Assembly (NCBI RefSeq): GCF_035285525.1
Contig: NZ_JAYKGW010000162.1
Location: 1 to 32,000 of the forward strand
Direction: 5' to 3'
DNA length: 32,000 nucleotides
DNA from: Okeania sp.
GTDB lineage: Bacteria; Cyanobacteriota; Cyanobacteriia; Cyanobacteriales; Microcoleaceae
Positions 1-32,000 of the stretch are shown in pieces. A program made the position numbers and the translations under genes. Below the pieces are notes generated by a model. That model was not told the origin of the DNA, searched no databases, and worked only from the letters and a program-made list of their open reading frames with translations. Position 1 is the stretch's first letter. Every line of letters begins with the position of its first letter.

Positions 1-152
1 CCAACCTACATCTATGAAAGTGTAATTTAGAACAAAAACAATTTCGGAATTCTCAGGAAATAGCAGAATATAAATTATCCCAATTTTTTACTTTATCATT
101 AACCGAATTTTCATAACTAATAGGATATTTTTTGACATAGAAGTCCTTTAAT

Positions 153-185
153 GTTGGGTTTCGTTCCTCAACCCAACCTACATCT
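153..185. repeat. dispersed hairpin repeat, GTTGGGTTTCGTTCCTCAACCCAACCTAC family
   Basis: GTTGGGTT/AACCCAAC inverted arms. Further copies or variants at 1-12 (partial), ~6631, 26380-26410, 26554-26590, 30484-30515, 30596-30649, 31751-31785 (inverted) and 31977-32000. Confidence 0.85.
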
Positions 186-747
186 AACTTTTGACTTTTG
201 GATTTTGACTTTTAACTTCATTATTGAGAGTTCTAAAATCAAAATCTTCTACCTGAGGATGACAAGAAACACAACCCTTAATATTTAATTTTTGAGGAAG
301 TTTTACTTCTGGATGAAGCGCCTGAAAATAACGAGAACGAAATATTCTGTAAGGTATTCTTTCTTCTTTTGGAGATTTGCGACGAGAAGATACTTGTAAA
401 TAATTCCAAATAAGTTGACGAGGTGGATCTACAAGAGGAGGAAGTTGTACACCATAGTGTTGAGAATCCTGGATAATTATGCGCCAACTTTCAGTAGGTA
501 GAACTTGAGGTGGTACAGCAACATGACAAGTAACACAATTCTCCAAATATAATGATAATCCTAATTGATGACTTTGGGGAACCACATCAACATTACTAAT
601 TAATTCCGAATCAACCTGTGAAATAGTAATTGCAGTAGAAATTTTCCCCATCATCCAACCACAAGTCGAACAAAAAAATATAAGTAGTAACAGCAAAACA
701 ATATCTGGTCGTTTTCTACGTTTATTTCTGAGATTAGCTCTTGACAT
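184..747 (-). CDS. membrane-anchored dihaem c-type cytochrome (DHC-like)
   Basis: 187-aa ORF with a basic N-terminus and one hydrophobic helix (IVLLLLLIFFCSTCGWMMG). Two CXXCH motifs (CVTCH, CVSCH) lie about 90 aa apart. Confidence 0.7.
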   Translation of the reverse strand: MSRANLRNKRRKRPDIVLLLLLIFFCSTCGWMMGKISTAITISQVDSELISNVDVVPQSHQLGLSLYLENCVTCHVAVPPQVLPTESWRIIIQDSQHYGVQLPPLVDPPRQLIWNYLQVSSRRKSPKEERIPYRIFRSRYFQALHPEVKLPQKLNIKGCVSCHPQVEDFDFRTLNNEVKSQNPKVKS

Positions 748-920
748 GAAAATAATCCCTGTGTATTCTAGGAATAATTTTTAATTTTAAGTGCTTATGC
801 CAAATTAATTGTACATTACTATTATATATCTCCAATCTGATCCAGAAATTATCAATTCTTTCTTCCTGTTCCCTATTCCCTCCCTCAACTAGGAAATTCC
901 TAAAAGCACGACTACTTAAC

Positions 921-1823
921 TTAAATAATCGGAATTGTCATACCTTCTTTTGCAACTAACCCATTGGGAAATTGTAATTGGAGATCCTTTTGAACTCCAT
1001 CCAAGAAATCATCATTATGAGCAGGGTCATGCTGAAACATAACTACTTGTTTCACTCCTGCCTTTTTAGCTATCTCTACCCCTACCTCCCAAGTAGAATG
1101 TCCCCAACCGATTTTTGGGAATTTAATATCATAATACTCTTTATTTGTGTAAGTAGCATCATAGATTAAAAGGTCGGCATGACGAGCTAGATGCAGCACA
1201 TTTTCATCAAAACAGTCTTCATAATGTTCTGTATCTGGACAATAAACTACACTTTTACCATTCCAACAAACTCTATATCCAATAGCAAAATTTGGGTGAT
1301 TTAGGGGAGTTGTTTCAATCTTAATACCATCAACCTCAAGTACATCTCCTTCCCTAAAATTATAAAATTTCATCTCAGAACCCATTAACTTTAAAGGAAT
1401 AGGAAAGTTAGGGTTTACCATTTGATCGGATAAAGATTCCTTAATTGTAGTACCATCAGGTGCTATGGCTCCGTATATGTGAAATTTATTGATAGGTACA
1501 AATGCAGGTACAAAAAATGGGAAACCTTGAATATGGTCCCAGTGAGTATGACTAAAAAATAAATGAGCTTCTACTGGCATTTGTTTGAGTAGGTTTAGAC
1601 CCAAAACTCTTAGACCCGTCCCTCCATCAAAAATCAAACGTTTTGCCCCTACACGCATTTCTACACAAGAGGTATTACCACCATAGCGAACAGTGCTGTT
1701 ACCGGGAGTAGGGATACTACCTCGCACACCCCAAAATTCAACAACAAAGTCGGTTGACAAGGTATTTGACTCAGTAGTTTGCTCCTCAGACGATATTGGG
1801 GATGACGACTCTAAAGATGGCAT
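921..1823 (-). CDS. MBL-fold metallo-hydrolase
   Basis: 300-aa ORF with the HxHxDH motif (SHTHWDHIQG) and the typical upstream DGGTG strand. Overall layout matches the beta-lactamase superfamily. Confidence 0.85.
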   Translation of the reverse strand: MPSLESSSPISSEEQTTESNTLSTDFVVEFWGVRGSIPTPGNSTVRYGGNTSCVEMRVGAKRLIFDGGTGLRVLGLNLLKQMPVEAHLFFSHTHWDHIQGFPFFVPAFVPINKFHIYGAIAPDGTTIKESLSDQMVNPNFPIPLKLMGSEMKFYNFREGDVLEVDGIKIETTPLNHPNFAIGYRVCWNGKSVVYCPDTEHYEDCFDENVLHLARHADLLIYDATYTNKEYYDIKFPKIGWGHSTWEVGVEIAKKAGVKQVVMFQHDPAHNDDFLDGVQKDLQLQFPNGLVAKEGMTIPII

Positions 1824-1921
1824 ATTTCTGTGTTTCAGAATTTACTGCTAGTACAAATCTGTGTAAAATTCTTTAATCTTTAATTTAGCTCATTCTAGCC
1901 AAATGAGCTAATACTTACTGT

Positions 1922-2040
1922 GCAAGCATTCAGCTATCAGCTATCATTATTAACTTTAAGGAAAAAGCAATAAGTTAGATTCCCAAGAATTATATGGATA
2001 ATGGATAATTACCTCATTTGTGGAAAAGCTGAATGCTTAC
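1922..2040. repeat. MITE-like element bounded by GCAAGCATTCAGC / GCTGAATGCTTAC inverted termini
   Basis: The 13-nt termini are complementary at 12/13 positions. The interior carries a (CAGCTAT) heptamer tract and a core shared with 3520-3712 (GGAAAAAGC..TTCCAAGAATTATA). Confidence 0.6.
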
Positions 2041-2197
2041 CTTATTGTTAGTATATAAAGCTTACATTAATACATTATATTGATCGGAAAATTTTTATTC
2101 CCAGCTAGAAATAACTTATTTTTCTGTATTGATAGCTTCTAAACTTTAGAAAAACTTATTCTATAGCTAAATCTCTCTATCTATAACAATAATTTTT

Positions 2198-2854
2198 ATG
2201 AAAGCTGAAGAAATCTCAATTAAACTAGAAAAATTATACTTGGTTCAACTTAAAGAAAAAATCTTAAAATGGCTCTCAGCTAATGTTCCTACTTCTAGAA
2301 TTAGACATATTCTCAGAGTAGAAAAAATGGCAGATGAACTAGCCAACTATCATAACCTAAACCAAGAAAAAGCTAAATTGGCAGGATTAATGCACGACCT
2401 TGCCAAATATTTTCCCCCCGAAAGTCTATTGCAAATCTCTCAGTCAGAAGGATTAGAAATAGACTCAATATTAACAGTTTGCCCTCACTTGCTCCATGCA
2501 AATGTTAGTGCAATTGTGGCCAAAAAAGAATTTGGCATAGAAGATACAGAAATTTTAGCAGCGATCGCTAACCATACATTAGGTTCTCCAGCTATGAATC
2601 AGCTGAGTTCCATAGTTTTCCTAGCAGATACTTTGGAACCGGGTAGAGGCAAAACCCATGAACTAGAGCATTTGAGACAAATAGCTCAAAAAAATCTCGA
2701 CCAAGCAGTTTGGCTGACCTGTGATTATACTATAAAACACCTGCTGAACTTAAATAGTTTGATTCACCCAAGAATTTTATTGACGAGAAATTGGTTTATG
2801 GAAAAGGCCAAAACCCACCTGAATCAGCAAGAAATTAAGCAGTCCAGAAATTAA
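2198..2854 (+). CDS. yqeK: HD-domain protein YqeK, bis(5'-nucleosyl)-tetraphosphatase (symmetrical) family
   Basis: 218-aa ORF with RIRHILRVEKMA...AGLMHDLAK (HD motif). It sits directly upstream of rsfS, as in the conserved nadD-yqeK-rsfS arrangement. Confidence 0.8.
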   Translation: MKAEEISIKLEKLYLVQLKEKILKWLSANVPTSRIRHILRVEKMADELANYHNLNQEKAKLAGLMHDLAKYFPPESLLQISQSEGLEIDSILTVCPHLLHANVSAIVAKKEFGIEDTEILAAIANHTLGSPAMNQLSSIVFLADTLEPGRGKTHELEHLRQIAQKNLDQAVWLTCDYTIKHLLNLNSLIHPRILLTRNWFMEKAKTHLNQQEIKQSRN

Positions 2855-3089
2855 CAAGATATGATTAATTAATTATAGAGGCCAAAAATTAGCCAAACTC
2901 AATTACTGGAGTACAAATTTTAGAATTTAGAATTGGAGAGTACACTAAAAATATGATTGGGAAAAGCTGACAGCACTGAAAGTTCCTCACCTTTAGATAG
3001 CTGAAAGCCTTAGCTAGTAATAATTATTCCTAGAAGTTTGTACTATCTAGATCAATTAGTAATTCAATTTAATTAAGGAAATAGATAAT

Positions 3090-3518
3090 TTGACATCAAA
3101 ATACCCTGATATTCAATCTTTGTCAACCGAAACAAGTGCAATAAATTCCGAACTAGACCCAACCTTAGAATTGACATCCACAATTGTTAATGCTGCATTA
3201 GACCGCAAAGGAGATAACATTGTTGTGATTAAGGTCTCGGAAGTATCTTATTTAGCAGATTACTTTATCATTATTACAGGTTATTCTCATGTCCAAGTCA
3301 GAGCAATATCTCAGGCGATCGCTCAAAAGGTAGAACAGGAGAGGCAAATTTATCCTTTAGGAGTAGAAGGCCAAAACGAAAGTTCTTGGATATTAATGGA
3401 TTATGGTGATGTTATAGTTCATATCTTGAAGCCCGAAGAACGAGATTTTTATAACTTAGAAGCATTCTGGGGTCATGCAGAAAGAATAGATATTTCATCA
3501 TTACTAAATCAAAACTAA
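3090..3518 (+). CDS. rsfS: ribosome silencing factor RsfS (iojap family)
   Basis: 142-aa ORF with a TTG start. Core DYFIIITGYSHVQVRAISQAI...WILMDYGDVIVHI is typical of RsfS. Confidence 0.85.
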   Translation: MTSKYPDIQSLSTETSAINSELDPTLELTSTIVNAALDRKGDNIVVIKVSEVSYLADYFIIITGYSHVQVRAISQAIAQKVEQERQIYPLGVEGQNESSWILMDYGDVIVHILKPEERDFYNLEAFWGHAERIDISSLLNQN

Positions 3519-3519
3519 T

Positions 3520-3712
3520 GTCAGCATTCAGCTATCAGTTTCATTACCTTGAAAAAAGGAAAAAGCCATTTATAAATTTCCAAGAATTATAATTATAAAT
3601 ATGGCTAAAAGTCTATCAGCTAATCTTAATAGTTAAGTTATATCGTTTCTTAAAAAGCTGTTTGTACAGTATTTCATATCAAGTTCTAAACCCTAAATAG
3701 CTGAATATTTAC
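3520..3712. repeat. MITE-like element of the same AGCATTCAGC-terminated family
   Basis: Left end GTCAGCATTCAGCTATCAG and right end GCTGAATATTTAC. The internal core is similar to 1922-2040. It starts 2 nt after the rsfS stop. Confidence 0.5.
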
Positions 3713-3780
3713 CAACTAACTTTTAACATGAATTACTTTTTTAAAGATATAACAAAAATAAGTAAGGAAAAAAACGATTT

Positions 3781-4281
3781 ATGATGAGACAAATAACATC
3801 TAGTTCTCCGGTTCCACCAGAACAACAGCCAGCTAATGAATATGAAGAATTGAAAAATTCTTGGTTATTTTGCTGGGTGACATTAGAAAGATTTCCTTAC
3901 TTCAGGAAGTTAGTTTGGGTTTGGGTCTGGAGTTGGTTAATATCTGGTCCTGTAGCAGCAGCAAGTTTTCCTCCCCAAAAATATTTAGGGCAATTTTTAT
4001 TGAGTGGTTCAGCAGGAGCAAGTTTAGTTTTAATTTTGGTATTATTGCGACTTTATCTAGGTTGGAATTATGTGAAGTCTCGTCTGGCTAATACCACAGT
4101 TTTTTATGAAGAGTCTGGTTGGTATGATGGGCAAACCTGGGTGAAAACACCACAAGAAATTACAAAGGATAGATTAATATTGCAATACCAAGTTGAACCT
4201 CTGCTACAAAAATTACGCCAGACTTTTTATTATTTTCTATTACTGATTTTTCTGGGTGGAGTTGCTTGGTCGTTTGTCTAA
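3781..4281 (+). CDS. CGLD27 / Ycf36 (DUF1230) family membrane protein
   Basis: 166-aa ORF. The N-terminal PVPPEQQPANEYEELKNSWLF matches the family signature as I remember it. Two to three hydrophobic helices follow. Confidence 0.75.
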   Translation: MMRQITSSSPVPPEQQPANEYEELKNSWLFCWVTLERFPYFRKLVWVWVWSWLISGPVAAASFPPQKYLGQFLLSGSAGASLVLILVLLRLYLGWNYVKSRLANTTVFYEESGWYDGQTWVKTPQEITKDRLILQYQVEPLLQKLRQTFYYFLLLIFLGGVAWSFV

Positions 4282-4724
4282 AATATCCTAGATTAGCCAT
4301 TAAAAATTATCATAATTATACTTAGCAATTTAATATACCTTGAATTAGCAGGCGATCGCCGAAAAAACTAACACTAACTAAGCATTTTAGATTGGCAACT
4401 AATTATAGTTAAGATTATTAAATTTAGCTGTAAGTAATAATATATTTATTGATGTAAATATTAACATAATAAATACTTTCCAAATATTTTAAAGAACGTA
4501 CTCAAGCCATACTATACTTAAGGCGACAAAACAGGATTAATTAAAGGTGATAAATAAAATTTTGGTCATCAGCTAACTGGATATAATCTTGCTTTGGGAC
4601 TGGGAAGAGAGTAACTGATAACTGATTATATTGCCTCTAGTTAAAACTGGAGAAAATGATACTCTCTTCCCGTTAGAAAATTACCTAGCCAAATTTGACT
4701 ATAAACTATATTTTGTAATGGTTT

Positions 4725-4741
4725 ACTGGATATAATCTTGC
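4725..4741 (+). promoter_or_regulatory. candidate -10 module (ACTGGATATAATCTTGC) upstream of the asparaginase-family gene; identical 17-mer at 4576-4592
   Basis: A perfect TATAAT at 4731-4736 lies 52 nt upstream of the ATG. The 17-mer and about 30 nt of downstream sequence are duplicated 149 nt upstream. Confidence 0.3.
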
Positions 4742-4753
4742 GCCGGGAAGATC

Positions 4754-4788
4754 AACTGATAACTGATAAATGATAACTGATAACTGAA
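4754..4788 (+). repeat. heptameric STRR leader (CTGATAA)n ending ...ATAACTGATAACTGAA directly before the ATG
   Basis: Read directly. The same 16-nt end abuts the ATGs at 14411 and 25895. Confidence 0.9.
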
Positions 4789-5739
4789 ATGACTAGGGGA
4801 AAAAGAACACAAACTGCACAACTAGAAATTAGACTACTCAGAGAAGGTATTGTTGAATCAACTCACCAAGCTCAAGCTGCTATATGCGACCATAGAGGTC
4901 GAGTTTTATCTGTAGCCGGAGATGCTGATACAGCTACATTTATTCGTTCAGCTCTCAAACCATTTCAAGCCTTAGCAGTTATTACTACAGGTATTCTCGA
5001 ACGATATGACTTAACCGATCTAGACTTAGCTATTATATGTAGTTCCCATCAAGGGACAACACAGCAAGCCAGACAAGTCTTTAATATTTTATGGCGTTGT
5101 GATATTGACCCATCAAAACTGCAATGTCCAACTAAAGCCGAAAACAACAGTCCTTTGCAACATAACTGTTCTGGTAAACACGCAGGTATGTTGGCTATTT
5201 GTCAGCAACGAAATTGGCCAATGGAATCGTACCTGGAAATGAATCATCCAGTACAACAGTTAATTATTAGCAAAATTGCCGAGTTACTGGCCATGCCGGC
5301 AGCAGAATTTATTGGCGCTCGTGATGACTGTGGCGCTCCAACTTATCTTTTACAACTTAGTCAAATGGCAACCTTGTACGCCAAACTATCTTCTGGTAAT
5401 AGTTTGGAACTAGAAAGAATTGTCCGTGCTATGACCTATCATCCAGAAATGATTGGAGGAGAGGGACACTTTGATACAGAGTTAATGCGGTTGACTGCTG
5501 GAGAAATTGTTAGTAAGTCTGGGGCTGAGGGAGTACAATGTATTGGCCGAGTAGGTGAAGGAATGGGTTTAGCCATAAAAATTATGGATGGAGCAAAACG
5601 GGCTAAATATGCCGTAGCCATTCATTTATTGACTCAGATGGGTTGGATAACTCCTAGCATTGCTGAAACTCTAGCGGAAAATTATATGTCACTCAGTAAT
5701 GTTAAGCGTTTAGAAGTAGTGGGAGAAATGTCTATTTAA
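4789..5739 (+). CDS. asparaginase-II family protein (Rhizobium-type, PF06089-like)
   Basis: 316-aa ORF with motifs RSALKPFQA, CSSHQG, NCSGKHAGML, DDCGAP and KSGAEG, which are characteristic of this family from memory. Confidence 0.7.
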   Translation: MTRGKRTQTAQLEIRLLREGIVESTHQAQAAICDHRGRVLSVAGDADTATFIRSALKPFQALAVITTGILERYDLTDLDLAIICSSHQGTTQQARQVFNILWRCDIDPSKLQCPTKAENNSPLQHNCSGKHAGMLAICQQRNWPMESYLEMNHPVQQLIISKIAELLAMPAAEFIGARDDCGAPTYLLQLSQMATLYAKLSSGNSLELERIVRAMTYHPEMIGGEGHFDTELMRLTAGEIVSKSGAEGVQCIGRVGEGMGLAIKIMDGAKRAKYAVAIHLLTQMGWITPSIAETLAENYMSLSNVKRLEVVGEMSI

Positions 5740-5981
5740 GGTTGAGGGAACAAGGAACAGTTTAGGCTATCTGCTACGGCCAAATTTTCTGATGGCCAAG
5801 GTCACAAATCTACCATTTTGAGACTACAAGAGCTAAAAACTCAGAACTTTTTTCGATCTAAAAAGGCTACAACCTTTATCTGTAAATGCTTTTATATTTA
5901 ATCAGTCAGTCCTATTTAGTATGCCCTAACTATATAAGTGGACATTCTGAAAAAAAAATTTGAAAATATTTGACTAAGGGG

Positions 5982-6011
5982 TTGCAATTTTGATTTGGTT
6001 GTGGTTATAAT
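5982..6011 (+). promoter_or_regulatory. candidate sigma70-type promoter of the tRNA-fMet gene
   Basis: TTGCAA (5982-5987), an 18-nt spacer, then TATAAT (6006-6011). The tRNA 5' end is 12 nt downstream of the -10 box. Confidence 0.4.
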
Positions 6012-6023
6012 AGAAGACGTTGA

Positions 6024-6411
6024 CGCGGGATAGAGCAGTCTGGTAGCTCGTCGGGCTCAAGTTATAAGGAAAGATAAACTAAAACCAAGCATAAACCAAG
6101 ACCGCTAGTCGGTTAGCTTGAATCTTTACCTTGTAAGGGGCGGCATATAGGGAAACTTATATGTGATTACTTGTCAAATTCGGGGAAGCCGTTAGCGGGG
6201 TAATCCCGAGCCAAGCTCCAAAATAAAATTGAGGAGAAGGTGTAGAGACTGGTTGGCAGGTACCCTAACAGTTATCTATTTTAATAGAAGCTGAGGGTAA
6301 AGGGACAGTCCAGACTACAAACTAATCTCTGATAGATTCAGAGTTAAGGCAGTGAAAGCTGTAGTAGTAAGCATAACCCGAAGGTCGGTGGTTCAAATCC
6401 GCCTCCCGCCA
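6024..6411 (+). tRNA. initiator tRNA-fMet (anticodon CAU) interrupted by a group I intron
   Basis: 5' half is CGCGGGATAGAGCAGTCTGGTAGCTCGTCGGGCT and 3' half is CATAACCCGAAGGTCGGTGGTTCAAATCCGCCTCCCGCCA. Initiator hallmarks are present: 1:72 mismatch (C:C) and a GGG/CCC anticodon stem. No CCA is encoded. Confidence 0.9.
6058..6371 (+). ncRNA. group I (IC3-like) self-splicing intron in the anticodon loop, with no ORF
   Basis: Core strings AATCCCGAGCCAAGC, GAAGGTGTAGAGACTGG..GGTACCCTAACAG, GAGGGTAAAGGGACAGTCCAGACTA and GGCAGTGAAAGCTG closely parallel the cyanobacterial/Azoarcus tRNA introns. The chosen boundaries give U before the 5' splice site and a terminal G; a CA dinucleotide is duplicated, so the boundary is ambiguous by up to 2 nt. 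Confidence 0.85.
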
Positions 6412-6440
6412 TTCTTCATTAAAAGTTAATAACATCAAAA

Positions 6441-6485
6441 AGAGTCTGGTAAACTTTAAGAATTTATCAGGCTCTCTTTTATTTG
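6441..6485 (+). terminator. candidate intrinsic terminator after tRNA-fMet
   Basis: AGAGTCTG (6441-6448) pairs with CAGGCTCT (6468-6475), with one G-U pair, and is followed by CTTTTATTTG. The loop is rather large at 19 nt. Confidence 0.4.
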
Positions 6486-6512
6486 TGGTATTAATACTTT
6501 AATATCCTACTA

Positions 6513-6571
6513 AGCGGGTTTGTATAAATCTGAGAGTAACCATGAAAATTATAGCTAAAACCTGCCCCTAC
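6513..6571. repeat. copy of the GGGGCGGGTTT...AAACCCGCCCC MITE-like family (degenerate)
   Basis: AGCGGGTTTGTATAAATCTGAGAGTAACCATGAAAATT..GCTAAAACCTGCCCCTAC aligns by eye with 13113-13175 (inverted) and 17589-17650. Confidence 0.6.
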
Positions 6572-6864
6572 TATTATTGAGGCACATAATTTGGTGATCT
6601 GTGGGAGTAACCCAATAGCAACAAAACTTTGTTGGGTTTCACTGTCGTTCTACAAAGGGCTACATTTTTAGATTAAACAGTCCACTACGTTTCTTACTTC
6701 TTGTATTGCAAAAAGTTATAAAGCTAATGACGTTATTATCAAGAAACTGGGGCAATAAACCTGGTTTCTTTATACTATTTAAATTATAGCGGTTTTGACA
6801 AAGGTAGACTACAAAACTTCTTCCTTCTTCCTTTATAAAAAATCTAAAAAAATTAATAAAAATT

Positions 6865-7389
6865 GTGAATGTAGAAAACCTAGAGTTATTTGAAACTGAA
6901 TATAAAATTGGGAAAAATGCCTTTGAATGCGGTCAATATCAAAAATCATTACAGCATTTAGAAACTGCTCTAGAAAATATTAATCCTAATTCTCGGTTAG
7001 GAGGAGAAACACAAATTTGGCTAGTAACAGTATATCAAGCTACTGGTAAAATTCAAGAAGCTATTACCCTTTGTAAAAAACTCACTTCTCACTCTTATTT
7101 ACAGACTCGCCAACAAGCAAAACGTATATTAGCTATTTTGGAAGCACCTGTGTTGAGAAGCAGAGAGGAGTGGTTAACTAAAATTCCTGACTTAGGTGCA
7201 ATACCTGAGAGTGATACTAAAGATAATAGTAGTAGGGGCGTAGCTTTTAAGTCACCTTTGCCAAAACCAAAAGTTCCTAAGTTAGAAGTTCTCGATCCTA
7301 GTGAGGTTAATACAGAAGATAATCAATTTCTTTGGGTAGCTTTAGTATTAATAATTATCACTTTAAGTGGGTTAATGTGGTTCAGTTAA
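6865..7389 (+). CDS. TPR-like protein with a C-terminal membrane anchor
   Basis: 174-aa ORF with a GTG start. It has an N-terminal helical repeat-like region and a C-terminal hydrophobic helix (FLWVALVLIIITLSGLMWF). No family was recognised with certainty. Confidence 0.5.
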   Translation: MNVENLELFETEYKIGKNAFECGQYQKSLQHLETALENINPNSRLGGETQIWLVTVYQATGKIQEAITLCKKLTSHSYLQTRQQAKRILAILEAPVLRSREEWLTKIPDLGAIPESDTKDNSSRGVAFKSPLPKPKVPKLEVLDPSEVNTEDNQFLWVALVLIIITLSGLMWFS

Positions 7390-7531
7390 TTTTTTGAAGT
7401 TTACCATGTATAGCAATCTTATTTTATTCATGTCAAAAATTTTACTGCCTTTTAGGAAACAGGGAATAGTTAACAGCGAATAGGTGGGAGTTGCAGTTTT
7501 TTTGTTTACTTTTTGATTTGTTATAACCTAT

Positions 7532-7643
7532 TAGACATCTCCAGAAATAAAAAATCAAATCAATTATCATACATAAATTATCAATTCTTTCTTCCTATTG
7601 CTAGCATGCCTATTGCTCATTGCCTCTTTTTTGGAGATGTCTA
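7532..7643. repeat. 112-bp MITE-like element with terminal inverted repeats TAGACATCTCC / GGAGATGTCTA
   Basis: Perfect 11-nt termini. The left-arm interior (..AATCAATTA..TCAATTCTTTCTTCC) recurs at ~826-880 and ~15917-15980. Confidence 0.55.
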
Positions 7644-8156
7644 TTTAAGATTGCTATAGTGAGTAAATATTTAAGAAATGATTGGAACTGCTGTTTTGAA
7701 GAATATCTGAATCTAGATACACCTTTTTGTGATATTTTTTTTGGTAAGTTAATGTTACTTAGCTGTGATGATAAGTAGTTGTATAAAACTAATTTCCTAG
7801 TTGAAAGAGGGAATAGGGAAAACAGGGAGTTAGCAGAATATATAATTAATTAATTTTGGTTATACACTTATCTAGATTTTATATTCCCTATTTTCTATAA
7901 CAAAAAACAGTTTAATCTCAACTTAATTTGTAAGCATTTCCTGCGGAATATTGCGAAACAGCTATTAGCTTTTAGGTAATCTCCTACGGAAGAACTGTGT
8001 TAATAGCAATAAAAACCTCAACCTTAAGGAGGAAAATTAAACGAATAAAGAAAGTGAAAACTGAATTTTGTAGTCAGATAAAATTTCTGATTTATCGGGA
8101 ACCGTATCATCAAGCTTTTATCTAAAACTAAAAGCACTCTTCTGACCGCTGACTGC

Positions 8157-8774
8157 TTACCTTAATTCAGTCCATTTTTCAGGAAAACGTTGGTTTAAAA
8201 ATACCGCTCTTCCTTGTTGATAATGTAGAAAAGATTTAATGAGATTATGAGTAGGAACTCCATAAGAGCGATTATTGTAAATTAAAGCTAAATTGTTATT
8301 AACTATACCCCATTGTTTAGGAAATTTCTCTAAATTATATACTTCCAAAGCTAACTCACAACAAGCTAAAGAAATTTCTAAGTTTACATCAGAATCTCCA
8401 TCAGGTAGTGCCCAAATAATCTGACTAAAATTAACTAATGAACGGGCAATAATAGCTGCTTGATTTTGAGAAATATTCAGAAAAGTTTGCTTTGCCCACT
8501 TCCGTAAAATGTATATGAAATGGGGTTCTAATAAATCAATATTTTCGACAATTAGAGGATAAACAATTTGAGGATCGCCTTGACTATTATGAGTTAATTC
8601 TAATACTTCTAACAAAAATGGTAAGGTTTTATCAATGGGTATATTTAGAGAAGGATTAAGGATTTTAGCCTCTAACCAAGCAGCGAAATATTGATAATAT
8701 GGCAATTTTTTGTCTAGAATACTGTAAAAAGGAAAATAGGCTTGCATATTGTGTATAGATAGATTGTATATCAA
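8157..8774 (-). CDS. N-terminal-domain fragment of a TPR/CHAT-type protein (stand-alone or truncated)
   Basis: 205-aa ORF. SQGDPQIVYPL..LRKWAKQTF..ARSLVNFSQII..NLEISLACCELALEVY..FPKQWGIVNNNLALIY resembles the N-termini of large cyanobacterial TPR/CHAT proteins. It stops after the first TPR-like unit. Confidence 0.4.
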   Translation of the reverse strand: MIYNLSIHNMQAYFPFYSILDKKLPYYQYFAAWLEAKILNPSLNIPIDKTLPFLLEVLELTHNSQGDPQIVYPLIVENIDLLEPHFIYILRKWAKQTFLNISQNQAAIIARSLVNFSQIIWALPDGDSDVNLEISLACCELALEVYNLEKFPKQWGIVNNNLALIYNNRSYGVPTHNLIKSFLHYQQGRAVFLNQRFPEKWTELR

Positions 8775-9266
8775 TTTCAGTTGATTTTGCTTCTCATGGC
8801 TGCTATTGTAAGTTTTAAATTGATAATTTTTACTTTTTTAAGCATTTCCATTGTTAGCTAGTTTACACTCTATCTTCCTATTCTAGAGTTTAGTTTTCCG
8901 GATAGTCAGAGATTCTTTTTACATATTTGTCGTAAATAAAATGGAAAATATAGGGTATTTAATCATCCTAATGTAATTGATTTACTATCATATTTGCTTT
9001 GTGTTAAGGCTAGTTAATTATCTTGTAGCTACACTTTAATCATGCATTTTGAATTATTTAACTTGATAAAATTCATAACAAAAAATACTCCTAATTTTAG
9101 CAACCAAAATAATTATCGACTTTGACAATAATTTATCACTCCTGATAAGTATGGCAAGAATTTAGAAAACCAACTTTGCCATACTTGTTTTCCTTGATTA
9201 CTTTTTTTATTTTAGTTTTTTTGTACAGTTATAACAAACAAGATGTGTGTATTACGAAAGTTCAAT

Positions 9267-10160
9267 CTATGCTAAAAAAGTTAATACTCTTCGTAAATAA
9301 TTTTCTGGATCTTCTAACATAGGAAAATGAGCCGTATTTTTCATCATAAAAAATTCGATTTTGTCATTAAGTTTTGCTGCTTGCTCACCCATTTCTGCCG
9401 GAATAATTTTGTCATATTCACCAGAAACTAATAAAATTGGTACTGTTGAATTTTTAAATTGTTCTGGCAACCATTCTGATGCTTCTTTACTCACAGATGT
9501 TAAGACCGTACCATAGGCAGCATCAAAGTCAGCCATTATAAAATCTTCTAAAAATTCATTACATAAATTATCAGGAATCGACCTATATAAAAATCTTTTC
9601 ATCACTATGCGACCCATAAAAGGAATTTTTGTTAACCATTTAGGGCGAAACATAACTACATAACGACTTACTTTATGGAATGCGGAAAAACTTTTTTCAT
9701 CATATTTAAAAATACCACTACAAGTTAAAATTGCTTTTTCTACTTTCTCTGGATAAAGATTTAAAAATATAGCGGAAATAGAAGAACCAGTTGAATGAGC
9801 TGTGAGGTAAACTTTCTCTAATTCTAAAGTATCTAATAAAATTTTTAAGTCTTTTGCATAACCAAATAATTCATAACTATTAATCAGTTCTTGTGAACTT
9901 TTAGATATACTTTTTTCTGTTGTGGAATCAGGTTTAGGTAAAGAACTACGACCAAATCCTCTGAGGTCATAAATTAAACAATCAAATTTTTCAGAAAGTT
10001 CTTTTGCCGTGGTTTCCCAATATCTGCCAGAACCTCCCCATCCATGTAGAAATACCATTACTGGTTTTGATTTTTCTACAGAATTTGATGTTTTTATCCA
10101 TTCATAATAATGCTCAACACCATTGATATTTATATAAGATGTTTTCTCTATTATTGTCAC
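9267..10160 (-). CDS. alpha/beta-fold hydrolase
   Basis: 297-aa ORF with the HGWGGSGRYW oxyanion region, the nucleophile elbow AHSTGS, and a C-terminal NTAHFPMLE (catalytic His). Confidence 0.85.
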   Translation of the reverse strand: MTIIEKTSYININGVEHYYEWIKTSNSVEKSKPVMVFLHGWGGSGRYWETTAKELSEKFDCLIYDLRGFGRSSLPKPDSTTEKSISKSSQELINSYELFGYAKDLKILLDTLELEKVYLTAHSTGSSISAIFLNLYPEKVEKAILTCSGIFKYDEKSFSAFHKVSRYVVMFRPKWLTKIPFMGRIVMKRFLYRSIPDNLCNEFLEDFIMADFDAAYGTVLTSVSKEASEWLPEQFKNSTVPILLVSGEYDKIIPAEMGEQAAKLNDKIEFFMMKNTAHFPMLEDPENYLRRVLTFLA

Positions 10161-10461
10161 TTTAAAATAACTCCTGCTTCCTGATTAAAATTGTTAATTT
10201 AGTTATAGATTATATCTCATTAATGGATAATTACCGAACTCAGAAACTGGGTTTCTTTGTATAAATCATAATTATATCAAACTATCACTAAAAAATAAGG
10301 TATCGATCACTAATTAAAAGTTACCGAATAATTAATAATTAAATAATTAAATAATTAAATAATTCATGCCTTGAAGTTTCCCCTTTCAAAGGGAAAAAAA
10401 TAAATGTTTTCCTTTTATTCAATCCTCTTCTTTTTAGGGAGAGGTAACTATCAATTATTAA

Positions 10462-11031
10462 TTATTGAATTAATTCTCCGTGTGTCTCTAATATTTGCCT
10501 AATAAATTCTGCTGCTGTTATTTGTATTGCTGTTTCATCTTCAACACTGTTTTGATTTAGCCACCAACCTCTAGTAGTTTGGGGCGATCGCCATATTTCT
10601 AAATGTTCTACAAATGGATGGGCATAAAAATTACCATCACTACTTCCCAAAAGTCCCCAACTCCAATGAGTAAAATAGTCGTGACTAAGTTTATAGATAG
10701 GAAAATTTCCAGTTAAAGGCATTCCCCATCCATCAATAGCTATAACTGCTTTTACTTGTCCACCTTTCATTTGCCAAGTCCAAGCAGCTCCTATTGCTCC
10801 TACCACTCCCGCACTAAAGGCAATAAATAGTAATGGTACATCTATGGTTATTGATTTTTCGTACCATAAAAAATTTGATATGTCAAGAGCAGAATAGGAA
10901 GCATAGTCTTTAGTTGGATAGACCAAGAAGTTATGGGAATCTGAAGAAATTGGCCAATTAATACATAATCCCTCCAAGAATTGATCGGTTAGGTGTGGGT
11001 CATGTATTCCAGGGCAAATTACTATAGTCAT
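10462..11031 (-). CDS. conserved cyanobacterial alpha/beta-hydrolase-like protein
   Basis: 189-aa ORF with MTIVICPGIHD... and a GxSxG-like FSAGV. The fold assignment is tentative. Confidence 0.5.
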   Translation of the reverse strand: MTIVICPGIHDPHLTDQFLEGLCINWPISSDSHNFLVYPTKDYASYSALDISNFLWYEKSITIDVPLLFIAFSAGVVGAIGAAWTWQMKGGQVKAVIAIDGWGMPLTGNFPIYKLSHDYFTHWSWGLLGSSDGNFYAHPFVEHLEIWRSPQTTRGWWLNQNSVEDETAIQITAAEFIRQILETHGELIQ

Positions 11032-11093
11032 TTCAGTTATTAGTCACCTCACAGGGATATACGGATTAAGAGTAGATTAGGAATTACGGAGAG

Positions 11094-11128
<35 letters not shown>

Positions 11129-11665
11129 CGTTTCAAACTATAACGTTATAGTTTTTTAACTCTATATATAGTACCTTTGCGTAAGTCCTGTAGATGTGTA
11201 AATAAGGTTTGCGCTTCTTCAGTCTTTTAGGAGGGGGAAGGAGTCAGAATCCAGAATCCAGAAGTCACGGGAATTTATAGAAGAGTAGGGACGCCCTTAT
11301 GCAACGTCCGTACAGAAGAATTTTCCCTAAAGTGCAAAACTTTATATTATCTCAATAATTTTAGTACCCATCCCCCCAGTGGGGAATGCTAAACTAACAC
11401 CAGAGTGAAATTACTCATTTTTTTTAATTGAGTTAATTAAAAGGTAAGCATTTTCTGAGGAATGCTGCGCAAACAGCAGTCAGCTATTTATTTTAGTTTG
11501 AAATAAAAGCTTTATTAGTTAAGATAAATTGGATATTACTATCAAAGCCGACTTTAAAGGTTATATTCATTTAAAGCCATTTCCAACTCTTAGATAGTTT
11601 TGCTGTTAGCTGACAGCCAATAGCTGAATGCTTAAATTATAAAGATATAAGTAAAGGAGCAAAAC

Positions 11666-12862
11666 TTGGTTACAACTACAGAAAAAATTCAAACTCCAAC
11701 AAATTCTATATCTCCTATTCAAGACAGAGTAGCAGTTTTATTAATGGGATATGGAGAAGTAGAAAGTTATGAAGATTTTGCTAATTATAATGAACAAGCA
11801 TTAAACTTACTTACGGCTAAATTTGCTCCAGTTCCTACTTGGATATATCCTCCTTTAGCAAAATTATTAGCTATTTTTGATTTGCATGAATGGAGTCATC
11901 AACATGGTAACTTCATCTCTCCTCATAATGCTATTTTTGAAAGTCAAAGAGCAGGAATTGAAAAAAATCTCCAAGTAAAATGGGGCGATCGCGTCAAAGT
12001 ATTTAAAGCTTTTAACTTTTGCGCTCCCCACTTACCAGAACAAGTATTAACACAGATTAAATCTGAAGGATTTGATAAAATATTAATTTATCCTTTGTTA
12101 GTAGTTGACTCTATTTTCACCAGTGGAATAGCTGTTGAACAAGTTAATAAAGCATTAGTAAAATTAGCAGATCAAACCGAACATTGGGTTAAAGGTCAAC
12201 GTTATATTCCTTCTTTTTATAACGAACCTGATTATATTAATTTAACTGCAAAAATGGTAGAAGAACAAATTGCTAATGACTTAGCAGTTGCTCATTTACC
12301 ATCTCAAATTGGTATTGTTTTAACTAATCATGGTTGCCCCCATAAAGCCAAAGGTTTTACTTCTGGAATTGATGAAAGTCAGACACTTTATGAGTTAGTA
12401 AGAGAACGTTTAATTAATCGTTTTCCTCTAATTTCTGTAGGTTGGTTAAACCATGATACTCCAATGATTGAATGGACTCAACCAGATGCTAAAACTGCTG
12501 CGAAAAACTTGATAGAATTAGGTGCAACAGCTATTATTTTTATGCCTATTGGTTTTGCTACAGAAAACCATGAAACATTATTAGATGTAGAGCATATTAT
12601 TGAAGCTTTGCGTCAGAAACATCCGGAAGTAACTTATCGACAAATGCCTTGTGTAAATGACCGCTCAGAATTTGTGCAAATGGCTGCTGAATGGGCGAAT
12701 CCTTATATTGAGGAACTCTTAAGTGAAAATGCTTTGGCTATTAATCCTTCTTTGGCAGTAGCACAAGCAAAATCAAATCATGTTCATAGTCACGATCATG
12801 GTCATAGTCATTCTCATGGTCATCATCACCATCACGACGACCACGACCATCATCATCATTAG
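11666..12862 (+). CDS. ferrochelatase-family (class II chelatase) protein with a C-terminal His-rich tail
   Basis: 398-aa ORF with a TTG start preceded by AAGGAG (11654-11659). It has N-terminal VAVLLMGYGEVES.., NHGCPH and TENHETLLDVE (ferrochelatase-like D/N-H-x-ET). The tail is HVHSHDHGHSHSHGHHHHHDDHDHHHH. No CAB domain is present. Confidence 0.6.
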   Translation: MVTTTEKIQTPTNSISPIQDRVAVLLMGYGEVESYEDFANYNEQALNLLTAKFAPVPTWIYPPLAKLLAIFDLHEWSHQHGNFISPHNAIFESQRAGIEKNLQVKWGDRVKVFKAFNFCAPHLPEQVLTQIKSEGFDKILIYPLLVVDSIFTSGIAVEQVNKALVKLADQTEHWVKGQRYIPSFYNEPDYINLTAKMVEEQIANDLAVAHLPSQIGIVLTNHGCPHKAKGFTSGIDESQTLYELVRERLINRFPLISVGWLNHDTPMIEWTQPDAKTAAKNLIELGATAIIFMPIGFATENHETLLDVEHIIEALRQKHPEVTYRQMPCVNDRSEFVQMAAEWANPYIEELLSENALAINPSLAVAQAKSNHVHSHDHGHSHSHGHHHHHDDHDHHHH

Positions 12863-13112
12863 GTATTTTTTACTTTTCTTCAAGCCTTTTTTCAAGGTTA
12901 AATATTCTGGAAATTTGGCTGTGGAATGGGCATCTTGCCCGTTCCTGAAATATTCGGACGGACAGGATGCTCATCCGACTTATATTCACCATTTTCCTAT
13001 TTTATCAATGGGTCAAGAGTTACATAAAGGTACTATAATATAGAGTCTTGGTGCGTTGTGCGTTGTGGAATAACACACCTACTAAACTGACACACCTTAA
13101 ATAGTGCAATAT

Positions 13113-13511
13113 GTAGGGGCGGGTTTGAGCAGAAATTTTCATGCTTACTCTAAGGTCTACATAAACCCGCCCCGCTAGAGGGTGCGTGATATCATCAGGG
13201 GGCGGGTTTAGCCAACTGATCCGTGAAGACTCGTTAACTGAATTAGGACTAAAGCCATAAACGCTATTAGTAGGGTGCGTCAGCGTCAGTATCACAGATA
13301 GATACACTATATATAGTGTCTTTCCGTAAGTCCTATTAATAATAAAACCCGCCCCTAGAAAACCTAATTCCCTAATACACTATTTTAACTGTGTCGGTAT
13401 ATCATGGGGGGCGGGTTTAGCCAACTGATCCGTGAAGACTCGTTAACTTAATGATGAAACCCGCCCCTAGAAAACCTGATTCTCTAATACACTATTTTAA
13501 CTGTGTCGGTA
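13113..13511. repeat. composite repeat block: MITE-A (13113-13175) + unit X (13191-13239) + Y (13345-13399) + X (13401-13448) + Y (13457-13511)
   Basis: GTAGGGGCGGGTTT...AAACCCGCCCC hairpin element. X is ATCATGGGGGGCGGGTTTAGCCAACTGATCCGTGAAGACTCGTTAAC. Y is AAACCCGCCCCTAGAAAACCT.ATTC.CTAATACACTATTTTAACTGTGTCGGTA. Confidence 0.85.
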
Positions 13512-13648
13512 CTACCAGTAGCGTTCATGGGTAAGTCCTAATTTTAGTATTGTGGTATGTGTAAAAACTGTCGAAATATCTAGCAGATTTAAGCTTGTTC
13601 ATTCTTACTTCTGCCTTTTGCTCCTATATTATATAATATTGAAAATTT

Positions 13649-13691
13649 TGTAATCAATGATACAACACACTTCATTAAGTTTCTATAAATT
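13649..13691 (+). promoter_or_regulatory. candidate NtcA-type promoter upstream of the globin gene
   Basis: TGTA-ATCAATGA-TACA (13649-13664), then 22 nt after TAC, then TAAATT (13686-13691, fits TAN3T). About 70 nt upstream of the ATG at 13767. Confidence 0.3.
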
Positions 13692-13766
13692 GTTGGACGG
13701 AGTTAGTCAAAAATTAATTTTTTTGCTATCCTAGCACTAAATAATTTATAGAGAGATACCAAAGCA

Positions 13767-14270
13767 ATGTCATCACCAGAGCAAACCCCTAAAAATACTG
13801 ATAATACAGACCAAGATAATAAAAAAACCGAATTACAAGTTGAACTATTGGAAAACAGTTTTGAGCAAGTTAAGCCCAGAGCTGATGAATTTACTAAAAG
13901 CTTCTACAATAACCTCTTTACCGACTACCCAGATGCCCAACCCCTGTTTACTAGCACTGATATGGCAGCCCAACATAAAAAATTATTAGGCTCTTTAATT
14001 TTGGTAGTTGAAAATCTCCGGAGACCAGATGTTTTAACCGATGCACTGGAAGGACTCGGAGCTAGACACGTCAAATATGGTGCTCTACCCGAACACTACC
14101 CGTTAGTTGGTAATTCTCTGTTAAAAACTTTCGAGCAATATTTAAAAGAAGATTGGACAGAAGAAGTGAAGCAAGCTTGGGTAGATGCTTATGGAGCAAT
14201 TACTGAGCTAATGTTAAAAGGAGCAGAAGGTGTTGATGTTAGTAAAGCAGAGCTTTCAGAGAAGAAATAA
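13767..14270 (+). CDS. single-domain 3/3 globin (flavohaemoglobin/Vitreoscilla-type globin domain)
   Basis: 167-aa ORF. SFYNNLFTDYPDAQPLF carries the B10 Tyr and CD Phe, AAQHKKLLGSL the E-helix Gln, and LGARHVKYGALPEHYPLVG the proximal His region. Confidence 0.85.
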   Translation: MSSPEQTPKNTDNTDQDNKKTELQVELLENSFEQVKPRADEFTKSFYNNLFTDYPDAQPLFTSTDMAAQHKKLLGSLILVVENLRRPDVLTDALEGLGARHVKYGALPEHYPLVGNSLLKTFEQYLKEDWTEEVKQAWVDAYGAITELMLKGAEGVDVSKAELSEKK

Positions 14271-14380
14271 TAAGCAGTCAGCACTCAGCACTCAGCAATT
14301 AGTAGAATCATTTTTTTTACTTGCTAGAGGGAAACTTCAGCTCAGAGTTACAAAAACCTGATCGCTAATTAAATAAAAAA

Positions 14381-14410
14381 ATGACTGATAACTAATAACT
14401 GATAACTGAA
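14381..14410 (+). repeat. heptameric STRR leader (CTGATAA/CTAATAA)n ending ATAACTGATAACTGAA before the ATG
   Basis: Read directly. No Shine-Dalgarno-like purine run lies between the tract and the ATG. Confidence 0.9.
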
Positions 14411-15046
14411 ATGACTGGTTTTTCTGACAACATTAAAAAAGCCCATTTATTCCAATTAAAAACATTAATAATTGGAATAATGGTACTTTTGGTACTTTGG
14501 TTTGCCGGAGCATTTATCCTCGACCAACGTCAAGCTTTTCTTCCCGGAAAAACTTCTGAAGGACATTTATTATTTGAAGTTTCCTGTAATTCCTGTCACG
14601 AAGGTTTTAAACCTGTGACAAATGAAGCTTGTATGCGCTGTCATCAACCAGAAATGGCTACAGACACTCATGGCGAGAAAAAGTTTCGCGACCCCCGTTG
14701 GGCAGAATTACTGAATAATATTGATGTATTGACCTGTACTGCTTGCCATCTAGAACATGTTCATATATTTGCCCGTGGAGTTAATCTCAAACCTGACTTG
14801 TGCATGAGCTGCCATGAGGGAGTAATTGCAGGAGATATTCCCAGTCACAAAGGTTTTGAACGTGATGGCTGTTGGACGGCAGGATGTCATAATTTCCATG
14901 ACCATCGTTCTATTTCGACGGGGTTTTTGGGGCAAAATTTGAATCAACCACGACTGTTACCGAAGCCAGAATTACCAATTTTGACTGTGACAGCTACTGT
15001 GGAAAAAGCTCCTCCACCAGATTTAAGTAAAGAGTTTTTGGAATGA
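14411..15046 (+). CDS. membrane-anchored pentahaem c-type cytochrome (cytochrome c3-like)
   Basis: 211-aa ORF with one N-terminal TM helix (LIIGIMVLLVLWFAGAFIL). Four CXXCH motifs (CNSCH, CMRCH, CTACH, CMSCH) plus one CX4CH (CWTAGCH). Confidence 0.85.
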   Translation: MTGFSDNIKKAHLFQLKTLIIGIMVLLVLWFAGAFILDQRQAFLPGKTSEGHLLFEVSCNSCHEGFKPVTNEACMRCHQPEMATDTHGEKKFRDPRWAELLNNIDVLTCTACHLEHVHIFARGVNLKPDLCMSCHEGVIAGDIPSHKGFERDGCWTAGCHNFHDHRSISTGFLGQNLNQPRLLPKPELPILTVTATVEKAPPPDLSKEFLE

Positions 15047-15864
15047 AGACAATTCAAAATACACGGCAGTCTCAGTTCAAAATACGCTTGTTTCCTCTGG
15101 TTGGTTTATTTGTTTGTTTTTGGGCGCTATTTTGTGTTACTTCTCCTGTCAGTGCTAGCTCAATTTCTCAACCACAACTTGAGGATATTAATCAACTTTG
15201 GCGGGGAAGTGCCCATGCTTTAGCTGATATAAATTGTTCTAGCTGTCACTTGGAAGAGAAAACTAAAAAATTGATAAGTCAACCAACTTATGAAAGTTGT
15301 CAAAGTTGCCATGAGTCAGAAGTAGAAACTTTTTTGTTTGGCAAACACGGTATTCGTCTGGGGGAAGGTTTGTCTCCTTTGACTCCAAAAATGGCAAGCC
15401 TACCAATGAAGGAATCAGCTTTGGGGAGGCAAATGAATTGTAATACTTGCCATGACGTTCATTCTGTTAACACTTATCAAGCTGCTGTTGATTCTTGTTT
15501 GACTTGTCACAATGATACCCATTCTCTGAGTTATCAAGACTCAAAGCATGGTCAACAATTTTTGGCAGCAGGAAGGTTGCCGAGACCTTCTGAGGAGTCG
15601 GTAACTTGTGCCAGTTGTCATTTACCTCGCCAACATCAAGAGATAGGTAAAAAAGTATTTGTTAATCATAATAATACTTACAATTTATTGCCTCGCGATC
15701 GCATGGTTGCCGATGTTTGTATGAATTGTCATGGGATGGAATATTCCTATAATAGCATCTTCGATAATGAATTAGTGGAAGGCAATTTTAATCGCCAACC
15801 TAACCAAGATTTAGAAACCTTAAAACTAATTAGGGAATTTGAGAAAAAGCGATTAGGCAATTAA
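15043..15864 (+). CDS. secreted hexahaem c-type cytochrome
   Basis: 273-aa ORF whose ATG overlaps the upstream TGA (ATGA, 4-nt overlap). Signal peptide ends ..VTSPVSA-SS. Six CXXCH motifs (CSSCH, CQSCH, CNTCH, CLTCH, CASCH, CMNCH). Confidence 0.85.
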   Translation: MKTIQNTRQSQFKIRLFPLVGLFVCFWALFCVTSPVSASSISQPQLEDINQLWRGSAHALADINCSSCHLEEKTKKLISQPTYESCQSCHESEVETFLFGKHGIRLGEGLSPLTPKMASLPMKESALGRQMNCNTCHDVHSVNTYQAAVDSCLTCHNDTHSLSYQDSKHGQQFLAAGRLPRPSEESVTCASCHLPRQHQEIGKKVFVNHNNTYNLLPRDRMVADVCMNCHGMEYSYNSIFDNELVEGNFNRQPNQDLETLKLIREFEKKRLGN

Positions 15865-16374
15865 TAATTAATAATTAATAATTAATCCCTAGAGGTTTTA
15901 AGTTTTTTGACCAATAGACATCTCGAAAAATAAAAGTTAAAATCAATTACTGGGGAGAAATCATTAATTCTTTCCTCCGTAAGGACGTTGCATACAACGT
16001 TCTTACTCTCTCTTAGATAATTCAGGAGTTACGCAACTGCAACGTATTTTCGTTTGATACGACCGTCGGGAAGCAATCTCAAACCCTTATTTTTCCTACC
16101 TCATAGCTTTAGTCCTATAATTGATAATTATTGCTCTGCTAATTCAACCTCAAAGCATCTACAGATAAAAGTTTGAGCAATTAATAGTCATTTTTAAGGG
16201 GTGCATCTCAGACATATTAAATTATCAACCTCTCCAAGATTTAGAAATACTGCACTTTCTGTTGCTAGTTAGATACAAAGCTAACAAGCAAGATGCTTGT
16301 GTTAGAAAAATTCGGTTGTGGTGTACAAGTAGTGATTTTTACAATTAGACTTCTAACAATGAAAAAGGTTGATT

Positions 16375-16418
16375 TGTAAATACTGCTACATCTACAGGAC
16401 TACCAAAAGTTTTATCAT
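16375..16418 (+). promoter_or_regulatory. candidate NtcA-type promoter upstream of the Tll0287-like gene
   Basis: TGTA-AATACTGC-TACA (16375-16390), then 23 nt after TAC, then TATCAT (16413-16418, fits TAN3T). About 100 nt upstream of the ATG at 16516. Confidence 0.3.
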
Positions 16419-16515
16419 TTCAACTTGTACATCATTAGTCTGAAATAGGCTCTATTTTTCATTGTTCATTATTAATTAATTGTGTAAATTATAAATAAAT
16501 TAGGAGAATGTAACT

Positions 16516-17154
16516 ATGAATTTCTTCAAGCGTTTCCAAGGACGAACTTTAGTATTATTTACTTTAGCAGTAACTATTTGTTTCACAGCAATTGCTTGCG
16601 GTGGTGGTGGTGGTTCTCAAACTCAAGCTAGCATTGGTATTCCCCCTGAATTGGTAGTTGATTATATCCATTCTGTAGCTGAAGCTGACAGAACTGCTTA
16701 TACCAAGCACGTTGTTAACCGTCTCAAAACTTTGGAAGGAAAACCTAAAGAAGCTGGAGTTGTTCCTGCGGAAGCAACGGAAGCTTGGCAACAAGCAAAT
16801 GGTGTTCCTTTACCAGCACAAATGTTCCGTTTGGGAGCAGAGTTAGCTTCAGAAAAAGGAACCTTTACTTACGGGTTGATTTCTCCTTGGAATATTAATG
16901 ATAGTCAAGCTCCTAAAGGTGAATTTGAAAGTGCAGGAATGCAGCAAGTTGTAGATACTGGTGAACCTTATAAAGCAGAGCGAGAAATTGCCGGTCAAAA
17001 ATATTATTCGGCTATTTATCCTGATAAAGCTATTGCTGAAGCTTGTGTTACTTGCCATAATGAACACCCTATTCATAAAGAACGTTATCCTGACAAAGTG
17101 TTTAAGTTAAACGATGTTATGGGTGGTGTGGTAATTAATTTACCTTTGACTTAA
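16516..17154 (+). CDS. Tll0287-like (DUF3365) c-type haem protein, probable lipoprotein
   Basis: 212-aa ORF with SD AGGAG 9 nt upstream. Signal peptide has a lipobox-like TAIA-C followed by a Gly-rich linker. The C-terminal ACVTCHNEHP is the signature single haem-c site of this family. Confidence 0.75.
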   Translation: MNFFKRFQGRTLVLFTLAVTICFTAIACGGGGGSQTQASIGIPPELVVDYIHSVAEADRTAYTKHVVNRLKTLEGKPKEAGVVPAEATEAWQQANGVPLPAQMFRLGAELASEKGTFTYGLISPWNINDSQAPKGEFESAGMQQVVDTGEPYKAEREIAGQKYYSAIYPDKAIAEACVTCHNEHPIHKERYPDKVFKLNDVMGGVVINLPLT

Positions 17155-17461
17155 GAAGCATTTAGCTGTCGGTTTCCAAGTCTCGAAGTCTCCAAGGATT
17201 AAAATCCTCGGCTAATAGCTGAAGTCATCTAAAGATGACTGAATTTTTACAGGACTTACGCAAAAGCAGTACATAAGGAGTATTGGTGCGTTACGCTACG
17301 CTTTTCATGTCGCGGAGCGAAACGCACCCTACTGGACTAACACACCTAAAACTGTGCAGAGCGATTTTTTCTCCCTTACCACCTTGTATTCCTGGTCTTC
17401 CTTGTCTAAACACAGCCAAAAAGTAATGCACCATTATAAGGTGTGTCAATCTACTACTAGA

Positions 17462-17650
17462 CTGTTTGATCTAATGAGTGTGTATTAGGGAATCAGGGTT
17501 TGTAGGGGCTGCTTTCATTATTAAGTTAACGAGTCTTCACCAATAAGTTGGCTAAACCCGCCCCCCCATGATACTACGCAACCTCTAAGGGGGCGGGTTT
17601 ATGTAAATATTAGAGTAAGCATGAAAATTGCTGCTAAAGCCAGCCCCTAC
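17462..17650. repeat. inverted copy of the 13113-13511 composite repeat (rcY 17462-17516, rcX 17522-17573, rcMITE-A 17589-17650)
   Basis: The reverse complement reads MITE-A then X then Y, the same order as the left block. Similarity was judged by eye to be high over about 130-190 nt. Confidence 0.8.
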
Positions 17651-17740
17651 CCCATGCACCATTTTAGCTGTAGAAATTTATTTCTTGGTCGATGACAAAT
17701 CTCGCTTTCCTTGTTCCTTCTTCCTTCTTCCTTCCAACAA

Positions 17741-18352
17741 ATGAAACCAAAATTTAGTACATTAATTGTGTTAACAATTATCACAATTGGACTATTACTG
17801 CCCTTTGTTTTTAGTCCGGTTTATATACCGATGATGAGAGAAACACATTTCGATATTTTACAGATTTTACAAGGGGAAATTTATAAACAAATAACTGGAT
17901 ATTTATCCCTAATATTTGTCATATTAGAAATGGTATTAACTGCTAGAAAAAGAGGTAGGACTTGGAAATTTAAAATGAAAATTCCCGGTTCAATTCAATT
18001 CTGGCGTATCCTACATATTTTTCTGGGAGTAGGGCTTTTAGGCACAACTGTAATTCATACAATTGGAGCGCAAGGATTAAATTTTAATGCAGTTTTTCTC
18101 TGGGTATTTTTTGGTGTTACTTTATCTGCACTTGTGGGGGTAGTTGCTGAAACTGGTTTTTTAGAATCTCCTATAAAGTTTTTCCGTTTTGCTTGGCAAA
18201 GTGCTAATTCTACAAGTGAAATTCCTGGAATTTCTAAAGGTAAATTAATTATAAATATGCGCTTAATTTGGCTAAATACTCATATTTTTTTAGTTAGTGT
18301 ATTTTGCGTGATGTTGATTTTTCATATTTTTATCGCTTACTTTTATCAGTAA
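17741..18352 (+). CDS. His-rich polytopic membrane protein (possible b-type cytochrome / DUF4405-like)
   Basis: The ORF track starts at TTG 17711 inside a CT repeat, so ATG 17741 (MKPKFSTLIVL..) is preferred. It has 4-5 hydrophobic helices. His residues sit in or near helices (RILHIFLGV..TTVIHTIG, NTHIFLVSVFCVMLIFHIF). Confidence 0.5.
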   Translation: MKPKFSTLIVLTIITIGLLLPFVFSPVYIPMMRETHFDILQILQGEIYKQITGYLSLIFVILEMVLTARKRGRTWKFKMKIPGSIQFWRILHIFLGVGLLGTTVIHTIGAQGLNFNAVFLWVFFGVTLSALVGVVAETGFLESPIKFFRFAWQSANSTSEIPGISKGKLIINMRLIWLNTHIFLVSVFCVMLIFHIFIAYFYQ

Positions 18353-18398
18353 GAAGAAAGAAGGAAGAAGGTGGAAGTTAGCATGAATAAAGGAAAAG

Positions 18399-18428
18399 TT
18401 GACATTGAGAAGCAAGAAATAATATAAT
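18399..18428 (+). promoter_or_regulatory. consensus sigma70-type promoter TTGACA-N18-TATAAT
   Basis: TTGACA at 18399-18404 and TATAAT at 18423-18428, about 170 nt upstream of the four-helix-bundle gene. It lies in a repeat unit whose second copy is at 18971-19020. Confidence 0.45.
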
Positions 18429-18595
18429 TTATATCACTTATAGAAAAGAATGGTACAAAAAGGTATGTCTTAATCAGATTCCTTAAAGATAAATAACTTC
18501 TATAATTGATTATTAGATAGCTATATCTATCCTTTTTTTTCAATAGTTACCCCTTCTTATTTATTGGTTATTCCTTCTTGCTTCTATTGTAAAAT

Positions 18596-18949
18596 ATGGG
18601 TAGTCATCGAGAACAATATATATGGAAACGTGGAGTTAAAGTTGCTATTAATTGCTACAAAATAACTCAAACTTTTCCTCGTTCTGAACTTTACGGTTTA
18701 ACCAGTCAAATTCGGCGTAGTTGTGTTTCAGTTCCATCAAATATTGCTGAAGGATATGGCAGAACAAGTAAAGCTGAATATATACGTTTTCTCAGAATTG
18801 CTCTTGGTTCTCTCAGAGAATTAGATACCCAATTAATTATTGCTAAAGCAGTAAAATTAGCCAAACCAGAACAGTTTATTTCTATCATAAAAGAAGTTGA
18901 TGAACTACAACGTCTTATCATAGCTACTATTAACAAACTAGAGAAATAA
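18596..18949 (+). CDS. four-helix-bundle protein (23S rRNA intervening-sequence protein family)
   Basis: 117-aa ORF with the ..LTSQIRRSCVSVPSNIAEGYGR.. and ..FLRIALGSLRELDTQL.. signatures. Confidence 0.85.
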   Translation: MGSHREQYIWKRGVKVAINCYKITQTFPRSELYGLTSQIRRSCVSVPSNIAEGYGRTSKAEYIRFLRIALGSLRELDTQLIIAKAVKLAKPEQFISIIKEVDELQRLIIATINKLEK

Positions 18950-18978
18950 CTAAAAAGGAAGAAGGAAGGAGGGAAAAG

Positions 18979-19008
18979 TTGAAATTGATAAGCAAAAGGT
19001 AATATAAT
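18979..19008 (+). promoter_or_regulatory. second copy of the promoter module, TTGAAA-N18-TATAAT
   Basis: TTGAAA at 18979-18984 and TATAAT at 19003-19008, about 170 nt upstream of the thioredoxin-like gene. Confidence 0.4.
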
Positions 19009-19048
19009 TCAATTTATAACTACTATTCACAAACTAGAGAAATAACTT

Positions 19049-19170
19049 ACTTTCTTCTGTCTATCTTCCACCTTATTAACTTCTTCCTTCTTCCTTCCAC
19101 CTTATTAACTTCCACCTTATTAACTTCTTCCCTCTTCCTTCTTCCTTCTTCCTTCTTCCCTCTTCCTTCC
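19049..19170 (+). repeat. polypyrimidine tract / (CTTCCTT)n STRR with three CCACCTTATTAACTT units
   Basis: The stretch 19124-19170 is 47 nt of pure C/T. It ends 9 nt before the ATG at 19180. Confidence 0.9.
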
Positions 19171-19179
19171 TAAAAAAAC

Positions 19180-19659
19180 ATGAACAATATTCGATTGTAT
19201 TTGGGTATATTAATAATACCGTTATTCCTATTAGTAACTATATTCATAACTCATAGGGATGTTTCGCCAAATACTGGTATTCCTCTGACTGGATTAGCTA
19301 CAATGAGGTCTATGGCAAAACAATCTATTCCCTATGAAATTGCTATGAATAATCATAAACCTAGTTTAATTGAATTTTATGCTGATTGGTGTACTATTTG
19401 TCAATCTCTTGCTCCTAGTTTAAAAAATTTGCATCAACAATACGGTGAAAATATTAATTTTGTAATGCTGAATATTGACAATCCAATCTGGAGTAAAGTA
19501 ATTAAAACTTATGGAGCTAATAGCGTTCCTTATTTAGTATTTTTAACACCTGAAAAAGAAGTCAAAGAAGTATTAGTAGGGAAACCTCCAGAAAGAATTA
19601 TTGAACAAATTATTATGTCTGGAAAAGTAAGCTATCAGCTATCAGCTATCAGCTATTAG
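19180..19659 (+). CDS. membrane-anchored thioredoxin-like protein (TxlA / HCF164-type thiol:disulfide oxidoreductase)
   Basis: 159-aa ORF with an N-terminal TM helix and the thioredoxin motif EFYADWCTICQSLAP (WCxxC). The last 9 codons are encoded by a (CAGCTAT)n repeat. Confidence 0.75.
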   Translation: MNNIRLYLGILIIPLFLLVTIFITHRDVSPNTGIPLTGLATMRSMAKQSIPYEIAMNNHKPSLIEFYADWCTICQSLAPSLKNLHQQYGENINFVMLNIDNPIWSKVIKTYGANSVPYLVFLTPEKEVKEVLVGKPPERIIEQIIMSGKVSYQLSAISY

Positions 19660-19873
19660 CTTTGAGTTATTGAGTTAATTATAAAACCAAAAAAGCAATT
19701 AGTCTTTAACAGTAAGCATTTAGCAGTCAGCAGTCAGCTATCAGCTTTGAGTTATTGACTTAATTATAAAAGCAAAAAAACAATTAGTCTCTAAAAGAAA
19801 TACTGAATGCTAATAGCTGAATGTTTATCTTAAAAGTGTGGGTATAATGAATATTTTTTGTTTAGTAAATAAA

Positions 19874-20437
19874 ATGCAAAAAATAAAAACGCCGAGACAA
19901 CGTTTGTGGACGGTTGAAGAATATTACAGAATAGCTGAAACAGGTATTTTAGACCCAAGCGAACGAGTAGAATTAATAGAAGGAAAAATTATGAGAATGG
20001 CAGCAAAAAGTATGGCTCATGTAATTGCTGGTAGGCGATCGCGTGATTTATTAGAAGCACGTTTGGGGGAACGAGTTTTAGTTTGGACTCAAGACCCAAT
20101 TTGCTTAGATGACTATTCGGAACCAGAGCCAGATATTGCTTTAATAATACCACCTTTGGAACGGTATCGGTATTCCCATCCAACTACTTCTGATATTTAT
20201 TTAATCATAGAAATAGCAGATACAACTATTAACAATGATTGCCGAGACAAAAGTAAAATTTATGCTCGTTCTGGTGTAGCAGATTATTGGGTTTTAGATG
20301 TTGTTGTGCGTCAATTACATGTTTTTCGAGAGCCTACAAAAGATAGTTATAAAAAGGAATCTATTTTCTCTGAAAATGAAATGGTTTCTTTATTAGCATT
20401 TCCTGATGTAAATTTGGTAGTGGAAGAAATGTTATAG
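19874..20437 (+). CDS. Uma2-family (DUF820) endonuclease-like protein
   Basis: WTVEEYYRIAETGIL..RVELIEGKI..M, EPDIALI, LIIEIADTT...D...K..IYARSGVADYWVLD. The start is uncertain: the track gives GTG 19838, and ATGs at 19847 and 19874 are alternatives. Confidence 0.8.
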   Translation: MQKIKTPRQRLWTVEEYYRIAETGILDPSERVELIEGKIMRMAAKSMAHVIAGRRSRDLLEARLGERVLVWTQDPICLDDYSEPEPDIALIIPPLERYRYSHPTTSDIYLIIEIADTTINNDCRDKSKIYARSGVADYWVLDVVVRQLHVFREPTKDSYKKESIFSENEMVSLLAFPDVNLVVEEML

Positions 20438-20815
20438 CGCTAAATCTTAAACTTATAGCGAGTTTCACTTTGGAGGGGTATACCCATCGCGAGCAAGATG
20501 CACGGTTCTGGAAAAATCGCGCTGGGAATATTTATAGTTATTCTGAATAAGAATCAAACATTTTTTTAGCAGAAATTCTTTAACAGTAAGAAATTATTGT
20601 CTCAGTCTAAATCAGAATGATTATAATTTTTAATATCTACATTTCATACATCTTATTTAAAAAGGTCAAATCTTCAACTTAAATAGGTTGTAAGATTTTA
20701 TTGTAGGGGTTTGGTCTCCAAACCCCCTACAATTTTTTCTCACAAATCATTTTTTATGGCTATATTAAAAGAAGAGGCTTTAAATCTCTGAAGATAAATT
20801 ATCAATTATTCATCT

Positions 20816-22240
20816 ATGAACATAACTAATTTTATGAAATTTATCGGCTCTATTAAAATGGCTATTCCTCTATTATCTGCCATTTCTATTATCTTAATTG
20901 GAGCAACATTTTATGAATCTCAAGTTGGTTCAAATATCGTGCAAAACGAAGTTTATAAAAGTCTTTGGTTTGGCATATTAATGTTTTTATTAGCCGTAAA
21001 TTTAGGGGTATCTGCTATGTCTCGTTACCCTTGGCGCGGGGCAAGAAAAATTGGCTTTGCCCTGACTCATTTTGGCTTAATTATTATTATTGCTGGTTCT
21101 GCTGCGGTGATTCATTTAGGCGTTGAAGGAATGTTGTTAGTTAGAACCGATGCTCCAGGAAGTAATTTGATTAGAGTTGAAGGAGATTTATTAGAAGTAA
21201 TACCTCCAAATCAAGAGTTTGAACAAACAGATATTTTCATTAATTCTAATAGTTCTATATATCCTAATTCTGTGGCAGGAATTTCGGTTTTAGGATACAG
21301 TGAAAATGCGATTAAAACTGTTAGCTTTACTGAAGGTACAACGGCTAATAATCCAGCAGTGCTTCTCAGTTTAAATAGTAATCGGATGGGGCAAAAATTA
21401 GAACGTTGGTTAGCGATCGCTCCGACAGGTTATAATCAAATTTCACTAGGTCCAGCGCAGTTAGAAATTGTCTCTGTTGGCAATGAATCTGATTTAGATT
21501 CTCTGCTATCTTTTGCAGGGGAAACTATTAGCGATCGCCAAGAAAATATAAAGTTTGTAGCTAATAATGAGTCAACAAATTTAGATTACTTTAAAGTTAT
21601 TGTTACAGATTCAGGAAAACTTTATTTTGCTGCTAATTCTTCTCAAGGTTTTAAGTCGGGAAGTTGGGAACTAGGCGAATCTATTACTCCTGGTTGGGCA
21701 GATTTTCAGATCACCTTAGAAAAGTTTATTCCCCACGGCAAAATTCAACAAGAAGTTACGCCAATATCTAATCTTATGGGAACAGGAAATCCTGCTTTAT
21801 TAGTAGAAACTCCTGGTGGAAAAAAATCATGGTTATCTTGGGGAGAACCGACAGTTATTGAAGATAAAATGGGGGAATGGTTAGCAGCTTTTAGTCCGAA
21901 ATTTTTGGAGTTACCTTTTGCTATTAAATTAGAAGATTTTATTGTAGAACGTAATGAAGGTTCCGATAGTGTGGCGATGTGGACTAGCAAAATTAGACTA
22001 GAGGATTTCCATGAAGGATTGGTAAGCGATCGCGATGTTTGGATGAATCATCCTACTTGGTATAAAGGTTGGAAAATTGCTCAAGCTTCTTGGAACCCTG
22101 GAGATTTAAACCAATCTACTTTACAAGTTAAGCGAGAACCTGCTTGGGTAACGGCTTTAACTTGGACGGGTTCTGGTTTATTAGTATTAGGAATAGGTAC
22201 TATGTTTTATGGTCCGATAATTGCTAATAAAATAAGGTGA
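20816..22240 (+). CDS. resB: ResB/Ccs1-family cytochrome c biogenesis protein (System II)
   Basis: 474-aa ORF. It has an N-terminal TM pair (MAIPLLSAISIILIGATFYES.., YPW..RKIGFALTHFGLIIIIAG), a large soluble domain, and C-terminal VWMNHPTWYKGWKIAQASW plus a final TM helix. Confidence 0.8.
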   Translation: MNITNFMKFIGSIKMAIPLLSAISIILIGATFYESQVGSNIVQNEVYKSLWFGILMFLLAVNLGVSAMSRYPWRGARKIGFALTHFGLIIIIAGSAAVIHLGVEGMLLVRTDAPGSNLIRVEGDLLEVIPPNQEFEQTDIFINSNSSIYPNSVAGISVLGYSENAIKTVSFTEGTTANNPAVLLSLNSNRMGQKLERWLAIAPTGYNQISLGPAQLEIVSVGNESDLDSLLSFAGETISDRQENIKFVANNESTNLDYFKVIVTDSGKLYFAANSSQGFKSGSWELGESITPGWADFQITLEKFIPHGKIQQEVTPISNLMGTGNPALLVETPGGKKSWLSWGEPTVIEDKMGEWLAAFSPKFLELPFAIKLEDFIVERNEGSDSVAMWTSKIRLEDFHEGLVSDRDVWMNHPTWYKGWKIAQASWNPGDLNQSTLQVKREPAWVTALTWTGSGLLVLGIGTMFYGPIIANKIR

Positions 22241-22310
22241 CACAAGCATCTTGCTTGTTGGGTAACACAAGCATCTTGCTTGTTCTGTAACACAAGCATC
22301 TTGCTTGTTC
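22237..22310. repeat. 3 tandem copies of a ~25-nt hairpin unit GTAACACAAGCATCTTGCTTGTT
   Basis: Read directly. ACAAGCA/TGCTTGT form the stem. The first copy overlaps the resB stop codon. Confidence 0.9.
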
Positions 22311-22322
22311 ACCAATACATAT

Positions 22323-22466
22323 AAAATACAGCCTAGAAGGCTGTGTTACATTAGAAAAATACAGCCTAGAAGGCCGTGTTACATTAGAAAAATACAGCCT
22401 AGAAGGCTGTGTTACATGAGGGACAGGAAAAGACAGCCTAGAAGGCTGTGTTACATTAGAAAAAAG
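22323..22466. repeat. 4 copies of a 32-nt hairpin unit AAAATACAGCCTAGAAGGCTGTGTTACATTAG
   Basis: Read directly. ACAGCC/GGCTGT form the stem. The fourth copy follows a ~10-nt irregular spacer. The array ends 2 nt before the ATG at 22469. Confidence 0.9.
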
Positions 22467-22468
22467 CA

Positions 22469-23065
22469 ATGTCTTACAGTAAATTTACTTTAGAAGAAGT
22501 TTTAACTAAATTCAATTTAACTTTAGTTGAAAACGTAGGTAAATTTAACAATTTACCAGAAGTAACTCCTAGCAAATTATTAGCAGAAACTTTAGAAGAT
22601 AATATACCATTAGCAGTAGCAGTTGCTACAGAAAAAGCTCGTTCCGAATTAATAATATCGCCAATTTTAGTGGCAGTTAGAAAATATTTAGATAAACAAA
22701 TTAGTTTATTTTCTGGAATAGAATTTAATGTTAATCTTGAGTTAGAATTAAGGGGTTATTGCGATTTTATTATTAGTCTTTCTAGTCTACAAAGTATAAT
22801 TCAAGCACCAGTAATTGTTTTAGTAGAAGCGAAAAATGATAATATAAAATCAGGTTTCGGTCAATGTTTGGCAGAAATGGTTGCTGCTCAAATTTTTAAC
22901 CAAGATAAAGGTAATCAAATTTCTAAAATCTATGGAGCTATTACTACTGGAACTACTTGGCAATTTTTAGAACTAGAAGGTAAAAATGCAGTATTAGATT
23001 TAGAGGAATATTCTGTTAAAAATTTACCAAAACTTTTAGGAATTTTAATTGATTTTTTATCGTAG
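22469..23065 (+). CDS. PD-(D/E)XK nuclease-fold-like conserved cyanobacterial protein
   Basis: 198-aa ORF. GYCDFII ... VIVLVEAKND ... GQCLAEMVAAQ fits a D...E-x-K...Q catalytic pattern. The function is inferred from the motif only. Confidence 0.5.
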   Translation: MSYSKFTLEEVLTKFNLTLVENVGKFNNLPEVTPSKLLAETLEDNIPLAVAVATEKARSELIISPILVAVRKYLDKQISLFSGIEFNVNLELELRGYCDFIISLSSLQSIIQAPVIVLVEAKNDNIKSGFGQCLAEMVAAQIFNQDKGNQISKIYGAITTGTTWQFLELEGKNAVLDLEEYSVKNLPKLLGILIDFLS

Positions 23066-23186
23066 GGGTTTGGTATCCCAACCTACTCTATAATTTTACC
23101 TTTTTCAATACCTACTTTTTCTTACTTCTAATGTCAGGGATATTATGTCAAGAATTTACCAAAACTTTTAGGAATTTTAATTGATT

Positions 23187-23294
23187 TTTTATCGTAGGGG
23201 TTTGGTCTCCAAACTGAAGAGAATAGCAGATGTTGTCAAATTTTATCGTAGGGGTTTGGTCTCCAAACCGAAGAGAATATCAGATGTTGTCAAA
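23187..23294. repeat. 54-bp tandem duplication (2 copies, 2 mismatches); the first copy lies inside a duplicate of the last 45 nt of the preceding ORF
   Basis: 23021-23074 is identical by eye to 23153-23206. Units TTTTATCGTAGGGGTTTGGTCTCCAAAC.GAAGAGAATA.CAGATGTTGTCAAA are at 23187-23240 and 23241-23294. Confidence 0.85.
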
Positions 23295-23348
23295 TTTTGT
23301 TTTTTTATATAATATTTATCAAAAACTTTTTTATAAGGAGAAACTTCA

Positions 23349-23609
23349 ATGATTAATCTATCTTTAACATCAGAATTAGAAAGCTTTATTAATTCGGCGG
23401 TGAAACGTGGCCGATATTCTTCTGCTGAAGAAATGGTTAGCACACCGTTGCAACTGCTTCAAGAAAAAGAGTTAGAACGAACTATGCGACTTGAAGAGTT
23501 GAGAAAAGAAATAGCGGTGGGTATTGCAGATAGTGATAGGGGTGATGTTTTTGATGGAGAAGAAGTAATAAAAGAATTGTGCGAAGAAATTAAGCAAGGG
23601 TGTATCTAA
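23349..23609 (+). CDS. parD: ParD-family (CC2985-type) type II antitoxin, apparently without a partner toxin
   Basis: 86-aa ORF. MINLSLTSELESFINSAVKRGRYSSAEEMV..LL...LRKEIAVGIADSDRGDV matches the ParD/antidote pattern. Confidence 0.7.
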   Translation: MINLSLTSELESFINSAVKRGRYSSAEEMVSTPLQLLQEKELERTMRLEELRKEIAVGIADSDRGDVFDGEEVIKELCEEIKQGCI

Positions 23610-23842
23610 AGATTTTGAAACGTTCTTTTAACCATCAAATATTAATTGATATTGTTAATGTAGGAGTTATTTAATCTATGAGGTACAGTTTTATATCCCC
23701 CCTACCCCCCCTTTGCAAGGGGGGAAAACTTCAAAGTCCCCCTTTCAAAGGGGGATTTAGGGGGATTAACTAATTATAAATACACTTCATAACTGTGAGA
23801 ACCGCTATATATATTTAACTAATTTTACAGAGGTACTTAATA

Positions 23843-25657
23843 ATGAAAATAATTAATTTTATCATCGGACTTTTTCTAGGAATCCTAATAATTTCAATTC
23901 CTTTTAATCAATTTCAATCTTCTACTCTTGAACCTTTACAAACTTTAGCAGTTCAATTCGATGGTAGAAAAAAACCACTAGACACAGTAGCTAGAGAAAC
24001 TGTTGCTCAAATTCACGGTAAACTTAATTATCAAACTACTAATAAAGAAGATTTAGATTATCTCCAAATTTATCTTTCTCTCTGGTTTAATAATCGTGAT
24101 TGGAACGAAGAACCTTTTATTCTATTTAGTTATCGTCCTCTGAAAGAAAAAGTCGGACTTAACCCCGAACAAAAATACTTCTCTTTTGTGGAATTAATGG
24201 AATCAAAATTAGGTTCTTTTGTTCTTGCAACTAGAGAAAAACAAAATAATGAACAAGACTTAAATAGAGACGAACGAGAAGCATTAGCTCTAGAAGAAAG
24301 ATTAGCTTTGATGATAGATACAGTCGGACAAAATACTCTACCTTTAATTCCTCATCCCACAGATATTAAAGGAACTTGGGTAAGTATTAATCGAGGTTCT
24401 GAATATTATCAACCTAATCAAATTGAACCATTATTAACAACTTACACCAATCTCAAACAAACCTATAAAATTCATCCTGAACAATTATCAATTTTGGGAG
24501 AAATTTCCCAAAAACTACAAACTCAACTCCGTAATTTAAGTAACAATATTTATCCCACATCTGCAACCTTAAAACAAGAAGTTAATTTTTATAAATTACA
24601 TCCATTTAGAAAAGCATGGATATTGTACACATTCGCCTTTTCCTTGATGTTAATAATTCTCCTATTTCCAAGTTTTACAGAAGTTACTCAGAAACCCGGT
24701 TTATCAATCAAATCTCCTGATTTAAAAAATAATCACGACAATAAACCCGGTTTCTTAATTGGTTTACGTTTTAACCTTTATTGGCTGATAATAGGAACCT
24801 TTATTTCCGGTTTATTAATTCAAACTTATGGCTTTTGGGAAAGAATGCAAATTGCCGGCAGACCTCCAGTTACCAATATGTATGAATCAGTAATTTGGGT
24901 AGGATTTGGCATCGCAGCGATCGCTCTTTTATTTGAACTAATTTATCGAGCCAAATATTATCTCCTAGCTGCTGCTCCATTATCAATTTTTTGCCTTCTT
25001 TTAGCAGATAATTTACCAGCAGTTCTCGACCCCAGTATTAAACCATTAGTTCCAGTTTTACGAGACAATTTCTGGTTAAGTATTCACGTTCCTACTATTA
25101 CTTTAAGTTATGCCAGTTTTGCTCTGGCATTTGGATTAGGGCATATACTTTTAGGCAATTATCTATTTACTCCCCAATCAAAACCAAGAATTAAAAGTTT
25201 GGCAAAATGGAATTATGGAGTCTTACAAACAGGAGTATTATTATTAGCAACTGGCATAATTTTAGGTGGTATTTGGGCACACTTTTCCTGGGGTCGTTTC
25301 TGGGGTTGGGACCCGAAAGAAACCTGGGCATTAATTGCTTTAATGTGTTATATTATTCCTCTGCATGGAAGATTAATTGGTTGGCTCAAAGATTTTGGTT
25401 TAACTGTTACCAGTGTCTTGAGTTTTAATGCAGTTTTAATGGCTTGGTATGGGGTAAACTTTGTTCTCGGAACAGGATTACATAGTTACGGTTTTAGTAC
25501 CGGAGGTTCAGAACTTATTGTTGGCAGTTTTGTCGCTTTTGATTTACTATTATTGTTAATAGTTTTCCTTCGCCATCGAAGTTCGTTGAGTGCTGAACAG
25601 ACTTTACCTCCAGAAGAAAAAACCACTACTTTTGTAGAAACATCAAACCAAATTTAA
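23843..25657 (+). CDS. ccsA: long-form CcsA/ResC cytochrome c biogenesis protein (System II haem-handling subunit)
   Basis: 604-aa ORF with the Trp-rich WWD motif GGIWAHFSWGRFWGWDPKETWAL and conserved His residues in flanking TM helices. About 250 aa of extra N-terminal soluble domain includes FDGRKKPLDTVARE. Confidence 0.85.
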   Translation: MKIINFIIGLFLGILIISIPFNQFQSSTLEPLQTLAVQFDGRKKPLDTVARETVAQIHGKLNYQTTNKEDLDYLQIYLSLWFNNRDWNEEPFILFSYRPLKEKVGLNPEQKYFSFVELMESKLGSFVLATREKQNNEQDLNRDEREALALEERLALMIDTVGQNTLPLIPHPTDIKGTWVSINRGSEYYQPNQIEPLLTTYTNLKQTYKIHPEQLSILGEISQKLQTQLRNLSNNIYPTSATLKQEVNFYKLHPFRKAWILYTFAFSLMLIILLFPSFTEVTQKPGLSIKSPDLKNNHDNKPGFLIGLRFNLYWLIIGTFISGLLIQTYGFWERMQIAGRPPVTNMYESVIWVGFGIAAIALLFELIYRAKYYLLAAAPLSIFCLLLADNLPAVLDPSIKPLVPVLRDNFWLSIHVPTITLSYASFALAFGLGHILLGNYLFTPQSKPRIKSLAKWNYGVLQTGVLLLATGIILGGIWAHFSWGRFWGWDPKETWALIALMCYIIPLHGRLIGWLKDFGLTVTSVLSFNAVLMAWYGVNFVLGTGLHSYGFSTGGSELIVGSFVAFDLLLLLIVFLRHRSSLSAEQTLPPEEKTTTFVETSNQI

Positions 25658-25715
25658 TACCATTTATCAAAAACTTTTCTACATTTTCTTGTTTAAGTAG
25701 AAAATAGAGGAGTAG

Positions 25716-25743
25716 GTAGGGACGTTGCATGCAACGTCCCTAC
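25716..25743. repeat. perfect 28-nt palindrome GTAGGGACGTTGCATGCAACGTCCCTAC (dispersed family)
   Basis: Degenerate copies at 11285-11313 and 15978-16006. No U-tract follows, so it is not called a terminator. Confidence 0.85.
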
Positions 25744-25811
25744 GGGGAAATAGATATCAGAGTAGAATGTGGTTCTCTAGCTCAAAATATTGATTCAGAA
25801 CTTTATGAGGT

Positions 25812-25894
25812 ACTGATAACTAATAACTAATAACTGATAACTGATAGCTGATAGCTGATAACTGATAACTAATAACTAATAACTGATAACTGAA
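25812..25894 (+). repeat. 83-nt heptameric STRR (CTGATAA / CTAATAA / CTGATAG)n running up to the ATG
   Basis: About 12 heptamers, ending ATAACTGATAACTGAA immediately before ATG 25895. Confidence 0.95.
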
Positions 25895-26353
25895 ATGGAA
25901 CGTCGTACTTTTTTAAATTGGGTAGGAGTCGGAATGTTAAGCAGTTTTATTCCTGTGGCAATAGCTGCTTGTCAATCCACTCAAACTAATAATTCTCCAG
26001 CAAATAAAACAGCAACAAAAATTGATACTTCTATTCGAGAAGATGGATTTCAAGCATTAGGAACTGTAGAACAATTAGAAACTGAAGGGGAAATTATTGA
26101 TAGAAGAAATGCCGCAAAACCAGTGATAATTTTTCGTAACCCAGATACTAATGATTTAGTAGCAATTAATCCTATGTGTACTCATCAAGGTTGTACTGTA
26201 AAATTGGATTTAGAAGGAAAACAATTAGCTTGTCCTTGTCATGGTTCTAAATTTGCCTTTGATGGTAAAGTTATGAATCCTCCTGCTACGGAAAATTTAG
26301 ATATTTTTGCTGTTAAACAAGAAGATAATTTACTGTTAGTAAAAGTGAATTAA
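25895..26353 (+). CDS. small Rieske [2Fe-2S] protein with a Tat signal and lipobox (PetC3-like)
   Basis: 152-aa ORF with the twin-arginine motif ERRTFLNWVG, lipobox AIAA-C, and cluster ligands CTHQGC and CPCHGS. Confidence 0.8.
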   Translation: MERRTFLNWVGVGMLSSFIPVAIAACQSTQTNNSPANKTATKIDTSIREDGFQALGTVEQLETEGEIIDRRNAAKPVIIFRNPDTNDLVAINPMCTHQGCTVKLDLEGKQLACPCHGSKFAFDGKVMNPPATENLDIFAVKQEDNLLLVKVN

Positions 26354-26553
26354 ATTAATTAATAATTATAACAGTAGTCGTAGGTTGGGTTTCGTGCCTC
26401 AACCCAACATTAGTAACATAGAATCAGGATAATCATTCTCAAGTCATTGCGACTCGAACGGAGTGGAAAGAAGCAATCTCGCAAAACCCCTGAGATTGCT
26501 TTCTATCCTGGGAATCACTACTGTTCAAGAAGATTCTATATAAAGAAGGTTTT

Positions 26554-26590
26554 GTTGGGTTTCGTCCCTCAACCCAACCTACATCTACAT
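26554..26590. repeat. dispersed hairpin repeat, GTTGGGTTTCGTCCCTCAACCCAACCTAC family
   Basis: Same family as 153-185. A further copy lies at 26380-26410 in the opposite arrangement. Confidence 0.85.
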
Positions 26591-26630
26591 CCTATCCCCC
26601 CCTTCCGAAGGGGGGTTAGGGGGGATACTA

Positions 26631-29600
26631 CTAAACAATATTAATATTCAAATTATACCTACTCCTACCGCCTCCCACTGGGAAAACCTCCAAATAATAA
26701 ACACCAGGTTCCAAGACATTCTCAATAAACTCTAAACCCAAACCATCCACATTTGACTGACTAATTAGACTTTCCACTTCATCATACAACTTAATCCCCA
26801 AATCTTGCACAAAACCATCCACAAAAATACTCACGAAACCTTCCTCCTCCACCTCAAAACGGAAATAATCTTCCGTATCTCGATCTACACCTCCAATGGT
26901 AAACCCAATCTCATCCCGAACCGAGATTTGCTTTGATGTCAAAACACCTAAGTCAATAACATCTGGGAAAGGTTCCGGTTTCGGTTCATCATTATCCCGA
27001 ATAATACCAACTGCCTTCCCATCTACCAACTTAGCATTTTTCGCACGACTGAGTTTTACCTCAAACTGCTCATTGTTCTCATCGCGAGTATCCCCCAACA
27101 CCGGAACACTCACCACCTTTTTCTTTTGCCCTGGCTTAAACTTCACCACCCCACTTACTTTCTCATAATCTTGCCCAGACTTAGCACTACCATCCACCGT
27201 TACATAATTTACCTCCACTATTTCCTGAGTCGCTTCACTCAACTTCACCTCAAACTTCATATTTTTCTTACCGCTGTTTCCTTCCGTAACTTTAGCATCG
27301 CCGATAATAACTTCCGGAATAATAACTGTTTCATCATTATCCCGAATAGTACCGACTGCTTTTTTGTCAGACAACTTAGCATTTTTAGCACGACTGAGTT
27401 TTACCTCAAACTTTTCATTATTTTCATCTTTGTTATCTCCCAACACGGAAATGCTCACTTTCTTTTCCTTTTCCCCTGGTTTGAAAGTCAGTACCCCATT
27501 TTTCTTTTGATAATCTTGCCCAGATTTAGCACTGCCGTCAACAGTGGTATAATTTACTTTTACTGTTTTATCGCTGGGGTTATTTAATTTTACTTCAAAC
27601 TCCATCTTTTTCTTACCTCTGTTTCCTTCTGTAACAGTGGCGTCGCTGATGGATATTTTCGGAGGTGCATCGTTATCGACGATAGTACCGATGGCTTGCT
27701 TATCCTGAAGTTCCGCATTTTGGGGGCGACTGAGGGCGAGTTTAAATGTTTCGTTATTTTCGTCGCGCTTATCTCCCAGGATGGTGACTGGGATGGTTTG
27801 TTGGGTTTCTCCTGGTTGGAAGGTGAGAGTGCCTTTGGTTAGTTTGTAGTCTTGGTTGACTTTGGCGGTTTCGTTGATAGTCGTGTATTCGACTGTGATT
27901 ATTTGGTTACTGGGGTTGTCTAGGGTGACTGGGAAGTTGGCGGTTTTGTTGGTGTTGCCTTCGGTGATGTTAGTGTCGGAGATGGTGATTTTTGGGGTAA
28001 CGGTTATGGGGGTTGTGTTGATGAGGACGGATACATCGTCTGATCCTCCATTTGCCACAGCTAAATCTGGAAGACCGTCTTCATTAAAATCTTGTACTGC
28101 TACTGATCTAGGGAAGCCTCCCACATCAAAGTTAGTAGCTGCACCAAAACTACCGTCACCTTTTCCTTGTAATACCGATACGTTGTCATCCCCGGAGTTC
28201 GCTGCAACCAGATCGGGAATGCCATCTCTATTCAAATCTTCTACTGCTAATGAAAAAGGTCTGTCTCCTCCCACATCGAAATTAGTAGCTGGGCGAAAAC
28301 CACCATCACCTTTTCCTAATAAAACTGATACGCTGTCATCTAAACCACCGTCTGGCCATGAACCAATATTTCCTGCAACCAAATCAGGAATGCCATCTCT
28401 ATTAAAATCTCCTTGTGCTATTGAATAAGGCTTCTCTCCCACGCTAAAATAAGTAGCTGTACCAAAACTACCATCACCTTTTCCTAATAATACTGATACG
28501 TTGTCTGAATATCGGTTAACCACAGCCAAATCGGTAAAGCCATCTCCATTAAAATCTTCTAGTGCTACTTCTTCAGGAAAGTCTCCCACCCTAAAATAAG
28601 TAGCTGTACCAAAACTACCATCACCTGTTCCTAATAAAACCGATACCCTATCTGAAGTACTGTTCACCATAGCTAGATCGGTAGAGTCATCTCCATTAAA
28701 ATCTCCTCCTGCTGAAGAACTTGGATCGAATTGCACGTTAAAATTATTAGTACTTAAAACAAAACTACCATCACCTTTTCCGAATAACAGTGATACCTTG
28801 TTACCCCCTACCACAGCCAAATCGGTCAAGCCATCTCCGTTAAAATTTCCTTCTATTACTGCCCAAGGACCATCTCCTGCTCCCACACCAAAATTAGTAG
28901 CTGAAGCAAAATTACCATCACCCGTTCCTAATAACACTGATACATTGTCATCCCTAAGGTTCGCCACAGCCAAGTCAACAAGCCCATCTCTATTAAAATC
29001 TCCTTCTGTTACTGACTCAGGCAAGTCTCCCACCTCAAACCTACCAACCTCCTCAAAATCAACCCCCTGACTCGCCTCCACCCGAATCACATCACCCCCA
29101 AACACATCATTCCAACCCCTAGTCTCTACCTCATAATCCCCCTGAAACACATTACGCCAATAGGAAAACTCCACTGCATCCCCCTCATACCAAGACGGCA
29201 ACACCTCTACCTCAACCACCTCAACCACCTCAACCACATCCACAACCTCTACCCAATCATCCTCATCCAAAAACTCCAACACCTCCGGTTCACTCAACTC
29301 CTCACCCTTCACCAACCGACTAAACAACGCACCCTCATCCCCTGGGGAATCCTCCTCATGCAACAAGCCATCCAAAAAATGCCCAGTCTCCTCCAACAAC
29401 ACATCCTGCAACAACCCATTATCAACACCGAAACTTCCATCCAACAAAGAATCCGCCAAATAAACCGTACCCGTCAAAGCATCATAAGCACCAACCGCCG
29501 GATACATATTAGCAGTAGGCAAAACCCGAATCCCCGGTAAACTTTCCCCAGTCAAAATATTAATAATATCTTCTTTCCCCGCTGCCACATCCACCTCTTG

Positions 29601-29807
29601 ACCAAAAGCGGTCTGCATATCCGTAGCGAAATCCAGCTCCAAAAGAAAATCTGCCAATTCATCCCGGACTGTACCCCAAGCATCGTGGATAAGGGGTTCA
29701 ATAGTGTCCGGTTCCAGGGATGCACCCATGAAATACTCAATTTCTGGGAGAAGCTCGTCCGTTTCTACCGGGAAACTTATTTGGTTGTCCGGTAGAAGGT
29801 TGTCCAT
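26631..29807 (-). CDS. large FG-GAP/VCBS beta-propeller + 3x Calx-beta + C-terminal PPC-domain protein
   Basis: 1058-aa ORF. Seven DFNxDGxxDLAV..N....VSVLLGxGDGSF repeats occupy about aa 270-605. Three ~105-aa Calx-beta-like units (ISISD.TVTEGN....F.V.L......V.V.Y.T.DG.A..G.DY....G...F.PG...K...) follow. The C-terminus is pre-peptidase-like (DYFRFEV..PGVYYLEV). The acidic N-terminus has no obvious signal peptide. Confidence 0.85.
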   Translation of the reverse strand: MDNLLPDNQISFPVETDELLPEIEYFMGASLEPDTIEPLIHDAWGTVRDELADFLLELDFATDMQTAFGQEVDVAAGKEDIINILTGESLPGIRVLPTANMYPAVGAYDALTGTVYLADSLLDGSFGVDNGLLQDVLLEETGHFLDGLLHEEDSPGDEGALFSRLVKGEELSEPEVLEFLDEDDWVEVVDVVEVVEVVEVEVLPSWYEGDAVEFSYWRNVFQGDYEVETRGWNDVFGGDVIRVEASQGVDFEEVGRFEVGDLPESVTEGDFNRDGLVDLAVANLRDDNVSVLLGTGDGNFASATNFGVGAGDGPWAVIEGNFNGDGLTDLAVVGGNKVSLLFGKGDGSFVLSTNNFNVQFDPSSSAGGDFNGDDSTDLAMVNSTSDRVSVLLGTGDGSFGTATYFRVGDFPEEVALEDFNGDGFTDLAVVNRYSDNVSVLLGKGDGSFGTATYFSVGEKPYSIAQGDFNRDGIPDLVAGNIGSWPDGGLDDSVSVLLGKGDGGFRPATNFDVGGDRPFSLAVEDLNRDGIPDLVAANSGDDNVSVLQGKGDGSFGAATNFDVGGFPRSVAVQDFNEDGLPDLAVANGGSDDVSVLINTTPITVTPKITISDTNITEGNTNKTANFPVTLDNPSNQIITVEYTTINETAKVNQDYKLTKGTLTFQPGETQQTIPVTILGDKRDENNETFKLALSRPQNAELQDKQAIGTIVDNDAPPKISISDATVTEGNRGKKKMEFEVKLNNPSDKTVKVNYTTVDGSAKSGQDYQKKNGVLTFKPGEKEKKVSISVLGDNKDENNEKFEVKLSRAKNAKLSDKKAVGTIRDNDETVIIPEVIIGDAKVTEGNSGKKNMKFEVKLSEATQEIVEVNYVTVDGSAKSGQDYEKVSGVVKFKPGQKKKVVSVPVLGDTRDENNEQFEVKLSRAKNAKLVDGKAVGIIRDNDEPKPEPFPDVIDLGVLTSKQISVRDEIGFTIGGVDRDTEDYFRFEVEEEGFVSIFVDGFVQDLGIKLYDEVESLISQSNVDGLGLEFIENVLEPGVYYLEVFPVGGGRSRYNLNINIV

Positions 29808-29917
29808 TTTTCGCCCTTAGGGTAAAAAAATTAATTCATAAAAATATTAGCAATTATATTTAGAGTTGTCAAGAGGGTTTTAGATAATTAAAAATTATCA
29901 ATTATTAATTAAATATT

Positions 29918-30152
29918 GTAGGGGCGGGTTTCCCTAGAGATTTAGGAAAAGTTCATAAACTGAACAAAACCCGCCCCCACATCTAGGGTTTTTCATCAAT
30001 CCGCCCCCACATCTAGGGTTTTTCATCAACCCGCCCCCCACATCTAGGGTTTTTCATCAATCCGCCCGCCAGATTTTGAGGTTTGACACAAGAGGGCGGG
30101 TTTAGTTAAATTTGGGCTGAAGCCAAGAAATGTCTAATGAAACCCGCCCCTA
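29918..30152. repeat. cluster of GGGGCGGGTTT/AAACCCGCCCC hairpin elements enclosing a 30-bp tandem repeat (3.3 copies, 29968-30070)
   Basis: The unit CCCGCCCCCACATCTAGGGTTTTTCATCAA is repeated. Hairpin elements are at 29918-29978 and 30093-30152. Confidence 0.85.
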
Positions 30153-30701
30153 CGATAAATTAATTATCAATTATTCATTGCTTAGAGCCAGAGAGAATCT
30201 AGAAACCCGGTTTCTTCAAAAAACCGGGTTTCTACCTCCCGCGTAAGTCATAAATGTCATTCTAGCGATCGCCTTTTTAGTTATCAGTTATTAGCGTCAA
30301 CTTTTTATCATACCATTTATGTTTGGTTTAGAAATGAGGTTTAACACCCCTTATTTCCCGAAAGGGTTACTGGCCATTTACCCCTTCATTTTTCGTAATC
30401 ATTATCTTTAAGAAATATGGAGAATATAATTGGGTTTTACTGAAATAAATTACAGTATAGGAATATACAGAAAGAACAGCATAGATGTAGGTTGGGTTTT
30501 GTTCCTAAACCAAACAAAAATTTTACTCTCCTACAAAAAGTAGCGATCGCCTAACTTCTGAGTTGCTCAAGGCGGTACGTTAGATTTCATTTTATTGTTG
30601 GGTTACTCTTGCGGAGAAGCAAGCTACGTTCCCTCAACCCAATCTACGTTTACGGATCAATTAATTATTAATTATCCATTATCCATTATTAATTATCCAA
30701 A

Positions 30702-31622
30702 ATGACTTTATTTACTCGCGAAGAAGTTATTGCCGAATTAAAAGATAGTAAATCTTTTCATCAAGCGGAATTAAGTGTTATTAATTTAGAAGCACTTAAT
30801 TTAGATAAAGCCGATTTTTCGGAAGCTTATTTAAGACGGGCAAATTTCTCAAATACTTCCTGTCAAGGCACAGATTTTTCCGGAGCATTTTTGATTTTTG
30901 CTAATTTATCTAATGCTAATTTATCTCAATCTAAATTGTGCATGGCAGAACTAAATGCTGCTGATTTAGACAGTCTAAATATCCAAGAATCTGATGCTAC
31001 AAAAGTCAATCTTTTTGGGGCAAAATTGAATAAATTAGAAGGTTCATCAGCGGTCTTAAAAAAAGCGGATTTAAGAGCAGCAACTGGCACATTTATGAAC
31101 TTAAATAGTGCTAATTTATCAGCAGCAATGTTAGATGGAATTGATTTTTCAGAAGTTGATTTAAACAATGCTAATTTATCTAAAGCCAGTGGATATGCTG
31201 CTAAATTGAGGAAAATAGCAGGGAAAAGAATTGAATTAGAAAAAGCAAATTTTAGAGGTGCTTGTTTTATAGATGCGGATTTAAGTGGAGCAAATTTATT
31301 AGCTGCTGATTTTACAGGTTGCCATTTAATTTCTACAAATTTGCAGGGAGCAGAATTATTAGAAGTTACTTTAAAACAAGCAAAATTAGAAAATGTAGAC
31401 TTGACAAATGCTAGTTTATTTGCTGCTAATTTAGAGGGTGCAAGTTTATCTCAAGTAAATTTAACTAACTCTAATTTACAGGATGCTAATTTAGAAAATA
31501 CAATTTGGGAGGAGGTAAATTTTGATAATTGTAATGTTATGGGTGCAGTTTTTACTAATGCTCGTGGATTAACAAAAGAACAAACAAAATGGTTGCACAA
31601 AAATGGCGCTTTAAATGTTTAG
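30702..31622 (+). CDS. pentapeptide-repeat protein
   Basis: 306-aa ORF with continuous A(D/N)LxX pentads (ADFSEAYLRRANFSNTSCQGTDFSGAFLIFANLSNANLSQ...). Confidence 0.9.
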   Translation: MTLFTREEVIAELKDSKSFHQAELSVINLEALNLDKADFSEAYLRRANFSNTSCQGTDFSGAFLIFANLSNANLSQSKLCMAELNAADLDSLNIQESDATKVNLFGAKLNKLEGSSAVLKKADLRAATGTFMNLNSANLSAAMLDGIDFSEVDLNNANLSKASGYAAKLRKIAGKRIELEKANFRGACFIDADLSGANLLAADFTGCHLISTNLQGAELLEVTLKQAKLENVDLTNASLFAANLEGASLSQVNLTNSNLQDANLENTIWEEVNFDNCNVMGAVFTNARGLTKEQTKWLHKNGALNV

Positions 31623-31750
31623 GAAATAGGTAACACAACCTTCCAGGTTGTTACAGCCTGGAAGGCTGTGTGACAAAGATTATTGCAGTGCGGGTATCTT
31701 GTCTGCGATGAGTCTACCTAATAATATAGGCAGTAATAGTAGTGGAATAA

Positions 31751-31785
31751 ATGTAGGTTGGGTTGAGGAACGAAACCCAACAAAA
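31751..31785. repeat. dispersed hairpin repeat, inverted orientation (GTAGGTTGGGTTGAGGAACGAAACCCAAC)
   Basis: Reverse complement of the 153-185 family. More fragments lie at 31836-31850 and 31977-32000. Confidence 0.8.
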
Positions 31786-32000
31786 ATTGTGTTCCCTGCT
31801 CCCCAACGCTAAGGCGTTCATGTCGCGTTAGCGAAACAACCCAACCTACGCCTAAATTATTTAATTATTCGGTAAAAATATCGCAGTGCGGGCATCTTGC
31901 CCGCGATGAGTTTACCTCATAATATACGATTATTTCAATTATTCATTAGTAATTATTGATTATTCATTCGTAATGTTTTGTTGGGTTTCGTTGCCTCAAC

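Follow-up and report, generated by a model that had tools for sequence, protein, structure and literature searches.

A conserved cyanobacterial gene cluster for a probable haem relay spanning the plasma membrane

INTRODUCTION

HAO/ONR/NrfA enzymes have about 65-95 residues per haem. Wolinella possesses dedicated System II haem lyases, NrfI for the CXXCK motif and CcsA1 for CX15CH. A purified DUF4405 protein binds haem b through four central His residues (PMC11334425), stand-alone sCache_haem forms have been linked to redox roles (preprint, PMC12889525), and the Rieske protein PetC3 is a periplasmic lipoprotein of the plasma membrane with an Em of +135 mV (PMC10172866, PMC12341915). Here we analyze a 32,000-nucleotide stretch of DNA from Okeania sp. 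(Oscillatoriales), hereafter the window, in which genes resembling parts of these systems lie close together. The cluster has apparently not been described before: consistent with an initial annotation of the window, which held multihaem cytochromes to be undescribed in cyanobacterial electron transport, a targeted literature search found no description of the multihaem module in cyanobacteria, globin architectures included.

RESULTS

The initial annotation had proposed a co-directional haem/redox island at positions 11666-26353. Its observations were partly confirmed and its interpretation was partly supported. All the ORFs that it listed were found in place on the + strand (Table 1), and profile searches bore out their families: a ferrochelatase-family protein with a His-rich tail, a globin, two multihaem cytochromes c (c5 and c6), a Tll0287-like protein, a thioredoxin, ResB, a 604-residue CcsA, and a Rieske protein. 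The twelve haem c attachment sites said to lie within 2.8 kb are indeed present and span 2.74 kb, with four CXXCH and one CX4CH (CWTAGCH) in c5, six CXXCH in c6, and one site in the Tll0287-like protein. The proposed translational coupling of c5 and c6 is reflected in an ATGA overlap. Four unrelated ORFs are interspersed among the listed genes. The limits of the island shifted: the ferrochelatase-like gene accompanies the cluster in just one of 84 loci, which places the start of the conserved unit near position 13650, and a conserved member, the pentapeptide-repeat gene, falls outside the range first given. In the window, a minus-strand gene is inserted between the pentapeptide-repeat and Rieske genes, which are adjacent in the closest relative (L005). 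The GC content of the stretch is not anomalous relative to its flanks and thus gives no compositional sign of a recently acquired island.

Table 1. Features of the cluster and of the ORFs lying within or beside it (window coordinates)
Feature	Position	Strand	Remarks
Ferrochelatase-like gene	11666-12862	+	Not a cluster member
NtcA-type site GTAATCAATGATAC	13650-13663	+	Predicted from sequence; 104-117 nt upstream of globin ATG
-10 box TAAATT	13686-13691		22-nt spacer after NtcA-type site
Single-domain 3/3 globin, flavohaemoglobin (F) family	13767-14270	+	Pfam Globin, 69.5 bits
c5, pentahaem cytochrome c with N-terminal membrane anchor	14411-15046	+	Pfam Cytochrom_c3_2
c6, secreted hexahaem cytochrome c	15043-15864	+	Six CXXCH; ATGA overlap with c5
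Tll0287-like (sCache_haem, PF11845) lipoprotein	16516-17154	+	Pfam 62 bits (cutoff 24.1)
Memb, 203-residue polytopic membrane protein	17741-18352	+	Putatively DUF4405/prokaryotic cytochrome b561-like
23S-IVS protein	18596-18949		Unrelated ORF inside the stretch
Membrane-anchored thioredoxin, WCxxC motif	19180-19659	+	Pfam Thioredoxin, 62 bits
Uma2 nuclease	19838-20437		Unrelated ORF inside the stretch
ResB/CcsB-type System II cytochrome c biogenesis protein	20816-22240	+	Pfam ResB, 53 bits
ORF without assigned family	22469-23065		Unrelated, inside the stretch
ParD antitoxin	23349-23609		Unrelated ORF inside the stretch
CcsA-type haem-handling protein, 604 residues	23843-25657	+	Pfam Cytochrom_C_asm, 107 bits
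PetC3-type Rieske [2Fe-2S] lipoprotein	25895-26353	+	Best PDB match 5cxm (PetC3), 3e-17
Pentapeptide-repeat protein, 306 residues	30702-31622	+	Pfam Pentapeptide, 150 bits

The idea that these genes belong together was upheld by synteny. Across 84 fetched loci from many cyanobacterial orders, a core consisting of globin, c5, c6, the Tll0287-like gene, and the membrane protein gene (Memb) runs collinearly on one strand (78 to 84 of the 84). Thalassoporum PCC 7367 and Acaryochloris marina, both with complete genomes, are among these. The globin gene comes first in 81 of these loci, and the Tll0287-like gene follows c6 in 83 of them and in 8/8 non-cyanobacterial loci. Frequent neighbors are the thioredoxin gene, located after Memb (54/84 loci), the ResB-CcsA-Rieske unit (33 to 49 loci), and the pentapeptide-repeat gene, full-length orthologues of which (35-66% identity) adjoin the cluster in ∼44 loci; each is absent from a substantial share of loci, partly as a result of contig ends. 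No conserved terminal enzyme or outer-membrane component was found in the cluster neighborhood. Relatives of c6 are encoded by 199 species-level genomes, and most of the named hosts appear to be marine cyanobacteria with benthic, mat-forming, endolithic, or symbiotic lifestyles. Nostocales, initially suggested for comparison, proved to be the wrong lineage, since the source is Okeania sp. and none of the best 80 loci was named Nostocales. The multihaem ORFs are intact and, with 55-82% identity between cyanobacterial orders, strongly conserved. The ORFs of the cluster are full length compared with their orthologues and retain every cofactor-binding residue. The grouping of the core genes is far beyond chance, and their conservation supports a real functional unit.

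Haem ligands in the two multihaem cytochromes were assigned by counting conserved His residues. All five haem sites of c5, including CW[TA][AG][GA]CH, are kept in 78 of 79 homologues, and five His outside the motifs remain invariant, also in the non-cyanobacterial fusions. In c6, the six CXXCH motifs and six further His are invariant or at least 90% conserved, down to ∼30% identity. Neither protein contains CXXCK. With one further conserved His per haem, all eleven haems are probably bis-His coordinated. We found no solved structure close to c5, and a Pfam search detected no NapC/NirT-family signature in it. The AlphaFold2 model of c6 (pLDDT 91.6) has an HAO/ONR-like fold, with HAO (6t5e, E = 2.4e-4) as the best Foldseek match, followed by ONR and NrfA. 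The c6 profile also matches the HAO-like protein 6h5l (1.6e-7), in which an extra CDMCH site lies in an insertion absent from c6. Being fourth in sequence order in that aligned protein, the missing site would correspond to the catalytic haem 4. The two cytochromes hold about 35-40 residues per haem (around 39 in the mature c6 of ∼235 residues). Scores against NCBIfam enzyme models were all far below cutoffs, the MtrA-family model gave 47 bits (cutoff, 192), and matches to DmsE/MtrA and MtrC domains were weak. One database automatically labels a fused relative "NrfA- nitrite reduction protein." Of the two roles initially offered, wire or catalyst, that of wire is favored: His counts fit bis-His ligation throughout, CXXCK is lacking, and the putatively catalytic CXXCH site is missing from c6, so that the multihaem proteins look like wires rather than enzymes.

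The membrane protein, initially called His-rich, is polytopic as stated but is better described by its four invariant His, the only ones, which form two H-x13-H pairs (H92/H106 and H181/H195) on two predicted long helices. This pattern suggests that Memb is probably a di-haem b cytochrome. Weak Pfam matches to DUF4405 (24/26 members) and Ni_hydr_CYTB (18/26) stayed below gathering thresholds, Cytochrome_B gave no match, and a fold search with a mediocre model (pLDDT 70) returned FdnI as the top Foldseek match, without significance. The Tll0287-like protein has a lipobox (Cys28) and a CVTCH motif at residues 177-181. As the mature protein contains no additional Cys, the His/Cys ligation of Tll0287 is impossible here. 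Its invariant polar residues, rich in Arg, Tyr, Gln, Asn, and His, could form a small-molecule site. The gas/redox sensor role initially proposed is putative for this protein and for the globin.

The association with c-type maturation genes held, as thioredoxin, ResB, and CcsA travel with the multihaem genes. The thioredoxin, with invariant C71 and C74, is a probable apocytochrome thiol reductase. ResB diverges from its family profile, with His85, His100, and His412 conserved; 49/84 loci carry it within 10 kb, and the gene order is invariably ResB>CcsA>Rieske. CcsA scores 152.9 against TIGR03144, below the cutoff of 187.6, conserves the WWD motif and His residues, and carries a novel, conserved N-terminal extension of ∼320 residues without a Pfam match. 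The Rieske protein, linked to ResB-CcsA and found within 10 kb of the core in 33/84 loci, carries the Tat signal RRTF and a lipobox Cys at position 26; CTHQGC, CPCHGS, RRxF, and the lipobox are conserved.

The best PDB matches of the globin are Methylacidiphilum HGbI (3s1i, 4e-24), VHb, Cgb, and Hmp globin domains, and its pocket (His F8, H101; Tyr B10, Y47; Gln E7, Q69) is at least 95% conserved. It also matches (6.9e-6) the globin domain of nitric oxide synthase entry 9q05, a cyanobacterial enzyme in which this domain forms nitrate. The cluster globin lacks a signal peptide. A hydrophobic C-terminal tail is present in 52 of 71 cyanobacterial cluster globins (73%) and absent from that of the window. 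Most species have one to three tandem domains, and one Symploca genome has four.

We scanned the 350 bp upstream of the globin gene for GTAN8TAC, following the NtcA consensus definition in PMC3898017, with GC-matched windows as background. The motif occurred in 44/70 loci, compared with 11.8% of background windows (p = 7e-24), and was missing from the other 26. Upstream of internal cluster genes, its frequency was 0-7%, and there was no enrichment across the window as a whole. ResB (8/28) and the pentapeptide-repeat gene (11/46) each showed modest independent enrichment in their upstream regions. In the window, transcription is predicted to start near position 13698. These motifs suggest that the cluster is probably controlled by NtcA, in response to nitrogen status, and nitrogen step-down, an initially suggested condition, fits this promoter.

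All eight non-cyanobacterial loci, with GC contents of 37-71% in the six measured, encode a c5::c6 fusion immediately followed by the Tll0287-like gene. Memb comes next as a separate gene in L088 and L089 (HMM, 1e-31 and 4e-5), and a 199-residue ORF without Pfam match is a candidate at this position in L093. In L085, L086, L090, and L091, Memb instead makes up the C-terminal part of reductases with BFD/FAD/NAD or Pyr_redox_2/BFD domains (E between 3e-10 and 3e-3; hhalign, 1.6e-4), and L092 encodes a reductase of the same kind. This cross-phylum module supports a transmembrane electron relay. None of the eight loci showed a Rieske gene, and non-cyanobacterial modules occur without a globin gene. 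An H-NOX gene adjoins one of these loci, and a TonB-dependent receptor gene adjoins the locus of one relative.

DISCUSSION

We propose, with fair though incomplete confidence, that the products of the cluster form a haem relay through the plasma membrane and that NtcA probably controls their genes. The observations behind this proposal are synteny, haem-ligand conservation, the fold of c6, the module shared across phyla, and the promoter motif. At the cytoplasmic face, it would comprise the flavohaemoglobin-type globin, mostly tail-bearing; in the membrane, Memb most likely binds two b haems through its H-x13-H pairs; at the outer face, the anchored c5, the soluble c6, and the haem c sCache lipoprotein would be in contact, with c5 and c6 as an 11-haem wire. 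Thioredoxin, ResB, and the long CcsA may load the twelve c haems, including that of the conserved CX4CH site; maturation at the plasma membrane instead of the thylakoid is an alternative rationale for ResB and CcsA. The PetC3-type Rieske lipoprotein and the pentapeptide-repeat protein would be frequent accessories. We infer a periplasmic rather than lumenal location by analogy with PetC3, the closest characterized relative of the Rieske protein. A self-contained periplasmic module, as first envisaged, does not match a globin without signal peptide and a probable di-haem b protein spanning the membrane. Regarding direction, we lean, with confidence just short of even, toward flow from the cytoplasm or the quinol pool to the periplasm, because relatives carry the b-type domain as a fused part of flavin/[2Fe-2S] reductases of the NAD(P)H type. 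The Tll0287-like haem would then be the terminal site, where a small molecule is met, and the globin an O2/NO-responsive partner feeding or gating the b cytochrome. Outward flow fits poorly with a globin, normally an electron acceptor.

In a rival reading, electrons flow inward: supplied by donors in the periplasm, or by plastoquinol with the Rieske protein as intermediary, they would travel along c6, c5, and the b cytochrome and end at ferric globin, so that the relay re-reduces a membrane-tethered NO dioxygenase or O2-reducing globin. The outcome would be O2 scavenging or the conversion of NO and O2 to nitrate, a nitrogen source under NtcA control. The Tyr B10/Gln E7/His F8 pocket is of the NO dioxygenase type without an FAD/NAD module, the globin takes the place held by the flavin reductase in relatives, it is tail-anchored and tandem in most species, and the match to 9q05, the H-NOX neighbor, and a promoter suited to nitrogen scavenging all agree with such a role. 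We nevertheless judge it somewhat unlikely: a route of twelve periplasmic haems looks unnecessarily complicated for supplying a globin in a cytoplasm rich in reductants, non-cyanobacterial modules work without globin, about a quarter of the cyanobacterial cluster globins, that of the window included, are tailless, and no periplasmic electron donor is encoded. Nitrogen chemistry could instead reside in c6 or c5/c6 acting as a periplasmic enzyme of the NrfHA/HAO/ONR kind on nitrite, NO, or hydroxylamine, as would suit the c6 fold, the nrfH-nrfA-like coupling to an anchored c5, the promoter's tie to nitrogen, the automatic NrfA label on one fused relative, and the possible small-molecule site of the Tll0287-like protein. 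This is improbable given that CXXCK is missing, that non-motif conserved His number exactly six for six haems in c6 and five for five in c5, that the putative catalytic haem of the HAO-like protein sits in an insertion missing from c6, that c6 is far more haem dense than such enzymes, and that enzyme models score far below cutoffs and c5 has no NapC/NirT-family signature.

Electrons moving outward might also leave the cell, to Fe(III), Mn(IV), S0, or humics, to sustain anaerobic energy metabolism in the dark or to vent excess electrons, like an overflow valve, in mats. The 11-haem bis-His chain resembles MtrA-type conduits in haem count and matches DmsE/MtrA and MtrC domains weakly, the hosts' apparent habitats would be suitable, the NAD(P)H-type reductases of relatives would push electrons outward, and one relative has a TonB-dependent receptor nearby. 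We consider this unlikely, as no conserved outer-membrane porin or outer-surface cytochrome lies near the cluster, whose conserved terminal partner is a small haem c lipoprotein; moreover, the MtrA-family score is well under its cutoff, and NtcA control has no obvious fit to anaerobic respiration. Very improbable, in our view, is a miniature quinol oxidase of the bc/b6f kind built from Memb, the Rieske protein, and c-type cytochromes. All three redox-subunit types are present, Memb roughly equals cytochrome b6 in size and has two His pairs on two helices, the Rieske protein has bc-type boxes (CTHxGC and CPCHGS), and the divergences of the two correlate across loci (rho 0.77). However, Memb does not match Cytochrome_B, and the Rieske protein is lipid anchored like PetC3 rather than helix anchored; its gene travels with ResB-CcsA, not Memb, is near the core in a minority of loci, and was seen in 0/8 non-cyanobacterial ones. 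Finally, the unusually long spacers and selfish-type ORFs between genes in the window might point to a chance juxtaposition of unrelated or decaying genes. The synteny data refute this: the core is collinear across orders, the c5::c6-Tll-Memb triad recurs in other phyla, and the components are full length, with cofactor residues intact and 55-82% identity across orders.

The transmembrane haem relay that we favor combines features of several known systems. With the HAO/ONR/NrfA superfamily, c6 shares its fold and the colinear order of haem motifs, and the translational coupling of a membrane-anchored multihaem gene to an HAO-fold partner recalls nrfH-nrfA. Unlike those enzymes, c6 is about half their size, lacks CXXCK and one CXXCH, and has His counts fitting bis-His ligation throughout; unlike NrfH, c5 is outside the NapC/NirT family and carries a CX4CH site. 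Shewanella CymA/MtrCAB and other porin-cytochrome conduits likewise have a long bis-His multihaem chain that begins at the inner membrane, and the cluster proteins show weak domain-level resemblance, far below cutoffs, to DmsE/MtrA and MtrC domains. The cluster encodes neither porin nor surface cytochrome, and its inner-membrane entry point is apparently formed by a b-type cytochrome together with an anchored pentahaem protein instead of a NapC/NirT tetrahaem protein. Memb shares four His on two transmembrane helices with DUF4405, cytochrome b561/FdnI (Ni_hydr_CYTB), MsrQ, and NOX/ferric-reductase domains, and, like these transmembrane di-haem b carriers, it would relay electrons through the membrane to a partner in the periplasm. 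Its similarity to the Pfam families is subthreshold, and in place of a molybdoenzyme, O2, or a flavinylated protein, its partner would be a multihaem cytochrome c. The fusion of Memb-like domains to NAD(P)H-type flavin reductases in relatives recalls the logic of NOX, in reversed order, with the reductase N-terminal and bearing a BFD-type [2Fe-2S] domain.

The globin shares its fold, His F8, Tyr B10, and Gln E7 with Hmp and the single-domain F-family globins (VHb, Cgb, HGbI). It differs in having no FAD/NAD reductase module, in heading an operon with multihaem cytochromes, and, in most species, in its tandem arrangement (one to four domains) and hydrophobic C-terminal tail. The Tll0287-like protein belongs to sCache_haem (PF11845) at the Pfam level, with a strictly conserved CXXCH in a stand-alone extracytoplasmic protein, but it is barely alignable to the Tll0287 structure (5B82, E = 0.73), lacks the axial Cys ligand, is a lipoprotein, and always adjoins c5/c6. 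As in Wolinella NrfI and CcsA1, ResB and CcsA adjoin a substrate with a non-canonical haem motif, here CX4CH, and the WWD domain and His of dedicated System II haem lyases are intact, whereas ResB and CcsA are split rather than fused and CcsA has its long N-terminal extension. Like PetC3 of Synechocystis (PDB 5CXM), the Rieske protein combines a Tat signal with a lipobox, and neither belongs to b6f. Identity between the two is moderate, with a phmmer E of 3e-17 across some 95 residues, and the cluster protein differs in its linkage to ResB-CcsA and in retaining the Ser of CPCHGS, where PetC3 has Ala, so its potential may be higher than that of PetC3.

Conserved haem/redox gene cluster in cyanobacteria

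The ten ORFs that the initial annotation had grouped as a haem/redox island were all recovered with identical coordinates on the + strand (see the table). Their family assignments agreed with Pfam and NCBIfam, which identified a ferrochelatase-family protein with a His-rich tail, a globin, two multihaem cytochromes c (pentahaem c5 and hexahaem c6), a Tll0287-like haem-c lipoprotein (Tll-like), a thioredoxin, ResB, CcsA, and a Rieske protein; the remaining ORF encodes a membrane protein, here called Memb. The twelve haem-c sites counted from the sequence were confirmed, including a CX4CH site (CWTAGCH) in c5, and the c5 and c6 genes overlap by ATGA, in agreement with the coupling proposed for them. 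As the source is Okeania sp., the Nostocales origin was rejected.

We compared each protein of the window with 84 cyanobacterial loci by tblastn. The globin, c5, c6, Tll-like, and Memb genes were collinear on one strand in essentially all loci (81, 84, 84, 83, and 78 of 84, respectively), and core genes absent from a locus mostly reflected contig ends. The thioredoxin gene came next after this core in 54 of the 84 loci, and those for ResB, CcsA, and Rieske lay at most 10 kb from it in 49, 42, and 33, with a constant order (ResB, CcsA, Rieske) and with the position and orientation of the unit varying among loci. The ferrochelatase-like gene was linked in only 1 of 84 loci and was rejected as a cluster member. 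This ferrochelatase-family paralogue has a long His/Asp-rich C-terminal tail, scored 91 bits against the hemH equivalog cutoff of 124.6, and also matched CbiX.

Clustering of all ORFs of the loci revealed an additional conserved neighbour, a pentapeptide-repeat protein of ∼306 amino acids (aa) with full-length orthologues in ∼44 loci (35 to 66% identity). The window copy lies beyond an inserted minus-strand gene for an FG-GAP/Calx-beta protein, which parts it from the Rieske gene; these two genes adjoin in the closest relative, L005. The divergences of the components correlated positively across loci (e.g., Memb versus c5, 0.72; versus Rieske, 0.77; versus CcsA, 0.66).

A search with c6 returned 509 homologues, the best 120 of which had at least 59% identity, and every named one was cyanobacterial. 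With one genome scanned per species, c6 relatives turned up in 199 genomes, the best 80 of which were all cyanobacteria, including Acaryochloris marina MBIC11017, Prochloron, Moorena bouillonii, Hyella, Spirulina, Roseofilum, Geitlerinema, Coleofasciculus, Pleurocapsales, and Pseudanabaenaceae. Protein search also identified Thalassoporum mexicanum PCC 7367 as a carrier. The GC content of the stretch was not anomalous, giving no compositional sign of foreign origin, and an Rfam scan had no match inside the cluster.

Four ORFs between cluster genes, all on the + strand and absent from the initial annotation, and four tandem repeat arrays in the spacers are included in the table. An ACTGATA array (11.7 copies) directly precedes the Rieske start codon, and a 33-bp unit repeated four times, with hairpins, lies just 3' of ResB. 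In L049, a locus from a Prochloron metagenome-assembled genome (∼9700 to 13800), the c5 ORF has only 93 aa and the globin gene follows Memb, which could be due to cluster decay in a symbiont or to an assembly error.

Coordinates of the cluster and of other features in the window
Feature	Position	Strand	Remarks
Dihaem cytochrome c	184-747	-	Pfam DHC, 92 bits; two CXXCH
Group I catalytic intron	6122-6333	+	flank to 6400; RF00028, 65.5 bits
Ferrochelatase-family paralogue	11666-12862	+
NtcA-type site	13650-13663		GTAATCAATGATAC
TAAATT box	13686-13691
Globin	13767-14270	+	167 aa
c5 (pentahaem cytochrome c)	14411-15046	+
c6 (hexahaem cytochrome c)	15043-15864	+
GTAN8TAC site	16376-16389		5' of Tll-like
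Tll-like (haem-c lipoprotein)	16516-17154	+
Memb (membrane protein)	17741-18352	+	203 aa; start ATG at 17741
23S-rRNA-IVS protein	18596-18949	+
Tandem repeat array	19065-19169
Thioredoxin	19180-19659	+
Uma2 nuclease	19838-20437	+
ResB	20816-22240	+
Tandem repeat array	22236-22464
198-aa ORF, unknown	22469-23065	+	recurs near cluster in 5 loci
Tandem repeat array	23187-23298
ParD antitoxin	23349-23609	+
CcsA	23843-25657	+	604 aa
Tandem repeat array	25812-25893
Rieske protein	25895-26353	+
FG-GAP/3x Calx-beta/PPC-domain protein	26631-29807	-	1058 aa; higher GC (0.42-0.45)
GTAN8TAC site	30455-30468		5' of pentapeptide-repeat gene
Pentapeptide-repeat protein	30702-31622

Predicted NtcA-type promoter upstream of the globin gene

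NtcA recognizes the consensus GTAN8TAC, the centre of which lies ∼41.5 nt before the transcription start in canonical activated promoters (PMC3898017). In 44 of 70 loci, the 350 bp preceding the globin ATG contained this motif. Among all 350-bp windows of these loci, 5.9% did so, and among GC-matched ones, 11.8% (P = 7e-24); shuffled sequences gave 7.3 ± 2.8 loci. Many of the sites 5' of the globin gene had a TAN3T box ∼22 nt further downstream, and the window itself carries this arrangement, expected of the NtcA regulon, 5' of the first gene of the core (GTAATCAATGATAC, then TAAATT as the −10 box). GTAN8TAC was nearly absent before internal genes (0 to 7%) and modestly enriched before the pentapeptide-repeat gene (11 of 46). 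An apparent enrichment before ResB was rejected at face value, since 12 of its 20 matches fell in an intergenic region shared divergently with the globin gene; after removal of shared divergent promoters, a modest enrichment was left (8 of 28, P = 0.005). These results are compatible with a single core operon that begins at the globin gene and with partial co-regulation of the accessory units. The whole window is not enriched for GTAN8TAC, so the evidence for NtcA is comparative. A generic sigma-70 promoter scan gave 57 sites versus 57.4 expected. Two further GTAN8TAC sites of the window, upstream of Tll-like and of the pentapeptide-repeat gene, are followed at an appropriate distance by a −10-like box; the one upstream of Tll-like is not conserved (5 of 83 loci).

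The c5 and c6 cytochromes

The four CXXCH and one CX4CH sites of c5 were all kept in 78 of 79 homologues, and exactly five non-motif His were invariant, non-cyanobacterial sequences included. In c6, six CXXCH motifs and H58, H102, H140, H160, H169, and H209 were invariant in cyanobacteria, and in an alignment of 70 sequences with identities down to 29%, none of these motifs and His fell below 90% conservation. Pfam Cytochrom_c3_2 matched above its cutoff, and the pattern of CXXCH plus a second His per haem is that of multihaem class III-type cytochromes. Eleven haems, eleven spare conserved His, and ∼35 to 40 residues per haem suggest bis-His electron-transfer haems rather than catalytic sites, and, with ligands counted from conserved His, we infer that the haems of c5 and c6 are bis-His electron carriers.

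The best Foldseek match of a c6 model (pLDDT 91.6, pTM 0.82) was HAO 6t5e (E = 2.4e-4, prob 1.0), followed by octahaem nitrite reductases (TvNiR) and NrfA, and a c6 profile matched the HAO-like 6h5l at 1.6e-7 (hmmsearch). c6 thus has the fold and the colinear haem arrangement in common with the HAO/ONR/NrfA enzymes, but no catalytic haem whose distal side is open or otherwise unusual was recognized in it: c6 contains no CXXCK, and the NCBIfam enzyme equivalogs of HAO/ONR/NrfA type all scored far below their cutoffs. The additional CXXCH of 6h5l (CDMCH) falls in an insertion between haems 2 and 3 of c6; if the 6h5l chain has the eight sites of the family, we take this unmatched motif to be the fourth site, the catalytic haem-4 position. 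On this reading, which follows sequence order, c6 would be an HAO/ONR-type scaffold that lost the catalytic haem.

For c5, we found no match to Cytochrom_NNT, the profile relevant to NapC/NirT/NrfH, at an E value of 0.01 or lower, and its profile had no useful solved relative in the PDB. TIGR03508, the profile for the MtrA/DmsE-family decahaem proteins of Mtr-type porin-cytochrome conduits, reached 26 to 47 bits versus a cutoff of 192, and no porin or extra cytochrome family was conserved near the cluster among the 84 loci. The separate DHC dihaem cytochrome lies ∼13 kb from the cluster, outside the conserved neighbourhood.

Memb, a candidate di-haem b protein

Memb has 470 homologues, all annotated as hypothetical. 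Its only invariant His form two H-x13-H pairs (H92/H106 and H181/H195) on long predicted helices (85 to 108 and 166 to 201), and all four are kept in non-cyanobacterial homologues. Memb thereby resembles DUF4405 and prokaryotic cytochrome b561 proteins, which have four conserved His on transmembrane helices. The window copy had no Pfam match at an E value of 0.01 or lower; sub-threshold, weak matches to DUF4405 were obtained for 24 of 26 Memb members (best, 3e-4) and to Ni_hydr_CYTB, the prokaryotic cytochrome b561 family, for 18 of 26 (best, 2e-4). The Memb sequence had no match in the PDB. An AF2 model of moderate quality (pLDDT 70) had as top Foldseek match FdnI, the di-haem b subunit of formate dehydrogenase-N, which we took only as a hint since it was not significant (E = 1.8). 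A purified DUF4405 protein binds haem b via four central His, as established by purification and pyridine haemochrome assay, and was proposed to be a transmembrane electron carrier (PMC11334425). Memb is thus a probable di-haem b cytochrome.

Globin

The globin belongs to the flavohaemoglobin family, with HGbI, VHb, Cgb, and Hmp globin domains as best PDB matches and with conserved His F8, Tyr B10, and Gln E7, as in the Hmp globin domain. It consists of the globin domain alone (NF009805, 77.5 bits versus a cutoff of 432), with neither a fused FAD/NAD(P)H reductase domain nor a signal peptide. A hydrophobic C-terminal tail was present on 52 of 71 complete cluster globins, of which 16 had a single globin domain, 31 had two, and 5 had three; it was missing from 19, including that of the window; the Symploca cluster globin (784 aa) has about four domains. 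The lack of a signal peptide and of a reductase domain, together with the tail in most members, argues that the globin sits at the cytoplasmic face, in the spot that a flavin reductase occupies in other phyla.

Maturation proteins, Rieske protein, and Tll-like

The thioredoxin keeps a WCxxC motif. ResB matched Pfam weakly (53 bits, above the cutoff), had no NCBIfam match, and keeps its conserved His. CcsA matched Pfam above the cutoff (106.7 bits) and TIGR03144 below it (152.9 versus 187.6); its WWD motif and His were conserved in 39 to 42 orthologues, and it has a conserved N-terminal extension of ∼320 aa without a Pfam match. Thus, the cluster ResB and CcsA have the profiles and WWD/His features of System II but fall short of the housekeeping-CcsA equivalog level. 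Their divergence, the N-terminal extension, and co-location suggest that the thioredoxin, ResB, and CcsA may be dedicated copies, which either the CX4CH site or plasma-membrane maturation would require.

The best solved relative of the Rieske protein was PetC3 (5cxm, 3e-17), and the Rieske boxes, Tat signal, and lipobox were conserved; against the b6f PetC equivalog, it scored 60 bits (cutoff, 250). PetC3 is a periplasmic plasma-membrane lipoprotein with an Em of +135 mV, the loss of which disturbs nitrogen-related metabolism (PMC10172866, PMC12341915). Of the two locations initially suggested for the module, the PetC3 likeness favours the periplasm and argues against the lumen.

Tll-like matched PF11845 (62.2 bits versus a cutoff of 24.1). 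Across phyla, C177, C180, and H181 were invariant, and, alongside many polar residues that do not vary, the protein shows CxxCHNxH and a Met103 that is nearly invariant. Its Cys residues are confined to the signal peptide, lipobox, and CXXCH, so that, unlike Tll0287 with its His/Cys ligation, it has no axial Cys. Its sequence had no match in the PDB, and a cross-phylum profile reached Tll0287 itself (5B82) only at E = 0.73 and in the C-terminal half. According to a 2026 preprint on sCache_haem proteins, stand-alone forms act as redox proteins and signalling-fused forms act as NO sensors (PMC12889525).

The module outside cyanobacteria

In a full-library profile search, all cyanobacterial c6 proteins formed one 50%-identity cluster, and a second tier consisted of c5::c6 fusions of 400 to 480 aa, the named ones from Magnetococcales and Thermoanaerobaculia metagenome-assembled genomes. 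A Tll0287-like gene lay directly 3' of the fusion in all eight contexts retrieved (GC was measured for six loci and ranged from 37 to 71%). L088 and L089 share the cyanobacterial arrangement, with a Memb homologue encoded separately 3' of the Tll-like gene (HMM E = 1e-31 and 4e-5), and in L093 this position is occupied by a 199-aa ORF without a Pfam match. L085, L086, L090, and L091 each encode, just upstream of the module, a cytoplasmic reductase with a C-terminal Memb domain in which both H-x13-H pairs are present (HMM E = 3e-10 to 3e-3; hhalign, 1.6e-4). The reductases of L085, L086, and L090 contain BFD-type [2Fe-2S] and FAD/NAD or Pyr_redox_2 domains, that of L086 a cNMP-binding domain as well; the L091 reductase is truncated by the end of the contig and has a BFD-like Cys motif but no Pfam record. 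A similar Pyr_redox_2/BFD reductase is encoded upstream in L092. The strongest functional clue is that, judged from these fusions, the b-type domain would join a cytoplasmic electron source to a periplasmic haem chain. c5/c6, Tll-like, and Memb are the ancestral core.

Two of these loci have neighbours seen once each: the module lies beside a TonB-dependent receptor gene with a periplasmic binding protein gene in L092 (1598-5175) and beside an H-NOX (HNOB+V4R) gene in L093 (10529-11068), which may point to metal uptake or to NO/O2 sensing. L089 (8001-10496) encodes a protein of 831 aa in which c5::c6 is joined to an MFS-type transporter domain.

Group I intron

The 3' flank of the group I intron in the window contains a T-arm-like sequence (GGTGGTTCAAATCC), so the intron probably interrupts a tRNA gene; ARAGORN predicted no tRNA in the window.

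DISCUSSION

The best-supported explanation of the cluster is a nitrogen-regulated transmembrane haem relay, in which the globin would stand at the cytoplasmic face, Memb would carry two b haems in the membrane, and c5, then c6, then the Tll-like haem c would follow on the periplasmic side. As to the direction of electron flow, the reductase fusions in relatives speak for outward flow, and globin chemistry and the nitrogen link for inward flow, with the relay as the reductase of the globin, e.g., for NO dioxygenation to nitrate. The catalytic role put forward in the initial annotation, turnover of N-oxides or hydroxylamine, loses ground because the pattern is all-bis-His and one CXXCH site is missing.

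For extracellular electron transfer, a rival reading, no conserved outer-membrane component was found near the cluster. Memb, Rieske, and the cytochromes could also be seen as a mini bc-type complex; this is unlikely, as no match to the Cytochrome_B profile was obtained and the Rieske gene accompanies the core in a minority of the cyanobacterial loci (33 of 84) and in none of the eight non-cyanobacterial ones. Chance juxtaposition of genes so constant in order is excluded. Within the transmembrane relay, a more specific proposal is tentative, and we hold it to be less likely than not: the cluster would be the first native multihaem transmembrane conduit of oxygenic phototrophs, regulated by nitrogen and present in simpler form in uncultured Proteobacteria and Acidobacteriota, in which either reductant from the cytoplasm or a tandem haemoglobin tethered to the membrane would connect through a new di-haem b family to an 11-haem, HAO-derived wire without catalytic haem and on to a haem-c Cache protein performing a small-molecule redox reaction, e.g., with NO or another N-oxide, in the periplasm. 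If so, benthic cyanobacteria would have an unrecognized route for electron exchange with the environment or for nitrogen scavenging.

A strongly conserved module of twelve haems c in ∼200 species, with linked cytochrome c maturation genes, a predicted membrane-tethered tandem globin, and a nitrogen-type promoter, would add a branch to the map of cyanobacterial electron transport. The module, present in cultured strains such as Acaryochloris marina and Thalassoporum PCC 7367, offers knockout targets that bear on electron disposal or uptake by mat-forming cyanobacteria, on the roles of PetC3-type Rieske proteins and stand-alone Tll0287-like haem proteins, and on the redox partner of flavohaemoglobin-type globins devoid of a reductase domain. 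In other phyla, the core module fused to NAD(P)H-type reductases represents an uncharacterized transmembrane reductase family.

To our knowledge, accounts of cyanobacterial electron transport usually include no multihaem c-type cytochromes. As the initial annotation had supposed, the literature searched contained no description of native cyanobacterial multihaem cytochromes, nor of the cluster or of tail-anchored cyanobacterial globins, and for cyanobacterial exoelectrogenesis, Geobacter cytochromes have been imported, according to a 2026 review (PMC12983203). Each part of the cluster is a known kind of protein; the assembly, its host range, the globin partner, and the nitrogen-type promoter are new as far as we found. 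Altogether, we rate the cluster among the transmembrane haem conduits, a known kind of system.

Follow-up and report, generated by a model that had tools for sequence, protein, structure and literature searches.

The window, that is the whole stretch of 32,000 nucleotides analyzed here (Okeania sp., GCF_035285525.1, NZ_JAYKGW010000162.1:1-32000), carries on its plus strand two overlapping genes for multihaem c-type cytochromes (ORF1 and ORF2), preceded by a globin gene with a candidate promoter and followed by genes for redox and cytochrome maturation proteins. In order along the window, the features are:

13650-13691, plus strand: NtcA-type promoter candidate, with GTAATCAATGATAC at 13650-13663, then 22 nt, then TAAATT at 13686-13691 as a putative -10 box; about 75-115 nt upstream of the globin start
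13767-14270, plus strand: single-domain 3/3 globin (flavohaemoglobin/VHb/Cgb type), cytoplasmic, first gene of the operon (Pfam Globin, 4.6e-19)
14411-15046, plus strand: ORF1, 211 aa, putative N-terminal half of a split undecahaem cytochrome c (haems 1-5), with an N-terminal membrane helix
15043-15864, plus strand: ORF2, 273 aa, putative C-terminal half of the same cytochrome (haems 6-11), with its own Sec signal peptide
16516-17154, plus strand: Tll0287-like (DUF3365, haem-Cache) lipoprotein with one CXXCH (Pfam PF11845, 9.7e-17, 62.2 bits against a cut-off of 24.1)
17741-18352, plus strand: putative di-haem-b-type membrane protein with about five TM helices, recognized by its His pattern (database start; the longest ORF extends upstream to 17711)
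19180-19659, plus strand: membrane-anchored thioredoxin (WCTIC), ResA/CcsX-like apocytochrome reductant (Pfam Thioredoxin, 4.4e-17)
20816-22240, plus strand: divergent ResB/Ccs1-like System II maturation protein (Pfam ResB, 3.3e-14, 53 bits, above cut-off)
23843-25657, plus strand: divergent CcsA-like haem lyase/exporter with an N-terminal extension of about 320 aa (Pfam Cytochrom_C_asm, 1.7e-30, 106.7 bits, above cut-off)
25895-26353, plus strand: Tat-exported Rieske [2Fe-2S] lipoprotein of the PetC3 type (Pfam Rieske, 1.1e-13)
30702-31622, plus strand: pentapeptide-repeat protein, the tenth conserved family (Pfam Pentapeptide, 7.6e-45; 44% identical to the member in the L001 cluster)

The ORF1/ORF2 cytochrome pair

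The stop codon of ORF1 and the start codon of ORF2 share the sequence ATGA, an overlap of 4 nt which was retained in 71 of 85 loci and which confirms the translational coupling proposed in the first-pass annotation; the coordinates and motif sets given there were also found to be exact. ORF1 contains four CXXCH motifs (CNSCH, CMRCH, CTACH, CMSCH) and one CX4CH motif (CWTAGCH), and all ten of its Cys lie inside these motifs. The six CXXCH motifs of ORF2 (CSSCH, CQSCH, CNTCH, CLTCH, CASCH, CMNCH) account for 12 of its 14 Cys, the remaining two being located in the signal peptide, and the mature proteins have no Cys outside of the haem motifs. The set of four CXXCH and one CX4CH was present in each of the 85 ORF1 homologues examined, so the CX4CH site singled out at first reading is real. 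Six CXXCH were found in 81 of the 85 ORF2 homologues, and the four with fewer motifs are assumed to be truncated by contig ends. Because of this conservation, the motif pattern of the pair cannot be attributed to chance.

The N-terminus of ORF1 is basic and is followed by a hydrophobic stretch of 20 residues (residues 18-37), which reads as a signal anchor; since an AGA site is present at residues 32-34, signal cleavage could also occur. ORF2 begins with a typical Sec signal ending in VSA/SS. Motif sets and N-termini therefore bear out the prediction that both are c-type multihaem cytochromes, of which one is anchored and the other secreted. Covalent attachment of haem at each motif is probable, with indirect support from the invariance of the motifs and from the co-located maturation genes.

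The lack of a recognizable family signature, first noted by eye, also held in profile searches. Pfam gave generic c3, paired-CXXCH and MtrC-domain matches and nothing more, every NCBIfam match was far under cut-off, and no curated family covers ORF1 or ORF2. The generic Cytochrom_c3_2 model passed its cut-off of 25 with 32.7 and 42.5 bits for the two ORFs, the true class III model (PF02085) was matched by ORF2 alone and below its cut-off (20.3 bits, cut-off 22.9), and the top NCBIfam match for both ORFs was the DmsE model (26-47 bits, cut-off 192).

A profile search retrieved 459 relatives, 38 of them at E<=1e-30. Outside cyanobacteria, 49 representatives were single chains of 380-520 aa with the motif order 4 CXXCH + CX4CH + 6 CXXCH. 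The concatenated ORF1 and ORF2 aligned end to end with these 49 fused 11-haem proteins, with colinear motifs, ORF1 falling on the N-terminal half and ORF2 on the C-terminal half, while the tail of ORF1 and the signal peptide of ORF2 formed an insertion relative to the fused forms. As ORF1 and ORF2 correspond to one polypeptide outside cyanobacteria, they are two halves of one protein rather than a donor and an enzyme.

In the same alignment, all motif Cys (22/22) and all motif His (11/11) were invariant, as were 11 non-motif His, a number equal to that of the haems: H52, H87, H116, H146 and H163 in ORF1, which are candidate distal ligands, and H58, H102, H140, H160, H169 and H209 in ORF2. With 11 invariant non-motif His for 11 haems, an open-coordination catalytic haem is not expected. 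The pair thus appears, from these residue patterns, to be a split undecahaem wire with seemingly bis-His coordination of all haems, and not an enzyme; its predicted length is roughly 10 nm. The CX4CH motif was replaced by CXXCH in 12 of 150 family representatives, and each of the nine unfused cytochromes read in other bacteria had a hydrophobic N-terminus. The AlphaFold2 model of ORF2, built on an alignment of 21 sequences, had a pLDDT of 45.

Relatives of about 200 aa outside cyanobacteria were mostly located on contigs of about 1-1.6 kb or had no contig record. A second, independent split outside cyanobacteria was considered and could not be established, these short relatives being probably contig-end fragments.

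A conserved module in cyanobacteria and its counterparts

In a scan of GTDB species representatives, a relative was detected in at least 210 genomes, and the best 80 of 210 were all cyanobacteria. The occurrence of the pair in a cyanobacterium, as first annotated, is thus correct, but it is not a rarity. The carriers are mostly marine benthic or mat-forming organisms (Moorena, Symploca, Coleofasciculus, Roseofilum, Geitlerinema BBD, Pleurocapsa, Spirulina). The pair belongs to a module of ten families in the order globin, ORF1, ORF2, Tll0287-like lipoprotein, di-haem-b protein, thioredoxin, ResB, CcsA, PetC3-like Rieske protein and pentapeptide-repeat protein. Five of the module genes occurred in every full locus (35/35), the other five in 23-29 of the 35, and no further family was recurrent.

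The globin gene was found in every full locus (35/35). The closest solved structures to the globin of the window are Methylacidiphilum HGbI (3S1I, 4e-24), VHb, Cgb and flavohaemoglobins. A hydrophobic C-terminal tail was observed in 61 of 83 loci and a tandem globin in 38; the window copy has neither. The Tll0287-like gene was also present in all 35 cyanobacterial loci. Its product has a conserved lipobox Cys28 and conserved C177, C180 and H181, with no other Cys in the mature protein, which therefore lacks the Cys/His axial ligation of Tll0287. No phmmer match to this protein was found in PDB (5B82 included) at E<=0.01.

The membrane protein encoded at 17741-18352 is a putative entry of electrons in the membrane, three genes downstream of the cytochrome pair. 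It contains two His pairs, H102/H116 and H191/H205 (numbered from 17711), located in two helices, the members of each pair being 14 positions apart, and invariant in 76 sequences. No family profile match was found for the window protein; 33 of 36 homologues match DUF4405 and 26 of 36 match Ni_hydr_CYTB, weakly in both cases (E of about 1e-4 or weaker). An AlphaFold2 model (pLDDT 70) places both His pairs in predicted helices. A Foldseek search of this model against PDB gave noise only (e.g., connexins at E>0.6), and a profile search of PDB sequences gave no match.

The maturation genes were recurrent, the thioredoxin gene in 29, the ResB-like gene in 28 and the CcsA-like gene in 27 of the 35 full loci, so that the ResB/CcsA genes of the island, mentioned in the first-pass annotation, do belong with the cytochrome pair. 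The CXXC of the thioredoxin is invariant. ResB had no NCBIfam match, and the CcsA-like protein scored 152.9 bits against a cut-off of 187.6 with TIGR03144, over residues 321-550 only. To our knowledge, CcsBA is universally needed for cytochrome f in cyanobacteria; given this need and the divergence from the NCBIfam equivalogs, the carriers would possess a second, dedicated CcsBA set.

The Rieske gene was present in 23-24 of the 35 full loci, in most of them directly downstream of CcsA. The RR motif, the lipobox Cys26 and the CTHxGC...CPCHG motifs are all conserved. The nearest solved relative is 5CXM (3e-17), which we take to be Synechocystis PetC3; it came ahead of all b6f/bc1 proteins (b6f subunits at 4.5e-10 or weaker), and the score with the PetC equivalog was 60 bits for a cut-off of 250. 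The pentapeptide-repeat gene was present in 29 of 35 full loci, and is displaced in the window by a large FG-GAP/Calx-beta gene. A ferrochelatase/CbiX-like gene (11666-12862) was rejected as a haem-supply member of the module, as it co-occurs in 1 of 35 loci, and the 23S-IVP, Uma2 and 198-aa genes of the island, each found in 0-3 of the 35 full loci, are insertions specific to the window.

Outside cyanobacteria, ten gene contexts were compared. The Tll0287-like gene lay directly downstream of the cytochrome gene in all ten, and its product in all ten had no mature Cys beyond the lipobox and CXXCH. The b-type module with its four His was in the same operon as the cytochrome in 35 of 35 cyanobacterial loci and in 10 of 10 other contexts, with two His pairs of the same 14-residue spacing in the ten relatives. 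In eight of these ten contexts, the b domain formed the C-terminus of a flavoprotein, whose other part was either the N-terminal half of NirB (TIGR02374 positions 1-468) or an Hmp-type FNR module. From this fusion with an NAD(P)H flavoprotein, the direction of electrons in these bacteria would be NAD(P)H to FAD, [2Fe-2S], two haems b, 11 haems c and finally the haem-Cache domain. No flavoprotein was found within 10 kb of the cyanobacterial module in 85 loci.

Globin genes adjoined the module in five of the ten contexts, once with a different globin family. One cluster (L086) was located between nirBD/nasA and nrt-like genes together with an ANTAR regulator, which was also present in one further context; nitrate-assimilation genes were found in only two of the ten. 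The neighbours in L085 and L090 were HNOB/V4R genes, roadblock genes and genes for Ser/Thr kinases. In L089, the cytochrome is fused to an MFS domain, which was considered as NarK; it is closest to aromatic-acid and sialate symporters and is uninformative.

Regulation and possible functions

The consensus of the NtcA site is GTAN8TAC, with a TAN3T -10 box about 22 nt downstream. Matches to this consensus within -350 to +60 of the globin start were enriched, occurring in 50 of 76 cyanobacterial loci, which are phylogenetically related, for an expectation of 4.5 +/- 2.3 (maximum 11) from dinucleotide shuffles. The same motif was present in 8% of control intergenic regions. The boxes upstream of the operon comprised 43 distinct 14-mers, and the full GTAN8TAC-N21-23-TAN3T pattern was found in 19 of 77 loci. 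The window alone contains nine GTAN8TAC sites for 5.8 expected and is not enriched, the significance lying in the cross-locus test only. Promoter and terminator scans were not above chance, and Rfam gave no match in the island. On the basis of these candidate NtcA boxes, the cyanobacterial operon seems to be nitrogen-regulated.

We hypothesize that ORF1 and ORF2 form a split undecahaem wire within a nitrogen (NtcA)-regulated transmembrane conduit, probably for the handling of NO or N-oxides, a reading on which we remain evenly divided. Its architecture is well supported, and its chemistry is the more conjectural part. An ancestral single undecahaem gene was split in cyanobacteria, the downstream half gaining its own signal peptide, and the ATGA overlap keeps the production of both halves coupled. 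The 11-haem wire would be tethered at the membrane through the N-terminal helix of ORF1. On the cytoplasmic side, the chain would include the globin, which most cyanobacteria anchor to the membrane by its tail. Within the membrane, it would include the small protein with two transmembrane-stacked b haems. Outside, in the periplasm or the thylakoid lumen, it would include the 11 c haems, the haem-Cache lipoprotein devoid of the axial Cys of Tll0287 and, in cyanobacteria, also the PetC3-like Rieske lipoprotein. The c haems would be matured by the dedicated thioredoxin/ResB/CcsA set, as the cyanobacterial housekeeping System II, which serves monohaem cytochromes, presumably cannot handle an 11-haem substrate with a CX4CH site.

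The likeliest job of this conduit would be the handling of NO or a related N-oxide arising in nitrate/nitrite assimilation. One b-haem hub would supply both the globin, working in the cytoplasm, and the haem-Cache protein on the outer side, with expression under NtcA control. In favour of this role, Cys-less haem-Cache domains bind NO tightly (preprint 10.64898/2026.02.01.703092), and the globin and flavoprotein of a Bradyrhizobium nas operon detoxify NO (PMC4724949). The NtcA-type boxes and the globin, HNOB/V4R and nas/nir/nrt neighbours outside cyanobacteria point the same way. Against it, the stand-alone haem-Cache protein tested in the preprint behaved as a redox protein and not as an NO binder, although that protein does have the axial Cys. 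Nitrate-assimilation genes were limited to two of the ten contexts outside cyanobacteria, the cyanobacterial module has no flavoprotein nearby, and the handling of NO gives by itself no reason for a wire of 11 haems.

A more specific version, which we find possible and would advance only tentatively, is that of a hitherto unnoticed device of the respiratory type, shared across phyla, whose single di-haem-b hub serves two compartments: the globin as NO dioxygenase and, via the wire, a Cys-less haem-Cache protein which scavenges or reduces NO or another N-oxide outside. In cyanobacteria, the NAD(P)H module would have been lost, the chain split, a dedicated haem-attachment set gained and expression placed under an NtcA switch. 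Mat cyanobacteria would thereby defend themselves against, or use, N-oxides from nitrate assimilation or from neighbouring denitrifiers.

The strongest competitor, which we regard as rather unlikely, is an outward conduit similar to NOX/FRE, dedicated to metal or sulfur reduction, i.e., dark anaerobic respiration of S0 or Fe(III), or to reductive iron uptake in mat cyanobacteria. The mostly marine benthic or mat origin of the carriers would suit such a role, an anchored all-bis-His 11-haem wire is typical of electron-export hardware, and the flavoprotein and di-haem-b logic resembles that of ferric reductases. However, none of the ten conserved families is an outer-membrane porin or cytochrome, the boxes upstream of the operon belong to the NtcA type and are not what iron control predicts, and the recurrent globin, HNOB and nas neighbours are left unaccounted for. 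TonB-dependent receptor genes lie near the module in L093 and L094, which is in keeping with iron uptake, but such receptors are frequent as chance neighbours.

The flow of electrons could also be inward in cyanobacteria, which we hold to be less likely again. The wire and the Rieske protein would take electrons from a periplasmic or lumenal donor and deliver them, by way of the b haems, either into the plastoquinone pool or to a membrane-tethered globin, which would act as a terminal NO dioxygenase or O2 reductase. Cyanobacteria indeed have no NAD(P)H module, and have added a Rieske lipoprotein and a globin tail anchor instead. Cytochromes b of the Ni_hydr_CYTB type usually take up electrons from a periplasmic partner and pass them on to quinone, so that the kinship of the b-type protein, although a weak match, fits quinone reduction. 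Nevertheless, the module encodes no candidate for a donor-oxidizing enzyme, in other bacteria the homologous systems are arranged to send electrons outward, and bis-His c haems normally lie too low in potential to be reduced by a Rieske centre.

The first-pass annotation had likened the pair to NrfH/NrfA, NapC/NapB and CymA-type partners. In that reading, ORF1 would act as a quinol dehydrogenase similar to NapC/NrfH/CymA, with ORF2 as a soluble partner, either catalytic or a shuttle, for nitrite, hydroxylamine, NO, sulfite or tetrathionate, which now looks quite improbable. The layout of an anchored ORF1 beside a soluble ORF2 would agree with this analogy, and some relatives carry the database name 'NrfA'. 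A profile search of PDB sequences gave similarities of ORF2 to HAO-like (6H5L, 2e-7), MtrA (6R2Q) and NrfA proteins, but these are weak, local and confined to 40-140 residues around the haem motifs, and the same search, NrfH included, gave nothing for ORF1. Also, ORF1 had no match at E<=1 to Cytochrom_NNT, the Pfam family of NapC/NirT, and none to the NrfH model TIGR03153, for which ORF2 scored 13.9 bits against a cut-off of 134.2; scores with the NrfA models were 15-17 bits for cut-offs of 595-692. CXXCK was absent from ORF1 and ORF2, from their 85 cyanobacterial homologues and from the 70 listed family representatives. NapC/NirT quinol dehydrogenases have four haems, the first of which is not bis-His (Met, or Lys/Asp at the quinol site), and ORF1 has five haem motifs with five invariant non-motif His. 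The fusion of both halves elsewhere, the 11 distal His for 11 haems, and a separate di-haem-b protein as the conserved membrane partner also speak against the analogy, which is not supported. Nitrite, hydroxylamine or NO may still be near the truth for the whole module, but not as substrates of ORF1 and ORF2.

Least probable of all is a signalling device in which the haem-Cache protein would sense external NO or redox state and the haem chain would relay redox state to the globin or another effector: about one in two Tll0287-like domains serves as a sensor input (preprint 10.64898/2026.02.01.703092) and signalling-type genes adjoin the module in L085 and L090, but none of the ten conserved families carries a kinase, GGDEF, MCP or DNA-binding output domain, and 13 haems with an NAD(P)H flavoprotein are hardware for sustained electron flux.

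Our literature search found no published description of this gene cluster, that of UetJ being a different one. The cyanobacterial electron-transfer literature searched does not mention the module, and model cyanobacteria do not possess it. The module, with at least 13 haems, a Rieske centre, a globin and its own maturation genes, occurs in more than 200 species genomes and appears to be unnamed and unstudied. The union of the N-terminal half of NirB with a di-haem cytochrome b is a new domain fusion and offers a testable path from NAD(P)H to the periplasm. The module also provides a physiological partner, and hence a route to function, for two orphans, the Tll0287 family and the PetC3-type Rieske proteins, and it hints at the missing reductant of single-domain globins. 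If the proposed link with N-oxides is true, the module has a bearing on the way in which mat cyanobacteria, benthic and diazotrophic, deal with NO. Should it instead export electrons to metals or sulfur, it would provide a first molecular candidate for the reductions that mat cyanobacteria have long been known to carry out anaerobically in the dark. For the expression of multihaem proteins in cyanobacteria, the dedicated CcsBA set would be a natural tool.

Comparison with known systems

NapC/NirT pairs similarly combine a small anchored multihaem cytochrome c with a soluble one. The pair described here differs by the absence of a family match, by five haems instead of four, by the lack of any identified quinol-site signature, and by a partner without CXXCK or open haem. 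MtrA/DmsE and Desulfovibrio cytochrome c3 are all-bis-His wires as ORF1/ORF2 would be, and c3 shares the CX4CH spacing, but here there is an inner-membrane anchor and no porin partner, and the number and order of haems are different. UetJ of Tenderiales is likewise an 11-haem wire encoded beside its own CcsAB genes. By its description it is set apart from the present cluster: it is predicted to be extracellular, has 11 CXXCH, and occurs with a porin, trihaem c7 proteins and a cupredoxin, without haem-Cache, b-type or globin partners.

The CbcL-type proteins of Geobacter also associate a HydC/Ni_hydr_CYTB-like di-haem b domain with a periplasmic multihaem c domain anchored at the inner membrane. 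However, CbcL is a quinol oxidase with nine c haems in one chain, whereas here the b protein is separate or fused to a flavoprotein, the c chain carries 11 haems, one of them at a CX4CH site, and always has a haem-Cache protein encoded next to it. NOX/FRE and MsrQ follow the same logic as the module, an NAD(P)H flavin module feeding two b haems, held by two His pairs in two parallel helices, and then an acceptor outside. There is no detectable homology with them (the weak matches are to DUF4405/Ni_hydr_CYTB); in the present module, the flavin part is N-terminal and of the NirB/Hmp type, and the acceptor is multihaem.

Tll0287 of T. elongatus and PetC3 of Synechocystis belong to the same families as two proteins of the module, and both are cyanobacterial extracytoplasmic redox proteins of the lipoprotein type. 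Tll0287 has an axial Cys, whereas the Tll0287-like protein of the window cannot have Cys/His ligation. Finally, the Bradyrhizobium narK-bjgb-flp-nasC cluster shares with the module a single-domain globin of the FHb type, an NAD(P)H flavoprotein similar to the N-terminal part of NirB, and nitrogen control, and L086 is a similar nas/nir/nrt/ANTAR cluster. The Bradyrhizobium system is wholly cytoplasmic, whereas in the present family the flavoprotein carries a di-haem-b membrane domain which would feed, on the far side of the membrane, a chain of 11 c haems together with a haem-Cache protein. Cyanobacteria have this conduit without the flavoprotein.

The predicted undecahaem cytochrome encoded by ORF1 and ORF2

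The two overlapping multihaem cytochrome c genes were found where the first-pass annotation had placed them, with the ORF2 ATG on the ORF1 TGA (ATGA).

14411-15046, forward strand: ORF1, 211 aa, with CNSCH, CMRCH, CTACH, CMSCH and CWTAGCH
15043-15864, forward strand: ORF2, 273 aa, with six CXXCH motifs

The motif counts were as annotated. At its N-terminus ORF1 has a basic segment and then 20 hydrophobic residues, and ORF2 a Sec-type signal ending VSA-SS. Database proteins from Okeania sp. match at 100%. In the mature proteins, all cysteines lie within haem motifs. Among the homologues recovered, four CXXCH and one CX4CH occur in 85/85 ORF1 proteins and six CXXCH in 81/85 ORF2 proteins, and the 4-nt overlap is retained in 71 of the 85 loci. 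This pattern is conserved and not accidental.

Hundreds of proteins in the database are 60-80% identical to ORF1 or ORF2, under the names "cytochrome c3 family", "doubled CXXCH" or "hypothetical" only. Their carriers include Moorena, Symploca, Caldora, Roseofilum, Coleofasciculus and Spirulina, as well as Pleurocapsa, Xenococcus, Geitlerinema BBD, Prochloron and Thalassoporum PCC 7367. When each GTDB species was scanned through a single genome, relatives turned up in 210 genomes; the best 80 are without exception cyanobacterial, and most of these are marine benthic species or form mats. The pair is not a rare oddity among cyanobacteria.

No curated family fits either protein. Pfam returned generic multihaem models only, and the absence of a NapC/NirT match for ORF1 tells against the NapC analogy drawn earlier. 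All NCBIfam matches were far under cut-off, the best being the DmsE decahaem model (26 and 47 bits vs 192). Profile searches of all PDB sequences gave no matches for ORF1; for ORF2 the similarity was confined to short stretches around the haem motifs of an HAO-like protein, MtrA and NrfA. The AlphaFold2 model of ORF2 had a pLDDT of 45.

Searching the ORF1 profile against 1.84 billion representative proteins recovered 459 relatives (38 at E ≤ 1e-30). The cyanobacterial ORF1s all fall into what is essentially a single 50% cluster. Beyond it, most relatives are 380-520 aa long and carry four CXXCH, CX4CH and six CXXCH, in this order, on one polypeptide; the fifth site is a plain CXXCH in 12 of 150 representatives. 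The ORF1+ORF2 concatenate aligned end to end with 49 such fused 11-haem proteins, and the alignment gap corresponds to the last few residues of ORF1 plus the ORF2 signal peptide. All eleven haem motifs are invariant across this set, together with exactly eleven histidines outside the motifs, of which ORF1 has five and ORF2 six. These comparisons strongly support a split gene, ORF1 and ORF2 being the halves of one ancestral undecahaem cytochrome. As eleven motifs are matched by eleven invariant histidines, every haem would be bis-His ligated, and the protein would probably serve as a wire, none of its haems being obviously catalytic. The conserved translational coupling would be explained as well, since the products are halves of one protein. 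The first-pass annotation had likened the pair to a quinol dehydrogenase and its partner, as in NrfH/NrfA; a polypeptide that is fused in other bacteria, with its 11 invariant histidines, removes that reading.

One metagenomic relative (L089, 8001-10496) carries the undecahaem cytochrome fused behind a 12-TM MFS transporter, 831 aa in all. NarK was rejected as the identity of this domain, aromatic-acid and sialate symporters being closest.

The ten-family module

The module was defined from the PCC 7367 and Spirulina major contexts and compared over 84 related loci, in which exactly ten families recur around ORF1/ORF2. Globin, ORF1, ORF2, the Tll0287-like protein and a membrane protein of ~205 aa (hereafter b-type) follow in invariant order in 35/35 full-length loci; a membrane-anchored thioredoxin, ResB-like, long CcsA-like, Rieske and pentapeptide-repeat proteins are present in 23-29 of the 35. 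All ten families are found in the window, interrupted by window-specific insertions.

Module families accompanying ORF1 (start 14411) and ORF2 (start 15043), and other features of the region
Start 13767: globin
Start 16516: Tll0287-like haem-Cache lipoprotein
Start 17741: b-type membrane protein
Start 19180: membrane-anchored thioredoxin
Start 20816: ResB-like
Start 23843: CcsA-like
Start 25895: Rieske
Start 30702: pentapeptide-repeat protein
18596-18949, 19838-20437, 22236-23065 and 23187-23609: inserted material absent from other genomes (23S-rRNA-IVP/bAvd-like gene, Uma2 endonuclease-like gene, 198-aa ORF, 86-aa ORF)
26631-29807, reverse strand: inserted gene for a large FG-GAP/Calx-beta/PPC-domain surface protein, 1058 aa
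11666-12862, forward strand: ferrochelatase/CbiX-like, just 5' of the haem-protein island
6024-6411, forward strand: tRNA gene with a group I intron (core 6122-6333; Rfam 65.5 bits)

The surface-protein gene separates the Rieske and pentapeptide-repeat genes, which are adjacent in most other genomes. Tandem repeats of 25, 33 and 54 nt are also part of the inserted material. Heptamer tandem repeats (ACTGATA x11.7, AATTAAT x4, CTTCTTC x12.6, AGCTATC x4.6) occur at island gene boundaries (14381-14410, 15859-15886, 19065-19169, 19630-19661, 25812-25893), one immediately 5' of the ORF1 start and another immediately 3' of the ORF2 stop. The ferrochelatase-like gene was rejected as a module member (co-occurrence in 1/35 loci); its product has a His-rich C-terminal tail, HSHDHGHSHSHGHHHHHDDHDHHHH, scores under the HemH equivalog cut-off and is possibly a metal chelatase with a different specificity. 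ARAGORN called the intron-bearing gene tRNA-Leu(CAA) with a 314-nt intron in intron mode, and no tRNA by default. By eye its 3' exon resembles the 3' half of an initiator tRNA; a search for a corresponding 5' half found none.

Four histidines are invariant in the b-type protein. They form two pairs with a spacing of 14 in two predicted helices, a pattern that typifies transmembrane stacking of two b haems. No family matches the copy in the window, 33/36 homologues match DUF4405 weakly and 26/36 Ni_hydr_CYTB, and a fold search with the model gave no informative match. The Rieske protein carries a lipobox and a twin-arginine signal. Its nearest solved relative, scoring above all b6f and bc1 Rieske subunits, is 5CXM (3e-17), which we take to be Synechocystis PetC3. 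Cys/His ligation is the defining trait of Tll0287. The Tll0287-like lipoprotein has one invariant CXXCH and no other cysteine in its mature chain; therefore, unlike Tll0287, it cannot be ligated in that way. According to a 2026 preprint (10.64898/2026.02.01.703092), NO binding by a Cys-less haem-Cache domain is about as tight as that of H-NOX, and the Cys/His type acts as a redox protein.

The module globin is of the flavohaemoglobin/VHb/Cgb type. It has a hydrophobic C-terminal tail in 61/83 cyanobacterial loci and is a tandem globin in 38, the window copy showing neither. Tandem forms have up to 5 proximal-His motifs per ORF, a linker rich in Pro/Glu/Ser and, at the C-terminus, a transmembrane tail; tail anchoring of a tandem globin is in itself unusual. 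Examples are the globin genes just 5' of position 10001 in L023, L032, L051, L063, L073, L083 and other related loci.

The CcsA-like and ResB-like proteins are divergent (under cut-off or absent in NCBIfam equivalogs), which would fit a dedicated second maturation set beside a presumed housekeeping one. CcsA-like has 604 aa in the window and 570-590 aa in other carriers; its N-terminal extension of ~320 aa (23843-24800) has no family match and may suit the lyase to substrates that are multihaem or contain CX4CH.

Non-cyanobacterial relatives and candidate NtcA boxes

Ten distinct contexts outside cyanobacteria were compared, including a Thermoanaerobaculia MAG and a Pseudomonadota MAG. A Tll0287-like gene directly follows the cytochrome in 10/10, always without the axial Cys. 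The b-type homologue, with its two 14-spaced His pairs in every copy, is also present in all ten: free-standing in two and, in eight, forming the C-terminal ~180 aa of a flavoprotein of 640-877 aa encoded immediately upstream. The rest of the flavoprotein corresponds to NirB over its N-terminal half (TIGR02374 positions 1-468, comprising FAD/NAD(P)H and BFD [2Fe-2S]), with one exception that combines cNMP-binding, BFD and a flavohaemoglobin-type FNR module.

125-2758 of locus L092: the exceptional fusion protein, 877 aa, with two cNMP-binding domains, BFD [2Fe-2S], FNR module and di-haem-b domain

Its architecture implies that electron input would be under cyclic-nucleotide control. In these bacteria a path can therefore be read from sequence: NAD(P)H, FAD, [2Fe-2S], two haems b, eleven haems c, haem-Cache. 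Globin genes follow in 5/10 contexts, one being a truncated globin of a different family: at L095 (11085-11834) the Tll0287-like gene is followed by genes for a monohaem cytochrome c and a truncated (2/2) globin instead of the 3/3 globin, which appears to be an independent recruitment. One cluster is flanked by nirBD/nasA on one side and nrt-like transporter genes on the other and is accompanied by an ANTAR regulator; a second context also has an ANTAR response regulator, and HNOB/V4R genes adjoin two.

Because of this link to nitrate assimilation, the cyanobacterial loci were searched for NtcA sites. GTAN8TAC occurs within -350 to +60 of the globin start in 50/76 loci (43 distinct 14-mers), against 4.5 ± 2.3 expected from 200 dinucleotide-preserving shuffles (maximum 11) and 8% of control intergenic regions of the same loci. 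It is also frequent upstream of ResB (41%), internal genes being at background (0-13%).

13650-13663: candidate NtcA box, followed after 22 nt by TAAATT

GTAN8TAC with a 22-nt spacing to a -10-like box is the canonical NtcA-activated arrangement. Consensus match and strong comparative support point to an apparent NtcA control of the cyanobacterial module. The spacer between ORF2 and the Tll0287-like gene (15865-16515) measures ~650 bp in the window vs roughly 20-150 bp in most other genomes, and contains a terminator-like hairpin with a 12-bp stem (15979-16006) and two more GTAN8TAC boxes (16329-16342 and 16376-16389). The Okeania operon may be split into two nitrogen-regulated units.

Proposed function and comparison with known systems

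The module is probably a transmembrane electron conduit; its component parts are all of known kinds. A chain of globin, two b haems, eleven c haems and haem-Cache, plus the Rieske protein in cyanobacteria, with its own System II maturation genes, is well supported. No flavoprotein was found within 10 kb of the cyanobacterial module in 85/85 loci; the electron source there may be plastoquinol, ferredoxin or something else, and the chain may face the periplasm or the thylakoid lumen.

On the basis of guilt by association, we favour NO or N-oxide handling on both membrane sides, because globins of two families and a NirB- or Hmp-like NAD(P)H module are associated with the conduit, because nas/nir/nrt, ANTAR and H-NOX genes occur among the neighbours in other bacteria, because NtcA boxes precede the cyanobacterial operon, and because Cys-less haem-Cache domains are reported to bind NO. 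There is also a precedent in Bradyrhizobium, where a single-domain globin and a flavoprotein of the nas operon were shown experimentally to remove the NO made in nitrate assimilation (PMC4724949). Outward electron export to iron or sulfur would suit the mat ecology and the hardware, but the association with globins and NtcA boxes speaks against it, as does the lack of an outer-membrane component in the module; we consider it rather unlikely. Inward flow to the quinone pool or to the globin is somewhat less likely again. The enzyme pair, removed by the split-gene result, has become highly improbable, and a signalling relay is the least probable of these readings.

Full-text literature searches found no paper describing the module. 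The following seem not to have been described before: the way these parts are combined, the joining of a cytochrome b to the N-terminal half of NirB, the cyanobacterial split and the apparent NtcA control. The module occurs widely, is rich in cofactors, appears unstudied and lends itself to direct tests, and it places two orphan families, Tll0287 and PetC3, in a context. The undecahaem UetJ cluster of Tenderiales is built from a different gene set and, like the module, has its own CcsAB.
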